Assembly (NCBI GenBank): GCA_950097015.1 | Contig: CATNEN010000005.1 | Coordinates: 3,844,001 to 3,908,000 of the forward strand | DNA from: Macrostomum hystrix | Taxonomy: Eukaryota; Animalia; Platyhelminthes | Length of the DNA stretch: 64,000 nucleotides | Reading direction: 5' to 3' | Part shown: positions 1 through 64,000 of the stretch, piece by piece | Numbering within the stretch: the stretch's first letter is position 1 | Layout of the letters: the number at the start of each line of letters is the position of its first letter | The notes under the pieces: model-generated | The model's input: only the letters and a program-made list of their open reading frames with translations | Database searches by the model: none | Told to the model about the DNA's origin: nothing | Made by a program: the position numbers and the translations under genes

Positions 1-34
1 CTGTCGTTACTAAATTTCTATTTCAATAATACAG

Positions 35-3000
35 CCACGAGCGCCCAACATCAGAGGCAGAAGCTGCGTTCGTCAGCAACATCAAAAGCGCCGCCCGCAG
101 AAGCGTTGTGCAGCCGGCATACCAGCTTTCGAGTGTGCCGTCCAAATGCGGACACTGCGGCGAAGCATTTCAGCTAGCCCAGCGGATGCTGCGGACTGGA
201 AGCGGCGAGGACGAAGCTTGGCACGAGTGGTGTTTGCGGTGAGTACTGAGTTAGGGAGAGTGGGGGAGTGATGGGAAACCTTGTAATAAAAATATGAGCT
301 AATTTTTTTGGCATGCTTGGTGCCTCAAATCCATTAAACTGCGATTCGCTGTTAAATGAAATAATTAATTTTTGTGGACTGGTTCATAGCGGCACCACAA
401 TATATTTAAACTGAGGCCGCACCTGCATGAATTCACGCCTGGGAATCCGCTGAAGAAATTTATTTCTTCGTCGCAGTTGGTTTCTAGGATTAAAAAAGCT
501 TTTCTTGCACTAGCAGCTAGCCTGTGTTGCGCAAATTATATTAATAATTGCGTACAAACTTTCAAAGTAAAACTAAAGTAACAGCAAGGAACTATATAGC
601 CTTCTTGGCATTAGTTGCCATGGCAACATAATCCTCTGCTTTTTGCAAACGGTGCCTCTCTCTTCCCTAACTGTCTTATGTGGCCAGAGAGCTCAATGTG
701 ATACGGGCGGCGCTCCTCGCGGGTTGGACGCCTTGAACACAACTATTAACGAATGGCAAGCAAACCTGAACGAAGGAAAGAGAGGGGGGAGAGAGCCTGT
801 TTGCACACGAATATAACGGAACACTGATGCATTTTCATGCATTATTACTTAGAACTAAAAAAAGCCTGTCTTCACTGAGCACCGACAATGCTGTCAGTAA
901 CGTATAGTCTGGTGACAACTATTCAGTGTAATGATTCTGAAGCTATGCGTTCGATTGATCCAGCCGGCAATGTTGGCGAGGACGATAAGACGAAGATAGT
1001 CGCTGCAACAGCTGAAGTTTTGGCAACGCCAAAACGGTTTAAATCGGCAGGTCGATTTTTGCCACGATCGGAAACGCACCCGTTGAGGGAGCGGCACTGC
1101 AGAGTGTGCCGAGCCGTGTCGCAGGGGTCATTAGCGACTCTGCACTGCAGACAGTGCGAGAAAGCTCTGGACTCGACTTCAGCTGCCGGGGCAGTCAGCC
1201 ATTCTGACGGTGTTTGGCATCGGGGCTGCTTTGTGTGAGTGCTCTGAGCCTAGGAGTTGCTCTAGACAGTCCTGTAAAAGTACACGCACTTCTAACCCCA
1301 ATTCCGTGTCCCTCGTCACAGCGGCAACTGACAGCCACTTTTTTGGAGACCACGCAGTGGTCAGATAAACCCGTCAGCCATTCCCGTCTGTTCAAGTGTC
1401 ACTCGAGACAGTAGGAGGGGGCGAGGGACAGTAGGAAGGGTGAGGGACAGTAGGAAGGGTGAGGGACAGTAGGAAGGGTGAGGGACAGTAGGAAGGTTGA
1501 GGGACAGTAGGAAGGGTGAGGGACAGTAGGAAGGGTGAGGGACAGTAGGAAGGGTGAGGGACAGTAGGAAGGGTGAGGGACAGTAGGAAGGGTGAGGGAC
1601 AGTAGGAAAAGCGAGGGACAGTACGAAGGGCGAGGGACAGTAGGAAGGGGTATGAGACAGTAGGAAGGGGCGAGGGACAGTAGGAAGGGGCGATGGACAG
1701 TAGGAAGGGTGAGGGACAGTAGGAAGGGTGAGGGACAGTAGGAAGGGTGAGGGACAGTAGGAAGGTTGAGGGACAGTAGGAAGGGTGAGGGACAGTAGGA
1801 GGGGGCGAGGGACAGTAGGAAGGGCGAGGGACAGTAGGAAGGGTGAGGGACAGTAGGAAGGGGTATGAGACAGTAGGAAGGGCGAGGGAAAGTACGAAGG
1901 GCGAGGGACAGTAGGAAGGGGCGAGGGACAGTAGGAAGGGGCGATGGACAGTAGGAAGGGTGAGGGACAGTAGGAAGGGTGAGGGACAGTAGGAAGGGTG
2001 AGGGACAGTAGGAAGGTTGAGGGACAGTAGGAAGGGTGAGGGACAGTAGGAAGGGTGAGGGACAGTAGGAAGGGTGAGGGACAGTAGGAAGGGTGAGGGA
2101 CAGTAGGAAGGGTGAGGGACAGTAGGAAAGGCGAGGGACAGTACGAAGGGCGAGGGACAGTAGGAAGGGGTATGAGACAGTAGGAAGGGGCGAGGGACAG
2201 TAGGAAGGGGCGATGGACAGTAGGAAGGGTGAGGGACAGTAGGAAGGGTGAGGGACAGTAGGAAAGGCGAGGGACAGTACGAAGGGCGAGGGACAGTAGG
2301 AAGGGGTATGAGACAGTAGGAAGGGGCGATGGACAGTAGGAAGGGGCGATGGACAGTAGGAAGGGTGAGGGACAGTAGGAAGGGTGAGGGACAGTAGGAA
2401 GGGTGAGGGACAGTAGGAAAGGCGAGGGACAGTACGAAGGGCGAGGGACAGTAGGAAGGGGTATGAGACAGTAGGAAGGGGCGAGGGACAGTAGGAAGGG
2501 GCGATGGACAGTAGGAAGGGTGAGGGACAGTAGGAAGGGTGAGGGACAGTAGGAAGGGTGAGGGACAGTAGGAAGGTTGAGGGACAGTAGGAAGGGCGAG
2601 GGACAGTAGGAAGGGCGAGGGACAGTAGGAAGGGCGAGGGACAGTAGGAAGGGGCGAGGGACAGTAGGAAGGGTGAGGGACAGTAGGAAGGGCGAGGGAA
2701 AGTACGAAGGGCGAGGGACAGTAGGAAGGGGCGATGGACAGTAGGAAGGGTGAGGGACAGTAGGAAGGGCGAGGGACAGTAGGAAGGGCGAGGGACAGTA
2801 GGAAGGGCGAGGGACAGTTGGAAGGGGCGAGGGACAGTAGGAAGGGTGAGGGACAGTAGGAAGGGCGAGGGAAAGTACGAAGGGCGAGGGACAGTAGGAA
2901 GGGGCGAGGGACAGTAGGAAGGGGCGATGGACAGTAGGAAGGGCGAGGGACAGTAGGAAGGGCGAGGGACAGTAGGAAGGGGCGAGGGACAGTAGGAAGG

Positions 3001-6000
3001 GTGAGGGACAGTAGGAAGGGCGAGGGAAAGTACGAAGGGCGAGGGACAGTAGGAAGGGGCGAGGGACAGTAGGAAGGGGCGATGGACAGTAGGAAGGGTG
3101 AGTGACATCTAGGAATAAAATCGAGAAAATTTGTTAGAGTGAATAAAGAGTGAGTGCTGCATGAGGAGAAATAGCCAAGCTAAAAGAAGGCAGATAAGAG
3201 GGTTCGAGGATTTAGGTTTTATTCCTTAGCCACAGTTGTGCGATATCAGGCAAAGACAAACGCATATTCGCGTAAAAGAAAAATCAGCAGCAGGTAGCTT
3301 CAGCCACTAATGAATTGGAAATAGGGAAGACAGTTCTGTAAAAGTGCACGCACTTCTAACCCCGACTCCGTGTCCCTCGACACTGCGGCAATTGACGGAC
3401 GCATTATTAGGAGGCCGCGCAGGGGTCACATAAACCCGTGACTTCGTGAGGTACTTCTAACCCATTGCATTTCTCAGTTCGAGATTTATTGCTAATTTAT
3501 TAGAGGCTGATGTAAGTACATTGAACTGGAAACTGTATTTTCAAGCATTACATAACTCAGAGGTGTACATCACTCCTGGGTTTCTCATCTTCAGGCGTTT
3601 CATTCCCGCCGATTTGAATTTCATTGCCACCAGTTTGAATGTCATTCCCGTCAGTTTGAATGTCATTCCCGTCAGTTTGAATGTCATTCCCGTCAGTTTG
3701 AATGTCTATTCTTGAATGTTTGAATGTCATTCCCGTCAGTTTGAATGTCTATTCTTGAATGTTTGAATGTCATTCCCGTCAGTTTGAATGTCTATTCTTG
3801 AATGTTTGAATGTCATTCCCATCAGTTTGAGTGTCATTCCCGTCAGTTTGAATGTCATTCCCGTCAGTTTGAATGTCATTCCCGTCAGTTTGAATGTCAT
3901 ACCCATCAGTTTGAATGTTATTCCCATCAGTTTGAATGTCTATTCCTGACTGTTTGAATGTCATTCCCATCAGTTTGAATGTCATTCCCGTCAGTTTGAA
4001 TGTCATTCCCGTCAGTTTGAATGTCATTCCCGTCAGTTTGAATGTCATTCCCGTCAGTTTGAATGTCACTCCCGTCAGTTTGAATGTCATTCCCATCAGT
4101 TTGAATGTCATTCCCGTCAGTTTGAATGTCATTCCCGTCAGTTTGAATGTCATTCCTGTCAGTTTGAATGTCATTCCCGTCAGTTTGAATGTCATTCCCG
4201 TCAGTTTGAATGTCATTCCCGTCAGTTTGAATGTCATTCCCATCAGTTTGAGTGTCATTCCCGTCAGTTTGAATGTCATTCCCGTCAGTTTGAATGTCAT
4301 TCCCGTCAGTTTGAATGTAAATTCCGTCTGTTTCAATGTCATTCCCGTCAGTTTGAATGTCATTCCTGTCAGTTTGAATGTCATTCCTGTCAGTTTGAAT
4401 GTCATTCCCGTCAGTTTGAATGTCATTCCCGTCAGTTTGAATGTCATTCCCGTCAGTTTGAATGTCATTCCCGTCAGTTTGAATGTCATTCCCGTCAGTT
4501 TGAATGTCATTCCTATCAGTTTGAATGTCATTCCCGTCAGTTTGAATGTCATTCCCATCAGTTTGAATGTCATTCCCGTCAGTTTGAATGTCATTCCCAT
4601 CAGTTTGAATGTCATTCCCGTCAGTTTGAATGTCATTCCCGTCAGTTTGAATGTCATTCCCGTCAGTTTGAATGTCATTCCTATCAGTTTGAATGTCATT
4701 CCCGTCAGTTTGAATGTCATTCCCATCAGTTTGAATGTCATTCCCGTCAGTTTGAATGTCATTCCCGTCAGTTTGAATGTCATTCCCGTCAGTTTGAATG
4801 TCATTCCCGTCAGTTTGAATGTCATTCCCGTCAGTTTGAATGTAAATTCAGTCAGTTTGAATGTCATTCCCGTCAGTTTGAATGTCATTCCCGTCAGTTT
4901 GAATGTAAATTCCGTCTGTTTCAATGTCATTCCCGTCAGTTTGAATGTCATTCCTGTCAGTTTGAATGTCATTCCTGTCAGTTTGAATGTCATTCCCGTC
5001 AGTTTGAATGTCATTCCCGTCAGTTTGAATGTCATTCCCGTCAGTTTGAATGTCATTCCCGTCAGTTTGAATGTCATTCCTGTCAGTTTGAATGTCATTC
5101 CCGTCAGTTTGAATGTCATTCCCGTCAGTTTGAATGTCATTCCCATCAGTTTGAATGTCATTCCCGTCAGTTTGAATGTCATTCCCGTCAGTTTGAATGT
5201 CATTCCCGTCAGTTTGAATGTCATTCCCATCAGTTTGAATGTCATTCCTATCAGTTTGAATGTCATTCCCGTCAGTTTGAATGTCATTCCCGTCAGTTTG
5301 AATGTCATTCCCATCAGTTTGAATGTCATTCCCATCAGTTTGAATGTCATTCCCATCAGTTTGAATGTCATTCCCGTCAGTTTGAATGTCATTCCTGTCA
5401 GTTTGAATGTCATTCCCGTCAGTTTGAATGTCATTCCCGTCAGTTTGAATGTCATTCCCATCAGTTTGAATGTCATTCCCGTCAGTTTGAATGTCATTCC
5501 CGTCAGTTTGAATGTCATTCCCGTCAGTTTGAATGTCATTCCTGTCAGTTTGAATGTCATTCCCGTCAGTTTGAATGTAAATTCCGTCAGTTTGAGTGTA
5601 GTCTCTATGACTTCTACTCATTTTTTATGTCTGTGTCTCAGCAATCATTTTTTAGTCCAAAGGATTTACGGCTTCTAGTACTCTTAGGGTTATCAATCCA
5701 TAATCCTAATTCTTTATTCAAGGCTCTCTACTTGATCTGTTATGTAGAGAACTTACTGCTGTAGTTGCTAAGTCTATAATGAAAGTATAGTCCAATCTAG
5801 AGGGATTCTACGATTCTGTCTCCCTTGCCCAACCATCTGACTATCATATATTGCCGTTTTAGGCTTCCATGCAGCTCCGTTAATCTAGATTGAGCGGATA
5901 GCTCGAGAAAACAGATTTATATTCATGAAATACCCGTTAAAGAACTCGTTTCGGGTGTCTATCGATCATTCTCCCTTTTACTGTCTCGATTTTCTCATCT

Positions 6001-9000
6001 CACATTGGCTTTTCGTTTTTTAAAGATTACTAAAATGTCTTAAACAAGTCGGTTATTTTTATAATTATACAATTTTCCTATAAATTCTAGCTAAATTTCA
6101 ATAGAATAAATGCACAATATTTACTCAGCCTACCTTCTCTACCTTACGCATCATTCTATGGAACAAAAATGAAATTTCGCATTTTCATTGTTCTCGGACA
6201 CTCTTGCCTGATTACGCAACACAATTTTTATGAATAGGCGTGTGCATCAACTCTGATTACAGACCAGCAATGCGTGCTTGCCAGGAACTGACTGCTTCAA
6301 GGAAGGCAGACAAGCCTGTCTAGAACAGGGCCTTAGCAACCGTTTAAGTGGAACCCCTTCAAGTGTTGGCTGAGTCTATTAATTATTTTTCGACGCATTG
6401 TAATCAAATTCGTTTGTCGAATCCATTCAGGGGGTCAGTGGCAGAGCGGTCTAACGCGTTTGCCTCTCGCACCAAGGTCCCTGAGCTCGATTCGGCGGCG
6501 AGGCCACATTAATTTGGAGCGCAGCCGCGGAGAGAAGGCCTGCGGGCTTGTTGTGCAATTTACACGCTTGAGGGCCAATCTTTAAGGCACAGTGAGAGTG
6601 TACACTGCCTGACGATAAGAATGTCTGGGCAGATGTACACGCCTGTATGAGTGTGTCCCTGAGTAAACTGTATCGGTGTAATAATAATAATATTATTATT
6701 ATTGACAAATCTCCACTCGCCCATATAATCAAATCTCGCTACAGGTGTGCCCAATGCTTCCGTCCATTTCAAGATGGCAAATTTTACGAGGTGAGCAATA
6801 GCTGATGGTTATTACTAGCCATCTAGCCCCCCTCCGGATGGCACAAGCGAAATCCTTTCCACTGTTAACAGATCGACAAAACCCTTGGCAGATGGAAAAT
6901 CCCAGCAACAGAGAACTAATTCCTCCCAGCAACAGAGAACTAATTCCTCCCAGCAACAGAGAACTAATTCCTCCCAGCAACAGAGAACTAATTCCTCCCA
7001 GCAACAGAGAACTAATTCCTCCCAGCAACAGAGAACTAATTCCTCCCAGCAACAGAGAACTAATACCTCCCAGCAACAGAGAACTAATACCTCCCAGCAA
7101 CAGAGAACTAATTCCTCCCAGCAACAGAGAACTAATTCCTCCCAGCAACAGAGAACTAATTCCTCCCAGCAACAGAGAACTAATTCCTCCCAGCAACAGA
7201 GAACTAATTCCTCCCAGCAACAGAGAACTAATACCTCCCAGCAACAGAGAACTAATTCCTCCCAGCAACAGAGAACTAATTCCTCCCAGCAACAGAGAAC
7301 TAATTCCTCCCAGCAACAGAGAACTAATTCCTCCCAGCAACAGGGAACTAATTCCTCCCAGCAACAGAGAACTAATTCCTCCCAGCAACAGAGAACTAAT
7401 TCCTCCCAGCAACAGAGAACTAATTCCTCCCAGCAACAGGGAACTAATTCCTCCCAGCAACAGAGAACTAATTCCTCCCAGCAACAGAGAACTAATTCCT
7501 CCCAGCAACAGAGAACTAATACCTCCCATTCCTTCCCATTCCATGACTTATTCGTTGGCAGTTTGACGGCCGTATGTTTTGCGAGTACGACTTCAATGTT
7601 CTGTTCAAGCCGTGCTGCGCCAAGTGTGGTGAGTTTTGTTTTAATCAATGTGTGTCTAATCAAAAGGCAAATTTAATGAATAAAAATTGTTTGCGTTTTT
7701 TAATTCAAAAATGTTTTTAACAAATTAAATGTCAGGACGTAAAACACAGCTTTTTCTATTAGACTTTGATCGGCATTAGCTGAAATACAAGTTCAGCCTT
7801 GCTTTACGTTTCGCTTTTCTTCCAATCATGCACTTTAACGAATTAACGAGGCAAACTTTTGAAATAGTGCAAAATTAGGTTTTAGTCTGCAGGTTTGCGA
7901 CTGCAAAGAAGCCAATTAACCCCAAACGACCCTTTTACTTTTACATTGTAAACTTGATATCTTTGTATTTCTCACACGCACTCTAGCAGTACCGAGCGTA
8001 TAACTCTCTCAATGCCAAGCATGTGTGCTGATGAGGGGCTGACTGGGTCCCATTAGTGGCCGCGCCGCGCCCTCGGAACACTTAATTAAACGCGACCGCA
8101 GACCACACACTCTGGTTCTGGGTCTAAAATTAGCAAATACATGTGCGCAGACCCTGCCTGAGCCAGTAGAGCTGGGCTATGGTGAGCAGAACAGAGAAGA
8201 ACACAACACGAAGAAAAACCCAGAGATTCGATCCGCAGAGAGTGCGCCGTAAAATCACGCCTCAGTGAAACTCAATCCCGCACATGAGACACAGAACAGC
8301 GGGTTATTGCTCCTTCATTGAACAAGAATATAATTCAGTGTGCTCACAATCCTAGTAGGCTAGGATACTTTGCTAGAAGGCTATACATGTTTAGTAACTG
8401 GGGTTTAGGCAGTACTTGCTTTAATAATGCGGCCTCCAGTGAAGTCGGGGCGAAAAAATCTAGTGTACTTTGCGCTTGGATTTATGCACTAAAAATCAAT
8501 GGAGTATATTGCTCAAGCATGGAATATTTGCAGCGGAAAAATAGACTCTCGCCACAATGGGACTGCGTTAGACTTATTTGAAGACCGATCACTTAATTTC
8601 CATTATAGAGCCTCAATTTAAGGATCTTCTAGGAGCAAAGACTCCCAATCTAAGCAGAGATGCAGACGGAAGGTATTGCATATGTACGCGCAGTTCTGTG
8701 TGTGTGCGGGTGTGTGCGTGTGTGCGCCGTGCGGTTGTATGGCTAGGTAAGTTACCCTTCTAATGAATGTATACTATGGGATCATTAGCATCCAGTTGAC
8801 TGTCGTAATACTGAAACATTGGTTTTAATTAGAAAATAAAAATAAAATCCGCAAACAACCTCAACTCCACCACCAACCTCAACTCCACAACCAGCCTCAA
8901 CTCCACAACAAACCTCAACTCCGCAACAGACCTCAACTCCACAACCAGCCTCAACTCCACAACCAATCTCAACTCCACAACAAACTTCAACTCCACAGCA

Positions 9001-11088
9001 AACCTCAACTCCACAACAAACCTCAACTCCACAACCAACCTCAACTCCACAACCAACCTCAACTCCACAACCAACCTCAACTCCACAACCAACCTCAACT
9101 CCATAACCAACCTCAACTCCACAACCAACCTCAACTCGACAAACAACATTAACTCCACAACCAACCTCAACTCCACCACCAACCTCAACTCCACAACCAG
9201 CCTCAACTCCACAACAAACCTCAACTCCGCAACAGACCTCAACTCCACAACAGATCTCAACTCCACAACCAACCTCAACTCCACAACCAACCTCAACTCC
9301 ACAACCAACCTCAACTCCACCACCAACCTCAACTCCACAACAAACTTCAACTCCGCAACAGACCTCAACTCCACAACCAACCTCAACTCCACAACCAACC
9401 TCAACTCGACAAACAACCTTAACTCCACAACCAACCTCAACTCCACAACCAACCTCAACTCCACAACCAACCTCAACTCCACAACCAACCTCAACTCCAC
9501 AACCAACCTCAACTCCACAACCAGCCTCAACTCCACAACCAATCTCAACTCCACAACCAGCCTCAACTCTACAACCAATCTCAACTCCACCACCAACCTC
9601 AACTCCACAACCAATCTCAACTCCACAACCAACCTCAACTCCACAACCAACCTCAACTCCACCACCAACCTCAACTCCACAACCAACCTCAACTCCACAA
9701 CCAGCCTCAACTCCACAACCAATCTCAACTCCACAACAAACTTCAACTCCACAGCAAACCTCAACTCCACAACAAACCTCAACTCCACAACAAACTTCAA
9801 CTCCACAACAAACCTCAACTCCACAACGAACCTTAAATTCCTCAACATACCTAAACTTCAAAGCCAACCTCGACTCCAGAACCAACCCCAGCTCCAGAAT
9901 CGAACCCAACTAAAAAAACTTAAAAAATAACCGAATAAAAATAAAAATAAAATCGTGCAACCTTCATCTTCGATTCGCACCCACCAAAAGGCGACTATAT
10001 TGTTGGCCCGGTGGTCCGCGCACTACAGGCCTCCTGGCATCCGGCCTGTTTCTCTTGCAACCGTTGCGGTCGCACCCTAGCTGATGCCTTCCTGAAGAGC
10101 CTCGGCCGAGCCCTGTGCCGCGAGTGCAGCGTGGCTGAACGAATACAAGCTTCTGCCAGATATTTGTGCAATCGGTGAGTCGATATGTACCAATATTTTT
10201 CGCGAAAAAGCCAATAACTCTCGAATCTCAATCTGAAGAGGATAAAACACAATCCAGCTGCAAGGACTCAGTCGACGAATCCGAGTTACTGCGCTACCGC
10301 GGCGACAACTACCACGCCTATCACTTCTCCTGCACCGGCTGTCGCTCCGAGCTGACTGCCGAGGCGCGCGAAAAAGATGACAGCCTGTACTGCACACGCT
10401 GCTTTGACCGGCTTGGAATTCCAGTGTGCGCCCGCTGCCGGCGGTCCATTGATCAGGAGCGAGTGGTGCACGCTCTCGGCAAAGCCTGGCACGTCGAGCA
10501 TTTCGTCTGCGCCGCCTGCGAGAAGCCGTTCAACGGAACGCGCCATTTTGAACGACGCGGCGAAGCTTACTGCGAGACTCACTTTCAGCAGATGTACGGC
10601 CGAATGTGCTTCCTCTGCAGTGAAACAATTCATGACGAATGCGTGCAAGCCTGCGGCAAGAGCTGGTGCGGGCAGCACTTCCGATGCACCGTGTGCGACA
10701 GGCCGATGAACCAGAAGTGAGAACAGTGCACCGTATGCTTCTATCCACATTTACAGAAAACTGAGGACCAAGATAGATGTTAAAAATTACACTTTGTCTA
10801 ATTGGCCAAGCCATTTCGAAGGGTACTTCTGCTGACCTCTTGATTTTTTTGTAAAAAACGAAAATAAGTCAGCACAGTTACTATTTCCTTGATGACTGAA
10901 CTTATTTTAATCAAGAAAAAGTAAGTTAAATAAGTTTGATTAGCTACAACAAAACTTCATCAATGTTCCTCGTCCATTCTAGGAGTAAATTCTACGAATA
11001 CGACCTGAAGCCGGTGTGCAAGAAATGCTACGAGAGATTTCCGACAGAGCTGAGGAAACGACTGGCGAAAATTCATAAGCAGAATTGA
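35..11088 (+). CDS. LIMS1: PINCH/LIMS (UNC-97-like) LIM-domain adaptor, spliced. Exons: 35-238 (extra/alternative), ~888-1234, 6745-6790, 7562-7628, 9991-10174, 10258-10716, 10983-11088
   Basis: Joined exons read ...CRQCEK..WHRGCFV|[15 protein letters not shown]|[22 protein letters not shown]|[19 protein letters not shown]|[37 protein letters not shown]|[27 protein letters not shown]. This follows the five-LIM PINCH pattern and its C-terminal tail. All introns from 1235 onward are GT-AG and phase-compatible. The 5' structure (35-238 versus 888-1234) is uncertain. Confidence 0.93.
614..627. promoter_or_regulatory. Perfect palindromic RFX X-box (GTTGCCATGGCAAC)
   Basis: Exact 14-bp palindrome matching the RFX/DAF-19 X-box consensus, about 260 bp upstream of the ATG at 888. 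Confidence 0.6.
1407..3102 (+). repeat. Minisatellite, 19-20 bp unit (GAGGGACAGTAGGAAGGG[T/GC]), purine-rich, in a PINCH intron
   Basis: Directly visible tandem array of ~1.7 kb, with variant units (GGTATGAGAC, GGGCGATGGAC, GAAAGTACGAA). Confidence 0.98.
3597..5600 (+). repeat. Minisatellite, 21 bp unit (GTCAGTTTGAATGTCATTCCC), in a PINCH intron
   Basis: Directly visible ~2 kb array with a degenerate left edge; it generates the spurious SLNVIPV/MTFKLTG ORFs. Confidence 0.98.
6431..6692 (+). mobile_element. tRNA-derived SINE, family A
   Basis: A-box-like TGGCAGAGCGGTCTAA and B-box-like GAGCTCGATTC at the head, conserved body, (TAA)n tail; four further diverged copies lie on the minus strand in this window. 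Confidence 0.8.
6901..7527 (+). repeat. Minisatellite, 24 bp unit (CCCAGCAACAGAGAACTAATTCCT), in a PINCH intron
   Basis: About 26 near-perfect units ending ~35 bp before the 7562 acceptor. Confidence 0.98.
8853..9835 (+). repeat. Minisatellite, 18 bp unit (AACCTCAACTCCACAACC), in a PINCH intron
   Basis: About 1 kb C/A-rich tandem array. Confidence 0.97.
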
Positions 11089-11666
11089 TAATTACCAAAT
11101 AAAACTGCTAAGTATTTGTTGATTAACACCATTAACAACACTAATTATGTTTGTGTTTAGCAATCTGCTTTTTAACTAGCAATACTTTAATTTAGAACTG
11201 TTTTGAACTAAATCGACAAATATTTCTACGAATAAATCGATACTAGAGCAGTCTATATGCGCTACATTTTTCAATGTGAATATGTAAAAAGTTTTTTATC
11301 TCAGACCGGTATCATCCTTGATGTAGTCCCCGTTTGTCCGCCAACACAGTCTATGTCTTAAAGCATTTCATTTATTTGCCCCGGGAAAAATAAACGATTT
11401 ATTTCCCGCTCCCCCGGGGCGGATAAACGGAACGTTTACCATAGGCAACTCCCAGACGTCTGAGGGAAATAAAAAGAACGTAGCTGAAAGCTACAGACAG
11501 CCTTTCCAGCCTTACACGCCTTTTACACTTTTTACGCTTCTTCTTCAAACAGGTCTGCTTTTTACCATAGACTATGGACAGAGTCCGAGAGAGAAAGAGA
11601 GTCAGAGTTTATACACAGAGCGTAAAAGTGCAATTAAAGTTGGCGGGCAAACGGGGAATACATACC

Positions 11667-11790
11667 ATATTTCACATTTATTTCGGCTGTCTAGGGTGGA
11701 AAGGCACTCGGTGCGACATCCATTGACCTCGGCCAATTAATTTGCGCCTCGAGACTTCCAACCTAGGGAGCCGAAATAAATGGGAAATAT
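11667..11790. repeat. Imperfect inverted repeat (hairpin / MITE-like)
   Basis: ATATTTCACATTTATTTCGGCTGTCTAGGGTGGAAAG pairs with CTTCCAACCTAGGGAGCCGAAATAAATGGGAAATAT (~37 bp arms, ~50 nt loop). Confidence 0.6.
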
Positions 11791-12202
11791 TACATGTATA
11801 CATAATATTAATATTATAAAAATATTTATGTATACATTTCTTCAACTTTTCTCGCTCTTTTTTATATGTTCAACCAAAGTTAAAAAAGTTTCATTCAATT
11901 TGAACAGTTTATGGTAGCGCCCGGTCTGAAGTGCAGTCTGTTCCGATAGCCCATAGATATGACTTCCGCGTTGAATAAAAAATCGATTTGGTTCACAAGT
12001 TTAATCGACATTTTCCCTGAATGCTACTGGACAAAAAGTAGAACTAATGCGCCTAAAAATTAGCCCGAGTGGCACATCTAGTAAATATATATAGTATCTG
12101 TGGTATACATAATAAGTAGAAGATAAAGCATGGCATTTAGGGCGGGGGAAACTCGCAAATCAAAGCGAAAAAAGTGTAAGACTCGTTGAAAAGCATTGTT
12201 CT

Positions 12203-12513
12203 ATAATAATAATAATAATGGATTACACCTGCCCCAATAGGGTCAGATGTGCAGCCGACAGCACAGCCGCAGCTAATGCGCGGCGCATCTGAAGGCTGCG
12301 TACGGCTGTTCAGTCCATTGACTGGGGGGACGCCACACCCACCTTCAATTATCCCAGCTAATGCTGGTACCCATTTAACAGCTGGGTGAACTGAAGCAAT
12401 GCAGAGTTAAGTGTCTTGCTAAAGGACACAAATTGTTCCAGTGGAGACGGGAATCGAACCTCCGACCTTCAAGTCGTGAGTCCGACGCCCCAACCACTAG
12501 GCTACAACCTCCC
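12203..12513 (-). mobile_element. tRNA-derived SINE, family B
   Basis: Minus strand begins GGGAGGTTGTAGCCTAGTGG...GGTTCGATTCCC (tRNA-like A/B boxes), then GTGTCCTTTAGCAAGACACTTAAC...CACCCAGCTG..AATGGGTACC central block, then a (TTA)n tail. A related copy lies at 53755-53895. Confidence 0.8.
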
Positions 12514-13170
12514 TTGTTCTATATTGTTCTATATTGTTCTATATTAAACATATAGTTGTTATAGCCTTAAATTGTTAATACTTTTTGAATGAATCACATA
12601 GAAAAATCTAACGGTAATAATACAATATACAGTAGAGTAAGGTAAAATAAGAACACAAACTCCACGGTATTCTACTTATAAAATTAGATAGTAGTACATC
12701 ATGCGCAATACGGTATAATCCTCTGTCTTCTTCTTCTTATTATTATTGTTATTAAGCAACAGATAATAATTGCAAACCAGTTTTTAATGCTTGTCAATCA
12801 TCTGCTCAATTTTAAGTAAAGTTAGATCAAAGGAACCTGCCGACAATGACAGTGACAAGACACAACTATAGACATGTCATCCATCAATTATGTTAGTAAC
12901 CTTCCCATGCGAAAATAAACGGTGATAATAAATCAAGTGATAACGTTGACAACCTGGACAGTCACCTGTCAGACTCATCAAAAGAAGAGGATCTTGACAG
13001 GTGGTTCCTTCTTAAAACTGTAAATACAAGCAACTTTTTGAGCCGTCGACTCTTCACAGGGCGATAGAGCACGAAATAACTGGCCTCATTGACTGAATGC
13101 CAATGAGGACTACAAAAGAAGAAAGGAATTGAGTACCAGTGCACCATCAACTTATAACTCCGGAGCACTA

Positions 13171-14110
13171 ATGTACAATTATCAAAAATGCATCTCCAAA
13201 CTGCTACGGCTGGACCTCATACTCACACTGCTGTGCTTCGCGTGGCTATTCGGCATCTTGCATCATTCCGGCGAGACGGAAGCCGGCATCGAGTCGGTCA
13301 TGGCCCGCGCGTTGGCCAAAATTGTCCTGAGGACTTTTGTCAGTCCTAGCGCTGCTGAAGTAACTACAGCTGCGCCCCTGCAGGAGTTCAAGTGACGCTG
13401 GCATAAGTAAAAGCGGTTCAACCAAACTGATTCCCAGGCCCGTGACAACAAATCGGCGAGAGTCTTTCCCGAACCTAGCTCGAAATTCGACACTACTCGC
13501 ATACCGTAAATTCTGCATCATACTTGGATCAGCGATAAAATCCCTTCTTCTTACGTGCCATTTGTAAAGAGCTGGATGAGCCACAGTCCGCCATTAAGCT
13601 ACTACTATTGGACGGATGCATGGTCGGCGGAATTCGTTGCCAAGCACTATCCGTACCTGCTGGCCATGTTCAAGGACTACAAGGTGAAACTGAACAGTGC
13701 TGACGCCATTCGCTACATGCTGCTGCATCACTGTGGAGGTGCTATGCCGATATGGACATGCTGCGACTGATGGACCTCACAGCATTGCTTAGCAGTACTC
13801 AGCCAGGAGCGCTACGAGATAACCTGACTCTACGGGGGCATCGACAACAGTGTGATGAACGCCATCATGCTCAACTCGCCCGGCCACCGCTTCATGGAGT
13901 TTATTGTCAAAGCGTTGCCAAGATACGCACATCACTCGCCTAATGTGATGGAGTCGACTGGGCCTTTCATTCTGCAGTATGTCTGCAACGAGTTTGTCAA
14001 GACGCTGCCATGCAGCCTCTCGGAGGCGAGCTGTCGCTGCTCGGTTGCGGATCCGTACATGTTCATGCCGCAGACGTGTTCATTAACGGACCAACAATGT
14101 ACTAACAAAC
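13171..14110 (+). pseudogene. Glycosyltransferase family 32 (DxD sugar-binding, Och1/SUR1/A4GALT-like) pseudogene
   Basis: N-terminal signal-anchor, then IP*ILHHTW (family motif IPKIIHQTW), YYYWTD, IRYMLLHHCGG, YADMD (DxD), NAIMLNSPGHRF and STGP. In-frame stops at 13393, 13408, 13507 and 13825; frameshifts near 13741 and ~13790. Confidence 0.85.
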
Positions 14111-14651
14111 TATCGATGAAATTTATACCGCAAAAATTTATTTATTTACTCGCAATCTCTCTTTCAAAAAACCTCAAGATCGATGCACACTTTTGTACGA
14201 AACGCGTCGTTCTAATTAATTATATTTAATCATAATCGAATTATATCGAATACTGCATGTTGATTTCCGGATTTCTCTTCATCTTACTTGAAAAGCGAGC
14301 AACTTTACCTAACAGATATTTCATTTAATAACGCCTTTCTTTTATTCAAAGAATAAAATGTAAATTTTTATTTATTAATTTGAATTAGCATTTTTCTGTT
14401 TCCAAGATTGAAAGCTGTAAAAGTGAATGTAATAATCAAGTTGAGCACGCTGAACATACTACTAATGCAGATATGTAGAGAAGTAGATTGAACTAGCACA
14501 TGTAATTCCACTAAAAAGAATTTCAGATTTTGCGACCTGTCGATTGCATTGTTGAGGGTAGAATGACTAGAATCATGCAGATTTTTTTAATGTGAGATGG
14601 TGAGCTCAATCAGGGCTGCTTCAAGGCTTTGAGTAGCACAGCACTATAGCG

Positions 14652-14954
14652 CTGTGTGAGCACTCATTGTCTCTGCTCTACGCAAAGAGTTTGACAGGAG
14701 GACAGAGAGACCCAGTCGAGACCAAGCATATTTTATTGCCCTTAACAAATAGCTGGAGATGCATAAAGCTGAACTTTGAGAAGCTAGGGACTCAGTGAGG
14801 CTGACAGAGAGAAAGAGACTCTGGGTTAGGGAGACTGCGATATAGAGAGGCAAATAGAAGGGACGGCACATATAAGCAGTGCCATTGGCAAAGCATATTG
14901 GCAAGCTGTAATTGAGTGCGTGTACTAGACCCCCCTAGTGAGGCTGGTAGATAC
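14652..14954 (-). mobile_element. Possible solo LTR
   Basis: Minus strand runs TGTATC...CACA with an internal TATA-like box and a downstream AATAAA; no target-site duplication found. Confidence 0.3.
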
Positions 14955-15262
14955 ACTTGCTGAATTTGTTCTGAATTGCATCGGACAGAGGCACCCCGCC
15001 TAATAAACCTATTCTAAGTTGAATGATAAAATGAACGCTATTTCAGACAGCAGATATATACCGAGATAAAGAGACTGCGAGATAGGAAGAAAGCAAACCA
15101 GTGAAAAGTAAGCGGCGAAGACTTATCAGTTTAATGCAAAATAAAAACATTATAAGAAGAAGGCTTAAAGACTTCGCTTTAGTGGCATAATAACGCGGTG
15201 TGTTAATTTATAATGCTCGAATAGGACAAAAAATACAGTGTGCCACCCACAATATCCACCCC

Positions 15263-15276
15263 GTTGCCATGGAGAC
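15263..15276. promoter_or_regulatory. RFX X-box-like motif GTTGCCATGGAGAC
   Basis: Matches GTTNCCATRGNRAC and overlaps the first ATG of the orphan ORF. Confidence 0.4.
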
Positions 15277-16204
15277 TGGAGGCGGTGGCTATTCGTGTTT
15301 CTTTAATCCTCGCTACAGCGACTGCTTGAAAGAGATGCTGCTGCAGTCTGTGCAGAGCGGCGGGGAGCCGCAGCGCCAGTTCGATAGGCACGCCTGCCAG
15401 GGCCCTCTGAGCGCTGACAGCTGCGCGGTGGCCATAGACAGCGGCCAATTAGCCGCCATGCGATCCGGATGGGACGCCGGCGTCGGACCCTATCCGGCGT
15501 TTAAAGTGCAACAGCGTGCCGGTCCGCTGCTGACGCACGACAATCTGCTGACTGTGATGCGCGCCAGGCGCCTGGGACCACTCCGGCTCAGAGGGCTGCC
15601 GCCGCAACCGCTGCAAGCGTTGGCAGCTCATCTTCAGCCGGAGCAGGGGCCAACGCACAGCGCACGTGAGCCTCAGCAGATGACAGCTCCGCCAGACACA
15701 TGTTTAAGCTATCGCGATCGCAAGGATCAACAGAGATTCGCCCCGCCAGTCTCGTCGCGTCGCTCGCTGCCAAACCTGCCGTTCTCGACCGTTCCCATGG
15801 ACAGCATCGACCGTGAGACGCCGCAGATTCTCCTTCAACCAGCGGCTCCGGGACCCGACGTCGACAGCGAAGCTGAGTTAGTTTCCCACGTCAACGGGGA
15901 GCATTTGAAGTCCGCTGTCGGGGTGGACATGCTTGAACCCGGCGCGTTAAGCCTGTCCTTCAATTATAACCGATTCAGAGAGCGCCTAGCCCGATGGGAG
16001 GAGGCGGCAGAGGCGGCGGTGGTGGCTGCAGCTCCGGTTTCCGGCTCTGAACTGGTGCGACTGCACCGGAGACCAGCCGCCGGGCTGCAGATTCGCTCCG
16101 TAGTAGTCGCCGACCGACAAGCTGGGCCGACAAGCGGGCGCGGCGGCGCCACAATGAAAGGTCGGCCGCGACGACAAGCACTGAGCAACCAGCAGCGAAG
16201 ATGA
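15269..16204 (+). CDS. Single-exon hypothetical protein (~311 aa from the ATG at 15269), no recognised family
   Basis: Long GC-rich ORF with AT-rich flanks and no convincing domain; only faint PDZ-like words (ELVSHVNGEHL, VRLHRRPAAGLQI). Confidence 0.5.
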   Translation: METGGGGYSCFFNPRYSDCLKEMLLQSVQSGGEPQRQFDRHACQGPLSADSCAVAIDSGQLAAMRSGWDAGVGPYPAFKVQQRAGPLLTHDNLLTVMRARRLGPLRLRGLPPQPLQALAAHLQPEQGPTHSAREPQQMTAPPDTCLSYRDRKDQQRFAPPVSSRRSLPNLPFSTVPMDSIDRETPQILLQPAAPGPDVDSEAELVSHVNGEHLKSAVGVDMLEPGALSLSFNYNRFRERLARWEEAAEAAVVAAAPVSGSELVRLHRRPAAGLQIRSVVVADRQAGPTSGRGGATMKGRPRRQALSNQQRR

Positions 16205-16854
16205 CGTCACGCTTCAAGAATATGTTACCAATGGCGATGCTCTTAATGCGGAACTGTACATTACACCTTTTAACACCATGCATCAAATCTATGCGCCTGC
16301 TATTCCCCTTTTCTGGTTTGTGAGCTCTGCATTTCCTAGACATCATTCAACCTCCTCTCCGCCCCATTCATCCTCCTTTCCGCCCATTCATCCTCCTTTA
16401 CGCCCCATTTGCATATTGGACTCCTTTCCGCCTATATGTGCTCCATATTACAGCAATGTATCTTGAGGATCTCCCTTGTGCTGAAGTATCCTATTTCACG
16501 AGTACATATGTAGGGTTTATTTGTTTGAATATTTCATAATGAATCATAGCATTTGTTGAATTTGTGTATACATAGACATCTATAGACATACATGACTGTA
16601 TAATCAGTATTCTCAGATCAATCTATTGCGTAATACTTTTCATTGTTTCCAGAAGTGTATTATATACTTCTCGATCTATGACAGAAGACTAATATTTTGC
16701 TAAATATAAAGTGTCTTCTTTCCTATGTTTGTAGCCATCAAAAGCTTTTTATTTTAGTCAGAATTCAAATTGGATTCACATTTCACAGAAAATCAATTAG
16801 AGGCAATCTGTGATTCTGGCATAAAATTAGCCATGACTTTCCTTTTACACCGGC

Positions 16855-16926
16855 TCCTCGATAGTATAGTGGTCAGTATCTCCGCCTGTCACGTGGAAGG
16901 CCCGGGTTCGATTCCCGGTCGGGGAG
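16855..16926 (+). tRNA. trnD-GTC: tRNA-Asp (GTC)
   Basis: 72-nt TCCTCGATAGTATAGTGGTCAGTATCTCCGCCTGTCACGTGGAAGGCCCGGGTTCGATTCCCGGTCGGGGAG: canonical eukaryotic Asp cloverleaf with anticodon GTC, followed by a T5 Pol III terminator at ~16932. Confidence 0.95.
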
Positions 16927-18262
16927 AATTGTTTTTGCCGTTTTTATTTATGTGACGAAAAAATAAATAAAGTCGTCAGTTCAGTGCAACAAAAATTGCG
17001 AGTAGTAGGTCAATTATAATCGCTAATTTTTTTACGTTACTTCGATTTTTGGAGAACGTAAAACTATTTTTTATAATTCTAATTTTTAGTTTAACATTAA
17101 TTTCATAACTATGTGTTATTCCGTCCAAGCGGATAAAGTAAACAATTGAAAATTATTTATCTCTGGTAGATGTTTATTACTTGATCTTCTATAATTAAAT
17201 AGAACACATCGGTACTGTTGTAAAGTTTGACTGCCGATATGTATCGAATTTCACTATTTCTTTTAGGCATTTAGTCTTATTTAAGAAAGTTTTCAAGTTG
17301 AAGAGTTAAGTCGTTTATTAGTTAATGTATTTTACTAATTGTAGATTTTTATACTGTTTAAGATAAGTAATGATCTTAAAATAAATTATCGATAAATTGT
17401 CATGCTCGAGGCCATTTTATTAGGATTAAAACTGTTCAATTGACATTTTTAGCACAGCTCTGTACTGCAGAGTCCCCGTCACCTATTCTTATTGTAACGT
17501 TACATTATCTTAATTTTTTCAAAACAATTTCTTTTAATAAAATAAATCCAAATGCTAGTTTTTAGCACATCTTTAACCAGCAATAATTAACTTTTTTGCA
17601 CAATAACTATTTTAACTAGCAGGACACGAGTATGCTTATAAGTAGCATGTACGGAATGTTATAAAATTGTGTTTATTACAAAATTAACAAGTATAAAGAA
17701 TGTAAGACAAAAAATGAGCTTTGCTGGTTTTATATCAAAGCTGCTTGCGTTTCAAAAAGATTTAGTCCAAGATAATTCAACATGCTTAACGTCAGTTCTA
17801 AATGTAAAATGAAATTAACTATGTTTAGCCGCACTGCATGCATAATCAGGAAGTAAGATAGCTAGTTCAATTGCGAATAAAGAATTTTGCAGCTCGTCAA
17901 TTTTTGCCGCTGATTTAATTGCTTAACCAGTAGCTGCGTTATACACACGTGCTGTACGTTACTGCACACTTTTTGTACAGGGGTATAAAATTTTAAAGAA
18001 AAAGTAAATACGCACAACTTCTAATAACATTTTGAGTTATTCGTATATATAAAGCGAACAAGCCATTTTTAGCTAATGTTTTACAATCTAATGCGCAATT
18101 TTTGTGTACTACGCTTTTGTACTCGTAAAAGTTATGTCCTCGCATGACATAGATGAACACGCTGTACAACCAATGCGCTCTCATAACGCTTCGACCCGTT
18201 AACAATATTTCGTATTACACACACAAAGCTTTTGTTGCTACTCTGTTTAGCGGTATACAAGT

Positions 18263-19913
18263 TCAAACCTCACCGTCGTCAAGCTCGCCACGTTGATTAG
18301 CAATTAGCGGCCTAGCCGGGGCGAGCCGCATCGGGGGTCCTTGAGGATTTCGTTGCACTTCCCTGAGTCTCTGACGGCGATGCTCGAGCTGCAGCTGGTT
18401 GAGCTGTCGGCGCTGCTCCGGATCGCTGATGCGCCACTGGTAGACACACTGGCAGGTCAGATTTCCCAGGGCCACAATGGCCAAAAGGAGGCCGCAGGCG
18501 AATGCTGCGCCGGCCGCTTTGGACGCCAGACTTGTGACGGCCTCGCGACACGGACCCGACGCAGGCTGGTGTTTTGGGAGTATAGGTTTGGCGGAGTTGA
18601 ATAGTGAGTTAAAATGCTTTACGGGCTCGTTCAAGTAGATCCAGGTAAATAAATACTAGTACAGATGCACCAAATTTTAGGAAGATATAGGTAGAATTGG
18701 GGGCCAGATTTACAGGCAGTAGAGAGGCACAGTATACCCGCAGCTATTGCGCGGCGCATCCTGATGTCTATGCCGATACAGCCGATAGTCCATGAAATCT
18801 GCACCGGGGGTTAAAGCAATGTTGAATAAAAGTGACTTGCTCAGGGACATTGTTTGTTTCATCTGGACTGAGATCGGAAAAATATGGAAAGCTGATATGT
18901 GCAATATAGGTGCATCCATCATTCTAACCAGTTGTGGTCGCGTGGCTGAAGTTGAGACGTTAGCCGGACCGTCAGTGGATGAGCAGACCGACCGATGCGC
19001 CGTAGTCAAATTCCATCCGCTGCAATTTAGACTGGTCTGCAGCTGGTCGACTAGCCAGTCAGTGCGACAGTCGCGTACCAGCTGAAAATTTCTCTCCACA
19101 ACTCGTAAAGCGGCTTCTTGGCCGGCAAAGAAGCCGACTCCCAAAAGCAGGGAAGTGACTGCCAGGAGCAGCAAGGCGATTAGGTGCAGCAGAGTAGCCG
19201 GCAGTTGACCGGTGCGCAGCGAGGTCCAGCCGAAGATGCCGGCGAGGGCGAGAAGCAGCGGCAGGAGAAGGGCCACAGCACTGGCCTTAGAAATGGGATG
19301 AATAAAAGTTATAATATCTGCAGGAGGGCTGTGAGCAATGGCAAATGATTTGGTGACACTAATAGACCCGCAGCCAGCGTGGAGGCAATTCTGCCCATTT
19401 TGCTGACTCCTGAGCACACACACACACAGATACGAGTACCGTACGCAGGCACACACTCACACAGGTGTGTACAACTGCTCTGACTTTCTCATCGTCAGGC
19501 AGTGCAAGCTTCACTGAGCCTCGGAGGTTGGCCCTCAAGGGCGTGAATCGCACGACAAGCCCCAAGCCTTCTCTTCGCGGCTGCTCTCCAAATAAATGTG
19601 GCCTCGCCGCAGAATCGAACTTAGGGACCTTGGCGCGAGAGGCAAACTCGTTAACCGCTTAAGAGGACCCCCGAAATGGGATGAAAGCATTTTGACTTCG
19701 AATACCATACGGAACATATTTTTGAGAATGAAACAAAAAATTTCGTCAGGGATTTCTCACCTCAGCAAAGCTCAAGCCAGACGGTTGGCAGCAGTGAAAA
19801 TGGCGCGCAGGGCTGAACGTCAGCACAGCGTACAGCACCAGCAAGCACAGGGACATCAGCAGGAACAAAGTGCTGAATGCCAGGAGATAACGAGACAATT
19901 TCTTAGTTTTCAT
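18263..19913 (-). CDS. Tetraspanin-like 4-TM protein (~270 aa). Predicted exons 19913-19761, 19285-18929, 18565-18263
   Basis: Four hydrophobic segments spaced like a tetraspanin; the large loop has QLQTSLNCSGW (CCG position) and a Cys (GPCRE) before TM4. GT-AG phase-0 junctions give an open frame. Confidence 0.6.
19420..19660 (-). mobile_element. SINE family A copy, in tetraspanin intron 1
   Basis: Reverse complement of the 6431-6692 element (GGCCCTCAAGGG, ATGTGGCCTCGCCG, AGGGACCTTGGCGCGAGAGGCAAAC). Confidence 0.8.
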
Positions 19914-20952
19914 CTTTTGTGCTGCTTCTCTCAAATTCTAACAGACTTTTTTGGCCCTTGCTAACTAATGTTTTTCTGTTCAGCTGGCAACTTCAGCGCA
20001 TTTCCTTTCATACCACATGCACATTTGGGAGGCCGCAGCAGAGAGGCGGCTTGGTCACACAGGTTTCGGTCGTATATTTATATGTTCACGATACCAGCAC
20101 ATGCTTGAAAGCTAGCTTATCTAAGATTTCCACGCTAGCGATCTGGAGAAACAAAAAAGACGAATGTGCACGCAATAGCGCACGAAATACCAGAAGAGCT
20201 CGCATAGTTTCTATAGGGCGCGGGTCCTCATTCGTGGACGAAGGAAGAGTTCCTTACGGTTGCTTTTGCTTGCGCACAAATCCGTGCAAGTTAATCAGAT
20301 TTTCTACACTTTCCTGCTTTGTACATATCGCGAGCAATTGATCCAAGGACCAAGGTATAGCAATTTCAGCTTAGAGCATGAACAAAATGTGCCGCTTTCC
20401 GGAAAAGACGTCACTGACACTTGGATTTTTCGCGCACAAACTTAAATTTCATATCTTCCTGTAGCGCTTATTCGCCGAGCTAATTGTTAAAAATGAAAAA
20501 TTTAATCTGTTTACAAAATAAAAAAAATAATTATTCAACTCATTACGCTTTCAGTTGCCTCTGATCTTAAATCCTAAAATAGAATAGGATTCCTATTTAA
20601 ACTTTGCTTGCCTAGGGGCCTATCGGTATCTCACTAGCTGTCAGTGCCCCACCTAGGTTGCTTAGATGCCTTTCGTTGGCACTGAGTGACTGACCGACTC
20701 TCTTTGGTGTCGTCTCTCTCTGCCCGCCTGTTCCCCTTAGCCGCGCCTGCACTTTGGGTGTGCTTTCTCTCCCACTGCCAGGGATGAGTCATCACCTCTT
20801 TATCCTACCTGCACCCTTTCTTGTGTGTGCCTGTTTGGCCTTAGCCATCACGCGTTTCGTCTCACGTGACGCGTCTCTCTTTGTCTTCTAAAATTGCAGT
20901 AAACATGTTTTATGCACTTGGTGCTTCGATTATAATTCAGGGCCTACGTAGG

Positions 20953-21406
20953 AGTAACGTTTGCGCGCCAGTGACGTCAGTTGCTATTTTTAGAATCACG
21001 TGCTTTCTAACTGGCCCTATGCGAGGCCTATAAATCCCTGCCTATAAAAGAAGCACCGCTTCCTCGCTCCTTTTCATGAGTCTTTGAAATTACAGTCTTA
21101 GTCTTTGAGTCTTTCGTATTCGCAAGCTTTTGTTAAGTCTTTAGTTTGACTTTAAATTTTTACTATCGGTGTTCGAGTTCCCTGCATCTGTCTCGGTGTG
21201 CGCGTGATTGTTAGTAAGCTCTGTTAGTCCCGAAACTAATTTAGCCTTCCACCCCACCTGAGCTACGCAGGACTCTGACAGCCTCTATCTGCGCCTGGAA
21301 ATCTGCACGGTGTGCGACTCTCGAGATCGTTTCGTGACTTCATCCTTTTCGGGCCAAGGACCCTTCACCTCACCGAAGGCAGAAGACCTGACGCCATGGT
21401 GGCAGC
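20953..21406 (+). mobile_element. LTR remnant with primer-binding-site-like sequence
   Basis: TATAAAAG box; ends ...GACGCCA at 21396 and is immediately followed by TGGTGGCAGC, a common LTR-retrotransposon PBS start. No internal coding region follows. Confidence 0.4.
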
Positions 21407-23352
21407 ACTAATACGCTACTGTAGAAAGTAGTAAAATATGCCATTTGTTTAGCGCGCTACTTAAAGTAATATCACAAGGAAACCTTAGCTATAACGTTAA
21501 ATATATTTTTAGAAATGAGTCATGCGCTATTTTTAGAAACAAAGTCATGTGACATGAAACCGGAGAACCGGTTCTCGACAGCTGCATATGCATGAATTCC
21601 AAATATGGTAAAATAAACAACTATGACTCATCGGTTTCTGCAGCTGTATTTACAAATATTCCAAATATGGTAAAACTCACAATCATGACTCACTAAACAA
21701 ATATGTATGACCTAAGTAATACTACACTACTACACCCGGTAGTAGAACCGGTTTTCGCCAAAATTATACTATAAATACAAGCGAAAATCCGAGCTGAAAA
21801 TTCAGACTTGGAGCGGTCCAGCGGATTTTGAGGAAGTTCAAAGAAGAAGAAGAGGACTCATCTCTGAGGGAAATACAAGTGGTAAGCGCTTTACTAGACA
21901 GAGTTATTTATTGCTAGTAATCGTTGTTGAATTGAACTAAGCTTACGAGAACCACATGTCGTCGGTACATTTGAGAAAGGCCTCCTTGTTTCCTAGGATA
22001 CATTCCTAGAGGATTATTGATTGATTGATTTGAGTTATCTGTTATCTTTCGGAGGTAACGAAGAAGACGCCCTTCAGGAGGACCTATCAGAGAGACACAA
22101 GAGATTTCGATTGTTCACTAGGGCGCACGTTCTACTGTTAATTCCGAGCTCGCAGACATTGTTAAGAATTCTGATTCGCTCTCGTCACCGGTTGACCTAC
22201 AGATACGATTTAAGCACAGCCTAGAACAGCGGTCCGCTTTGCAACTTTAGACTTCCAGGGAGAATAATACTCGTCAGAAGCCCACTACACAAGCGAAGAA
22301 GTGAAGACCCGGCCGGACAAAGTATAAATCGAGATTCGCGCGGAAGACATTAACTTCAGTAAGTGTCACGTGACTTTCGTAATTCCTAGGCAATTGTTCC
22401 CGATTGAAGGAACATTGGTTGAAACGATCTGCTATTCAGGAATAAATGCGGTTATATAACCATTACTGCGACAGTGCATAATTCGATCATTGTGGTGTGG
22501 CGAGCCTCCTGCTAAAAGTGTTCTAGGTGCGAGCATTAACCATGGCTCCTCAAACTTCTCTACCTGACACTTCTCCTCCAGAACATGCACACATTTGGGC
22601 AGTACACTTAAGCCTCTAATTTTTTCCGCTTAAATAGATAAATATTTTGCCTCAGAAACCTCGTCATTAGGTTATTTTTTGAAAATATTACTTGACTATC
22701 GATAAATACAGTACTAAAAGTATTTGAATATTGACGTCGTCATTAATTAAAATAGATATGTCGTATTTCATGCTTTTAGGGATATAACGCTTTAATAAAC
22801 TGAATTTTTTAAGCATTGTTGACAAAGATTATACCGGGAATATACATATGATACTGCTTCTAAATTTTGAAGCAAAGGAGCAAGTATCTGTTTACCAGCA
22901 ATTAGGAAAAAAATTGAAATAAAACGGCGCTCAATTAGCAAAAATTAACAAGAAAAAACCAAAACGAAAATCGTACTTCGAGTGTCCTGACTCCGTTTTG
23001 AAATTTAACGACAAGTGAACTTAAATTTTAGCTGCAATAGTATTCGCTTTTAAACTAAACCGCTTTCTAATCATCACTTGCTGTATTCTGGAATTAAAGA
23101 TTTCAAGTCCACGAAATTTTAAACTTTCTTGTAGCTTTTCGACTGCGTGAATTTAATTCTCGAACTATTAAAAATATTTTGTCAAGACTACCACCACGAA
23201 TAAACAGAACCAAATGAGAGAGTTGCATAATAACTTATCAAAAAGTGAAAATCTGTTTACCGACAGCGAAAGAATAGCGATGCCTTATTTGTATTTGTTA
23301 TAGTGAATTTTGTCGAGCAATCAAAACTTTCGTTCAGCTTCCAACGAAATAG

Positions 23353-26300
23353 CTAGTTCTTCCTGATGAACCGTATGGTTCCGCTTTGCAGGTTTTTCTG
23401 CTGACCTAGTAGGAAGTCCAATTCATATGCCTCCGGACGGCCTGGGAATTGAACTGCCACCCTGCAGCTCCCTGCTCCCTGGATGTAGGCTTGGTACGCC
23501 TGTTGAATGCGCGGCTGGGCCAGGCTCTCAAACGGCTGCCAGATGCCACTCTCAGAACGGAACTCCCAGGTGTTCGTCACACTGTCTACGTGAACTTGTT
23601 GGCGCTGAATTGGGCGAATATAGCCAGTTTTAGAGTTCTTCTGTGTGTTTACAGCATAGCTGATGATGTACTGCTGTGGAATGTCATCAATGTAGCGTAT
23701 TATCGCAGGAGTAGTAATCTCAGAAGGTCCGCCCCTCGTCTTGTGCGCATCGTAGTGTGTTTCTAGAAGACGATTAATATCGTCATTGTAGGGCTCAAAG
23801 CTGCCATTGTCCTTCAACCAATGCCATCTGAATGGCGAAGTCCATTTGTCGTTGTCGCTTCTATCAGAGCTTACGCAGGAGGGTTTAATAAAGTCGATTC
23901 GCGGAGTTGTAGAATCAAAGTAGACAACCAAAACTGGGAGATTAAACGCCTTTGAGCCATCAGTTGGGTTGTTCACAACGTAGCAAAACCCGGGCTGATG
24001 ACTGATAGGGCCTCCTTGCAGCAAGAAGGCAACAATCATCGCGCCGCAGTTTCGTGTGTAGCCTCTTGAAATGCTTGGAGACACACCAAAGTATTCTCCT
24101 GGACCACAAGCTTGACCCGATCGTCTTTTCGGATCGAATCCATAGTGAGAGATTTGCTTGAGTGCCTCGGCAGAACTTCCATGGTAGGCGAAAAATCCAT
24201 CAGATTCGCTCAAAGCGCCACGACCCAGTGAAAGCAAACCGCAAACAAAAGCTTTGAACGCGGGGCACTGAGGGTCGCTAAGCAGTCCGGGATTCGGGTC
24301 GATCGCGCGGATTTGTGGCATATCTGCGGGCCAGTTCTTCCGGACGAATACTTCGGCTGCTTTGATCAGTTGCGAATTCCTTCCTACCATTGTGCTTGCT
24401 GACTTAAACTGCGCGCAGTCTCTGTCCTTATGAAGGATGTCGTCGACTGTTTTGCAATCGGCACAGACCCAGTGCTGACAGCTGGAGCATTGTTCGTATG
24501 CGTTTTTCTTTACAAAGCCGTCGCAGCCTCTCACGATACAGCAAGCGATATCCATTGACTTATCTTGAGCAACGTGCTGAGCAACAATCTGTTTGACGAG
24601 GGCTTCAAAGTCCAGTGCTAGCCTCTTTATTTCATTAATGGAGATCTCCGTCTGGCACTTCGGGCAGCAGATTGGGGTCGCCGTGGCACTTTGAAGCCAG
24701 CTTTTGACGCATCTGCAGAACGAGTGACCGCATACAAAGAAACTCTCTGTAGCTGTTTCAGAATTGCAGAGGACGCAAGTCTTTGTTCCGAATTTCTTTT
24801 TGCCACCAAGCTTGCTAATTAGATCAGTCAGTTCCTTGACACAAGGTGAAATAACTTGTGCATCGTTTCGAGCGTAAATTTCTATCTCTGAGCTATGGAA
24901 TAGAAACTTGATGAAACACTTGTCATCCCACTTCTTCTGCAGATCCTTCATCATCGAGTCTCCAGCAAGTCCTCTTCGAAACAACTGAGCTGTGGCAGCG
25001 TCCAGGGGAATGAGGCGATATCGACTCTCGATTTTAGCGAACTCGTCAGCAATGTTCCGCATGAGGGTGCCTTGGCTTACTTTTGGTCCGAAAACTCGGA
25101 AGCTCCGATCGTCTTTAAATTCACACGCGAGCTTCAGCTCGTTCATCCAGCGATCGAAGAGGCCAGAATTCTTGATTTCGAAAAACAGTGTCCTCTCTTT
25201 GCTAGAGAAGTAGCGAATCGTGGTCGGTAAGAACAGTCCTCGAAGCTTGTTAGCCACAAGATTAGTTTTGTCATGATCAGGACCAAACAGTCTGATCTCC
25301 AGCGTACCATCGGGTTTCTTGCTTTCAGCGTGTGTGACAGTGGCATCGCATGAGCGTACAATGAGGTCCTCAAGATCAGGAAACAGATTGCTGTGAGACA
25401 CATAAACTGAAGCGCACCATTCGGCTAAGAAGTTTGGAATCGATCCCTCGCGAGCCTTGTTGAAGAAGCTGATCGCACTTTTCGAGTCGCGAAACTTTAT
25501 GTCAAACTTCTCCTGCGTTACCTTTTCCTCATAGCACTTTACTTCTGGCGAAACGGTTTTAGTGAAGGGCCTTCCGTCACTCTTTCTTTGCAGCTGAATT
25601 TGAAACGGCTCAATTGACTGAACAACCTTCGACAAACTGGCCAGTGAGTCGCCTTGATCCGCACCGCCAACTCTAACAAGCGCACTGGATGACCCTATGC
25701 TGGCTTGCTTTGGTGGGTAAAAATGTATCATTGTACTCGCTTGTCCGAACTCAGCAAGGCTTATTAACTCTTTCACATTGGCCTCTGTCCAATGGGCAGG
25801 CAAGTTTAATATTTTAAAGCTTTTGCTTTCGCGACCGCGTCGGTTTTTGTTGACATGGCGAATTTTGTCGATTGATTCACTTATTGTGCGGATTTGCGAT
25901 TCATCAGTGCCAAAGGGTGCGGTCAAGAGAAGCTGCGTTAGGCCATTGCTAGTACCGATGCATTCTCCATCATCGCTTTCATGCTGATGTGGTCGCAAAG
26001 AGATATTTTCAGAACGTGTTGACTTAACGAAAATAAATTTTTCCACTCGAAGGCCACCAGAGAGTGTGACCTTGTAAATTTCCTTAATTGCAACTTCAGT
26101 CTCTTCTTTCAATAAGCGACGCCTCCTGTCGATTAATAAAGACTTTAAAACAGTTTGAAGCTTCTGCTTGTCCGTGCTTTTACCGAAGACGTGCAAGCTT
26201 GCTTCGTCGGCATTGTGCGACAGAACAATCCACTTTCTCTGTTCTTCTGTGAGTTGCGACTTGTTGCTAAAAATCTCATCTTTGAGAAGTCTGAAAAAAT

Positions 26301-29300
26301 TAGCGCTTACGTTTTGCTCAGTGAAGAGCGTTTGCAGTGGGTGCGATTGTCTATCAGAAATAGTCTTTGGATCTCTCACTGGGTGCAGACAGTCCACCAT
26401 GTACATCCCAGACACAGCTTGAATCACTCGCATAGCAATAAAGTACTGGCAGTCTTGCGCGCGCTGCGCAAAAACTGATGTGTTTGAAATTCGCGCTCGA
26501 ACGTCGGAGGTGAGGATTTTCACACCCTCTGAAGGTAGGTGCCGTACCAGCAGGCATGACACCTGCTCAGGCAGTACTTGCTCAAGGCAGCTGCTCACGA
26601 CGAAAACTGCGTCCTCGCAGTTACTCTCGACCTGGCACTCGGAGAACCACCTGCTGTTCTTAATAGTTTTCAGGATAGAGTTTCGTGACTTGTCAATGTG
26701 CTCTATGACCTTGTTGTTAAGTTTGTTTGCGTTGCTGTGTCCAACACGGCACGACCTACAGCTGTCCTGGAACTTTCTAGCTGCCTTGCCACAGTCAGCG
26801 CACCTGCCACCAACGAGTTTTCCGGAAGAGGCCCAGGAATCGAAAACGCTGACCTCGTACAGAATGTCGCTTTCGTAACCAAAAACCTCCAAGGCTCTCT
26901 TCTGCAGAGCCGCACTTTTCTCTTTGTCGCGTCCGAGGAAGAAGAGACTGCCAGGAGCTGTGAGAATGCAAGCAATCGTAGTCGCCAGACCCAGCTGATC
27001 GAAGCGCTGATGCGCTCTGGCTACGAAAGCGCTAAGACGAGGATCGAGTCCGAGCTCAGCGAATAGCTCGCCAACCTGAGACAGACGCCCTGAATTCTCT
27101 CTAGTCAGACAGTCAAGATCCACCAAAGTCTGGTACGAGTAGACAAGCATATCTTCGCTTGGTTTATCGAGAAATGGAAAGTCAAGTGGCCTTAGCTTCA
27201 GCTTGACGAGCTGCAAAATAACCAGATCAAGTGATGAACGCAGGATTTCAGGAATAAACTGCGCATTTCTCACTGTCTCCTCAGCGTACAACCGCACGCA
27301 GTGCCCAGGAGCAGTTCTGCCAGCGCGACCCTTTCTCTGATCCGCAGCGGATTGTGAAATCTGCTTCAGCTCAAGCACTGTGATGCGCCTCTTTGCGTCG
27401 AACCTGGACTCCTTGGCCAGTCCGGAGTCGACCACCAACCTCACTCCGTTGATGGTCAGCGATGTCTCAGCTACGTTGGTGCAAAACGCAATCAGGCGAT
27501 CTGAATCTTGACTGGGCTTGAAGTCGAGAACCTTCATCTGCTGATCTCTTGGCAGTGATCCATAGAGAGGCAGCGCGACCCAGTTGTCTTCCGTTCGCTG
27601 CTGCTCGAAGGCCTTGATTGCCTCCTGGATTTCCTTCTCACCTGGAAGAAACACGAGAGCGTAGCCTTCAGTGTGAGTCGTCAGCACTCTAACCAGATTT
27701 GGCACCAGATGGCTAATAATGAACTTGTCTGGGTTCCCTTCTGCAGTAGGAGGAATATATTCCAGTGAGACGATATGCATTCTACCTGGAATCTCAAGTA
27801 CATCGCAGTTGAAAAAGTCTCTGAATTGCTTTGGATCGATTGTGGCTGATGCGATGACTACGTAAAAGTTGTCAGGCCTCTTATTGCGAATGAGCTTGGC
27901 AAGGCCTAGGACAATGTCAACGTTGAGCGATCGTTCGTGGGCTTCATCAATGATTAGAACGGATACATTGTTCAAAGAATCGTTGTCCTGGCAATATCGA
28001 ATCAGACAGGCTTCCGTCATGAACATAATGTCTGTGCCCAGTGTACTATTGTCGCCACCCACCTTGAAGCCGACGGACTCGCCCACATCGCATCCGTCGA
28101 ACTCGTCGGCCACTCGCTGAGCGATGGAGATTGCAGCCATCACTCGCGGCTGTGTGCAGATAACGAGGCCTCCGAAGTACTCCGCCGCGTACTGTGGCAG
28201 CTGGGTGGTCTTGCCGCTGCCCGTCTCCGCTCTGACGATCAGAACTTTCTCCTTCTGGAGTCGTTGAAGGAATTCGTCCCGACAACTCAGCACTGGCAGT
28301 TGGTTGGCCTCTCTATCGATTCTTCTCTGGTGCTCCGATTTGAGCGATGAGCTTCTCAGTGGCTTGAAGGCGTGCTGAACCTTGCTCATCTCCGGATGAA
28401 GGCGGCTGCACTCCCTGTCTGAGCAGTCGCTTCCCTGAGGACAGGGCACGGGTCGTCTTGGAGAGTGAGTACAAGAGCAGCTAACATCGCGGCATCCAAG
28501 ACCGTCTGGACATGGATTCCAGGCCTCAGCGTGCAGTCCTTCGCAGTTTTGATTCCAGCATCGCTCTCGAAACTTGCAAGGCTTGACTCTTCCGGGCGGA
28601 TGCAGCTCAGAGCAATCGATCTGATCACACTTCTCACCCAACTTGCAAACAGCTCTATTTTTAGGATGAAGCCAAGGACAGAATGCAAGCTTGCATTTTG
28701 AACCCGACCGGCACTTCTTTAATCTTCCATGGTCGTGGAGCTTCTTGCAATCAAAGTCGGAGCAAGTCTTCTTGTTTTCGCAGACCTGTCTACTGATGGG
28801 GTGAAGCAGCTCACAATGGACATCCGAGCACTTGGCCTCCTGCCCACATAGCTTCTTCCGTGATGCGGAATGCAGCTTTGTGCAGTCGAATTCTTCGCAC
28901 ATGTCTCCGACATCACAGATGTTTCGGCTGACTGGGTGTAAGAAGCGGCATTCGACATTGAAGCACTTGTCTCCGAATCGGCAAGGCCTACTCCGACCAA
29001 TCGGGTGGCTCTTCTGGCACTGCAAGTCATCACAGTCCACCGAGCATTCGTTGGGATCTGAGAAGGCGCTTCCCCAGCCAAGTGGGTGTCCGAAATAGCA
29101 AGTAAAATCTTCACATTCTTCACCTTCGGAGCAACCGATGTGCTTGAATTGACACTGTGAATCGTATTTGCATATACCTGATCGATAGAAGATGCACAGA
29201 CGCATTTCTCCTTCCGCCTGCGCTTCTTTTTCTGTCTTCACGCCTGGCGAGTGTCCTAGACAACACTCATCGTCATCGCAATCTTTGTCCGAAGGGCAGG

Positions 29301-30381
29301 CAAAATGAATGCGACCGCAGGAATCACATAAAAAGCAATTTCCTGTGATATTTTGTCTGCATAATGTCCACTTAGTCTCAGGCACGGAGCTTATGGCATT
29401 AGCCCCAAGTCTCTCACTTTGTCTCAAAAGTGTGCTCTCGCCGGCGTCGCCGGTGAGTGTATTGATCGAGCATGGCTTTGCAGACCTCTTCAGCTTACAA
29501 TTAACAACAAACTCGGTGTCTTTAATTTTGTAGCCTTTCCATTGGGATATAAATCTTTGTGCATCACTTTCTGTTTGTCCGTTTAAGAAGGCGCACCAGG
29601 CAGCTCTGTTTCGCTGCTTGGATTCAGGCAGCACAATAAACCTTTCTGCCGGTTTTCCGAATGTCGCTTCTAGGAAGTCAACAGAAACTTTTGGCGGTAG
29701 CCCTGAAATTTCGACGGTACAGCTCAAGGTCTCGTTTAGCTGCTGGGCAATTTCAGCTTCTTGAGATTCCACAGTTTGTTTCCAAACCAGTTGACATTTT
29801 ATTTTGGTTTGTGTTCCCGGTATGAGTTGATTGTTCCACTTTTTCTGAAACTGACTGGCCTCATCCATAGTGAGATTATTCAGATAAGCACACCATGAAT
29901 TTTTATCGCGCTGTTTGTCCTCAGTAGGTACAAAAAATTCGCCAGTGTTTTGTCTTAGCAATGAGGCAAGGTCGTCTGCACGCGATTTCGGCGGCAGACC
30001 AAGTATTTGTACATTTGCTTTCTCCGGCTTTTGGAAAGGGGTCTTCGGATTCAAATTTTGATGTTTTGCAGAAGCGTCGCGACTTCTGTTTACCTGACAT
30101 TCTACTTTGTTGGATGTTCCGGGAAGTGTCATTTTGTTCCACTTTCTCTGAAATTCGTCCGCCTCCTCTTCAGTGAGTTCGTTGAGGAAGGCGCACCAGG
30201 CATTTTTATTCCGCTGTTTGGTCGCATCGAGAACCACAAACCTACCGGCTCGTTGGTTAAAGCTTGCGCGAAGCTTTTCAGGTGTCACACCAGGTGGCAG
30301 TCCTGTGATCTGAACGCTGCACAGCCTGACCTGCTGAGCACCGGACGCAGAGCGCATGAGTGGAGGCGGCAGTGACGCCAT
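23353..30381 (-). CDS. 2342-aa intronless multidomain protein (copy 1): 3x RRM-like, 14x CCCH ZnF, DEAH RNA helicase + HA2/OB-like, RRM/KH-like, RING-IBR, PARP-like ART, 2x WWE
   Basis: Uninterrupted 7029-nt ORF. Motifs: V.I.GLPP repeats; C-x5-C-x4-C-x3-H array; AETGSGKT, TQPR, DEAHER, SAT, TNVAETSLT, QRKGRAGR; CVLC..CGHSFC..CPKC; YHGS..GEYFG..SRGY; WHWLKDNGSFEPY and WEFRSESGIWQPF. Confidence 0.93.
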   Translation of the reverse strand: MASLPPPLMRSASGAQQVRLCSVQITGLPPGVTPEKLRASFNQRAGRFVVLDATKQRNKNAWCAFLNELTEEEADEFQRKWNKMTLPGTSNKVECQVNRSRDASAKHQNLNPKTPFQKPEKANVQILGLPPKSRADDLASLLRQNTGEFFVPTEDKQRDKNSWCAYLNNLTMDEASQFQKKWNNQLIPGTQTKIKCQLVWKQTVESQEAEIAQQLNETLSCTVEISGLPPKVSVDFLEATFGKPAERFIVLPESKQRNRAAWCAFLNGQTESDAQRFISQWKGYKIKDTEFVVNCKLKRSAKPCSINTLTGDAGESTLLRQSERLGANAISSVPETKWTLCRQNITGNCFLCDSCGRIHFACPSDKDCDDDECCLGHSPGVKTEKEAQAEGEMRLCIFYRSGICKYDSQCQFKHIGCSEGEECEDFTCYFGHPLGWGSAFSDPNECSVDCDDLQCQKSHPIGRSRPCRFGDKCFNVECRFLHPVSRNICDVGDMCEEFDCTKLHSASRKKLCGQEAKCSDVHCELLHPISRQVCENKKTCSDFDCKKLHDHGRLKKCRSGSKCKLAFCPWLHPKNRAVCKLGEKCDQIDCSELHPPGRVKPCKFRERCWNQNCEGLHAEAWNPCPDGLGCRDVSCSCTHSPRRPVPCPQGSDCSDRECSRLHPEMSKVQHAFKPLRSSSLKSEHQRRIDREANQLPVLSCRDEFLQRLQKEKVLIVRAETGSGKTTQLPQYAAEYFGGLVICTQPRVMAAISIAQRVADEFDGCDVGESVGFKVGGDNSTLGTDIMFMTEACLIRYCQDNDSLNNVSVLIIDEAHERSLNVDIVLGLAKLIRNKRPDNFYVVIASATIDPKQFRDFFNCDVLEIPGRMHIVSLEYIPPTAEGNPDKFIISHLVPNLVRVLTTHTEGYALVFLPGEKEIQEAIKAFEQQRTEDNWVALPLYGSLPRDQQMKVLDFKPSQDSDRLIAFCTNVAETSLTINGVRLVVDSGLAKESRFDAKRRITVLELKQISQSAADQRKGRAGRTAPGHCVRLYAEETVRNAQFIPEILRSSLDLVILQLVKLKLRPLDFPFLDKPSEDMLVYSYQTLVDLDCLTRENSGRLSQVGELFAELGLDPRLSAFVARAHQRFDQLGLATTIACILTAPGSLFFLGRDKEKSAALQKRALEVFGYESDILYEVSVFDSWASSGKLVGGRCADCGKAARKFQDSCRSCRVGHSNANKLNNKVIEHIDKSRNSILKTIKNSRWFSECQVESNCEDAVFVVSSCLEQVLPEQVSCLLVRHLPSEGVKILTSDVRARISNTSVFAQRAQDCQYFIAMRVIQAVSGMYMVDCLHPVRDPKTISDRQSHPLQTLFTEQNVSANFFRLLKDEIFSNKSQLTEEQRKWIVLSHNADEASLHVFGKSTDKQKLQTVLKSLLIDRRRRLLKEETEVAIKEIYKVTLSGGLRVEKFIFVKSTRSENISLRPHQHESDDGECIGTSNGLTQLLLTAPFGTDESQIRTISESIDKIRHVNKNRRGRESKSFKILNLPAHWTEANVKELISLAEFGQASTMIHFYPPKQASIGSSSALVRVGGADQGDSLASLSKVVQSIEPFQIQLQRKSDGRPFTKTVSPEVKCYEEKVTQEKFDIKFRDSKSAISFFNKAREGSIPNFLAEWCASVYVSHSNLFPDLEDLIVRSCDATVTHAESKKPDGTLEIRLFGPDHDKTNLVANKLRGLFLPTTIRYFSSKERTLFFEIKNSGLFDRWMNELKLACEFKDDRSFRVFGPKVSQGTLMRNIADEFAKIESRYRLIPLDAATAQLFRRGLAGDSMMKDLQKKWDDKCFIKFLFHSSEIEIYARNDAQVISPCVKELTDLISKLGGKKKFGTKTCVLCNSETATESFFVCGHSFCRCVKSWLQSATATPICCPKCQTEISINEIKRLALDFEALVKQIVAQHVAQDKSMDIACCIVRGCDGFVKKNAYEQCSSCQHWVCADCKTVDDILHKDRDCAQFKSASTMVGRNSQLIKAAEVFVRKNWPADMPQIRAIDPNPGLLSDPQCPAFKAFVCGLLSLGRGALSESDGFFAYHGSSAEALKQISHYGFDPKRRSGQACGPGEYFGVSPSISRGYTRNCGAMIVAFLLQGGPISHQPGFCYVVNNPTDGSKAFNLPVLVVYFDSTTPRIDFIKPSCVSSDRSDNDKWTSPFRWHWLKDNGSFEPYNDDINRLLETHYDAHKTRGGPSEITTPAIIRYIDDIPQQYIISYAVNTQKNSKTGYIRPIQRQQVHVDSVTNTWEFRSESGIWQPFESLAQPRIQQAYQAYIQGAGSCRVAVQFPGRPEAYELDFLLGQQKNLQSGTIRFIRKN

Positions 30382-31350
30382 CTGCGAAAAGTTGCAGTTT
30401 TAGAAAAATGTTGATATTTTCAATGCTATTATTAAAATCCCTGCCTTTTAGCAAACACATTTGCCTATACTCGTACTAATCGTTAATTGTTACTACAAGT
30501 AGTACGCTCGTATTCCAAGATTTTATAAGCGCGAAGGGAAGGGCTAATTTACGCAAGTAGCTTAGTACAAATGAACCCAATATTTGCTAAAGCTCTAGAT
30601 GCGTAACACAAGATAGAAATTGTACTTCCAAGTACTAAACAAGTGTTGTTTAGTTGTCCTTAGTGAAAGACACCAAAACTATTCCTTGGTCTTGCAGATT
30701 CAAGCTGTCGAGATCTCGGGCAGAGTTATACAAAGCTAAAGTCAAATTTTAGGTGCTGCACAAAACTCTAGCCATCGATAATCTCGAGAAAGGGGTGTGG
30801 ATGACTGCTTCTCAAGACAGCACGATCAATTAAATATCCTAAATATGACTCACCGATCTTTCATCAGCCGTGAGACAAAAAATTTTCACTTGCTACGAGC
30901 ATATGTTAGATAAAAAATAAACGGCTTTTTGAGATTAATACTGCTATAGAGGTGTCTTTAGAAACCAGACGATATATTCGCTATGACTGTAGAGCAGAAT
31001 ATTATTTGTAGCTTAATGACTCTTTCTGATCTAATAAGACTGACTGGATGTGCGTATGAACTTGAACAATAGCACAGCTAGACGAGGCAGAGTAGTTTGG
31101 GCAACAAAATTACAGACGAGAAAGTTCTCTTTTCCTGGAAATCTAATGCTAACTTTCGCATTGAAATTCGTAGCAAGGCCACAATCATTTGACCACTAGG
31201 CTGCTTACATTCTGGGGCATTCAGAGAGTACATAGTCTATCTGGAAATCAATGGACATGGCTTTTGTACACAAATGTTAGAGTGTGTGCCTGCGTACTCA
31301 AAAGTCAGAATATTAGGAATGGGAAGTAAAATGCAGATTTCCCTCTCCTT

Positions 31351-31526
31351 CAGGGGCGTAGCCAGGATTTTTTTGGGGATATCGGTTTTGGTTCTATCCA
31401 GCGTATCCAGAATAAAAAACAGTTCTATTTTTTACGAGTAATTCATTTCTTTCGAAGAAACTGAATGCGAAAACATTTGAGACATCAAATCGGCCGATAC
31501 ACAGATACCCCCTCGCTACGCCACTG
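31351..31526. mobile_element. hAT-type MITE
   Basis: TIRs CAGGGGCGTAGC / GCTACGCCACTG, with a perfect 8-bp TSD CTCTCCTT (31343-31350 and 31527-31534). Confidence 0.85.
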
Positions 31527-31598
31527 CTCTCCTTGCTGGCTGCGGGTCGACTGTCCACAATCATGCATTAGAGCCTACAGCTTTTGATATTACTAAAC

Positions 31599-31869
31599 CA
31601 GGGGTCGGCAAACTCCGGCCCGCGGGCCAGATGCGGCCTTCGAAGCTCTTAAATCCGGCCCGTTGCCCCCTTCCAACACCAATAGTATCCTGTCTCATCT
31701 CTTCTGTCTCATCTCTCTATGAGAAATTGCGCACTGTTTTATCTCTCTTCTGTCTCTTCTCTCCCTGTGCTCATCTCTCCCCTGTCTCATATTTCTACAG
31801 TCAATGCGGCCCGCTGTCGCTTTTAGGTTCTCTCTTTGGCCAACTAGCTAATAACTTTGCCAACCCCTG
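31599..31869. mobile_element. hAT-type MITE (MER45/Tip100-like ends)
   Basis: TIRs CAGGGGTCGGCAAA / TTTGCCAACCCCTG, subterminal GGCCCGCGGGCC, and a perfect 8-bp TSD TACTAAAC (31591-31598 and 31870-31877). Confidence 0.88.
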
Positions 31870-31949
31870 TACTAAACTAATAAAAAGACTTAATTCGTTT
31901 GTAGACATATTATGTTTGTACTTCTGTGCAAGTATATGCCGTGAACTAA

Positions 31950-33050
31950 TGGTAAAGTCAGAGTTGAACGACGCCGCTGCGAACAGAACCGGCGAGGTCG
32001 GCTGCGTGGCGCCGCCCATCGAGCTGTTGCTACTGCGGGTCCTTCGGATCCTCTGCTTTGCTAGTGCATTTACCACCGCTCTGGGCGGCAAGTGTGGAAG
32101 CGCCGATTACACGGAGGTAAGTGCTGCAGTTCGAGTGCTGCAGCGTGGGCATCCTGTCTGGTAGTGCGACCCTGAAATTCAGCAGGCGAGGAAAGAGCTG
32201 GACAGGCTCCGTCTGAGCAGGCGACCAACCAGTGAGGTGGAGGAGGCACTGGTAGCTGTCTACCTGTAGCGACAGCAAGCTGAGCTGTGTATGACACCAT
32301 CAGCAATGTATCTGCCGTTGGGTCCGAAGCTAGATCTCGAGTGGCCTGGTCCACCATTAAGCTTTGACGGGGCGAAAGCGGCGCCTACAACTAAACTTGG
32401 CTTGGCTGCCGGAGTTATCCGGATAAACGTCGCAATGAGCTGCGTGAGTTCTCGCCGCCATTGTCAACGCGCCACCACCCCCACTGCCTTATAACCTGTG
32501 CCGGCCACTTTGATGATGGCGTCAGATTGTGTTGAACATTGGCAGACGCGGTCCCCGTCCCTCGGTGGTGTGGGTCTCCTACAGACACGCCACGTCGACG
32601 TGCCGGTCCGACAGCATCTTGCACAGTTCAGGCATCTTTGCAGCGACATCTTTTCTGAAACTCTGCGTTGAGTGCAGGTTGCTGGGGGGGCCTCACGCGT
32701 GCAGGCCGGGTCGGGTGCCCACCGTTGATGCTCGGCAGGCCGGTCCGGATGCTCGCTAGGCATTAAGGGTGGGCAGAGGCCGCCGGTTGCTCAGTGGGCG
32801 GCGAGTTTTCCGTGCTGTCTTGGGGCTTGGGGTACGCAGGGCCCGTTGTCGACCAGCATTTTGAGGGTCTTGTGGCCCTTCAAGGAGCACCTCGGAAAGG
32901 CGCAGGTCGTTACTCCGTTACTCGTTACAGTATTCGGGAATCTCGCGTCTCGCTTAAGCAGGCGCTACCGGCTCCCAGCGGCCAGCAATGAGAGAGCCAG
33001 GCCTCATCTCTCCGTAACTACTCCACCTCTGATGCACCTCTGAGGGACCA
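31950..33050 (-). mobile_element. Degraded non-LTR (LINE) relic, AP-endonuclease region
   Basis: Minus strand reads KMPELCKMLSDRHVDVACL*ETH (APE D.ACLQET motif with a stop), then GGGGAL and VVGAAFAP in shifted frames; many stops. Confidence 0.5.
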
Positions 33051-33981
33051 AGGGGAAAAGACCAGCGTTGTGAAAGGTTGAATCTGCTGGGGCTGCCACC
33101 AGCCACCTACGGGACAGCACAACCCACTGGCCCTGACGAAATGGGGCTTCCGCTCTCAAAGAGAATTTACATCCCCAAGGTTCATGGCTGAAAATAGGGA
33201 CTCTATGCGAGGTATCTCAGAATAGAACGGTTCAGCAAGGGCTTTTGTAAAGGGGATTCTTAAGGATGGAGCAAAGACCAAAGATGCGCGTAGAGGGCCC
33301 GACCCAAGGTCGAGTGTCCAGATGGAGACAACCTACGTTCTTCTCTAAGATTAGAATTTACTTCTAGTCACCAGGCCCCAACGATGCAAACACCGGTTAA
33401 GGATAGGCTTCCATGTAATCTAGTTACGTTGACGTCTAGTGAAGTTTTGTAACGTCAATCATACGTTGACCGACGCATGCGTGGGTGGTACATGCGCCAT
33501 AGCAATGGTCATAGGGGTCCCCTTTTGATCGCATGACAAGGATTTCCCGAAGAGCAATGAGCGTAAAAATCACTTTTGACCCGCGTGCTGAGCTTACTCG
33601 CTCTTCGCTATTCAAAATTGACGAAGTAAAGAAGTTTTGTTTTTCGAGATTTAGATTTTTTCAAAAAAGTTCCGGTTAGATTTTAAAACACACTGCGTTT
33701 AATTAACTTTTAACGGAAATTAAAAAATTTTAGTTAAAAAGGGTGAATTAAGGGTAAGAGAGAGTGTGAGTGCGAGCTACCCATATTTTCGCACAATTAA
33801 AGGCTAACCCTTTAATTAGAGTAGAAAAGTGCAAATACGAGGGACTCGCCGATCCGGCGGCGAGGCTCTAGCTGCAGGCTCGACTCGACCGCGGCGACGC
33901 GACTCTGGGTGAGAGTGGTGCGACGGACGAGCGGTGCGGCGACTTTGCCTAGAAATCGGTGACGACGAGAGCGCCGAAGGT

Positions 33982-34372
33982 TGTCAGGTTGTCTTACTGA
34001 ATATTGCTAGTAATGTGACCGATGAGAAGTAACAACGACCATCCAAAGTCAGACGACGGAAAGCCAATGGAGAGTCGAATACGGTACAGCAACAATGACA
34101 AAGGTCCGAATGGAACAGTAAATGTACGCAAACAGAAGGGTACGTCCGGGGTCCGAAGACAGGCACGAGATACGAGCAGCGCACCACTCGCTTAAATAGA
34201 GCCCAGAGTGACGCGCTCACGCCATAATCACGTGATCATTCCGGACTTGACCGAAATTTTGGACAGCCAGATCACGTGCCTCGCCAGCCGATCGGTGATT
34301 GGTTGGTAGGGGATGGGTGCGGGACTGGGAAAGGAAATTATTAATTAGGGGGTGAGGTGCAAGCGCCTGACA
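33982..34372 (-). mobile_element. LTR-like segment with TGTCAGG...CCTGACA termini
   Basis: 7-bp perfect inverted termini, TG..CA ends and an internal TATTTAA on the minus strand; no TSD or PBS found. Confidence 0.35.
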
Positions 34373-34749
34373 GATGGATAAGTCGCAAATCACACAAAAA
34401 GGAGGGAGAGGCGCATTTTAAAAGCAAAACAGAAAAAAAATTATGACCGGAAAGACAGATCAAGGTCACGCAAGGTGAGTCATCGGGGAAGGTAAGAGAA
34501 GGGGCGTGGGAAGGGCCTTGAAGTATTCTAAAAAATTATTAACCCCTAAATTCGCCCTTACATCAACAGTTTTTTCTTGCTTACGTTTCTTAATAACAAT
34601 GACTAGGAATAGTGTCAGCTTCTTATTTACCAAAAGTGAGTAATGCATTCAATCCGATTTAGAAAATCAAACTTGAAAATTAGAATTTCGTTCATTTTGA
34701 ACTATACTGTTCTTTCAGCATAAAGAAATGCTCATAAATTTATACCTAT

Positions 34750-37050
34750 TTATGTGGGTAAAAAGCGAACTAGGATTAGCATTAGGCATCTGTTGGGCCT
34801 TGGGTTCGCCATTGCAGGTGCACTTTGTGCTCTCGTTGCTCGTGTGCTCTCATTGCTGCAGCTGGAATTGCCGACAAAAAGCGACCTGCAGGTCGTCGTC
34901 GAAGAGAACGCAATTGCAGATGGCGATTACCACACCAGCCTCGCTAATAACATCTAAGCGTTCTGGGACGACAAGAATAACATAAGTCTTTCTCCGATTC
35001 AAGTTCGAGACCTGCAGACGGCAGTCAGGAGAGTCGATCAAGCACTGGTACCAGCGCTTGCGCAAGGCAGCAGAGCAGTGTGGCTTCTGAGAACTTAGAG
35101 ACTCGCCGATAACGGACAAAATTTTCGCCCACTGCGACTCTGAAAGACTTCGGAGAGACCTGCTGCAGACCAGCAACATCTCCTTGGCCGATGTGCTAAA
35201 GAAGGCGAGAGCGAACAACAGGCGAGTGTGATGGAGAGGCCAGCGAAGCCGAAACAGCAACTAGCCGCGCTCAGAAGAGACAGGCAACCACAGACACAAG
35301 AGTCGCCGAAATGTGATCGCTGCGGAAGACCCCGACACTCGATGTGCAGCGTAGCACAGGGTAAGAACTGCAGGAGCTGCGGAAAGCTCGGGAACTTCGT
35401 GCGGGACTGCCGATCTGGACAAGGAGCACCCCGGAACCACGCGAATGTCGTTGCCACGCTGCAGGGCGAGACGGACTACCAAGAGCTCGACGGGCCAAAT
35501 GCGGAATCTTTGAGTTAGACCAGCACAAGCAACCGGCGCAAAAATTAGCTGAGATCAACGACAGCAGACTGCCTGTGCTCATCGACAGAGGAGCAGCGCG
35601 CTATTTGATCAACAGGGCAACGTTCGAGAGTTTTCGACAGAGGCCACAGCTGCGCCTAACATCAGACAAGCTGTTTGCGTATGGATCGGACCGACCGATG
35701 CAACTACTGGGCCAGGCAGCAATAGCCATCAACATATTTGACCGACTAGCAAACGCCTTATTTAATGTGGTGGAAGGCAGATGCATCATCATTATTTGCC
35801 GACAGACAACCACGCACATGGAAATCTTGAGAGTCGGGCTGACTGGGCTGACACCGACTCTCAGCAGACTCTCACACCGACTCTGAGCAGCAGTTGCTCC
35901 AGATATCAGATGCTGAGTCTGCGGTCGACAGTCTCCTGAGCGACACAAGAGCCAGCGGCGTGCCTCAAGGCGATGTGGCGGACAATGGCAAGGTGCTACG
36001 CAGGTACCTCAACGTGTTCAGCGGCATCGGATTCTTCATCGGTGCCCCCGCAAACATCTACCTGTCTGATGGTGCACGTCTGGTCTGCCATGCGCCATCC
36101 AGAGTGCCAATCCACCTTGCAGATGCTGTTGACAAGGAGCTGCAGCTATTGAGCAAATCAATGGCCACGAGTCGCTCGTATGGTCATCGTGCACAAGAAA
36201 GAGCCAGGTGAGGTGCGCATCACACAGGATTTGCGCCACGTCAACCGGTATGTCATCCGTGAGCGCCATCAGATTTGAGAAAGTGACTGGAGACATCATC
36301 GCAAAGGCAGCATCGTCTTCTCCGAGCTAGACATCGCAAAGGCATTTTTCCAGGTACCCGTGGCTGAAGGCTGCTGCAACCTGTTGACGTTCTCGGCGCC
36401 TCGGGGACTTCGACGCTTACGATGTAAATCGGCTGTGCATGGGTCTGTCAACATCCCAGGAGATACTGCAGAGTGTGATGAGCCGAGTGCTAGCCGGGCT
36501 GCGCAACGCGAAATGCATTCACGACAAAGTGCAGGCTAGCCCGCTCCAGCATCAAGTTCATGGAAATGCGGCTGACATCAAGCAGAGTCCAGCAAAGTTG
36601 CCGCTGTCAAAGATTTCAAGGAGCCGGAGACAATCAGCCAGCTATGCTTGTTCCTCGGCCTAGGAAACTATCTCGCAGAATTCACTCCGCAGCTAACCAA
36701 GGTCAGAGAGCCGCTACGTCTGACAAGGAAGAGTGCAGACTGGCAGTGGGGCGCTGATCAGGCCAGCTCCTTCGCTCAGCGCAGTATCGTGGAGCCGAAA
36801 ACTCTGGCCTTCTTTGACCTGCGGCTGTGGTGGATGCTGATCTTGGACGCTGGAACAACCGGACAGGGCGCCATCATCTCGCAGGTTCAGCGAGACGGCA
36901 CTGGACGACTGGCTTCTGGCCTACCGAAACACGCCACATAAGGCCACCCGGCGCACACCGGCCTGATGCTACTGTTGGGCCGGCAGCCAAACGACGTCAT
37001 CCCGGCTGCGCGGCCCTCCCAGCGGGCCCACACCAATGAACGTCAGCTGC
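34750..37050 (+). mobile_element. Degraded Ty3/Gypsy LTR retrotransposon internal region (gag-protease-RT-RNase H fragments)
   Basis: Gag-like RFKFETCRRQSGESI..LRKAAEQCGF; Zn knuckle CRSCGKLGNFVRDC; protease LIDRGA; RT LDIAKAFFQV and MGLSTSQEILQ; RNase H DAGTTGQGAII. All are broken by frameshifts and stops. Confidence 0.8.
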
Positions 37051-39475
37051 GAGAGAAAGACGTCAATGCCAAGGACGTGATGAAGCAATGAGCAGACGCT
37101 TGCAAGACGGCGACCACGATGACATGAAATCCGGGTCAGCGACTCGGTGTTGCGACGGCGAATCAGCGCCAGTAAAACGCAGACGCCATTCGAGAGCGGG
37201 GCGTGGAATGTCGATCGGGTGGTCGGAAACTCGTTGTTGCTGCTTTGCGATGGTGCCACCTGCTGGCGCCACTGCACGGCGGTCAAAGTCGTCAGCCCCG
37301 ATCCGCCCAGCTCTACTGTTGATGGCGCACCGCCAGATCTTCCGCCCAGGGCCGGGCGGCAGGCCCCCGCGGCTCTGTGCCCCCACCACGAGCTGCAGCA
37401 GTATAAGGATTGAGCACTCAGTGCAGGGACTGTTCGTGAATTCATGCTGACGAATTGTTTTGTGTGTGTGTGTCAGTATTTTATTTGAGTTTCTCAATAG
37501 TGCTAGAGTTGCAAATATTTTTCTTTCGTTTTAAATACGTTTCGTAGCGTTTTTTTTCGAAGTCTTTTACTATTTTCTCCCGTCGTGAGCGTGTATTCCA
37601 TTACTATTAGCTCTTACCTACTTACATAGCCTGAATGTACGCTAGGCTATGTACACCTGGCTCCAGGTGCTAATGACCGAGCTTAGGTGGGTTTCTCTCC
37701 CGGCACAAAATATATAGACTTATGCTCAATCAATGTAGAAGGTAGAAGTCAAGCTAGGTACTCGCTACCAAATTTCGGCCTTGGTCTCAGTTATTACACA
37801 CCCCATGTCTGGGCCCTGGCGACTTTATTCCTGCGCTCCAGGTCTGCGCAAAGTTCCCGCGACCTCCCTCGACCTCAATCATCTCTCTAGATTCCCGTGG
37901 GTCGGCGAACTGGGTGTCTCCAGGGCGGATAACGCTACCCTCCCAGTCGGACTCTCTGACCTGAGCCATGAGCCCGTAGGGACACAAGACAGTCCTAAAA
38001 CGCGGCTTATAGAGATCGTTTCAGGACATTTAAATACGAGAATAGCTAAAAATTGGTCTTGCTTATAAGATACGAATCTCGTATGAGATTCAAATTGACG
38101 CCAGATCGTTTGACATTGATAAGACAGCAACACCAAAATGACCCAGAGCTTATCGTTTCTTTTGGACTTAGAGACCAAGTGAAGTTTGAGCTTACATTGA
38201 CGCCGCATGGTACGGCATAGCGAAACATTGGGTGCGCAGCTGTACTTTAGACTTCTGTGCTTAATAAAGAACTTTTTACTGAGTCCAAACCTATTCAATC
38301 CAACTGCCACTAAAAAAGCTAAAAATAACTAGTAGTGGTCCTTGATTCAAACTTTCTAGCTTGGTGATAAGATTAACATTTTGCCAGCTTTGCGAATGTG
38401 AGTCTGCGCCTCCGCCCAGCACCAAGCTCATGCTCATACGCACGAATAACCCGTCACTTAATAGAAAAAAAACTATTTAAGCCACATTTATTCTGTACTA
38501 AAAGTGTAGCGAAAATATTTTTTACAGGCGCTGAAGCAGTTTGTAATTTTAAAAGCAGTTGATTATTCTGTCTAGCAGGTGAGACTTCCCAGTCTCACGA
38601 AGATCGGTGAGTAATGTTGATGATATTCGACACACTTTTGTATACGTTCGTTTACCAATAACAGACTGCTGTCTTATATATAGGTCTGTCCTTAATCCCT
38701 TATAATTGTAAACCTTCAGGATTAGTCCGTCCGTTTTGCACTAACGATTGAATGTCTTAAATTGACTAATTGTCCAATTGTATAAGTTTTTTTAAAACTT
38801 AAATTAGTTCATCTTCAATTCTAGAGATCGATAAATAAGTGAAGCGAGTGAAATCTTACCTTATTTGGAGTTAAAAATGTAATTAGTTTTATGAGTTTAA
38901 ATAGCTTTTCAATCGTGAGTTAGCAGTTATAATTTATAACATGATTCCAGGGACTACGATTTATTCAGAAAAATTTATGATTCCGATTTTTTTAAGTTTC
39001 CTCTGGTCTTAATTTTGCTCAAAGAAAGTCAAAATTTTCACCATAAAATTTACCATAAAACCATAAAATATGCTTAGAATATCACTCTTACTTTCTTAAG
39101 TCCATTTTTCTCGAGAATCTTTAAGAGAATTTCTGGAGTACATTTTAAAGCAATTTTGCAAGAAAATTCTTACTGGCATGTGTAGTGTCTGCTTATTTCC
39201 GCTTCGCTCGCTACCCCAATCTCTAAACGCTATATATTTTCAGATTTCCCCTGCTGCTATTGAACCGATTGGTAGAACACCGACCCCGGTGAATAGTGAA
39301 TAGTCGCTAGCTTTAAATTCCTCACGCTCCAGCTAGGACATTCATTTTATTACACATGTTAGCTTGCAATTCAGCAATAAGAGATGTACACGACATAAAG
39401 GAACAAGCTAAACAACATATATCTCTCGTCAATGAGTAAAGTTAATAGGTTAATTGGTAATAATGTAAATTAAAT

Positions 39476-39830
39476 TTAAATTACTCTAGTTTTTTCACCG
39501 CACCATGATGGCATCAAGTTGTGAACAATTCTTATGGTCTGCTGGAATCTCAAGAGGTCTCGCAATAGAACCGGAGAGTGATAATTGAACCCAAGTAAAT
39601 TCCGCGAAATTAAAATCTTTATTTTGATCTCTCCACGTGTGTCCAGGTCAAACAAATAAACGTCTTCATTGCAAATTGAAATTATGAGTTGTAAGATAGA
39701 ACCTACTTTCAGACTCGCAAGGTCGTTCGAGCATGGCAAGCTATTTAGCCTCTTAAACTGCTACAATACATCTGCCTGGCGTTTCGATAAGTCGATATGA
39801 TGTTGCACTCCCTTGGCATTTAAGCACCTG
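39476..39830 (-). pseudogene. Possible relic exon of a 3'-5' exonuclease (EXD1/Egalitarian/WRN-exo-like)
   Basis: LQLIISICNEDVYLFDL...LLRDLLRFQQTIRIVHN resembles the LQ.AT...VYLFD...L..ILE...I.KV.HD pattern; the upstream frame has stops. Confidence 0.35.
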
Positions 39831-40021
39831 CTGAAAGAAAGAAACATTTGAGACCATAGGGAAACTTAGAAAATCGGATTTAAAAACTTTTCTGCACAAT
39901 CGCCCGTTTTCCGCCCCGAGTATGGATTAGATCCTGCACGATTCATTGTTTCAGATTGAACTGCACATGCTTGCATATTACTTTACTTTCTTTTAGTATT
40001 TTGAGGAACAACACTCTACAA

Positions 40022-40235
40022 GCACACATGCACACATATAAGGTGAGCAGGTACACACTCACACAGGTGTGAACATCTGCCCAGACTTTCTCATCGTCAG
40101 GCAGTGTGCATTCTCACTGCGCCTTGGGGATTGGCCTGATCGTGTGCATAAACAGCACAACAAGCCCCTTAGACTTCTCTCCTGGTCGCAGATTCGAGCT
40201 CAGGGACATTGGTGTGGGAGTCACGCACAAAGCAG
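40022..40235 (-). mobile_element. SINE family A copy (diverged)
   Basis: CACACAGGTGTG..CAGACTTTCTCATCGTCAGGCAGTG..TCGAGCTCAGGGAC match the other copies. Confidence 0.7.
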
Positions 40236-40685
40236 ATTCCTTCTCGCTTTTGTGGCTACTCAGTGAACAAAGCTTGAAGGTATTGCTGGTCATGTTTCAA
40301 AACGGAAAATGTATAATTTACTTTTTTGTATTGCAGTATGGATCATTGGACATGCGTGCCGAGCCTTTCTCTGTTGCCCTTATGATTTTATTTATCGTTT
40401 AGATGCTTCGTTTCGTTCTGAACAAACAAAATCGTTCAGCATCGTCCTTCAAATAGAATTAACAAAAACAAGCGTTGGGGTAAAATTACTTTAGAAATTA
40501 TTCCGAATTGCAAACTTCTGGAAAGGCTACATTATACCACAAGCATCACCTTCACATAATCTTTGTCATGCTACTCGCAGAAGAAATGAACGTTTAGTTA
40601 GCAACAATTTATTGCAAAAGTAGTATTGTAGAGTGCTGAGTAAATAGTTTATGCAAAAAGCTATTTCAATCAAAATTCTTCGCAG

Positions 40686-43600
40686 ATGGCGTCACTGCCG
40701 CCTCCACTCATGCGCTCTGCGTCCGGGGCTCAGCAGGTCAGGCTGTGCAGCGTTCAGATCACAGGACTGGCACCTGGTGTGACACCTGAAAAGCTTCGCG
40801 CAAGCTTTAACCAACGAGCCGGTAGGTTTGTGGTTCTCGATGCGACCAAACAGCGGAATAAAAATGCCTGGTGCGCCTTCCTCAACGAACTCACTGAAGA
40901 GGAGGCGGATGAATTTCAGAGAAAGTGGAACAAAATGACACTTCCCGGAACATCCAACAAAGTAGAATGTCAGGTAAACAGAAGTCGCGACGCTTCTGCA
41001 AAAAATCAAAATTTGAATCCGAAGACCCCTTTCCAAAAGCCGGAGAAAGCAAATGTACAAATACTTGGTCTGCCGCCTAATTCAAGAGCAGAAGACCTGG
41101 CCTCGAGATTAGGACAAAAAGCTGGCCAATTCACGGTGCTTCCTGAGGACAAACAGCGCGATAAAACTTCCTGGTGTGCCTATCTGAACGGTCTCACAAT
41201 TGATGAGGCCAGAGAGTTTCAAACGAGGTGGAACAACCAGCTGATACCAGGAACAGAAACTAAACTAAAATGTCAGGTGCTTTCGAACAGAGAAACAGAG
41301 GAACCCAAAGTAGCTAAAACTTCTCAGCAGCCAAACTGCAGTGTCAAAATTTCAGGACTACCACCAAATGTTTCAATTAGCTTCCTGAAAACAATATTCC
41401 GACAGCGGGCCGATCAGTTTGTTGTGCCTCCTGAATCCAAACAGCGAAACAAGAACGATTGGTGCGCTTTTATAAATGGACTTTTAGACAGTGAAGCGCA
41501 AAGTTTTGCATCTCAATGGGATCTCTACAAAATAAAAGACACCCAGTTTGTCCTGCATTGTAAGGTGAAGAGGCCAGTGAAAGCAACACCCATCAATCTG
41601 AGCAATAAACCTGGCCCTAGCTCAGTCAGTAGCACACTTTTGAAGCAAAGCGAGAGACTCGGGGCAAGTGTTACAAGCTCCATGTCTTCTGTGTGCACAA
41701 CACAAAGCGATTTGCCTAAGAGAAGGGGCACGCTGTGCAGACACAATATCACGGGCACCTGCAAATTCGGTGATGACTGCCAGAACATTCATTTTGCCTG
41801 CCCTTCGGACAAAGATTGCGATGACGATGAGTGTTGTCTAGGACACTCGCCAGGCGTGAAGACAGAAAAAGAAGCGCAGGTGGAAGGAGAAATGCGTCTG
41901 TGCATCTTCTATCGATCAGGTATATGCAAATACGATTCACAGTGTCAATTCAAGCACATCGGTTGCTCCGAAGGTGAAGAATGTGAAGATTTTACTTGCT
42001 ATTTCGGACACCCACTTGGCTGGGGAAGCGCCTTCTCAGATCCCAACGAATGCTCGGTGGACTGTGATGACTTGCAGTGCCAGAAGAGCCACCCGATTGG
42101 TCGGAGTAGGCCTTGCCGATTCGGAGACAAGTGCTTCAATGTCGAATGCCGCTTCTTACACCCAGTCAGCCGAAACATCTGTGATGTCGGAGACATGTGC
42201 GAAGAATTCGACTGCACAAAGCTGCATTCCGCATCACGGAAGAAGCTATGTGGGCAGGAGGCCAAGTGCTCGGATGTCCATTGTGAGCTGCTTCACCCCA
42301 TCAGTAGACAGGTCTGCGAAAACAAGAAGACTTGCTCCGACTTTGATTGCAAGAAGCTCCACGACCATGGAAGATTAAAGAAGTGCCGGTCGGGTTCAAA
42401 ATGCAAGCTTGCATTCTGTCCTTGGCTTCATCCTAAAAATAGAGCTGTTTGCAAGTTGGGTGAGAAGTGTGATCAGATCGATTGCTCTGAGCTGCATCCG
42501 CCCGGAAGAGTCAAGCCTTGCAAGTTTCGAGAGCGATGCTGGAATCAAAACTGCGAAGGACTGCACCCTGAGGCCTGGAATCCATGTCCAGACGGTCTTG
42601 GATGCCGCGATGTTAGCTGCTCTTGTACTCACTCTCCAAGACGACCCGTGCCCTGTCCTCAGGGAAGCGACTGCTCAGACAGGGAGTGCAGCCGCCTTCA
42701 TCCGGAGATGAGCAAGGTTCAGCACGCCTTCAAGCCACTGAGAAGCTCATCGCTCAAATCGGAGCACCAGAGAAGAATCGATAGAGAGGCCAACCAACTG
42801 CCAGTGCTGAGTTGTCGGGACGAATTCCTTCAACGACTCCAGAAGGAGAAAGTTCTGATCGTCAGAGCGGAGACGGGCAGCGGCAAGACCACCCAGCTGC
42901 CACAGTACGCGGCGGAGTACTTCGGAGGCCTCGTTATCTGCACACAGCCGCGAGTGATGGCTGCAATCTCCATCGCTCAGCGAGTGGCCGACGAGTTCGA
43001 CGGATGCGATGTGGGCGAGTCCGTCGGCTTCAAGGTGGGTGGCGACAACAGTACACTGGGCACAGACATTATGTTCATGACGGAAGCCTGTCTGATTCGA
43101 TATTGCCAGGACAACGATTCTTTGAACAATGTATCCGTTCTAATCATTGATGAAGCCCACGAACGATCGCTCAACGTTGACATTGTCCTAGGCCTTGCCA
43201 AGCTCATTCGCAATAAGAGGCCTGACAACTTTTACGTAGTCATCGCATCAGCCACAATCGATCCAAGGCAATTCAGAGACTTTTTCAACTGCGATGTACT
43301 TGAGATTCCAGGTAGAATGCATATCGTCTCACTGGAATATATTCCTCCTACTGCAGAAGGGAACCCAGACAAGTTCATTATTAGCCATCTGGTGCCAAAT
43401 CTGGTTAGAGTGCTGACGACTCACACTGAAGGCTACGCTCTCGTGTTTCTTCCAGGTGAGAAGGAAATCCAGGAGGCAATCAAGGCCTTCGAGCAGCAGC
43501 GAACGGAAGACAACTGGGTCGCGCTGCCTCTCTATGGATCACTGCCAAGAGATCAGCAGATGAAGGTTCTCGACTTCAAGCCCAGTCAAGATTCAGATCG

Positions 43601-46600
43601 CCTGATTGCGTTTTGCACCAACGTAGCTGAGACATCGCTTACCATCAACGGAGTGAGGTTGGTGGTCGACTCCGGACTGGCCAAGGAGTCCAGGTTCGAC
43701 GCAAAGAGGCGCATCACAGTGCTTGAGCTGAAGCAGATTTCACAATCCGCTGCGGATCAGAGAAAGGGTCGCGCTGGTAGAACTGCTCCTGGGCACTGCG
43801 TGCGGTTGTACGCTGAGGAGACAGTGAGAAATGCGCAGTTTATTCCTGAAATCCTGCGTTCATCACTTGATCTGGTTATTTTGCAGCTCGTCAAGCTGAA
43901 GCTAAGGCCACTTGACTTTCCATTTCTCGATAAACCAAGCGAAGATATGCTTGTCTACTCGTACCAGACTTTGGTGGATCTTGACTGTCTGACTAGAGAG
44001 AATTCAGGGCGTCTGTCTCAGGTTGGCGAGCTATTCGCTGAGCTCGGACTCGATCCTCGTCTTAGCGCTTTCGTAGCCAGAGCGCATCAGCGCTTCGATC
44101 AGCTGGGTCTGGCGACTACGATTGCTTGCATTCTCACAGCTCCTGGCAGTCTCTTCTTCCTCGGACGCGACAAAGAGAAAAGTGCGGCTCTGCAGAAGAG
44201 AGCCTTGGAGGTTTTTGGTTACGAAAGCGACATTCTGTACGAGGTCAGCGTTTTCGATTCCTGGGCCTCTTCCGGAAAACTCGTTGGTGGCAGGTGCGCT
44301 GACTGTGGCAAGGCAGCTAGAAAGTTCCAGGACAGCTGTAGGTCGTGCCGTGTTGGACACAGCAACGCAAACAAACTTAACAACAAGGTCATAGAGCACA
44401 TTGACAAGTCACGAAACTCTATCCTGAAAACTATTAAGAAGAGCAGGTGGTTCTCCGAGTGCCAGGTCGAGAGTAACTGCGAGGACGCGGTTTTCGTCGT
44501 GAGCAGCTGCCTTGAGCAAGTACTGCCTGAGCAGGTGTCATGCCTGCTGGTACGGCACCTACCTTCAGAGGGTGTGAAAATCCTCACCTCCGACGTTCGA
44601 GCGCGAATTTCAAACACATCAGTTTTCGCGCAGCGCGCGCAAGACTGCCAGTACTTTATTGCTATGCGAGTGATTCAAGCTGTGTCTGGGATGTACATGG
44701 TGGACTGTCTGCACCCAGTGAGAGATCCAAAGACTATTTCTGATAGACAATCGCACCCACTGCAAACGCTCTTCACTGAGCAAAACGTAAGCGCTAATTT
44801 TTTCAGACTTCTCAAAGATGAGATTTTTAGCAACAAGTCGCAACTCACAGAAGAACAGAGAAAGTGGATTGTTCTGTCGCACAATGCCGACGAAGCAAGC
44901 TTGCACGTCTTCGGTAAAAGCACGGACAAGCAGAAGCTTCAAACTGTTTTAAAGTCTTTATTAATCGACAGGAGGCGTCGCTTATTGAAAGAAGAGACTG
45001 AAGTTGCAATTAAGGAAATTTACAAGGTCACACTCTCTGGTGGCCTTCGAGTGGAAAAATTTATTTTCGTTAAGTCAACACGTTCTGAAAATATCTCTTT
45101 GCGACCACATCAGCATGAAAGCGATGATGGAGAATGCATCGGTACTAGCAATGGCCTAACGCAGCTTCTCTTGACCGCACCCTTTGGCACTGATGAATCG
45201 CAAATCCGCTCAATAAGTGAATCAATCGACAAAATTCGCCATGTCAACAAAAACCGACGCGGTCGCGAAAGCAAAAGCTTTAAAATATTAAACTTGCCTG
45301 CCCATTGGACAGAGGCCAATGTGAAAGAGTTAATAAGCCTTGCTGAGTTCGGACAAGCGAGTACAATGATACATTTTTACCCACCAAAGCAAGCCAGCAT
45401 AGGGTCATCCAGTGCGCTTGTTAGAGTTGGCGGTGCGGATCAAGGCGACTCACTGGCCAGTTTGTCGAAGGTTGTTCAGTCAATTGAGCCGTTTCAAATT
45501 CAGCTGCAAAGAAAGAGTGACGGAAGGCCCTTCACTAAAACCGTTTCGCCAGAAGTAAAGTGCTATGAGGAAAAGGTAACGCAGGAGAAGTTTGACATAA
45601 AGTTTCGCGACTCGAAAAGTGCGATCAGCTTCTTCAACAAGGCTCGCGAGGGATCGATTCCAAACTTCTTAGCCGAATGGTGCGCTTCAGTTTATGTGTC
45701 TCACAGCAATCTGTTTCCTGATCTTGAGGACCTCATTGTACGCTCATTCGATGCCACTGTCACACACGCTGAAAGCAAGAAACCCGATGGTACGCTGGAG
45801 ATCAGACTGTTCGGTCCTGATCATGACAAAACTAATCTTGTGGCTAACAAGCTTCGAGGACTGTTCTTACCGACCACGATTCGCTACTTCTCTAGCAAAG
45901 AGAGGACGCTGTTTTTCGAAATCAAGAATTCTGGCCTCTTCGATCGCTGGATGAACGAGCTGAAGCTCGCGTGTGAATTTAAAGACGATCGGAGCTTCCG
46001 AGTTTTCGGACCAAAAGTAAGCCAAGGCACCCTCATGCGGAACATTGCTGACGAGTTCGCTAAAATCGAGAGTCGATATCGCCTCATTCCCCTGGACGCT
46101 GCCACAGCTCAGTTGTTTCGAAGAGGACTTGCTGGAGACTCGATGTTGAAGGATCTGCAGAAGAAGTGGGATGACAAGTGTTTCATCAAGTTTCTGTTCC
46201 ATAGCTCAGAGATAGAAATTTACGCTCGAAACGATGCACAAGTTATTTCACCTTGTGTCAAGGAACTGACTGATCTAATTAGCAAGCTTGGTGGCAAAAA
46301 GAAATTCGGAACAAAGACTTGCGTCCTCTGCAATTCTGAAACAGCTACAGAGAGTTTCTTTGTATGCGGTCACTCGTTCTGCAGATGCGTCAAAAGCTGG
46401 CTTCAAAGTGCCACGGCGACCCCAATCTGCTGCCCGAAGTGCCAGACGGAGATCTCCATTAATGAAATAAAGAGGCTAGCACTGGACTTTGAAGCCCTCG
46501 TCAAACAGATTGTTGCTCAGCACGTTGCTCAAGATAAGTCAATGGATATCGCTTGCTGTATCGTGAGAGGCTGCGACGGCTTTGTAAAGAAAAACGCATA

Positions 46601-47744
46601 CGAACAATGCTCCAGCTGTCAGCACTGGGTCTGTGCCGATTGCAAAACAGTCGACGACATCCTTCATAAGGACAGAGACTGCGCGCAGTTTAAGTCAGCA
46701 AGCACAATGGTAGGAAGGAATTCGCAACTGATCAAAGCAGCCGAAGTATTCGTCCGGCAGAACTGGCCCGCAGATATGCCACAAATCTGCGCGATCGATC
46801 CGAATCCCGGACTGCTTAGCGACCCTCAGTGCCCCGCGTTCAAAGCTTTTGTTTGCGGTTTGCTTTCACTGGGTCGTGGCGCTTTGAGCGAATCTGATGG
46901 ATTTTTCGCCTACCATGGAAGTTCTGCCGAGGCACTCAAGCAAATCTCTCACTATGGATTCGATCCGAAAAGACGATCGGGCCAAGCTTGTGGTCCAGGA
47001 GAATACTTTGGTGTGTCTCCAAGCATTTCAAGAGGCTACACACGAAACTGCGGCGCGATGATTGTTGCCTTCTTGCTGCAAGGAGGCCCTATCAGTCATC
47101 AGCCCGGGTTTTGCTACGTTGTGAACAACCCAACTGATGGCTCAAAGGCGTTTAATCTCCCAGTTTTGGTTGTCTACTTTGATTCTACAACTCCGCGAAT
47201 CGACTTTATTAAACCCTCCTGCGTAAGCTCTGATAGAAGCGACAACGACAAATGGACTTCGCCATTCAGATGGCATTGGTTGAAGGACAATGGCAGCTTT
47301 GAGCCCTACAATGACGATATTAATCGTCTTCTAGAAACACACTACGATGCGCACAAGACGAGGGGCGGACCTTCTGAGATTACTACTCCTGCGATAATAC
47401 GCTACGTTGATGACATTCCACAGCAGTACATCATCAGCTATGCTGTAAACACACAGAAGAACTCTAAAACTGGCTATATTCGCCCAATTCAGCGCCAACA
47501 AGTTCACGTAGCCAGTGTGACGAACACCTGGGAGTTCCGTTCTGAGAGTGGCATCTGGCAGCCGTTTGAGAGCCTGGCCCAGCCGCGCATTCAACAGGCG
47601 TACCAAGCCTACATCCAGGGAGCAGGGAGCTGCAGGGTGGCAGTTCAATTCCCAGGCCGTCCGGAGACATATGAATTGGACTTCCTACTAGGTCAGCAGA
47701 AAAACCTGCAAAGCGGAACCATACGGTTCATCAGGAAGAACTAG
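40686..47744 (+). CDS. 2352-aa intronless multidomain protein (copy 2, inverted paralogue of 23353-30381)
   Basis: Uninterrupted 7059-nt ORF with the same domain order and motifs (GSGKT ~42876, DEAH ~43149, RING ~46319, ART HG ~46914, WWE from ~47265); AATAAA ~100 bp after the stop. Confidence 0.93.
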   Translation: MASLPPPLMRSASGAQQVRLCSVQITGLAPGVTPEKLRASFNQRAGRFVVLDATKQRNKNAWCAFLNELTEEEADEFQRKWNKMTLPGTSNKVECQVNRSRDASAKNQNLNPKTPFQKPEKANVQILGLPPNSRAEDLASRLGQKAGQFTVLPEDKQRDKTSWCAYLNGLTIDEAREFQTRWNNQLIPGTETKLKCQVLSNRETEEPKVAKTSQQPNCSVKISGLPPNVSISFLKTIFRQRADQFVVPPESKQRNKNDWCAFINGLLDSEAQSFASQWDLYKIKDTQFVLHCKVKRPVKATPINLSNKPGPSSVSSTLLKQSERLGASVTSSMSSVCTTQSDLPKRRGTLCRHNITGTCKFGDDCQNIHFACPSDKDCDDDECCLGHSPGVKTEKEAQVEGEMRLCIFYRSGICKYDSQCQFKHIGCSEGEECEDFTCYFGHPLGWGSAFSDPNECSVDCDDLQCQKSHPIGRSRPCRFGDKCFNVECRFLHPVSRNICDVGDMCEEFDCTKLHSASRKKLCGQEAKCSDVHCELLHPISRQVCENKKTCSDFDCKKLHDHGRLKKCRSGSKCKLAFCPWLHPKNRAVCKLGEKCDQIDCSELHPPGRVKPCKFRERCWNQNCEGLHPEAWNPCPDGLGCRDVSCSCTHSPRRPVPCPQGSDCSDRECSRLHPEMSKVQHAFKPLRSSSLKSEHQRRIDREANQLPVLSCRDEFLQRLQKEKVLIVRAETGSGKTTQLPQYAAEYFGGLVICTQPRVMAAISIAQRVADEFDGCDVGESVGFKVGGDNSTLGTDIMFMTEACLIRYCQDNDSLNNVSVLIIDEAHERSLNVDIVLGLAKLIRNKRPDNFYVVIASATIDPRQFRDFFNCDVLEIPGRMHIVSLEYIPPTAEGNPDKFIISHLVPNLVRVLTTHTEGYALVFLPGEKEIQEAIKAFEQQRTEDNWVALPLYGSLPRDQQMKVLDFKPSQDSDRLIAFCTNVAETSLTINGVRLVVDSGLAKESRFDAKRRITVLELKQISQSAADQRKGRAGRTAPGHCVRLYAEETVRNAQFIPEILRSSLDLVILQLVKLKLRPLDFPFLDKPSEDMLVYSYQTLVDLDCLTRENSGRLSQVGELFAELGLDPRLSAFVARAHQRFDQLGLATTIACILTAPGSLFFLGRDKEKSAALQKRALEVFGYESDILYEVSVFDSWASSGKLVGGRCADCGKAARKFQDSCRSCRVGHSNANKLNNKVIEHIDKSRNSILKTIKKSRWFSECQVESNCEDAVFVVSSCLEQVLPEQVSCLLVRHLPSEGVKILTSDVRARISNTSVFAQRAQDCQYFIAMRVIQAVSGMYMVDCLHPVRDPKTISDRQSHPLQTLFTEQNVSANFFRLLKDEIFSNKSQLTEEQRKWIVLSHNADEASLHVFGKSTDKQKLQTVLKSLLIDRRRRLLKEETEVAIKEIYKVTLSGGLRVEKFIFVKSTRSENISLRPHQHESDDGECIGTSNGLTQLLLTAPFGTDESQIRSISESIDKIRHVNKNRRGRESKSFKILNLPAHWTEANVKELISLAEFGQASTMIHFYPPKQASIGSSSALVRVGGADQGDSLASLSKVVQSIEPFQIQLQRKSDGRPFTKTVSPEVKCYEEKVTQEKFDIKFRDSKSAISFFNKAREGSIPNFLAEWCASVYVSHSNLFPDLEDLIVRSFDATVTHAESKKPDGTLEIRLFGPDHDKTNLVANKLRGLFLPTTIRYFSSKERTLFFEIKNSGLFDRWMNELKLACEFKDDRSFRVFGPKVSQGTLMRNIADEFAKIESRYRLIPLDAATAQLFRRGLAGDSMLKDLQKKWDDKCFIKFLFHSSEIEIYARNDAQVISPCVKELTDLISKLGGKKKFGTKTCVLCNSETATESFFVCGHSFCRCVKSWLQSATATPICCPKCQTEISINEIKRLALDFEALVKQIVAQHVAQDKSMDIACCIVRGCDGFVKKNAYEQCSSCQHWVCADCKTVDDILHKDRDCAQFKSASTMVGRNSQLIKAAEVFVRQNWPADMPQICAIDPNPGLLSDPQCPAFKAFVCGLLSLGRGALSESDGFFAYHGSSAEALKQISHYGFDPKRRSGQACGPGEYFGVSPSISRGYTRNCGAMIVAFLLQGGPISHQPGFCYVVNNPTDGSKAFNLPVLVVYFDSTTPRIDFIKPSCVSSDRSDNDKWTSPFRWHWLKDNGSFEPYNDDINRLLETHYDAHKTRGGPSEITTPAIIRYVDDIPQQYIISYAVNTQKNSKTGYIRPIQRQQVHVASVTNTWEFRSESGIWQPFESLAQPRIQQAYQAYIQGAGSCRVAVQFPGRPETYELDFLLGQQKNLQSGTIRFIRKN

Positions 47745-49257
47745 CTGCTTCGTTTGACCTTTACTTAGTACTTACAGTTCTCCATTGGTCGACAAATGTC
47801 CTGAATGTCCCAGCGCTCAAATGTAAAGTGTTCAGAAGATTTAATAAAATCATTCAAGATTGCATCGATAAAGGATAGTAACGAACATATATAGAAGTAG
47901 GAATTATATAACTACTAGGAAAATTCATGCATTCTCACTTTAATGTTGCGTCTTATCATGGATAGAGATCACGTTACTGCGTGTATTACGAGCTAGTATA
48001 TTTCAGGTAATTTTTTTAATTTGAATAACAATTGTTTGCTGGTGAACGGATGCAATATTTTCGTTTTTCAAGTTTTTTCTCAAGTACCACTGGGAGTAGA
48101 ATGACGGGAAACTACATTTCTTAGAAAAATAACTGAAGGCTGGTTTTCGCGATATAATACACGACGGAGATAGAAAGAGGCAGATAGAAAGCTGTTCTAT
48201 TGATTGCCTAACATGTTGCTTATCCGAACGTTATAAAAGTTTTGTACATGACCTATCATAAGTCTGAAATTTAATGCACCACAGACAAATTGAATTTATT
48301 TATTTATACTTTTTCTAAGAAACGTAGTTTCCCGTCCTTCTACTCCGAGTGGTCCCTGGTTTTTCTTTTAAGAAACGCTATAATATTTACCTCATATAAT
48401 ATTTCTATGATTATTTCTTATCTTTGATTTCGCTTTAATTTTCGATATAAAATCACTTTTAATAAATTAAGACTTCTAGTAAAATATCATCATGATCATT
48501 TTTTAATAGGATGGAAGTATAATAACTATTGAGTGGCAGAGGCATTCGTTAAATAATTAAATTATATTTCAAATCGCACGATATTTTACGAGGCTCATAA
48601 TTACGAAATGCTTGTTTTATTCCGAAAATATTTTTCCAATTTTTTTATTCCTGAATCTGAAAGCGCGTATCATTTGTTCTGAAATATATCATGGAATAAA
48701 CTCAACACATAAATTAATCCGAAAAATTCAAAGACGATCGCACCAGATTTTTTCGTTGTATAAAATTAGTTGATCACGCAATTAATTTTGTGATTTATTA
48801 TGGGCATGATACAATGTTCACAGAATGAGCAACGCGTGGACAAAACAGAGTATTGAACTTAGACTGTTGGGTAGTTATTGGGTCCTGATTGAGTGATGTA
48901 TTTTAGAGATTTTAACTCCAGACTCTATTTCAGATGTTGGAAGAATATCTTTGGGAATCGAAGTGAAGGTCAGAGGTGCATGGGGGCGTGTCTTAAGAGC
49001 TCTGAGCAGAAATACATTTTATGTCACCACAACTATAGACAGATAGACTTCAGCAAGATATCATGTTAATACTCAGTTCTTCTGCAAGACAATTCCATTG
49101 CTAGGATTGTACTATTTTATTATAAAAAATGTCGGGTTGTATCCATGCAGGCTTAAATCATGGACCAATTTGAACTACGAGTAAAAGATGGACAAGGAAG
49201 GACACAGATTTCTAAATTAACATATTTGATTGTCTGACATTCGGTTGAGTCCATGAG

Positions 49258-50255
49258 TCAAAGCTTTCTCCAAGCCTCAATCTCGTCCTGAGTGCCCTCT
49301 GGCGGAAATTGCACCTCGAATCGAAACGGCTCGCCAATTCTCAGCAACGGATTCACGTACCACTTGTCGTTGACTCCGTCTAAGAAGCGATTCAAATGCG
49401 GCAGTCGCAGCAGTTCTGGCAGCGAACGGACCAGGAAGTAACTCTCGCAGACGACCTGGCAAGGGCTGCTGTGTGCCTTCGAGTTGGATTCTGCTTCGTC
49501 TAATGTGAGGAAAACGGAGATGCTCTGACGTTGGTACACATGAGGGTGCATCTCCTGCGTGAGATTGGGAATCGGAATTAAATAGAGGCCGTGCAGGTAG
49601 ACTTTGCAGTTTTGTTTAATCGGAGCAAGTTTCATCTAGGTACAATTACTTCGATGATATAATCAAGACTTATTATTCGACGATCTTTACAAAAACCAAA
49701 GAAAGAAACAATCGGATCTCCAAAGAATCAAATGACGTCGAAGAGAAAGACAAGACTCTGCTGTAAAATTGGTATCAGAATAATCTAATCCAAATTGTAT
49801 CAATTGGATGTCCACAGACTGAACAGCTGTACGACAAGGCTTTGATAGCGATACGCATTAGCTTTGGAGAATTCCGTTTGAGGTACAGACCATTTGAAAT
49901 CAATTCAGATCAGATTAGGCTTTGATAGCGATACGCATTAGCTTTGGAGAATTCCGTTTGAAGTACAGACCATTTGAAATCAATTCAGATCAGATTAGAA
50001 GCGAATAAAACGAACCAATTGATCCAAGATCTCCAGTTGTTCGTCGTTGACAACAAAGACTTCGCCTTGGACTAGTTGTCCCTGGCCAGGAAATGGAAGC
50101 AGAAATGGAATGTTATACCTGCTGCCAATCACCAGGGGGTAGGGTTCCGTCGTGATTGCCTTTCCAACAAAGACTGCGTCAGACAGAAGGCGATTGTTGA
50201 AGTTGCCGCGCTTCAGAGTGCCGTAGACAAAGACCCGATGCTCGGCGGTGGTCAT
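49258..50255 (-). CDS. GGACT: Gamma-glutamylamine cyclotransferase-like protein (~178 aa). Exons 50255-50016 and 49554-49258
   Basis: VFVYGTLKRG motif, YPLVI..YNIPFLL and V.GEVF; the GT-AG phase-0 junction gives LDQL|EMHP with the catalytic-position Glu; ends CESYFL..LPHL. Confidence 0.88.
49837..49998. repeat. Direct tandem duplication of 80 bp in the GGACT intron
   Basis: AGGCTTTGATAGCG...CAGATCAGATT occurs twice with one mismatch. Confidence 0.95.
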
Positions 50256-50380
50256 GACGGTTGAGCTGTGTGGAGTGAGGACGGGATCCAAGCTTGTAAT
50301 TTGAGATTGCCAGGTTGACCAATTTATTATTAAGCCAAGTGAGACCCAAGGCATTGTGACCGATGCCCAGAAGAAGCTCC

Positions 50381-50599
50381 CAAATCCACGGTGGAACCCA
50401 CAAATCCACGGTGAAACCCACAAATCCACGGTGAAACCCACAAATCCACGGTGGAACCCACAAATCCACGGTGGAACCCACAAATCCACGGTGAAACCCA
50501 CAAATCCACGGTGGAACCCACAAATCCACGGTGGAACCCACAAATCCACGGTGGAACCCACAAATCCACGGTGAAACCCACAAATCCACGGTGGAACCC
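50381..50599. repeat. Minisatellite, 20 bp unit (CAAATCCACGGTG[G/A]AACCCA), 11 units
   Basis: Directly visible, ~125 bp upstream of the GGACT ATG. Confidence 0.97.
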
Positions 50600-51061
50600 T
50601 TAAATTCTTGGTGGAAATCTGCAGAAATGTCTCGACCCTAATTTCATAGTGAAACATCCTGCAAACTAGCCATACCATGTTAAATGACATATTTTATGGA
50701 AATATAACAATCTAATAAATTGCTTTCTAAGAAATATATTTCATCAATAAAAAGAGCATTTAAAGTCTTAATACAGCAACGAAGCAGTTGTCATACAGAA
50801 ATAATCTTAATAATAAGTGAAAATCATAAAAAAACTATCGCGATTAAAAATTTCATTTAATATAAATACTCTAAAAAAGTTACCATAACTAGGCATGACG
50901 AAGACACACATTTACGAGTATATATTTTAAAAATATAAATATTTGGATTACTCACTAATATATACTACAATTTCCTGTCAGCACTGGCGCACTAGGTGAC
51001 AGTGGGTGGGCCCGAAGCCAACGAGGAGGCAATTCTGCATATTCCGCTGAATTCTAAGCAC

Positions 51062-51295
51062 CAAAGAACAGGTACTGTACACACGCATACACTCACACAG
51101 GTGTGTACATGGGCACTGACATTCTCATCAGGTCAGGCAGTGTACACTCTCACTGTGCCTTGGAGGTTGGCCCTCAAGGGAGTAAATTGCACGACATGCC
51201 CCCAAGCACAGATGAATGTGGCCTCGTCGCGGAATCGAGCTCAGGGACCTTGGTGCGAGAGGCAAACGCCTTAGACCCTTCTGCCACTGACACCC
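51062..51295 (-). mobile_element. SINE family A copy
   Basis: Near full-length reverse complement of 6431-6692, including the GGGTGTCAGTGGCAGAAGGGTCTAAGGCG head. Confidence 0.82.
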
Positions 51296-52203
51296 TAATA
51301 AAAACCAATGCAAAGCTATTGATTTACATATGTATTTTTCATACTATGTATTTGACAATGTATTTAAAAGAGCATTCTACATGCCCTCTTACGAAACACG
51401 TTGTACGACATCTCAGATAAACAATTAAATTACGCTCATAAGGCTCACTGTCAGGGCTGAGTGTATCGGAAAGACCATGATAACTAGAAAGGTGATTGAA
51501 TGTCATTCGGCTGTCACTGAGCATATGACTCATCGTCAACCGCGTGCTGAATCTGAGCCATTATCTCTTGGCGTCGATTGATCGCGCTGGGACCAATGAT
51601 TCGAGGCATGAATGGCAGGCCCAGAACACCCTCGTAGTATCTGCAATTGTTTAGATACAGCTAGCCATTGATAGACGTTTACACGGCGGAACTATATAGT
51701 GCTGTCCAAATCGAAAGTGAAAATTTTTCGAAACCATACGTTGCTTAAAAGAAGAGAAAAAAAGAAAATGATAATACAATTATTTGAGAAAGAAAATTTC
51801 TGTCCTCGAAAAGATAGGTGGTTGAAACCTCGCAATATTTTGTTTGAATAAATAAATAAAACAATGCTAAAAAAGATGCGCTAAAACTTGAGAGCTGTTT
51901 AGGGCTAGTGAAATTTTATTATCAATAAAATTTTAGGTGCTAGAAAGTTGCAATTGCCTTTCACGAGGTCGTAATAGGAAATCAAAATCAAAAGTAAAAC
52001 TATGTCCTTATTTTAATCTTCTGACTCTTTTTGGCTGCAAAGGTTCGAAGTCGTTTCTATTTTTAGAAACATTGATTGGGGAATCCCTCTCAAAACACCC
52101 TCAGCCCCTAGTCACGTGATTGAAAACAACCAATCAAATTTTAGTGACCAATTTCCGTTCAATTATTTGTTCAGACTTGTTTTAAGACTGCAAAATCTAG
52201 CCT

Positions 52204-52635
52204 CTACATGTACCTTGGTATGGTTGGCAGCAACAACAGGTGCTGTCTTGGTCTCTGGAGAAAATAAGAACCGCATTCCAATGTCGCGTCATTTGTAACA
52301 ACACCAAGCTCGGCCAATTTGAGTTGATCCGGCTCAACCAGTTCAACGAGCAGTTTCTCTCGACGGTACTGCTCAGGATGACCTTCGAAAGCGTCGACTC
52401 TGGAGATATCCTGAACACCGTAAACTTCGCCGAGCACTCGATGACCTCGCCCGGGAAAATTCAACATCGCCGGAACATTGTACTCGGAGGCAACAACCAG
52501 CGGATAGGCGGATATTGTTCTGCCAGTACCGACTAACTTGGCTCCGATTTGTTCCATGCGAAAGCCGTTGGGCTGATCGGATTTCAGGGTGCCATAGGTG
52601 AACACCAGTTGGAAACGACCGCTAGCAGCTGGCAT
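52204..52635 (-). CDS. GGACT: Second GGACT-like paralogue, single exon (~143 aa)
   Basis: VFTYGTLK, YPLVVASEYNVPAML, RVLGEVY, VDAFEGHPEQYRR (catalytic-position Glu), ECGSYFL. Confidence 0.85.
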   Translation of the reverse strand: MPAASGRFQLVFTYGTLKSDQPNGFRMEQIGAKLVGTGRTISAYPLVVASEYNVPAMLNFPGRGHRVLGEVYGVQDISRVDAFEGHPEQYRREKLLVELVEPDQLKLAELGVVTNDATLECGSYFLQRPRQHLLLLPTIPRYM

Positions 52636-53754
52636 GGGCAACCGGCCGAATGTCGAACTGGAAAAAACATTTCAAGAGACAAGATAAGAGTTAATTAGTG
52701 TACATCGTGACTGCGATATTAATTACAAACTTGGTCATCTGGGGATAATTCGCAGTATCAATTTATAGGTATAGTTCAGAACTTCAATTTGGGGGCATCG
52801 TTTTGAGTTTTTTTTTAGGATGATTAAAAGTATTGAAGATAAATCAGTACTCGATTTGAGGAAAAAAAATTTTTTCACGCGGGAATTCTTAAGTTTTAAT
52901 TTTGAGGTCTGATTCTTGGGTCATTCAAGTTTTGGGGTAATTGAATGCTTCTTATCAGGGTTTCTGGCCTTTTAAAATAAAATTATTGTTCTAAGACTTT
53001 TGCGGTAAATTATTTATAACCTAAAATAAATGTAACACTTCAAAAGTGCTTAGTTTCATACTTATTAAATACTCATATATTATTTATTATAGGTTATTTG
53101 TGATAACATTACGTAATTTATTTCATTCTTCGCTTCAAACGGCGAGGCTGTTGGAGTGAACGATGGCAGTTGAAAAAGACGAACAGAAAATTAAGGCGGT
53201 GACAAAACTAGTGAACGTTAAAGAAGAGATACACTTACAGATAAAAAGTCTTAATCATTTGGTTAATTTGCTGTAGCAATGGACGGAACAAACCCTTATT
53301 AGCTATGAAGGCATAATTATCTTGAAGCTAAAAAATGAAAGTAAACGAATATTTTTTGTTATACTCTAAACAGGACGGACAACTAGAGCGAAAAAAGAAC
53401 AAAAAAGCAATGGAAAAACTGCTTTTATTTTAAAATCGATGTTCAAAACGTAAACTTGAACAGGTTGGGTTTAAGAAAAGCAAGCAGAAAAAAAGAAATT
53501 TACCACTCTTAGAAGAGCGTTTAAGGCAGATTGATGTTGATTCAGGCACTTACAAAAGACACATTTGACGACAAACAATGTTAAAATATTTATTGACGTA
53601 CGAGTAATTGACGCAAAAACACCAGGCCTAATTTTTTTCCTAATTTGCGCTGTGAAAAAATGCGACAAAACCTGTAAACCATTATCAAAGGTAGTAAGTA
53701 ATCAGAATGCCATTTTGTTAAATTTTTTACATTATTTTTAGCGCATCAAAGAAT

Positions 53755-53895
53755 TAGACTCACGACTTAAAGGTCTGGGGTTCGATTCTTGGTCCCACAG
53801 GCACAACTTGTGTCCGAGTAGCGGACACTTAACTCAGAATTGTTTCATTTCACCCAGGTGTTAGTCCGCCCAGTCCATGGACTGAACAGTTGCGA
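53755..53895 (+). mobile_element. SINE family B copy (truncated/diverged)
   Basis: GACTCACGACTTAAAGGTC..GGTTCGATT..GACACTTAACTC..CACCCAGG..ATGGACTGAACAG match the 12203-12513 element. Confidence 0.65.
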
Positions 53896-54072
53896 ATAAG
53901 AATGTGTATTAAAACAAAAATTAATTTTTTTCTTAATGATTTTAAGTCAGAATTCATATACTACTGCTAAAAATGAGTTATTAAAAAGTAGTTATGCATT
54001 GCAAAGACAGTTTAGAACAAAAAACATGAATTTTTCGACTTTTCGATTCTACAACTAAAGCCCATAGTAACG

Positions 54073-57000
54073 TCACTTCCACACACGACAGGTGTTGTCC
54101 TTGCTACCAGTGATGATAGTATTTCCTTCGTAGTTGAAGGCACAACTGAAGATCTCATCGGTGTGACCCTCCAGTGCCTGAGTCTGCGCGCCGGTCTCGC
54201 AGTCCCACAGTCTGGCGGTCTTGTCGGCTGATGCTGTGAGTAGCCTGGTGCCCTGCGGATTGAAGCACACCTTGCTGACTTCGCCTTCGTGACCTTCGAG
54301 TTTGCACAGCAGACGGAAACTGCCGCGGATGTCCCAGCAGCGGCCGGTGGCGTCAGCGCTGGCAGAGGCGAGCCGGTGTCCCGGCAGGTCGAAGGCCACG
54401 TCAAGAACTTCGTCTTCATGACCGCCGAGTGTCTGCATAGCGCGGCCTTGACGCACATCCCACACCTGCAGTTTTTGTATTCAAAGGTAAGATTTTTAGA
54501 ACACAAATTGCAAACAAGCAAGCAAGATTTTCATTTTTAGTATATTAGATTAGGGTCTCATCCGAATCCAATGTGAGCAGCATATCGGGGTGAGCATGGG
54601 ATAAAGGTTTTTCAGATTTTTAGAATTGGATCAGGTTATCAAGGTGGTCATGAAATTGACATGAGCATGGGATCATAATAGCAAGAGGAGTACTAGACCA
54701 GGTTGTAGAGGTGAGCATGGGATCAGAATATCGGGTTAGCATAGGATCTGAGCACCAATAATAACTGCAGGAGGGCTGCGGGCAACGGCACATTATTTGG
54801 TGACACTAGACCCGCAGTCGGCGAGGAGACAATTCTGTCTATTTCGCTGACTCCTTTCTCATCGTCGGTGCCTTGAAGGTTGGCCCTCAAGGGTGTAAAT
54901 TGCACGACAAGCACCCAAGCCTTCTCTCTGCGGCTGCGCCCCAAATAAATGTGGCCTCGCGGCGGAATCGAACTTAGGGACCTAAGCGCCTAAGCACTGA
55001 CCCCCCGGATCATGTTATCAAGGTGAGCATAGGATCAGAATCCTAAAATCATTAGACGGGATCAGTACTTACCTTGACTTTCTTATCCATGGAGGCGGTA
55101 GCAACAAGAGTGGCATCCCAGTTGAACACAGCAGCCGAGATCTCAGCCGTGTGACTGACCAGCTGTTGAGTTCGCTTGCCGCTGCGAGCGTCCCACAGGC
55201 AGACGGTGTGATCGAAGCTGGCCGTGAGCACATCCGAGCCCTGCTGACTAAACTGCAGTCCAATCACTTCGGCCGTGTGACCATTCAGTGTGCCAAGCTC
55301 CACACCGGTTTCAACATCCCAAAGTTTAGCCTGAGTGTCCATGGACCCGGTGCCCAGTATGGTAGATGTTGGATTAAACTGCAGGGTGACAATCTCGGCC
55401 GTGTGGCCCCGAAAGGTGTGATGCAATGTGCCCCGCTCGGCTGACCACAGCTTTGCAGTTTTATCGAAACTGCCGGTACCAATCTTGTCCGAGTAGGGCA
55501 GATTAAACGCGATGGCGTACACCACATTGCGATGACCTTCCAATGTGAATTTCTCTTCGCCCGAGCCGGTGTCCCAAACTTTGCAGGTGCGATCGTAGGA
55601 GCCGGTGATGAATTCTGTGCCGTTTTTGTTGAATGCCACGTTTGTCAGGGGTAGGATGTGCGCCCGAAGCACCTGGGCGGTGTTTTTGCATAGGGAAGGA
55701 ACACATTTTTACTGATTATTGAGGAATTTCCGGTGTTCTTTTATACTCCGATCGATTCTGTCTAAAAATTTCTCTCTCCTCCGGCGCATTCTGATTGGTC
55801 AGACTCTCACCCTCGTTCTCTTACCCGCTAATCGCGCACCCCCACCCTTCTCTAATCACACTGTCAAACGCTGGCAGTCTTTCTAAAGATGGTTATCAAC
55901 ACGTGGCTAAGGGTCATTCTAATTGTAATCTTAATTACTATATCTTTAAAACTAACCTATTAAAAAGGCAGACCTATTCGAAGAGAATAAAAGGATACAT
56001 ATTTATAAATTTAAAAAAGATTTTAATAAAGCTGTCTCTAACCTTAAATAGCGAGAACTGGCTGTCATAGACTTCAGCCAGTTTTTTCTGCAGTTTGCCA
56101 ACCAGTTCACGTAGCTGCGGCACCCGCTTGTCTGTGATGAGTGGCTCCTTGCGCACGATCTCTTCAATGATGCTGTCAACATCAGAGCTAAATAGATTGC
56201 ATGGGGAGTTAAAGCATTTCAAACAGCTAATATAAATAAAATTGCAAGATTCAAGAGAAGCTAATAAAGTAGGATTGCTTAATTAACTAAAAAACAAATG
56301 CAATGTAAATTATATCAGGAATTAAATTAACTTCACAGCCTTCACTACTTACTGAGTTGTAAGGTCTAGTAAATCTAGAGCTTTGGTCTTGAGCTGTCCA
56401 CCTTGTTCATATTCTAGAATGATGCCTGTAAATGTAAGAACATTTTAAGAGTGTAAAAGAAATTGAAAAATCAAACTAAAAAACTTCAGTAGAATATTAG
56501 AATTGAATACTTAAATTTATTCATTAGTCATTGCCTGTTATAACATCATTAATGTTGTGACTAAAATATTGTGAATATTGTGAATTGTAAAAAATGTTGT
56601 GAATAAAATTGTGACTAAAGGATTTGGATATCCTTATAAAGCACTAAATAAAAAATACTAAAATGTGGTGTTGAACATATATAATTTACATGTGCAAACT
56701 ATGTAGGTCTATGTATATTTTATATAAATAGCTTTATCTAGCAAGGCAATTAGCCTTCAAAATCTAATTATAGTTTGTTAAACTTTAGCAAACTAGTTAA
56801 AGTTATTAAGGTTTGCAAGAAGACGACAAGCTAAATTTTATTAGCACTAAATGTTTTGTTTAGTGTGTCATGCAGTAGAATCTAATCCAAGAATGTCAAA
56901 ATAGCTAGGAAGCTAGCTACTGAGGAAAGTTAGCTGTATAGTATAAGTAAAATATGTATTTAGATAATACTGAAATCATTTATTAATATCTGTCAGATTA

Positions 57001-57191
57001 GGCTCAAAAGTTGCTAAAAATTTATTAAGGAATGGGTCAAACAAGCAAGACCAGACAATTTATTAATACATACTTTATTTCAGTCTTCATTATGACATTG
57101 TCGTTTACTTTACTGCACACAAAAAAATATTAAAGGTATATTAAAACTTACCCGGTGGAAAATATCTTAGGAGAAACCTTTTTAGTTTCAT
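54073..57191 (-). CDS. DAW1: Dynein assembly factor with WD repeats 1 (WDR69/ODA16), ~416 aa. Exons 57191-57152, 56425-56353, 56187-56043, 55672-55073, 54465-54073
   Basis: [13 protein letters not shown]|[10 protein letters not shown]..|..LFK|[52 protein letters not shown] matches DAW1 throughout; all four introns are GT-AG and phase-consistent. Confidence 0.95.
54845..55005 (-). mobile_element. SINE family A copy (internally deleted) in DAW1 intron 4
   Basis: GGCCCTCAAGGG..GCACGACAAG..ATGTGGCCTCGCGG..AGGGACC blocks are shared with the other copies. Confidence 0.7.
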
Positions 57192-57763
57192 ATTTTAGAA
57201 ATATACTTGCTAAACTTTACAGTAAAATTTTAATCGTACCCCTACAAATGTTTATGTTAAAAAGGAATGTAGCGAAGTAGATTAAAATATTCACTGGCCA
57301 TCATTTTTCGAAACTTCACCGACTCAATAAAATTGTAGAATGACATCATTCATTCTTTAAAAAATATGTTTAAAAAACATGCAATAAAAATTTTTGGCTT
57401 TCGATGGCCGGAAACATATAAGTGTTTAATCTGCTAAACTATGTTGTTTTACTTATACATATAAATTTTTATACATCGCGATCAAACTATTTAAAACGTA
57501 TTGCATGTAAACTAACAAAAAGGAGTTTTGTTTTCTCTTCTCTCTGAAGCATTAGGTTCTTCCAAGAATTTATTAACATGTTTTTGAAGGTTTGAAGGAA
57601 AGTTATATATGAAGGTAGTCTGTAACCATTTCCTTTATAATTACTTAAAGGACTGTAACAGTTTCTTAGAAATATGATATTAATTTATGACTCAAAAAAT
57701 TCTCTTCCTTAAATTCAGCACAAGGACCACTGAAATGGAATGCCAGCATATTTTTCAGTTCAA

Positions 57764-58107
57764 TGTCGCTAAATTATCATGAAGTGCGCCTGCACTGGAC
57801 CCCCTCATGCATTACTCGTATCTTCGCTGCCTGCCCACCTTTTCTCTAATGTACGCCTCAACCCCCCCCCGTGTTCGCCACCCCTCTCGATCGCTCGTCT
57901 GTTATCTTTCTCTCCACAATGTACGCTCAGCTCCCCCATTTGTTATCTCGCTATAATAAAATCAATAAAATTGGTTACGAGACTTCTGGCTATATATTCT
58001 TGACCCGCTGGCTCTCGGACCGCCACAAGGATTTCTAATCGCACCAACAACCAACCTTTATTTAAGCCTCACTTAAATTTACGTGTAAGTCACAACATGG
58101 CGCCCGA
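57764..58107 (+). mobile_element. 5' LTR (57764-58097) and PBS (58098-58107) of a BEL/Pao element
   Basis: TGT...ACA termini and an internal AATAAA, immediately followed by TGGCGCCCGA (tRNA-Lys-type PBS). The LTR start could alternatively be 57780. Confidence 0.75.
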
Positions 58108-58645
58108 TCTAAATTAAAACGCTGTTTCTCGTCTCGTCGCGGTCTCGTTGTCTCGGCTCTGTCTAGTCGTTGTTTTCTTCTGTCTCTTCGCGGTCTCGTC
58201 ATCTCGGTTGTCTCTTCGCGGTCTCGTCATCTCGGTTGTCTCGTCGCGGTCTCGTCATCTCGGTTGTCTCGTCGCGGTCTCGTCATCTCGGCTCTGTCTC
58301 GTCGCGGTCTCGCCTCGCCTGTCTCGCCGCGATTTCGTCAGTCTCTCGCGGTCTTATCGTGGCGGTTTCGCTCCTGGTCTCAGGACACTTCAGTACTTCC
58401 CGGACTACATCATCAGACTGTCGATTGTGTAGTGAGCTTGTCCGACTTATCCGTACGATTTTTTTCAGTTCCTGTACAATTTCAAAGCAACTCTTGTTTT
58501 TTTTGCTCATTGTACCATTGGACCATCTTCCTCCCTTTTTTGGTTGACTATTTTCTCTAGGGTCTTGGCTTATCCCGGGTGTTGACTGCGCTCTGTCCTT
58601 CGTTTATCGGTCATCTAGGGTCGAGCTCGTTTGAGTTGCTTCATC

Positions 58646-61600
58646 ATGTCGTTGTCCAAGGAGGAGATTTCTGAGCTAGTTCGGCGAAGGGCTGTTGTTC
58701 GTTCGAGTATTACGAAGGCAATCGGCAAGGCAGAAGCTCTTCTAGATAAGAGTGGAAAATCGACGGCTGAAGCGGCTGAAGCGGACTCACTGTTGGAGAT
58801 TTTAAAGGCCAAGATGAATCAGCTGGAAAAGATGGATGAGGAGTTAGAATTTGGAATTCCAGACGAGACGTTGGATGAAGAGCAGGATTCAATTCAAGAA
58901 TACTCTCTCAAATGTCGGCAGACAATCAAATTATTAGAAGGGTTTTCCTCGAAATATCAACTCGATACGCGGACCAGTCCAGCTCTAGGTCAGAAGTCAA
59001 CTGAGCCCAACATCCGGCTGCCGAAGCGTCAGATCCCTACCTTTCATGGTACTGTCGCAACCTGGCAAACATTCTGGGATCAGTTTTCATCCTCGATCGA
59101 TTCGAATAACTCACTGTCTGACATAGATAAATTCAATTACCTGCTAGACTGTCTTTCGGATTCAGCTCGCTCTTGCATCCGAGGATTCTCCGTTACTTCG
59201 TCAAATTATCGTGCCGCAGTAAGTACTCTTAAGGATCGCTATGGCAAGCCCGAGATTATTATTCGTGACCTAATGACCCAATTGTCCGACCTTCAACTTG
59301 TTGACACCACATTGATTGGGTTGCAGCGCTTTCACGATGATGTAGCTGCGATCACTCAAAATCTTAGTAACCAAGGTGTCTCTTCATCGTCGTATGAGGC
59401 TCTGCTGCTTCCATCCCTGCTGCGTCGCTGCCCAGCTGAACTTCGACTCGAACTGCACCGCTCAGCCAACTTGGCGGGCAATGAGATTGACTCCATTGAG
59501 GCTCTACTAGAGTGCCTACAAAACGAGATTAACCTTCGAGAAGCTGCTGGTATGACTGCATCGCAGAAGCTCCGCCCTCGAGACTTCGAAAAGGGAGCAA
59601 ACGCCTCAACGATTCCTAAGCTCACTTCTGCATCTACTCTGGTCTCAGACAAGACCACAGCCTTACCTTCCCGTCAAATACAGACAGATTTTCGACCAGC
59701 GGCCTCCGTAAAAGTGTTCTGTACGTACTGTGGTTCCGCCCATATTTCTGAAAAATGCCCAACAATGGCCTCTGTAACTTCTAGAATGAACTTCTTAAAG
59801 AAAACCGATCGTTGCTTCAAGTGTCTTCGAACCGGACACTTATCAAAGGCATGTAGCGATCGCCGCTGCTGCCGAATCTGCTCTGGCAATCATCACTCTA
59901 GCATTTGTACAGCTACCACTGATCAGTCGAACACAAAGGTCGGTCCAATCACAAAGTCTAAGAATCCGCCTCAAGTTCTCTCACGAAAGGACCGATGTTT
60001 GACTGTCTCTTCTCAGCCTTCTTCACAGGATGATCATCACAAGGACCACCCAAACATCACAAACATCGCAGATGAAACAACTCACAGTACTACGTGTCTA
60101 ACTCGAACTGACTCCAATCTGACTAATCAGCAGCAACAGGCAGTTCTTCCAATGTTCATTATGCACAATCCAACTGTCGTATTGCCTGTCGCAAAGGCCA
60201 TTCTGCTAAGCTCCGGAGGTGAACGCGAGTTGATGGTACGCATGTTGCTCGATACTGGTAGCAATCGAACCTATATCCGCGAAGATGTTTGCCAGCTTCT
60301 CGGCCTCCAGTCGACGAACTCCGAACGACTTCAGATATCAGCCTTCTCAGGCCACACCTCAGTGGTCGACTCGGGCAAAGTCACGCTGACTCTTCGAAAA
60401 ATTGACTCACCCCAAGTAATCCGACTCGACGCCAGCATCGTCAAAGATATATGCCAACCACAACGTTCGGTCATGGTTACCAGTTACGAACATCTCGGTG
60501 GCTTAGATCTTGCTGACCCCTATGATCCACGTGACGCTACAACGCCAATTTCCATCCTCGTCGGATCCGATCAATATTATCAAATCGTCACAGGCAATGT
60601 AGTCCGTGGTGCCTCCGGTCCAGTAGCTATGGAAACGAAACTCGGCTTCGTTTTGTGTGGACCACTGACTGTCGACTGCCTGACTAAAGAATATGATCAA
60701 TCAGACAACGCTGCTTGCACAGCAGTTCAAACATTATGCTGCTCAGTCCGAGTGGAAACGGAAGATGACCTAACAAGCTTCCGGAAGCTAGAAACTCTAG
60801 GAATCACGGATCCACACACAAAGCCAGAAGAAAGCTCGTTTGATTGCGCTCCTCGACTATTCGAATCTAGGTATTCCGTTAAGCTACCTTGGAAGCAGCT
60901 AGAAGTCACTCGTTCTCTCGATAATCACTTCGATCTCGCCTTCCGTCGCCTTCGTTCAACAATGCAACGTTTGAATAAGTTTCCTGAGCTCCTGAAGAAG
61001 TACAGGGACATCATTGAAGAGCAGGAACAGGCCGGCATCATTGAGAGAGTTCCGTCTGACGACTTATGCAAACCATTGACTTCGGTCCATTACCTGCCGC
61101 ATTCTTACGTCGTGAAGTCGAACAGTGAATTCACAAAACTCAGAGTTGTCTACGATGGATCCGCCAAGCTGCACAAAGATGATCTGTCCATCAACGATCT
61201 TCTGCAAGTGGGACCAACAGAGTTCCCCCAAATTCCAGCTCTATTAATCCGATTCCGGTGGCATCCGATTGCAATCCTAGCCGATATCGAGAAGGCTTTT
61301 CTGCAAGTCGGAATCGAACTTGAAGATCGCGACTTCTTGCGCTTCCTGTGGGTCCAGTCAAGGGATTCGGAACCAAATCACAATCAGCTGATTCACTACC
61401 GTTTCTGCAGAGTCCCATTCGGATTGACCTGCTCGCCAGCTCTTTTGAAGGTCACCATCCTTCAACATCTCAAGAATCACCAAGCCGCCTTCGTCAAAAG
61501 CGCTGAAATTCTCTCTCGCGACATGTACGTCGATAATCTCGTAACAAGCTGCGACACTGTAAAGGCTGCTACTACTCTCTACCACGATGCTCAAGAGCTG

Positions 61601-64000
61601 TTTCGACTGGCCGGTATGAATATTAGACAATGGCAATCTAACTCTGAAGAGTTCCTATCCATCCTGCCACCAGACGGTGTCGGTCATGCTGAGAAGGTGC
61701 TTGGTCTGACGTGGGACTCCAAAAGAGACATGCTTCTACTCGATTTTCGCTGTTGTGCTGAAGCCACACTACGCGTTGCAACATCCAAACGCTCCATGCT
61801 CGCTTTCTTAGCTAAACTCTACGATCCTCTCGGCCTCATCTCGCCAGCTATGACTGTCGTCAAGTCCCTACTGCAACAGCTGCAAATTAGGAAAGTCTCC
61901 TGGGATGAAACTATTCCGATTGACATTCAGGAAGTGTGGACACAATGGCTCCGCTCCCTCGCATCATTCTACCTAGAAGTCCCTCGCTACTTATTTTTAC
62001 CGTCTCAGAGTCCGCTTCGCATTGAGCTTCATGGGTTCTGTGACGCCAGTGAGAAAGCGTTTGCTGCCTGTATCTACACAGTAGCTTTCTACTCGGAGGA
62101 CAAAACTTCCTCCAGACTCTTACTATCTAAGACTCGCGTAGCACCAATATCGACACTGTCAATCTCCAGACTGGAACTTCTAGGGGCTCTGATTTTGTCT
62201 CGCCTGATGGGCCACGTAACTCAGCAGTATCCTAACGTCTGTAGACACTTTTGGACAGACAGCATGAACACACTACACTGGATCAGGAATGAGAACAAGC
62301 AAAGGAAGCTCTTTGTGCAAAATAGGGTCAGTGAGATCCGACGACTTTCATCACCGTTTGAGTGGCATCACGTTGCGGGCGATGACAATCCGGCCGATTT
62401 GCCGTCACGAGGATGTCTGCCCGAAAAACTTCAAAGTGATGACAGATGGCTTCGAGGACCAGAATTTCTGACTTCGGTTGATCTACCAGAGATACTGGAA
62501 CGACAGAAAAAGGAGCTGTCCCTTGCTGTCACTTGCGTTGCACCTGATGTCAGCCATCAATTATTCGTCTCGTCAACAGCAGAACATCCAAATACGACTG
62601 ACACATCATTATTATCTATTGAAGCAGTTATTGATCCATCTCAGTTTTCGAGTTGGAAGAAGTTGATTCGAGTTTCAGCCTGGGTTCGAAGGTTTATCAG
62701 CAATGTCCGCGCTTCACTCAATCAAGAGGAAAGTTGCATGCTACCATCGATCACAGCAAATGAGTGGCGTGATTCCGAACGTATCTGGCTTCTGAGTAGT
62801 CAGCGAAGGAACTTTTCTCCAGAAATCGAACACTTACGTCACCAGACTACAGCTACATCGGTCAATAAAAATTTGAACCTCTTCTTGGACGATAATGGCC
62901 TCCTTCGCTGCCGAGGTCGCCTGTCCACCGACTTTCATTTCGAGACTAACAATCCAATTCTATTACCGCGTCATACTCAAATCGAACAGCTGATCATTAC
63001 TCACTGTCACGAAGCTGTTTGCCATGGTGGAGTTGGAGACACACTCAGCAAGATCCGAGAAAAGTACTGGGTATTAAAAGGTCGTCAGCGTGTGAAACAG
63101 GAACTAAAGCACTGCGTCATCTGCAAGAAAGTCCAAGGTCTTCCCTTTTCCGTGGCCAAGACTCCGCCTCTACCTGGCTTTCGTCTGTCTGACATCCGTG
63201 CGTTTCAGACTGTCGGCCTCGATCTTGCAGGACCACTGTATTATCGTGCGCACAATGCTCAAGAAGGACTGAAGGCATACATCCTGTTGTTCACCTGCTC
63301 CTCAACCCGAGCCATACATTTAGAGACTCTCTCTGACATGACGACGCCTCAGTTTATCAACGGTCTGCGCCGCTTCGTTGCCAGGAGAGGTCTCCCTTCG
63401 ATAATCAGTGACAACGCGCGAACTTTCACATCCGCAGCTAAGCTCCTCGACATCCGTGTCAACGACGAGATACAAAACTTCTGCAACTCCAGAGGCATAT
63501 CTTGGTCCTTCATCCCTGCCAAAGCTCCTTGGTGGGGTGGCTTCTGGGAGCGCTTGGTCAAATCCGTCAAGCTCGCGCTTCGAAAAACACTAAATCGCTT
63601 ACTGCTAACGTTGGACCAGCTGTCAACTGTGATCATTGAAGTCGAAGCGATCATTAACAGCCGTCCTCTGCTGTATGTCCCATCAGACGACATTGATGAA
63701 ATAATTACTCCGTCGCATTTTCTGACTCTTCGAAGACTCACAAAAGAACCTGATTCACCGAATGAAGTCGTACTGCCACTCCCTAAACGTTTAAGCTTGC
63801 ATCGCGCGGCTCTGACTCACTTCTGGAAAGTCTGGAGAGACGTCTACGCTACAGCGTTAAGAGAGAGATCTGCAATCGTCTGCAAAGGTTCTCGTGAACC
63901 GGTGATCGGCGAAGTGGTGCTTGTAGAAGGTGAGCGTCACCAGTCTCGGCTGAAGTGGAAGCTAGGTGTCGTTGAGTCGTTGTCTCGTGGTCGCGATGGT
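58646..64000 (+). mobile_element. BEL/Pao LTR retrotransposon gag-pol polyprotein, open to the window end (>=1785 codons)
   Basis: Gag LPKRQIPTFHG..WQTFWDQF; three Cys/His knuckles; protease LLDTGS; RT YLPH..KLRVVYDGS, ADIEKAF, YVDN; RNase H GFCDAS, RLEL; integrase H-H-C-C, DLAGP, SDNA, APWWGGFWER. The ATG, YVD and WER motifs are all in one frame. Confidence 0.95.

Follow-up and report, generated by a model that had tools for sequence, protein, structure and literature searches.

In a 64,000-nucleotide stretch of the Macrostomum hystrix genome (the window), two long genes are almost identical in coding sequence, and this likeness ends abruptly at both ends of the reading frame. The locus thus raises the question of how near-identity came to be confined to coding DNA, and whether the genes are recent copies or old ones that have been kept alike.

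Near-identity ends at the borders of the coding sequence

Gene A lies on the minus strand (23353-30381) and gene B on the plus strand (40686-47744). In the list of open reading frames (ORFs), each is a single intronless coding exon, of 2342 aa in A and 2352 aa in B, with the same architecture. The genes are divergent and arranged head-to-head, with 10,304 bp between their ATGs. A repeat finder recovered one pair of inverted arms of 6045 nt at 99% identity (23340-29384 and 41713-47757) and a second of 614 nt at 91% (29780-30393 and 40674-41287). Together with the ORF coordinates, these arms agree with the preliminary description of this DNA, which reported divergent arms of ~7 kb separated by 10,304 bp.

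BLASTN comparison of the arms with 3 kb of flanking sequence showed that the homology spans from 7 nt before the ATG to ~10 nt past the stop codon, with the final 5,969 nt of the arms being 99.6% identical. In a base-by-base view, TTCGCAG precedes the ATG in both genes. The TAG is followed by CTATTTCGTTGGA in A and by CTGCTTCGTTTGA in B, and all similarity is gone within ~13 nt. Thus, the collapse of flanking similarity described previously stands at the TTCGCAG/ATG edge and past the TAG; it does not extend to the whole of the upstream flanks, both of which contain a diverged island of homology.

Outside one divergent block, the two proteins differ at exactly 14 residues, 2 before the block and 12 after it, matching the ~14 that had been counted by eye. 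Both 7-kb ORFs are intact and show an omega of ~0.35. The 220-Mb genome contains only two full-length copies, A and B, both on contig CATNEN010000005.1, and exact-product look-ups in public assemblies found neither protein on record.

Judged from its domains, the product is predicted to be a giant RNA helicase of the RRM-CCCH-helicase-WWE type. Both proteins carry three RRM-like units, multiple CCCH fingers, a DEAH-type helicase, and two WWE domains. The Pfam matches above the cutoff were DEAD (43.5 bits), Helicase_C (44 bits), and WWE (65 bits). RING (18.3 bits), IBR (18.2), PARP (17.3), and HA2 (12) scored below it, the RING/IBR/PARP-like matches being weak in both genes; PF00644 and PF01485 are present in many homologues. 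When the C-terminal part was compared with solved structures, the sole match was a weak one to the WWE domain of TRIP12.

An old block lies between two young tracts of the same exon

Divergence along the coding sequence is a mosaic of three segments. The first, codons 1-130, encodes RRM-like unit 1 (B, CDS nt 1-392, 40686-41077, plus strand; A, 29990-30381, minus strand) and has a dS of 0.025, an omega of 0.29, and 4 nucleotide differences. It is followed by the divergent block, codons 131-372 (B, CDS nt 393-1100, 41078-41785, plus strand; A, 29312-29989, minus strand), with a dS of 0.665, a dN of 0.237, an omega of 0.36, and 20 gapped codons. The remaining 5.96 kb (B, CDS nt 1101-7059, 41786-47744, plus strand; A, 23353-29311, minus strand) has a dS of 0.0077, a dN of 0.0026, and an omega of 0.34, with 24 nucleotide differences that are evenly spread. 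The contrast in dS between the block and the rest is ~85-fold, and because omega is alike in all three segments, it cannot be explained by selection alone.

The block comprises RRM-like units 2-3, a linker, and the first CCCH finger. It diverges by 38% at the amino acid level and is 10 codons shorter in A than in B. Its borders are sharp, falling at nt 319/393 and 1100/1196 of the B coding sequence. A Sawyer-type permutation test with Macrostomum lignano as the third sequence gave a longest concordant run between A and B of 250 polymorphic sites, compared to a maximum of 85 in 10,000 permutations. The pattern is thus far outside what chance would give, and the checks proposed in the preliminary description, a profile of identity and dS along the arms and a GENECONV-type test, both bear out a mosaic. 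The ages of the two tracts could not be told apart, as the difference between 4/392 nt in the 5' tract and 24/5,959 nt in the 3' tract is not significant (Fisher p = 0.09).

No sign of positive selection was detected in the block (omega 0.28-0.41 across sub-windows), and a relative-rate test, which counted 19 unique changes against 20 (p = 0.87), found no asymmetric evolution. When the B block was searched in six frames against the complete genome, the only hits were A, B, and their own RRM-like unit 1; thus, the genome has no third donor of the block. GC-biased conversion was also considered, as GC3 is 0.54 in the near-identical parts and 0.43-0.46 in the block, but a comparable trend along the gene is seen in M. 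lignano (0.546 versus 0.51).

Diverged homology is retained upstream of both genes

Upstream of the coding sequences, islands at 30833-31065 in A and 38428-38627 in B are ~64% identical, with a local alignment score of 38 against 15.4 +/- 1.4 for shuffled sequences (z = 16). They lie ~0.45 kb upstream of gene A and ~2.06 kb upstream of gene B, and each is single-copy in the genome. In both genes, the island terminates in AAGATCG|GTGAGT. From these sequence signals, the islands would represent a common noncoding exon 1, followed by a 5'-UTR intron ending in CAG|ATG. In A, the putative exon 1 covers 30854-31065 and the putative intron 30382-30853 (472 nt, GTGAGT...TTTTCGCAG), both on the minus strand. 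In B, on the plus strand, the putative exon 1 with promoter-proximal DNA covers 38428-38606, and the putative intron covers 38607-40685 (2,079 nt, GTGAGT...TTCGCAG) and contains a copy of a dispersed repeat at 40021-40223. The two introns, of 472 versus 2,079 nt, show no alignable similarity, and no residual homology was found in the 3' flanks of A and B (z = 0.4). Neither a poly(A) remnant nor a target-site duplication was found at the edges of either gene.

The putative first exons are separated by 7.3 kb that contain transposon debris. The spacer includes a decayed multi-copy element at 34883-37426, unassigned to a strand, which is 69-82% identical to many copies genome-wide and carries, at 36648-36941, a weak trace of RT/RNase H; other fragments of repeats occupy 31593-31887 and 32055-32506. 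An Rfam scan of the window and of L020 matched only a tRNA.

Divergence of the block and the tracts scaled against the M. lignano orthologues

The M. lignano orthologues Mlig016460.g1/g2 (PAA62682.1 and PAA84961.1) are 65% identical to the M. hystrix genes over 1,206 aa; the public M. lignano gene models are shortened by frame changes. They belong to the same family, have an intronless coding sequence, and are likewise locally duplicated. The M. lignano copies are arranged differently, however, as a direct tandem in which they share 96.9% identity and remain homologous for >2.4 kb past the stop codon. The M. lignano tandem is an ordinary young segmental duplication. The N-terminal RRM-like units also differ in number, with two in M. 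lignano and three in A and B. A word-index search with the N-terminal 420 aa came back blank, and an exhaustive search at <1e-30 retrieved only the M. lignano orthologue cluster. When synteny with M. lignano was used to look for the parental copy, the flanking genes were unmatched and the sole match was a common SINE-like element.

In the block, amino acid identity is 62% between A and B versus 43% to M. lignano, and dN is 0.237 between A and B, compared to 0.51-0.58 against M. lignano. The corresponding dN values for the CCCH and helicase part are 0.0026 and 0.18, so that dN between A and B is ~30-fold below the expectation for a gene that is as old throughout as its block. A and B group together against M. 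lignano in every segment, although this lone outgroup is distant, with a saturated synonymous dS of at least 1.9.

Gene conversion between old inverted copies as the probable history

We favor, with a probability of roughly 85%, an old DNA-level inverted duplication, the coding sequence of which has been homogenized by interlocus gene conversion. An inverted genomic duplication would have taken along, at a minimum, the promoter-proximal noncoding exon 1, the intron in the 5' UTR, and the lone coding exon of 7 kb. Conversion between the nearby inverted copies would then have repeatedly replaced coding sequence of one copy with that of its partner. This exchange would persist where purifying selection holds the copies pairable, at a divergence of ~0.4% of nucleotides, while weakly constrained DNA would have diverged beyond the similarity limit for heteroduplex formation and dropped out. 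Among coding sequence, the block that evolves fastest would have escaped, as would the intron, the spacer, and the DNA downstream of the stop codon (3' UTR and flank); transposon insertions would have broken up the spacer further. Because weakly constrained sequence would have left the exchange, the edges of near-identity would come to lie at the splice acceptor, at the stop codon, and at the borders of the block.

The island with its common putative splice donor, the old block, and the lack of a third donor argue that the duplication was old and took place at the DNA level. The idea of an old duplication homogenized from arm to arm, one of those offered in the preliminary description, is thus upheld by the ~85-fold dS contrast, the old upstream homology, and the search for a third donor, in a pair with two intact ORFs. 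Its term palindrome is loose, because near-identity is limited to the coding sequence and the 10.3-kb spacer holds transposon debris. We infer that conversion has been a continuous regime and that the block underwent a neutral escape by divergence. The edges, within a few bases of both ends of the coding sequence, are sharper than simple tract-termination models predict, and our account explains them only qualitatively. By the standards of gene conversion in animals, 6 kb is also long for a single tract.

A bolder reading, which we regard as doubtful, is that the block is held divergent by selection. The genes would then be two RNA sensors that differ in their recognition heads (RRM-like units 2-3 and the first CCCH finger) on a shared, homogenized effector body (helicase, RING/IBR, PARP-like, and WWE), and mosaic conversion might also be unusually pervasive in this genome. 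If this were true, the species would be a natural system in which to study how immune-type gene families are shaped by conversion.

Alternative explanations

The homogenizing template might have been a transcript or cDNA instead of paralogous DNA, again acting on an old duplication. In its favor, identity begins where an exon starts, at a splice or trans-splice acceptor, and stops where the coding sequence does, and the position of the sole intron, at the very 5' end, fits the 3' bias of cDNA-mediated events. However, the 3' UTRs, which a cDNA would have carried, are not homogenized, and two other pairs in the genome speak against such a template. A convergent HSC70-like pair shows the same kind of edges: exon 1 is 80% identical, intron 1 is unalignable, and a stretch of 99% identity opens at the acceptor of exon 2, continues across an internal intron, and closes precisely at the stop codon. 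Since this tract contains an intron, the template there was genomic DNA. In an HSP70 pair on contig C33, 99.86% identity over 2,783 nt reaches past the ORF by ~360 nt on its 5' side and ~500 nt on its 3' side. As DNA-templated conversion confined to homologous sequence yields the same edges with fewer assumptions, we consider a cDNA template improbable.

Still less credible is a recent duplication of the ORF alone, by partial DNA copying or through a processed cDNA, with the block later replaced or rapidly diverged. High identity extends only 7 nt upstream of the ATG and ~13 nt downstream of the TAG, the coding sequence lacks introns in an intron-bearing genome, and an ORF-restricted recent duplication can imitate conversion, as a review cautions (PMC3966223). 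Yet such a copy would have to enclose a block with a synonymous dS of 0.67 in sequence with a dS of 0.008-0.025, in a genome with no third donor and with the A and B blocks equidistant from M. lignano (19 and 20 unique changes). It would also leave the significant diverged island, the identical putative splice donor, and the intron position common to both genes to be accounted for, and neither a poly(A) tract nor a target-site duplication is present. The absence of introns is older than the A/B pair, because the M. lignano orthologue is likewise intronless. A processed retrocopy was rejected on the same putative 5'-UTR intron position, the unrelated 3' UTRs, and the lack of an A-run or target-site duplication. 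The earlier suggestion of a CDS-only, retro- or cDNA-mediated copy therefore falls, also in view of the exon-1 island and the old block inside young sequence.

Least probable is an assembly artifact (a spurious inverted duplication, a join between haplotypes, or polishing that homogenized the paralogues), because, although 0.4% divergence is within the range of heterozygosity, each arm has unique flanks on both sides, the intron lengths differ, the block is 38% divergent in amino acids with a 10-codon length difference, chimeric joins would be required exactly at the splice acceptor and the stop codon of both arms, and cross-mapping of reads is impossible at the ~20% divergence expected without conversion.

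Two further candidates found no support. A recent segmental inverted duplication, which alignable flanks would have indicated according to the preliminary description, is contradicted by flanks that do not align except for the 64% island and by the internal block with its dS of 0.67. The analogy with paired immune-receptor genes drawn there is also unsupported, as Pfam detected neither NB-ARC nor LRR as in a head-to-head NLR sensor/helper pair, the putative first exons are 7.3 kb apart with no compact common promoter, and the genes are near-identical instead of being two different receptors.

Implications for reading paralogue age

A single exon here contains two homogenized tracts, of 6 kb and 0.39 kb, separated by an old 0.7-kb block, and both the age of the duplication and that of the last homogenization can therefore be read from it. 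Identity limited to an ORF need not imply a cDNA copy. The limits of identity come to coincide with those of constraint, and the diverged upstream exon reveals an older and larger duplication. As a warning for annotators and for those who date duplications, dS between paralogues in Macrostomum genomes badly underestimates the age of duplication. For expression or RNAi work, the block provides diagnostic sequence that separates A from B transcripts.

Comparison with known systems

The A/B pair is a clean example of a well-known process, interlocus gene conversion, for which we found no literature specific to Macrostomum. In Caenorhabditis elegans, col-12/col-13 and the inverted hsp16 modules have been interpreted as old duplicates homogenized in this way; these adjacent paralogues have ORFs ~99.5-100% identical and dissimilar flanks, occur in direct as well as inverted orientation, and in col-12/13 the identity takes in an intron (PMC3966223). 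The A and B ORFs are similarly near-identical with flanks that lack similarity. In contrast to the C. elegans pairs, their tract, at 6 kb within a 7-kb exon, is far longer, the old block in that exon serves as a direct internal clock (dS 0.67 versus 0.008), and a diverged upstream exon marks a duplication that reached beyond the ORF.

Drosophila Attacin A/B is a case of mosaic conversion in immune-type paralogues. The M. hystrix pair likewise combines a homogenized body with a deeply diverged segment; this segment, however, evolves at symmetric rates and without a sign of positive selection (omega 0.36). Ampliconic palindromes of the human Y and X have arms that are >99.9% identical over their full length, noncoding DNA included. 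With these, A and B share inverted arms, a unique spacer, and intrachromosomal conversion, but they are homogenized only in constrained coding DNA, introns, UTRs, and the coding block having escaped. A palindrome of this type was accordingly rejected, since the identity covers the coding sequence only and the intron, UTR exon, and 3' flank are diverged.

Genes of the Drosophila Hsp70Aa/Ab type are divergent, intronless, near-identical inverted copies a few kilobases apart that are maintained by conversion. A and B resemble these and the HSP70 pair on C33 in being divergent and near-identical with an intronless coding sequence; they differ from the C33 pair in that their identity stops at the edges of the coding sequence and their spacer measures 10.3 kb. 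A search with PF05731 for a TROVE-vWA pair, as one more comparator, came up empty. An intronless HSP70, used as a species marker in place of mitochondrial COX1, which the assembly lacks, is 95% identical between M. hystrix and M. lignano.

A head-to-head gene pair with near-identity limited to the coding sequence

The window covers C5:3844001-3908000 of an assembly that comprises 220 Mb in 42 contigs. Two intact giant RNA-helicase genes lie back to back in the window, A on the minus strand (23353-30381, 2342 amino acids) and B on the plus strand (40686-47744, 2352 amino acids), with 10,304 bp between their ATGs. The two proteins are 95% identical overall. Each begins with three RRM-like units, the first of which reaches Pfam RRM_1 while units 2 and 3 are ~50% identical to it, followed by a series of CCCH zinc fingers, a DEAH-type helicase core, and a middle part without domain assignment. 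Further on there are weak RING, IBR, and PARP-like matches and two C-terminal WWE domains. The M. lignano orthologue has two RRM-like units as compared to three here; the extra unit 1 (40686-41045 in B, 30022-30381 in A) is nearly identical between the copies. Outside flatworms, the closest full-length relatives are from bdelloid rotifers (36-45% identity), with more in oomycetes, Pelomyxa, Carpediemonas, and Hydra, many carrying PARP and WWE domains; the giant helicase-PARP-WWE architecture is thus taxonomically patchy.

When the arms were compared by BLASTN with 3-kb flanks included, homology extended from 7 nt 5' of the ATG to ~10 nt 3' of the stop codon. Base-by-base reading gave the same edges: TTCGCAG immediately precedes the ATG in both genes, and the sequence past the TAG reads CTATTTCGTTGGA in A and CTGCTTCGTTTGA in B, where similarity ends. 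These results bear out the preliminary description, which had noted both edges and the restriction of homology to the coding sequence.

An upstream island and a predicted 5'-UTR intron

Similarity had also been described as collapsing in both flanks. This holds for the 3' side, where local alignment against shuffles detected only background (z=0.4), but not upstream, where the 3-kb regions of A and B scored 38 as compared to 15.4 ± 1.4 for shuffles (z=16). Lenient self-comparison detected the corresponding inverted match within the spacer between the two ATGs (38428-38627 versus 31065-30833, 64% over 238 columns). Because each copy of this island is single in the genome, it is not a dispersed repeat. 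It holds only short upstream ORFs and terminates in both genes at a canonical splice donor (AAGATCG/GTGAGT), and a pyrimidine run and CAG stand just before each coding exon. From these shared signals, we infer that A and B each consist of a noncoding exon 1, a 5'-UTR intron, and one coding exon. The predicted introns, 472 nt in A and 2,079 nt in B, are mutually unalignable. The spacer contains decayed fragments of multicopy elements with a faint RT/RNase H trace, as expected for old intergenic DNA. A dispersed ~250-bp repeat (6423-6679, 19311-19679, 40021-40223, 50975-51296, and 54758-54989; copies 73-88% alike) has one copy within the predicted intron of B.

Divergence along the coding sequence is mosaic

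As proposed in the preliminary description, the arms were aligned and dS was compared along them, using three zones defined from the codon alignment. Codons 1-130 contain 4 nucleotide differences (dS 0.025, ω 0.29). The second zone, codons 131-372, is a diverged block spanning RRM-like units 2 and 3, the linker, and the first CCCH finger (B nucleotides 393-1100; window 41078-41785, partner 29312-29989). It carries 91 nonsynonymous and 43 synonymous codon differences and 20 gapped codons (dS 0.665, dN 0.240, ω 0.36), resulting in 38% amino acid divergence and a 10-codon length difference. From codon 373 to the end, there are 24 differences in 5,959 nt (dS 0.0077, dN 0.0026, ω 0.34). Because dS differs ~85-fold between zones while ω is alike, the contrast reflects age rather than constraint or positive selection. 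Outside the block, the codon alignment gives 14 amino acid differences, the same number as had been counted by eye.

The GENECONV-type test also suggested there took the form of a Sawyer-type permutation in which M. lignano served as third sequence. A and B agreed on up to 250 consecutive polymorphic sites, as compared to a maximum of 85 in 10,000 permutations. Along the long tract, differences fall at even intervals (widest gap, 229 codons), which fits one single age, and divergence did not differ significantly between the 5' and 3' tracts (p=0.09).

Comparison with M. lignano

Queried with the first 420 amino acids, an exhaustive protein search found one strong relative, M. lignano Mlig016460.g2; Mlig016460.g1 belongs to the same cluster. 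At both loci (L020 and L021), the coding sequence is intronless as well. The public models (1263 and 1673 amino acids) are cut short where the frame changes, near L020:13666 and near L021:15019, 15483, and 15881, which may reflect either genuine breaks or errors of assembly; the pieces on either side were handled separately.

Within the block, A and B are 62% identical to each other and, alike, 43% identical to M. lignano (dN 0.237 versus 0.51-0.58). The corresponding identities are 99.6% versus 72% for the CCCH and helicase part (dN 0.0026 versus 0.18) and 99.0% versus 67% for the C terminus. The A-B dN in the CCCH and helicase part is thus ~30-fold below the expectation for the age of the block; dS to M. 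lignano is saturated (at least 1.9). A relative-rate test on the block gave a symmetric 19 A-unique and 20 B-unique changes. Together, the dN comparison and this symmetry indicate that the two versions of the block separated only after the M. lignano lineage had branched off, with neither copy accelerated.

The M. lignano pair itself is a direct tandem (L020:7-1806 and 10001-16785; L021:10001-16780) with 96.9% nucleotide identity and homology continuing >2.4 kb beyond the stop codon, an ordinary duplication independent of that of A and B. A B9-C2 gene is the downstream neighbor there, and none of the genes next to A and B in the window is common to the M. lignano locus. An intronless HSP70 of the M. 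hystrix genome shares 95% identity with M. lignano HSP70 and no more than 84% with that of any other taxon, which places the source in a Macrostomum-type flatworm distinct from M. lignano.

Gene conversion as the simplest model

In Y/X-type palindromes, noncoding DNA of the arms is identical too, unlike in A and B. The proposed likeness to paired head-to-head immune receptors was not supported, as NLR-type pairs differ in domains and promoter layout, and A and B are near-identical partners. The pattern is instead shared with C. elegans col-12/col-13 and the inverted hsp16 modules, in which ORFs are 99.5-100% identical and flanks unrelated (PMC3966223).

For an assembly artefact to be the cause, chimeric joins would have to fall precisely on the splice acceptor and the stop codon in both arms, and a block with 38% amino acid divergence and a 10-codon length difference would have to be produced as well. 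A recent duplication of the ORF alone, which the same review cautions must be excluded (PMC3966223), would yield ORF-restricted homology; it is excluded here because of the upstream island and of the old block, which such a copy cannot hold mid-sequence. Searched in six frames, the whole genome yielded no third source of either block; it also has no third full-length copy. A cDNA-mediated copy, the other origin initially considered, is rejected, since it predicts a lost intron and a carried-over 3' UTR and poly(A) tail, none of which is seen.

The dS contrast between zones, the island, and the lack of a third source support an old duplication kept alike by gene conversion, and sequence-dependent interlocus gene conversion is the simplest model. 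An old inverted duplication of DNA would have yielded A and B, with exchange going on wherever the copies remain so similar that heteroduplexes can form. Coding sequence under strong constraint would stay in exchange at a low equilibrium divergence (~0.4% of nucleotides), while weakly constrained sequence would drift beyond the threshold, notably after indels or transposon insertions, and then diverge freely. This similarity threshold alone would account for the splice-acceptor edge, the stop-codon edge, and the internal block. No part of the protein is less conserved than the block, which has 57% amino acid divergence from M. lignano (CCCH and helicase part, 28%) and bears several indels. Inverted orientation would also shield the pair from deletion by unequal exchange. 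The model explains only qualitatively how tracts reach the last bases beside nonhomologous DNA and whether the 6 kb stem from a single long event or from many. For teaching, the pair makes a neat example, and anyone dating duplicates in Macrostomum should take it as a warning; it would gain interest if the block were a selected specificity module or if conversion were unusually pervasive in this genome.

Other pairs in the same genome

The A/B pattern recurs in a convergent HSC70-like pair on contig C3 (3916001-3933000). Its copies share 80% identity in exon 1 and cannot be aligned in intron 1, but they are ~99% identical over a stretch that opens 5 nt ahead of exon 2 and takes in exon 2, the following intron, and exon 3, and identity stops exactly at the TAA. 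The internal intron is real, with a GTAAGC donor and in-frame stops. Because it lies inside the tract, the homogenizing template in this pair is genomic DNA. The intron contains short tandem repeats of unequal copy number between the pair members. A divergent, intronless HSP70 pair on contig C33 (3866393-3874760) is 99.86% identical over 2,783 nt, covering ~360 nt upstream and ~500 nt downstream of the ORF; the contig carries two further intact HSP70 copies.

Other features of the window

A SINE-like element at 12206-12418 is tRNA-related at one end (GGAATCGAACC...) and has no match in Rfam. A related piece lies at 53757-53863, and the element is roughly 85% identical between M. hystrix and M. 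lignano (L021:9788-9983 and L020:7938-8133). In M. lignano, a copy immediately precedes the orthologous helicase gene and stops 17 nt short of its ATG. Three long tandem arrays (1407-3115, 3600-5599, and 6900-7528), with periods of ~19-20, 21, and 24 nt suggested by off-diagonal spacing, give long repetitive ORFs on both strands (569-593 amino acids) with only spurious Pfam matches. The window further contains a tRNA-Asp(GTC) (16854-16927), a tetraspanin-like ORF below the Pfam cutoff (18710-19456), a GGACT/AIG2-like ORF with an internal repeat (49995-50690), and a WD40-repeat exon (55052-55672).

Follow-up and report, generated by a model that had tools for sequence, protein, structure and literature searches.

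The 64,000-nucleotide stretch of the Macrostomum hystrix genome analysed here (the window; contig CATNEN010000005.1 of assembly GCA_950097015.1) carries a gene that is real, transcribed and free of introns. It exists in two near-identical copies placed head to head, and its product belongs to an uncharacterised protein family. By the distribution of its sequences this family is ancient and spread over most eukaryotic supergroups, from metamonads and diplonemids to animals. Its predicted modules (Table 1) suggest an RNA-guided helicase that couples ADP-ribose signalling to ubiquitylation, built from an ancient core with CCCH and RRM-like additions in the flatworm, a reading to which we give slightly better than even chances. 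A first-pass annotation made from the DNA letters had described the protein as a fusion of RNA-sensing, helicase, E3 and ADP-ribosyltransferase modules, and sequence profiles or AlphaFold models confirm all of these modules except RRM-like repeats 2 and 3.

Table 1. Features of the gene, its transcript and its second copy (nucleotide positions within the window; residues of the 2352-residue protein).
Feature	Residues	Positions	Strand	Basis or remarks
Approximate transcript		40605..48147	+	about 7.5 kb; 5'UTR about 80 nt, 3'UTR about 350-400 nt; ends extrapolated
Whole open reading frame		40686..47744	+	ATG to stop, 2352 codons plus stop, 2352 aa, intronless
RRM-like repeat 1	17-105	40734..41000	+	Pfam RRM_1, 24.7 bits; repeat alignment
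Paralogue-divergent block	about 110-395	41013..41870	+	RRM-like repeats 2 and 3, linker, first finger
RRM-like repeat 2	121-205	41046..41300	+	47% identical to repeat 1; no Pfam match of its own
RRM-like repeat 3	216-300	41331..41585	+	44% identical to repeat 1
14 CCCH zinc fingers	351-672	41736..42701	+	regular-expression count, Pfam, Nab2 match
DEAH/RHA helicase core (RecA1, RecA2, probable winged-helix/ratchet)	692-1207	42759..44306	+	Prp43/DHX15/DHX8 matches, motifs
OB-like C-terminal helicase domain with inserted zinc ribbon (predicted)	1204-1345	44295..44720	+	zinc ribbon, beta-rich model segment
Middle array of small alpha/beta modules (KH-like or RRM/ferredoxin-like)	1346-1860	44721..46265	+	AlphaFold, pLDDT 76
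RING1 (C3HC4)	1879-1919	46320..46442	+	unusual C-x-C between ligands 5 and 6
IBR	1958-1999	46557..46682	+	invariant C6HC ligands; HOIL-1 IBR and RNF31 IBR matches
PARP-type ART fold	2007-2167	46704..47186	+	triad positions His2077, Tyr2107, Cys2143
WWE domain 1	2191-2274	47256..47507	+	Pfam WWE; DTX1 and TRIP12 alignments; ZAP/DTX1 fold matches
WWE domain 2	2275-2352	47508..47741	+	as WWE domain 1; best Pfam stretch 2281-2350
Paralogue		23353..30381	-	2342 aa, 95% identical, head-to-head, identical domain set

The gene and its head-to-head copy

Because it stays open for 7 kb in DNA of 45-52% GC, the reading frame is not a chance product. The transcript evidence consists of assembler contigs from four public runs (run kind marked '?'), and in three of the four (X1, X2 and X4) contigs of about 7.5 kb cover positions 41200 to 47199 unspliced, with zero differences, gaps or joints; the transcript that the first-pass annotation had presupposed does exist and, together with the intact frame, places all the modules in one polypeptide, as it had proposed. 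The transcript ends were extrapolated from the lengths of these contigs (7541, 7487 and 7493 nt) and their offsets, and contig word depth was comparable (20-41) across all four runs. The paralogue was found in run X3 as well, and the transcript assemblies contain the two copies. We considered the possibility that the two copies are mis-assembled haplotypes; both sequence variants occur in those assemblies, but the inverted arrangement is known from the genome assembly alone.

The two copies diverge almost solely in RRM-like repeats 2 and 3. When copy is compared with copy, dS reaches 0.43-0.63 and dN/dS 0.30-0.42 in the divergent block, while dS is at most 0.03 elsewhere, and the repeat arms shared by the copies are interrupted at this block. 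Judged by these ratios, the block is under purifying and not positive selection. No flank sequence common to both copies was found, the homology being confined to the reading frame, and eight neighbouring reading frames gave zero Pfam matches. A non-functional relic or a gene carried as cargo by a mobile element, that is, a recently dead or selfish copy, would agree with the lack of introns and with copies that share only the reading frame between unrelated flanks. However, neither 7-kb frame is broken, dN/dS stays under 0.5 at the sites that separate the copies, both are represented among the transcripts, orthologues are conserved at great depth, and no transposase, reverse transcriptase or terminal repeats were found with the gene; we therefore disfavour this explanation as extremely improbable.

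RNA-binding modules and helicase core

The three RRM-like repeats at the N-terminus are mutually 44-47% identical, and only repeat 1 exceeds the Pfam RRM_1 cut-off of 20.7 bits, with a score of 28.4 bits in the paralogue. A profile derived from the repeats matched no RRM among solved structures, and their feature matches in the ESM Atlas, which serve as leads only, fall almost all in RRM clusters. The label 'RRM-like' is fair, yet it is the weakest of the module assignments: it is borne out by profile for repeat 1 and is weak for repeats 2 and 3. The CCCH array is as had been described, with 14 fingers mostly of the Nab2/ZC3H14 type; 13 are strict (11 C-x5-C-x4-C-x3-H and two C-x7-C-x5-C-x3-H) and the other is a C-x3-C-x4-C-x3-H variant (residues 456-469). 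The array scores 29.3 bits with Pfam zf-CCCH and 25.3 bits with zf-CCCH_tandem, and its top solved match, over three consecutive fingers, is to Nab2 fingers 5-7 (E 2e-6). A Nab2-type array is common to some members of the family (rotifers, Paulinella). The triple RRM-like head was seen in Macrostomum proteins only, such repeats being present also in a truncated relative from Macrostomum lignano, and by sequence comparison it looks to be the only lineage-specific part.

The helicase core matches Prp43, DHX15 and DHX8 at E ~1e-84 and, in agreement with the first-pass annotation, has every motif intact. The complete set (I, Ia, Ib, II, III, IV, V and VI) comprises AETGSGKT (motif I, residues 728-735), TQPR, TEACL, DEAH (motif II, residue 822), SAT, LVFLPG, TNVAETS and QRKGRAGR. 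Alignment to DHX8, Prp22 and Prp2 extends through residue 1207, and Pfam HA2_N, found in relatives, is absent from the query. For the region that follows we infer an OB fold from its location within DEAH helicases and from a beta-rich segment of the AlphaFold model; it contains a C-x2-C...C-x2-C zinc ribbon (residues 1204-1221) that is kept in the family consensus.

The middle array gave zero Pfam matches, and its matches to solved structures (multi-RRM, KH, ACT) were weak. Its AlphaFold model is most similar to Arabidopsis DEAH12 (F4KGU4) and DEAH11 (P0CE10), at E 2e-16 over model residues 29-607, and the next-ranked matches are vigilin, IGF2BP, DTX3L and PARP14, which accords both with the RRM/KH-like segments read from the sequence and with their proposed likeness to the KH/RRM arrays of PARP14 and DTX3L. 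The inter-domain arrangement is modelled with low confidence (pTM 0.40-0.50).

The C-terminal RING1-IBR, ART and WWE domains

In the single-protein search RING and IBR fell under the Pfam cut-offs, whereas across the family alignment each of their zinc ligands is either invariant or kept in 90% or more of the sequences. The family profile matches the RING1-IBR of HOIL-1 at E 2e-11, Foldseek also matches HOIL-1, and the profile matches of RING1 are HOIL-1, HOIP and TRIM. No conserved Cys/His cluster that could represent RING2 lies between IBR and ART in the family alignment, the AlphaFold model has helices there, and the RING2 of HOIL-1 aligns back only onto the IBR part of the family profile. 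Ligands 5 and 6 of RING1 are spaced C-x-C in Macrostomum and in 26/26 rotifer-like sequences, and C-x2-C in Hydra and 43 others. In RBR ligases RING1 normally passes ubiquitin to RING2. The RING-IBR E3 of the first-pass annotation is thus upheld in its two zinc domains and not as a canonical RBR ligase; as far as the family sequences tell, it is a RING1-IBR without RING2, hence non-canonical, and its predicted E3 activity is uncertain because RING2 is absent and the C-x-C spacing is itself non-canonical.

The tandem WWE at the C-terminus, also foreseen, scores 72.5 bits in Pfam, and its top profile match is the tandem WWE of DTX1 (E 5.9e-15). In the family alignment, columns W369, Y379, E388, Y419, Q428, R437 and R441 of the first domain are invariant, as are W453 and Y500 of the second, in which R496, Q509, N511 and R518 are near-invariant. 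These hallmark residues align with the ADP-ribose/ATP-binding WWE domains of DTX1 and TRIP12, and we take them, from earlier work on RNF146, to be the ligand-contacting ones.

With Pfam PARP (PF00644) the ART fold scores 18.2 bits, short of the 26.7-bit cut-off, and relatives score 18-29 bits, but it stands on other comparisons: the family ART profile matches PARP12 at E 2.6e-9, VIA-align gives a Z of 13.3 over model residues 178-338, with Z 12-13 to PARP15, PARP12, PARP14, PARP10, PARP13 and tankyrase, and Foldseek also supports it. Among 187 family ART domains the NAD+-site residues His2077, Gly2078, Tyr2107, Ser2115 and Tyr2118 are near-invariant (167/170, 165/170, 169/173, 167/172 and 165/172, respectively), and conservation this strong argues for a selected, ligand-binding pocket rather than a decayed one. 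The catalytic position, assigned to Cys2143 from the motif, the order of the strands and how far the structural alignment reaches, and not from coordinates, is Cys in 152/175 sequences, with His in 8, Ala in 6, Gly in 3 and Ile in 1, and Glu, Asp or Gln in 0/175. The third triad residue is accordingly neither the Glu of poly-ARTs nor the Ile, Leu or Tyr of known mono-ARTs, and we know of no described counterpart of a His-Tyr-Cys active site. Furthermore, beta-3 and the catalytic strand are joined by a very short segment, in sequence and in the AlphaFold model.

Lacking the catalytic Glu and with this segment shortened, the ART may not transfer ADP-ribose. It could instead be a pseudo-enzyme that senses NAD+ or ADP-ribose like the inactive ARTs of PARP13 and PARP9, in which case the chemistry would be limited to helicase ATPase and RING-type ubiquitylation, and the WWE pair would recruit the protein to targets ADP-ribosylated by other PARPs. 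Besides the two features just named, Pfam PARP scores below or barely at the cut-off and the presence of PARP13 among the structural matches speak for a pseudo-enzyme. However, PARP13 and PARP9 have lost the NAD+-site His or Tyr, unlike the almost invariant pocket found here, and the active mono-ARTs PARP10, PARP12, PARP14 and PARP15 likewise lack Glu; we regard a pseudo-enzyme as rather unlikely.

The same domains allow a bolder proposal, in which RING1-IBR and the His-Tyr-Cys ART act together as a catalytic unit of a new kind: Cys2143 would replace the RING2 cysteine, take ubiquitin from E2 and hand it on to the molecule that occupies the ART pocket, be it NAD+, ADP-ribose or an ADP-ribosylated RNA end. 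RING2 is absent and RING1-IBR is always directly followed by ART, a Cys on the catalytic strand adjoins an intact NAD+ site in most of the sequences, and the DTC domains of DELTEX proteins demonstrate that ADP-ribose can be ubiquitylated by a RING that adjoins its binding pocket (PMC10810221, PMC12000418). The proposal is purely inferential, however; the His, Ala, Gly and Ile variants at the Cys position count against it, no domain-arrangement model (pTM 0.50) supports an E2 site near Cys2143, and the Cys may be a mere hydrophobic replacement, like the Ile or Leu of other mono-ARTs. We consider it improbable, although if true it would make RING1-IBR and the His-Tyr-Cys ART an unrecognised catalytic supradomain from early eukaryotes, and the protein an enzyme that writes ubiquitin-ADP-ribose on proteins or RNA ends at sites set by its own helicase and RNA-binding arrays, a one-chain predecessor or counterpart of the PARP14-PARP9/DTX3L and Deltex systems.

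An ancient family

At E<1e-30, 130 clusters share the core layout, in which a DEAH/RHA helicase with a predicted OB domain is followed by the array of small alpha/beta modules, RING1-IBR lacking RING2, a PARP-fold domain and two WWE domains in tandem. Members include bdelloid rotifers, which have multiple paralogues, Hydra, oomycetes, Pelomyxa, Paulinella, a chrysophyte, a diplonemid and Chilomastix, and none of them carries an annotation beyond 'RNA helicase' or 'hypothetical'. The family is absent from most animals, and there are no fungal or plant members among the named matches. The idea that the modules had merged once, in this animal, has to be given up for the stretch from helicase to WWE. 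RING1-IBR-ART is found in every long member, with WWE, CCCH and RRM variable in presence, and by this comparison the RING1-IBR-ART core is conserved more strongly than any accessory.

When the C-terminal 520 residues of 37 sequences are placed in a maximum-likelihood tree, the flatworm protein falls in an unsupported, long-branched polytomy, so that the tree is uninformative on vertical versus horizontal origin, and the one-residue RING1 deletion shared with rotifers is the only hint, at the sequence level, of a common flatworm-rotifer ancestry. ESM Atlas clusters gave no good match to the C-terminal module (best 0.78). Searching the literature on the architecture, on DEAH11/12 function and on Macrostomum PARPs, we found no paper characterising this architecture; in that sense the novelty claimed for it holds, although its core is widespread. 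The PARP-family surveys of Citarelli 2010 and Perina 2014 mention neither helicase, IBR nor DEAH and do not list the family, an omission for which the sub-threshold Pfam score of its ART is the probable reason.

Comparison with known systems

Plant DEAH11 and DEAH12, which stand for the RBR subfamily that Marin named 'Helicase / Plant I' (PMC2904391), resemble the flatworm protein in having a DEAH helicase, a long middle region and then RING1-IBR, and the middle-region model matches their residues ~800-1477. Each group is old and has a patchy distribution marked by repeated loss. Nevertheless, DEAH11/12 are described with a full RBR (RING1-IBR-RING2) and without PARP or WWE, whereas in the flatworm protein RING2 is missing and ART and two WWE domains follow the IBR, so the plant layout suggested earlier fits as far as the IBR and no further. 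No plant DEAH11/12 was among the 120 best long helicases in the helicase-region search, where bacterial HrpA came directly after the family; the plant link therefore derives from predicted structure only.

ZAP (PARP13) and PARP12 likewise unite CCCH fingers with tandem WWE and with a PARP-fold domain that lacks Glu, in a single chain, and the central domain of ZAP and the catalytic domains of PARP12 and PARP13 are among the best structural matches. The ZAP/PARP12 layout assigned by the first-pass annotation agrees in its WWE and ART and departs in order and finger type: ART precedes WWE-WWE here, whereas WWE precedes ART in ZAP, PARP12 and PARP14, the fingers are Nab2-type and not ZAP-type, the third triad residue is Cys, and helicase and RING1-IBR are added.

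PARP14, which acts together with PARP9/DTX3L (PMC11251020, PMC11251048), shares with the flatworm protein the combination of RRM and KH-like arrays with WWE, ART and a RING E3; the KH/RRM content of PARP14 and DTX3L has been described (PMC13224862, PMC11080071). In that system the ADP-ribose and ubiquitin outputs are coupled, with both proteins and nucleic acids as substrates (PMC13224862, PMC11080071, PMC11467253). Published analogues of the activity proposed below are the ubiquitylation of nucleic acids by DTX3L (PMC11467253) and that of ADP-ribose on nucleic acids by DELTEX ligases (PMC10810221). In contrast, the flatworm protein is one chain without macrodomains or DTC, has an RBR-type RING1 with IBR and includes a DEAH helicase. 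Deltex proteins (DTX1/2/4) also join tandem WWE to a RING, but their WWE pair is N-terminal and RING is followed by DTC, which was not found in the flatworm protein by family alignment or structure matches; the flatworm chain ends in its WWE pair and has IBR and ART after the RING.

Prp43/DHX15/DHX8 and bacterial HrpA share the helicase core through the probable ratchet domain, with all motifs, and lack the flatworm N- and C-terminal modules, the predicted OB region of the flatworm protein adding a zinc ribbon. Finally, Nab2/ZC3H14 have the same tandem C-x5-C-x4-C-x3-H fingers, but those of the flatworm number 14 and form an N-terminal appendage of a predicted enzyme, and poly(A) binding by them is putative.

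Proposed function

As an RNA-guided helicase of the kind we favour, the protein would use its RRM-like, CCCH and KH-like modules to dock on RNA that is single-stranded and possibly A-rich, or on an RNP (we infer this specificity from finger type only), and the helicase would move along the RNA or remodel the RNP. The ART pocket would bind NAD+ and could mono-ADP-ribosylate the protein itself, a bound protein or an RNA end; the WWE pair would read ADP-ribose, and RING1-IBR would recruit ubiquitin-loaded E2, so that the marked target or ADP-ribose itself is ubiquitylated. One chain would thus perform what PARP14, PARP9/DTX3L and Deltex ligases do separately. As to its biological role, we find it equally plausible that the protein surveys RNA for foreign or aberrant molecules and that it serves RNP or mRNA turnover in general, each at somewhat under even chances.

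The first-pass annotation had favoured an antiviral or anti-transposon function. A sensor-effector of innate immunity, recognising non-self RNA by its RNA modules and restricting it by its ADP-ribose/ubiquitin output, is suggested by analogy with ZAP, PARP12, PARP14 and DTX3L/PARP9, the nearest analogues, which are interferon-linked antiviral factors (PMC8102003, PMC11251020, PMC11251048). A patchy distribution with repeated loss, as described for the related helicase-RBR group (Marin, PMC2904391), the multiple paralogues of bdelloid rotifers and the two copies in the window, kept identical save for an RNA-binding block, are also consistent with it. On the other hand, dN/dS in that variable block indicates purifying selection and bears no arms-race signature, and catalytic modules conserved over more than five supergroups fit a conserved cellular substrate equally well; we see an immune role as plausible but tentative, at clearly less than even chances. 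Less probable still, and in our view unlikely, is a housekeeping RNP-remodelling helicase of the Prp43/DHX kind, acting in splicing, ribosome biogenesis or mRNA export/decay, whose C-terminal modules are only regulators or turnover tags. The closeness of the helicase core to Prp43/DHX15/DHX8 and HrpA, the Nab2-type fingers known from a housekeeping poly(A)-binding protein and the similar contig word depth in the four runs would fit such a role, but essential helicases are not lost in the manner of this family, missing as it is from most animals and with no fungal or plant member among the named matches, and its best-conserved part, RING1-IBR-ART, is not an accessory.

The coupling of ADP-ribosylation to ubiquitylation, on nucleic acids included, is known from Deltex, DTX3L/PARP9 and PARP14, and the family described here bears on the age of this coupling and on its targeting to RNA. 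It unites in a single chain an RNA helicase, RNA-binding arrays, a putative E2-recruiting RING1-IBR, a domain with a predicted NAD+ pocket and two putative ADP-ribose readers. The family may therefore offer a compact and testable model for RNA-directed ADP-ribose/ubiquitin signalling, with Macrostomum, rotifers and Hydra as animals amenable to knock-down.

Domain composition of the flatworm protein

One ORF of 2352 codons, uninterrupted from ATG to stop, encodes the flatworm protein and lies in a block of 45-52% GC with AT-rich stretches on either side. Every module listed for the protein in the first-pass annotation was found there, the RRM-like ones in divergent form. The three N-terminal repeats share 44-47% pairwise identity; only repeat 1 scored above the cut-off for Pfam RRM_1, a profile built from the repeats matched no RRM among solved structures, and the ESM Atlas feature matches, which are RRM clusters, are at lead level only. 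Therefore, judged on their sequences, these repeats are best termed 'divergent RRM-like'. The CCCH array comprises 14 fingers (13 strict and one C-x3 variant), 11 of them with C-x5-C-x4-C-x3-H spacing, and its top match among solved structures was Nab2 zinc fingers 5-7 (E 2e-6). The helicase core matched Prp43/DHX15/DHX8 (E ~1e-84) and carries motifs I-VI complete. Additionally, a C-x2-C-x11-C-x2-C zinc ribbon, conserved in the family consensus, is inserted where the OB-like region of the helicase begins; we know of no comparable insert in Prp43/DHX-type helicases.

The middle and C-terminal pieces, for which family alignments held 25 and 37 sequences, were predicted by AlphaFold2 with mean pLDDT of 76 and 88, respectively. 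The middle piece had no match in Pfam; its model resembled Arabidopsis DEAH12 and DEAH11 over nearly the full length (E 2e-16), followed by vigilin, IGF2BP, Bicaudal-C, DTX3L and PARP14, and against solved structures it gave weak matches only (multi-RRM, KH, ACT). In the model, this region is an array of small alpha/beta modules.

Coordinates of the features discussed in the text
Feature	Window (strand)	Residues
Main ORF	40686-47744 (+)	
Paralogous ORF	23353-30381 (-)	2342 aa in total
RRM-like repeat 1		17-105
RRM-like repeat 2		121-205
RRM-like repeat 3		216-300
Block diverged between copies, main gene	41013-41870	~110-395
Block diverged between copies, paralogue	29200-30050 (-)	
Helicase core		692-1207
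Zinc ribbon	44295-44348	1204-1221
Middle piece		1190-1830
C-terminal piece		1830-2352
RING1 ligands 5-6 (C-x-C)	46380-46391	1899-1901
Region of skewed composition	1-10000	

RING1-IBR, ART and WWE domains

Foldseek searches of the PDB with the C-terminal model returned the tandem WWE of ZAP and DTX1/Deltex, the RING1-IBR of HOIL-1 and the catalytic domains of PARP12/13/10/16, and VIA-align placed model residues 178-338 at Z 12-13 to PARP15/12/14/10/13 and tankyrase. The family profile likewise matched the DTX1 WWE (E 5.9e-15), HOIL-1 (2e-11), the RNF31 IBR and PARP12. The WWE pair lies C-terminal to the ART, an order reversed in PARP12, ZAP and PARP14.

In the alignment with PARP12/PARP10, His2077-Gly falls on the PARP 'HGT', Tyr2107 ('GEYFG') on the triad Tyr of 'GxYFA', and Ser2115 and Tyr2118 on the nicotinamide-site Ser and Tyr; these five residues are almost invariant among 187 family ART domains. 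The segment from beta-3 to the catalytic strand is far shorter than in human PARPs. The putative catalytic position, Cys2143 in the flatworm protein and thus the third residue of a His-Tyr-Cys site, was placed by the 'FCYVV' motif, the strand order of the model and a structural alignment reaching the end of the PARP domains; it is Cys in 152 of 175 family sequences and Glu, Asp or Gln in none, and the same strand position in PARPs holds Glu, or Ile/Leu/Tyr. Across the family, RING1 and IBR keep their zinc ligands invariant or nearly so (≥90%); no Cys/His cluster that could represent a RING2 follows the IBR in the family alignment, and the RING2 of HOIL-1 aligned back to the IBR part of the family profile. 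That the conserved ART Cys stands in for the catalytic cysteine of RING2 is a possible but unlikely reading, and the most novel one.

Distribution and variation of the family

An exhaustive HMMER search with residues 1200-2352 recovered 620 representative clusters at E<1e-3, of which 130 passed E<1e-30; lengths of ~2000 aa were common. Of the earlier interpretation, the joining of these modules in one protein holds, and the idea that the architecture is unique to this animal does not. Members were found in bdelloid rotifers (Rotaria, Didymodactylos and Adineta, with at least four loci in A. vaga), Hydra vulgaris (LOC136089200), oomycetes (Aphanomyces, Lagenidium), Pelomyxa, Paulinella, the chrysophyte Pedospumella, the diplonemid Namystynia, the metamonad Chilomastix and several deep-branching eukaryotes. 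Among the best 120 long helicases of the sequence search, bacterial HrpA ranked next after the family and plant DEAH11/12 did not appear. In a tree of the C-terminal piece, the flatworm protein fell into an unsupported polytomy.

According to segment coverage, nearly all long members have the helicase, the OB-like region, the middle region, RING1-IBR and the ART, the CCCH array is common to the flatworm protein, rotifers, Paulinella and a few others, and WWE is absent in a subset. A WWE-less subfamily of rotifer and environmental relatives (P0004-P0006, P0022, P0027, P0063 and P0139 in our collected set) ends directly after the ART and retains the His-Gly-Tyr-Ser-Tyr-Cys site; two further WWE-less relatives, P0061 and P0101, have lost these residues. 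Between zinc ligands 5 and 6, RING1 has C-x-C spacing in Macrostomum and all 26 rotifer-like relatives, and canonical C-x2-C spacing in Hydra and the protists; this one-residue deletion is a rare one, present in Macrostomum and all the rotifer-like sequences and in no others.

The RRM-like head was absent from every relative examined outside Macrostomum. In Macrostomum lignano, a 60-65% identical relative with at least two RRM-like repeats is annotated as 'RNA helicase' (PAA62682.1 and PAA84961.1; P0168 and P0092 in our set), and both models end before RING/IBR, ART and WWE. These are probably truncated annotations, which would therefore conceal the architecture in public records.

A paralogous pair and its transcripts

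The paralogue, head to head with the main gene at a spacing of 10.3 kb, encodes a protein 95% identical to the main one, with the same Pfam profile. Identity is ~99% across two tracts and ends no more than 13 nt from the start and stop codons; the 1-kb flanks of the copies have no sequence in common. This ORF-confined identity points either to gene conversion that acted on the coding part alone or to a duplication that arose in an unusual way. The sole diverged part (dS 0.43-0.63, dN/dS 0.30-0.42, 54-77% amino acid identity, several indels) encodes RRM-like repeats 2-3, the linker and the first CCCH finger. The pattern is consistent with an old duplication after which gene conversion homogenised the coding sequence save one RNA-binding block; alternatively, the block was swapped with a third copy. 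The two paralogues may have different RNA preferences.

Elsewhere in the window, the first 10 kb differs very strongly in composition between its strands, GC skew ranging from +0.46 to -0.49 over 2-kb windows, and holds long ORFs that overlap on both strands. Low-complexity or satellite-like repeats typically look like this, and none of these ORFs had a match in Pfam.

The main-gene sequence was found in four public runs. The run type is a guessed label and the evidence consists of assembler contigs only, which we took as RNA because of their transcript-like size and common ends. In three runs one contig (7541, 7487 or 7493 nt) covers 41200-47199 free of differences, gaps and joints; extrapolation puts its ends ~80 nt before the ATG and 350-400 nt beyond the stop. 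In the fourth, the contig breaks at the start of paralogue identity and its loose end matches the other copy exactly. On these grounds, each of the two copies seems to yield an unspliced message.

Implications

Helicase, IBR and DEAH are nowhere mentioned in the PARP surveys of Citarelli 2010 and Perina 2014, and no paper describing the helicase-to-WWE architecture was found in the literature searched. An ancient 'Helicase/Plant I' RBR subfamily has been described, with repeated loss in animals (Marin, PMC2904391). The mechanistic analogues come from recent work: ADP-ribose on nucleic acids is a substrate for ubiquitylation by Deltex ligases (PMC10810221), nucleic acids are ubiquitylated by DTX3L (PMC11467253) and PARP9/DTX3L cooperates with PARP14 (PMC11251020, PMC11251048), RRM and KH arrays being present in both PARP14 and DTX3L (PMC13224862, PMC11080071). 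Beyond the composition, conservation, distribution and transcript documented here, we infer a mechanism in which the helicase would dock on RNA, while the NAD+-pocket domain and the WWE readers would link signalling through ADP-ribose with the recruitment of an E2 by RING1-IBR. The role of the protein could be in defence or in general RNP turnover. The flatworm protein combines known kinds, PARP-like, RBR-like and DEAH helicase, in a family that is widespread and uncharacterised in the literature searched.

Follow-up and report, generated by a model that had tools for sequence, protein, structure and literature searches.

Two intronless genes in the 64,000-nt stretch of Macrostomum hystrix DNA analysed here (the window) are nearly identical to one another along almost their entire coding length, but are strongly diverged in one sharply bounded island of approximately 700 nt, in which synonymous divergence is about 95 times that of the rest of the genes (dS 0.73 vs 0.008). 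The pair is very probably an old inverted duplication whose coding sequence has been homogenised by interlocus gene conversion, with this one island of divergence left out. The two genes and the DNA between their start codons are located as follows.

40686..47744, + strand: copy 2, a single-exon open reading frame (ORF) of 2,352 aa (ORF list, Pfam, and transcript-like contigs in runs X2 and X7)
23353..30381, - strand: copy 1, a single-exon ORF of 2,342 aa with the architecture of copy 2 (ORF list, alignment and Pfam)
30389..40678, no strand: the 10.3-kb spacer between the start codons, with a decayed retroelement and high-copy repeats

Both ORFs are intact and are oriented head-to-head. Copy 2 encodes three RRM-like modules, a CCCH finger array, a DEAD/DEAH-type helicase, a RING/IBR-like region, a weak PARP-like region and two WWE domains. 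Homology between the copies starts 7 nt 5' of the ATG and stops approximately 10 nt 3' of the stop codon; the flanks of copy 1 and copy 2 gave no blastn match in 3 kb (word size 11), and blastn between the flanks found nothing in the spacer that is common to both copies. The spacer retroelement was detected by RT_RNaseH_2 at 18 bits, and spikes of read depth lie in the spacer at 39222-39443 and 39999-40220. These limits of homology (-7/+10) fit a duplication at least as old as dS 0.7, and not a recent segmental duplication. Protein and DNA queries with the N-terminal region and with the island returned two matches only in the 220-Mb assembly, with no third copy, and the sole other genome match of the copy 1 island DNA was copy 2, at 72%. 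Both copies appear to be transcribed, from unrelated flanks, and the word shares of copy 1 were 0.49-0.88 across runs X1-X5.

Protein and codon alignments of copy 1 and copy 2 were used to place the edges of the island, and these divide the homologous DNA into an island and two arms in each copy.

41078..41785, + strand: divergence island of copy 2, comprising RRM2 after strand b1, a linker, RRM3, a linker and the first three Cys of finger 1
29312..29989, - strand: divergence island of copy 1, 30 nt shorter than that of copy 2
40679..41077, + strand: 5' homogenised arm of copy 2, with an acceptor-like TTCGCAG, the ATG, RRM1 and RRM2 strand b1
29990..30388, - strand: 5' homogenised arm of copy 1, partner of 40679..41077
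41786..47754, + strand: 3' homogenised arm of copy 2, which starts at the His of finger 1 and ends 10 nt beyond the stop codon
23343..29311, - strand: 3' homogenised arm of copy 1, partner of 41786..47754

Within the island, 181 of 663 aligned nucleotides differ between the copies (72.9% identity), whereas the rest of the ORFs differ at only 26 of 6,348 nt (Fisher p 8e-165 for island vs rest). Four of these 26 differences lie in the 5' arm (40686-41077; 392 coding nt) and 22 in the 3' arm, where the copies are 99.6% identical and gap-free over 5,969 nt. The transition is abrupt on both sides: at the left edge the copies agree over 73 nt and then differ at 11 of 32 nt, and at the right edge they differ at 27 of 74 nt and then agree over 95 nt. 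Uninterrupted identity extends over 37 nt at most in the island vs 480-685 nt in the arm. Indels occur at five sites of the island, all in frame and with a net difference of 10 aa, and linker 3 of the copy 1 island lacks 10+4 aa that are present in copy 2 and in Macrostomum lignano. The original prediction, made from the letters of the window, had placed a block with sharp boundaries and a net 10-aa indel difference here, and the alignments agree with its coordinates within 1-2 nt. It had described that block as extending over RRM2, RRM3, linker and first CCCH finger; these modules are indeed covered, but the borders of the block are not domain borders, as RRM2 is cut after its first strand and finger 1 is cut before its His.

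Synonymous sites separate the island from both arms, with dS at 0.73 in the island, 0.034 in the 5' arm and 0.0077 in the 3' arm. The dS profile of the island is flat (0.58-0.94 across sub-parts), and the two arms differ from one another in dS (Fisher p 0.046, synonymous sites). Despite the large contrast in dS, dN/dS (w) is equal in the two regions: 0.35 in the island (dN 0.26) and 0.34 in the 3' arm. Among parts of the island w was 0.28-0.87, with 0.28-0.41 in the modules and 0.87 in linker 2, which has 16 codons, and no part exceeded 1. In 40-codon sliding windows, w exceeded 1 once (4.9), at the right edge of the island and over finger 1, but this value is uninformative because most of that window is homogenised arm and its dS is near zero. 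The island is under purifying selection in both copies: all of its indels are in frame, both ORFs are intact, and the two copies have accumulated nearly equal numbers of derived residues (19 vs 20). The comparison of dN/dS in the block with the remainder had been proposed with the original prediction, and its outcome does not bear out the term 'hypervariable': the divergence is old and has accumulated at the usual pace of the region. The proposal that the block escapes homogenisation, on the other hand, is borne out by the contrast in dS, the unrelated flanks and the absence of a third genome copy. GC3 is 0.43-0.46 in the island vs 0.50-0.59, which could stem from conversion with a GC bias in the arms; however, M. 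lignano also has a dip, albeit a smaller one (0.50 vs 0.54), and values as low occur elsewhere in the gene, so GC3 is weak, suggestive but unspecific evidence.

The mosaic itself is observed directly, and from its pattern the coding sequence of the head-to-head duplicates would have been homogenised repeatedly through interlocus gene conversion, while the roughly 700 nt from after RRM2 strand 1 to the third Cys of finger 1 would have left the exchange. The island would then retain the true age of the duplication, as would the unalignable flanks. Exchange could presumably not start within the island, given identical runs of at most 37 nt and five indels, and tracts bridging both arms, which would erase the island, would probably have been purged by selection if the N-terminal heads have functionally diverged module by module. 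A mechanical barrier alone is incomplete, because a break inside the island is repairable from the other copy via the 399-nt and 6-kb arms. The persistence of the island may reflect either selection or the rarity of bridging repair events, and we rate the chance that selection maintains it, beyond the mechanical barrier, at somewhat under even.

The RRM-like modules and finger 1 of the island were examined by structure prediction, Pfam and alignment, and are located as follows.

41046..41285, + strand: RRM2 of copy 2, aa 121-200, RRM fold
41337..41570, + strand: RRM3 of copy 2, aa 218-295, an RRM-like repeat that is 40-47% identical to RRM1 and RRM2
41736..41792, + strand: CCCH finger 1 of copy 2, C-x7-C-x5-C-x3-H, ancestral-like, with a K-F-x-D-D type spacer common to the M. 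lignano orthologue
29305..29361, - strand: CCCH finger 1 of copy 1, C-x7-C-x5-C-x3-H, with four derived spacer/flank residues including an extra Cys

An AlphaFold2 single-domain model of RRM2 (pLDDT 85) has b-a-b-b-a-b topology, and in Foldseek all 50 of its 50 best PDB matches were RRMs (TM 0.53-0.72, best E 9e-4). RRM3 has the same predicted topology (pLDDT 60-79), and b1-a1-b2-b3-a2-b4 was predicted at low confidence for all three repeats; the 420-aa AlphaFold2 model, of poor quality (pLDDT 51), served for topology alone. By Pfam, RRM1 scored 20.8 and 23.7 bits against PF00076 (RRM_1; cut-off 20.7), RRM3 of copy 1 fell under the cut-off at 16.5 bits, and RRM2 alone gave no match. The repeats are 36-52% identical to one another, with b1 reading V-[QEK]-I-x-G-L, lacking an aromatic at position 2, and b3 reading W-C-A-[FY]-[LI]-N. 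Finger 1 gave sub-threshold Pfam matches only (PF18044, E 0.027), and later fingers pass (zf-CCCH, 29.2 bits). Its C-x7-C-x5-C-x3-H spacing is present in both copies and in M. lignano, and the contrast noticed originally at this finger holds: copy 1 has an extra Cys in the x5 spacer and no longer shows the ancestral K-F spacer, and its derived residues correspond to copy 2 positions 358, 360, 361 and 364.

The strands b1 and b3 form the canonical RNA platform of an RRM. Between copy 1 and copy 2 these strands differ at 6 of 35 residues, compared to 47 of 123 at other positions, and most of the change therefore lies in helices and loops. A K-Q-R...W-C-A-F/Y-L-N core is kept across copies, repeats and species.

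The outgroup used to assign derived residues was M. lignano, whose protein BOX15_Mlig016460g1/g2 (PAA62682.1, PAA84961.1; annotated 'RNA helicase') was the only relative found among 1.8 billion representative proteins. A query of the first 800 aa found that same single M. lignano cluster alone, and an exhaustive profile search returned one true relative, with its five other matches being short repeat or finger-only. Like the pair described here, the M. lignano protein has RRM-like modules, a CCCH array and a helicase in the same order (56-65% identity), tblastn on the M. lignano loci carries the match through the C-terminal part, and its finger 1 is of the copy 2 type; it differs in having two RRM-like modules rather than three. 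The M. lignano gene models are disrupted by frameshifts, and the N-terminus of the upstream tandem copy is unannotated and falls beyond the M. lignano locus L017. The M. lignano paralogues, in contrast to the inverted M. hystrix pair, are in tandem and have their 3' flank in common, which indicates that they are young duplicates. Against the M. lignano orthologue, dN is 0.53-0.58 in the island, 0.18 in the rest and 0.128 in the helicase, which makes the island its fastest-evolving region between species, at approximately 3 times the rest. Since the island is also about threefold faster in this comparison, nothing indicates that it accelerated after the duplication, and the paralogue w of 0.35 is close to the usual level of the region, i.e., roughly 3 x 0.10, the w of the rest being ~0.10.

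An alternative reading of the island, and the one favored by the original prediction, is that a specificity module was driven apart by diversifying or positive selection, giving two sensors with different RNA targets on one effector body. We consider this somewhat unlikely. With M. lignano as outgroup, 19 and 20 derived residues were assigned to the two copies, and they are unevenly distributed among the modules (copy 1:copy 2, RRM2 8:3, RRM3 5:12, finger 4:0; permutation p 0.009 for a post hoc partition). This sole outgroup is more distant than the duplication (island dN 0.53-0.58 vs 0.26 between copies). The altered finger 1 spacer of copy 1, an E/K charge reversal between the copies at position 2 of RRM3 strand b1, and the apparent transcription of both copies from unrelated flanks point in the same direction, and the frequent conversion of the arms (dS 0.008-0.03) makes a neutral escape of 700 nt hard to start. 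However, neither w overall nor w in any part of the island exceeds 1, and in this two-sequence comparison the island shows no dN/dS above 1 or above background. Furthermore, synonymous sites are equally diverged, such that age suffices and mutation pressure is unneeded, the rate of the island equals the between-species rate of the region, and the b1 and b3 strands and the core motif are conserved. The module-wise distribution of derived residues speaks in favor of some functional divergence. In a broader form of this reading, conversion would keep the 2,000-aa helicase, RING/IBR, PARP-like and WWE body identical, selection would separate two module-specialised RNA-recognition heads (RRM2 and finger 1 in copy 1, RRM3 in copy 2) under unrelated promoters, and the paralogues would amount to a fixed recognition system resembling two alleles; we regard this larger proposal as doubtful, at perhaps one chance among several.

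The pair might instead have arisen by a recent duplication (dS ~0.008), with one copy later acquiring its block from a diverged donor that has since been lost, whether a third paralogue or an allele of introgressed or homeologous origin. Such an origin would explain the flat dS profile and the sharp edges in one step, and the Macrostomum lineage does have recent duplicates, as the M. lignano loci L017 and L018 share 97.5% identity and the tandem copy within L017 has 96.7%. However, the genome holds no donor at the protein or DNA level, the unrelated flanks would require duplication breakpoints at positions -7 and +10 relative to the ORF, and the difference in dS between the arms fits separate conversion histories better; this origin is therefore improbable. 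That the block was mis-assembled, or that the near-identity of the arms results from consensus polishing across paralogues, is hardly credible, because the copy 2 island and both its junctions are reproduced with 0 differences in contigs of two studies (a 768-nt contig of DNA run X1 spanning 41048-41815 at depth 80, and an identical contig in X2, from another study), read depth in X1 is 80 for the block, 160 for the shared 3' arm and 84 for unique upstream DNA (a ratio of 1:2:1), the contigs break off exactly 30 nt into each shared arm, which is where a second branch would make them end, and the copy 1 stretch has word shares of 0.88 (X1) and 0.76 (X2). The artefact that had been named as a possible refutation of the block is thus set aside by reads from two studies. 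Run X7, labelled as another organism, contains 1.6 kb that is identical and looks like a copy 2 transcript, and it was not counted as an independent species; the other-species run X9 matched on high-copy repeats only and gave no match for the gene.

Interlocus conversion with one island left out is known in kind, and the island is not a hypermutating region. Divergence islands that are retained despite gene conversion have been described in the GOT1 paralogues of Tigriopus californicus (PMC3728101) and a CEACAM1 paralogue of ruminants (PMC7042247), and a model of mosaic divergence exists for HMA4 of Arabidopsis halleri (bioRxiv 10.1101/2025.10.29.685298). Those cases likewise involve linked, near-identical paralogues with one sharp-edged internal stretch that is far older and is a candidate for functional divergence. 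The M. hystrix pair differs in being inverted and single-exon with homology that equals the ORF to within 10 nt, in its extreme, ~95-fold dS contrast, in that selection on its island is a candidate only, and in the content of that island, which encodes a CCCH finger and two RRM-like domains of a multi-enzyme protein of 2,350 aa. Literature searches returned no account of such a domain architecture and no report of gene conversion in Macrostomum.

Under the preferred reading of conversion with one island left out, the pair is a very clean natural case of partial escape from concerted evolution, as the 95-fold synonymous step falls inside one exon and its edges are resolved to <75 nt. The age of the pair is set by the island (dS ~0.7) and not by the 99.6% identity elsewhere. 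If selection holds the island, it would mark target-choice residues in a lineage-restricted, uncharacterised putative RNA-binding helicase/ART-like protein, and the two genes would be a ready-made domain swap; if lack of homology alone holds it, the pair is a textbook case and nothing beyond. Should the two-head reading be true, one effector would carry two recognition cassettes, in an animal lineage from which RNA sensors of this kind have not been described.

Vertebrate RNA-binding mono-ART proteins combine N-terminal RRMs, WWE and ART (PARP14) or CCCH fingers, WWE and ART (PARP12/ZAP). The M. hystrix pair resembles these in having an N-terminal head of RNA-binding type (RRM-like or CCCH) together with WWE and a PARP-like region, but sequence scores do not place it in the group. 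The isolated PARP-like piece scored 19.1 bits against Pfam PF00644 (cut-off 26.7), a PDB sequence search with the C-terminal 503 aa gave a marginal WWE match only and none for the PARP-like region, the third RRM of PARP14 was a weak match (E 0.13), and the finger array looks Nab2-like (E 8e-6). The order of domains also differs from that of PARP14 and PARP12/ZAP, with WWE at the extreme C-terminus in this pair, and compared to those proteins the pair has in addition a DEAD/DEAH-type helicase and a RING/IBR-like region.

Two giant intronless genes, copy 1 and copy 2, lie head-to-head in the window, and they differ chiefly in one diverged block, or island, that comprises RRM2 after strand b1, RRM3, the linkers and finger 1 up to its third cysteine:

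Copy 1: 23353-30381, minus strand, giant single-exon ORF, 2,342 aa
Copy 2: 40686-47744, plus strand, giant single-exon ORF, 2,352 aa, head-to-head with copy 1
Block in copy 1: 29989-29312, minus strand, from the DNA alignment
Block in copy 2: 41078-41785, plus strand, from the DNA alignment

Global alignment of the two proteins yielded 124 differing columns (substitutions and indel positions), 109 of which fell at about residues 141-369 in copy 2 numbering; of the 15 columns outside the block, four preceded it (residues 29, 107, 132 and 136) and 11 followed it. At the DNA level, 181 of 663 aligned bases differed within the block (72.9% identity), whereas 26 of 6,348 differed outside it, 4 in the 5' arm and 22 in the 3' arm, the near-identical coding parts on either side (Fisher p 8e-165). 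The block also carried indels at five sites, each a multiple of three, for a net difference of 10 codons. The transitions at both edges were sharp: at the left edge, a run of 73 identical bases preceded a 32-base stretch with 11 differences, and at the right edge, 27 differences within 74 bases gave way to 95 identical bases. The C-x7-C-x5-C-x3-H pattern of finger 1 was kept by both copies, with an extra cysteine in the x5 spacer of copy 1 only. The protein and DNA alignments thus bear out the original prediction of one divergent block between the paralogues, which is real and was accurately described in its coordinates and in the extra cysteine of copy 1.

The pair represents an unusual, lineage-restricted gene. 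Pfam identified two C-terminal WWE domains, DEAD, Helicase_C and CCCH fingers in the proteins, with RRM_1 borderline; in isolated pieces, RING (21.0 bits, equal to its cut-off) and IBR (21.1 bits) were of the sub-threshold or borderline class, and PARP scored 19.1 bits against a cut-off of 26.7. The finger array was similar to Nab2 fingers (E 8e-6). Among the three RRM modules, Pfam alone supported RRM1 only; the three repeats were, however, mutually 36-52% identical and shared V-x-I-x-G-L-P-P, K-Q-R and W-C-A-F/Y-L-N. An AlphaFold2 model of RRM2, with ten repeat sequences as input, had b-a-b-b-a-b topology (pLDDT 85), and its best 50 Foldseek matches in the PDB were all RRMs.

Substitution rates between the copies were calculated by the Nei-Gojobori method:

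Block: dS 0.73, dN 0.26, w 0.35
3' arm: dS 0.0077, dN 0.0026, w 0.34
5' arm: dS 0.034, dN 0.0066, w 0.20

Synonymous divergence was about 95-fold greater in the block than in the 3' arm, and replacement and silent changes stood in the same proportion in both; these data indicate age, not hypermutation or diversifying selection, and the block was wrongly termed hypervariable in the original prediction. RRM2, RRM3, linker 3 and finger 1 each had dS of 0.58-0.94 and w of 0.28-0.41, and linker 2 (16 codons) was the sole part of the block at w 0.87 (dS 0.38).

These patterns are best explained by an old inverted duplication in which the coding sequence would have undergone repeated interlocus gene conversion from which one island escaped; the escape from homogenisation proposed originally is upheld by the dS of the block against that of the arms. 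Divergence was higher in the 399-nt 5' arm than in the 6-kb 3' arm (p 0.046 at synonymous sites), which fits homology-length-dependent conversion together with separate arm histories. The longest identical run was 37 nt in the island versus 480-685 nt in the arm, and this, together with the five indels, argues that exchange is no longer able to start within the island. This barrier is incomplete: a conversion tract with anchors in both arms, or gap repair of that kind, would remove the island. Given conversion frequent enough to keep the arms at 0.4-1% divergence, some selection against such bridging events is plausible; that it actually operates is possible, if somewhat doubtful. Divergence islands under gene conversion are already described in PMC3728101, PMC7042247 and bioRxiv 10.1101/2025.10.29.685298, and the pair adds a very clean new example of this known evolutionary pattern.

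Homology of the copies extended from 7 nt before the ATG to about 10 nt past the stop codon, and comparison of one copy with the other detected no shared sequence in the flanks, as expected of neutral DNA at the age of the block. Were the duplication recent and the block brought in from a foreign source, the breakpoints would have to coincide with the ORF ends and the donor must since have vanished. The 220-Mb assembly (42 contigs; the window lies on contig 5, 3,844,001-3,908,000) was searched with the N-terminal protein, the copy 1 block DNA and the finger/helicase part, and no third paralogue was found; generic helicases matched the helicase domain alone, and with only two such genes the genome holds no third paralogue able to donate the block. 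Diversifying selection driving the block apart is not supported, as w was below 1 in every part of it and the sole sliding window with w above 1 straddled the right edge, where dS is near zero and the ratio uninformative.

An exhaustive profile search of 1.8 billion representatives recovered one true relative, the Macrostomum lignano protein PAA84961.1 (P0001; cluster mate PAA62682.1). The M. lignano loci L017 and L018 are 97.5% identical, as homeologues or alleles, and frameshifts interrupt their annotated models at about 13667 and about 15020, respectively. The gene lies in tandem in M. lignano, not inverted (L017:7-1806 and L017:10001-16785; L018:10001-16780), and the upstream tandem copy matches the downstream one at 96.7% identity over its C-terminus and 3' flank.

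M. lignano is distant from the window genome (dS about 1.9, saturated). Block dN was 0.257 between the copies and 0.53-0.58 between the copies and M. lignano, which places the island at roughly half the depth of the species split, and hence after it. Outside the block, dN against M. lignano was 0.18 (0.128 in the helicase, 0.30 in the fingers) and w about 0.10; between species too, therefore, the block evolves about three times faster, and the paralogue w of 0.35 is usual for the region, with no acceleration after duplication. With M. lignano as outgroup, 19 derived block residues were assigned to copy 1 and 20 to copy 2, indicating that neither block is decaying. By module, copy 1 to copy 2, these were 8:3 in RRM2, 4:0 in finger 1 and 5:12 in RRM3 (permutation p 0.009, for a post hoc partition with small counts). 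Finger 1 of M. lignano is of the copy 2 type, and linker 3, shortened in copy 1, is long. Only two RRM-like modules, rather than three, are present in the M. lignano gene, corresponding to RRM2 and RRM3; the first resembles RRM1 (49-51%; within 40686-41077) and RRM2 (48-53%) to the same degree, and RRM1 may be a lineage-specific internal duplication or may have been lost in M. lignano.

Strands b1 and b3 form the canonical RNA platform of an RRM. Paralogue differences affected 6 of 35 residues in these strands versus 47 of 123 elsewhere (p 0.025), and were densest in the a1-b2 loop (9 of 12) and the two helices (17 of 39). This distribution is the usual fold-core constraint, with no sign of re-tuning of the RNA surface. 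RNA binding could nevertheless be affected by the substitutions in the loops, by the change in the finger spacer and by an E/K switch on b1 of RRM3; the indications for two sensors with different RNA targets, as first proposed, are mixed, and this reading is a possibility.

Four public sequencing runs were mapped to 39000-42300. Run X1 covers intergenic DNA and is therefore genomic; a 768-nt contig from it, at depth 80, matched 41048-41815 with zero differences and reached 30 nt into the arm on each side of the block, as expected at an assembly-graph branch. Depth in X1 was 80 in the block, 160 in the shared 3' arm and 84 in unique upstream DNA, and the identical contig occurred in X2, from a different study; this 1:2:1 pattern and the second study rule out an assembly artefact, a risk raised originally. 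For copy 1, word shares over 29200-30500 were 0.88 in X1 and 0.76 in X2, which sequence shared with copy 2, only 39% of this stretch, cannot explain.

Intergenic DNA was without cover in X2 and X7, which are probably transcriptomes. The 7,182-nt contig of X7 covered copy 2 from base 40685 to about the stop codon, and upstream of base 40685 it extended into 120 nt not matching the adjacent genome. An acceptor-like motif lies directly before each ATG, exactly where homology between the copies starts:

40679-40685, copy 2, TTCGCAG
30382-30388, copy 1, TTCGCAG

Together, the motif and the non-adjacent sequence suggest a spliced 5' end, in cis or by spliced leader. Copy 2 is thus probably transcribed with a spliced 5' end, and copy 1 appears to be transcribed at least in X2. 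In that run, contig depth was 53 in the copy 2 block versus 55 in the shared arm (41786-47744), in which case copy 1 would add little to the arm; possible unequal expression of the two copies, whose flanks are unrelated, is only a lead, since contig depth measures it poorly.

Exon-like ORFs and repeats lie around and between the two genes:

1407-3115, 3600-5599, 6900-7528 and 8848-9896: four different long minisatellite arrays within 9 kb
10166-10720: LIM domains, exon-like ORF, 104.7 bits
18710-19456: tetraspanin-like, exon-like ORF, 29 bits, below cut-off
35200-37000: decayed retroelement in the intergenic spacer; RT_RNaseH_2 matched weakly (18 bits, 36648-36941)
35228-35518: ORF in the retroelement region with a Cys-His knuckle-like motif, read by eye
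49995-50690: GGACT/AIG2-like, exon-like ORF, 49.5 bits
55052-55672: WD40 repeats, exon-like ORF, 138 bits

The spacer just upstream of copy 2 holds very high-copy repeats at 39999-40220 and 39222-39443, with summed X1 contig depths of about 720,000 and about 23,600, respectively, versus about 80 for single-copy DNA; they occur as many divergent copies with internal deletions. The minisatellite arrays have periods of 19, 21, 24 and 18 nt, with 26-95 copies each, and display strong strand skew; long ORFs on either strand overlap them.
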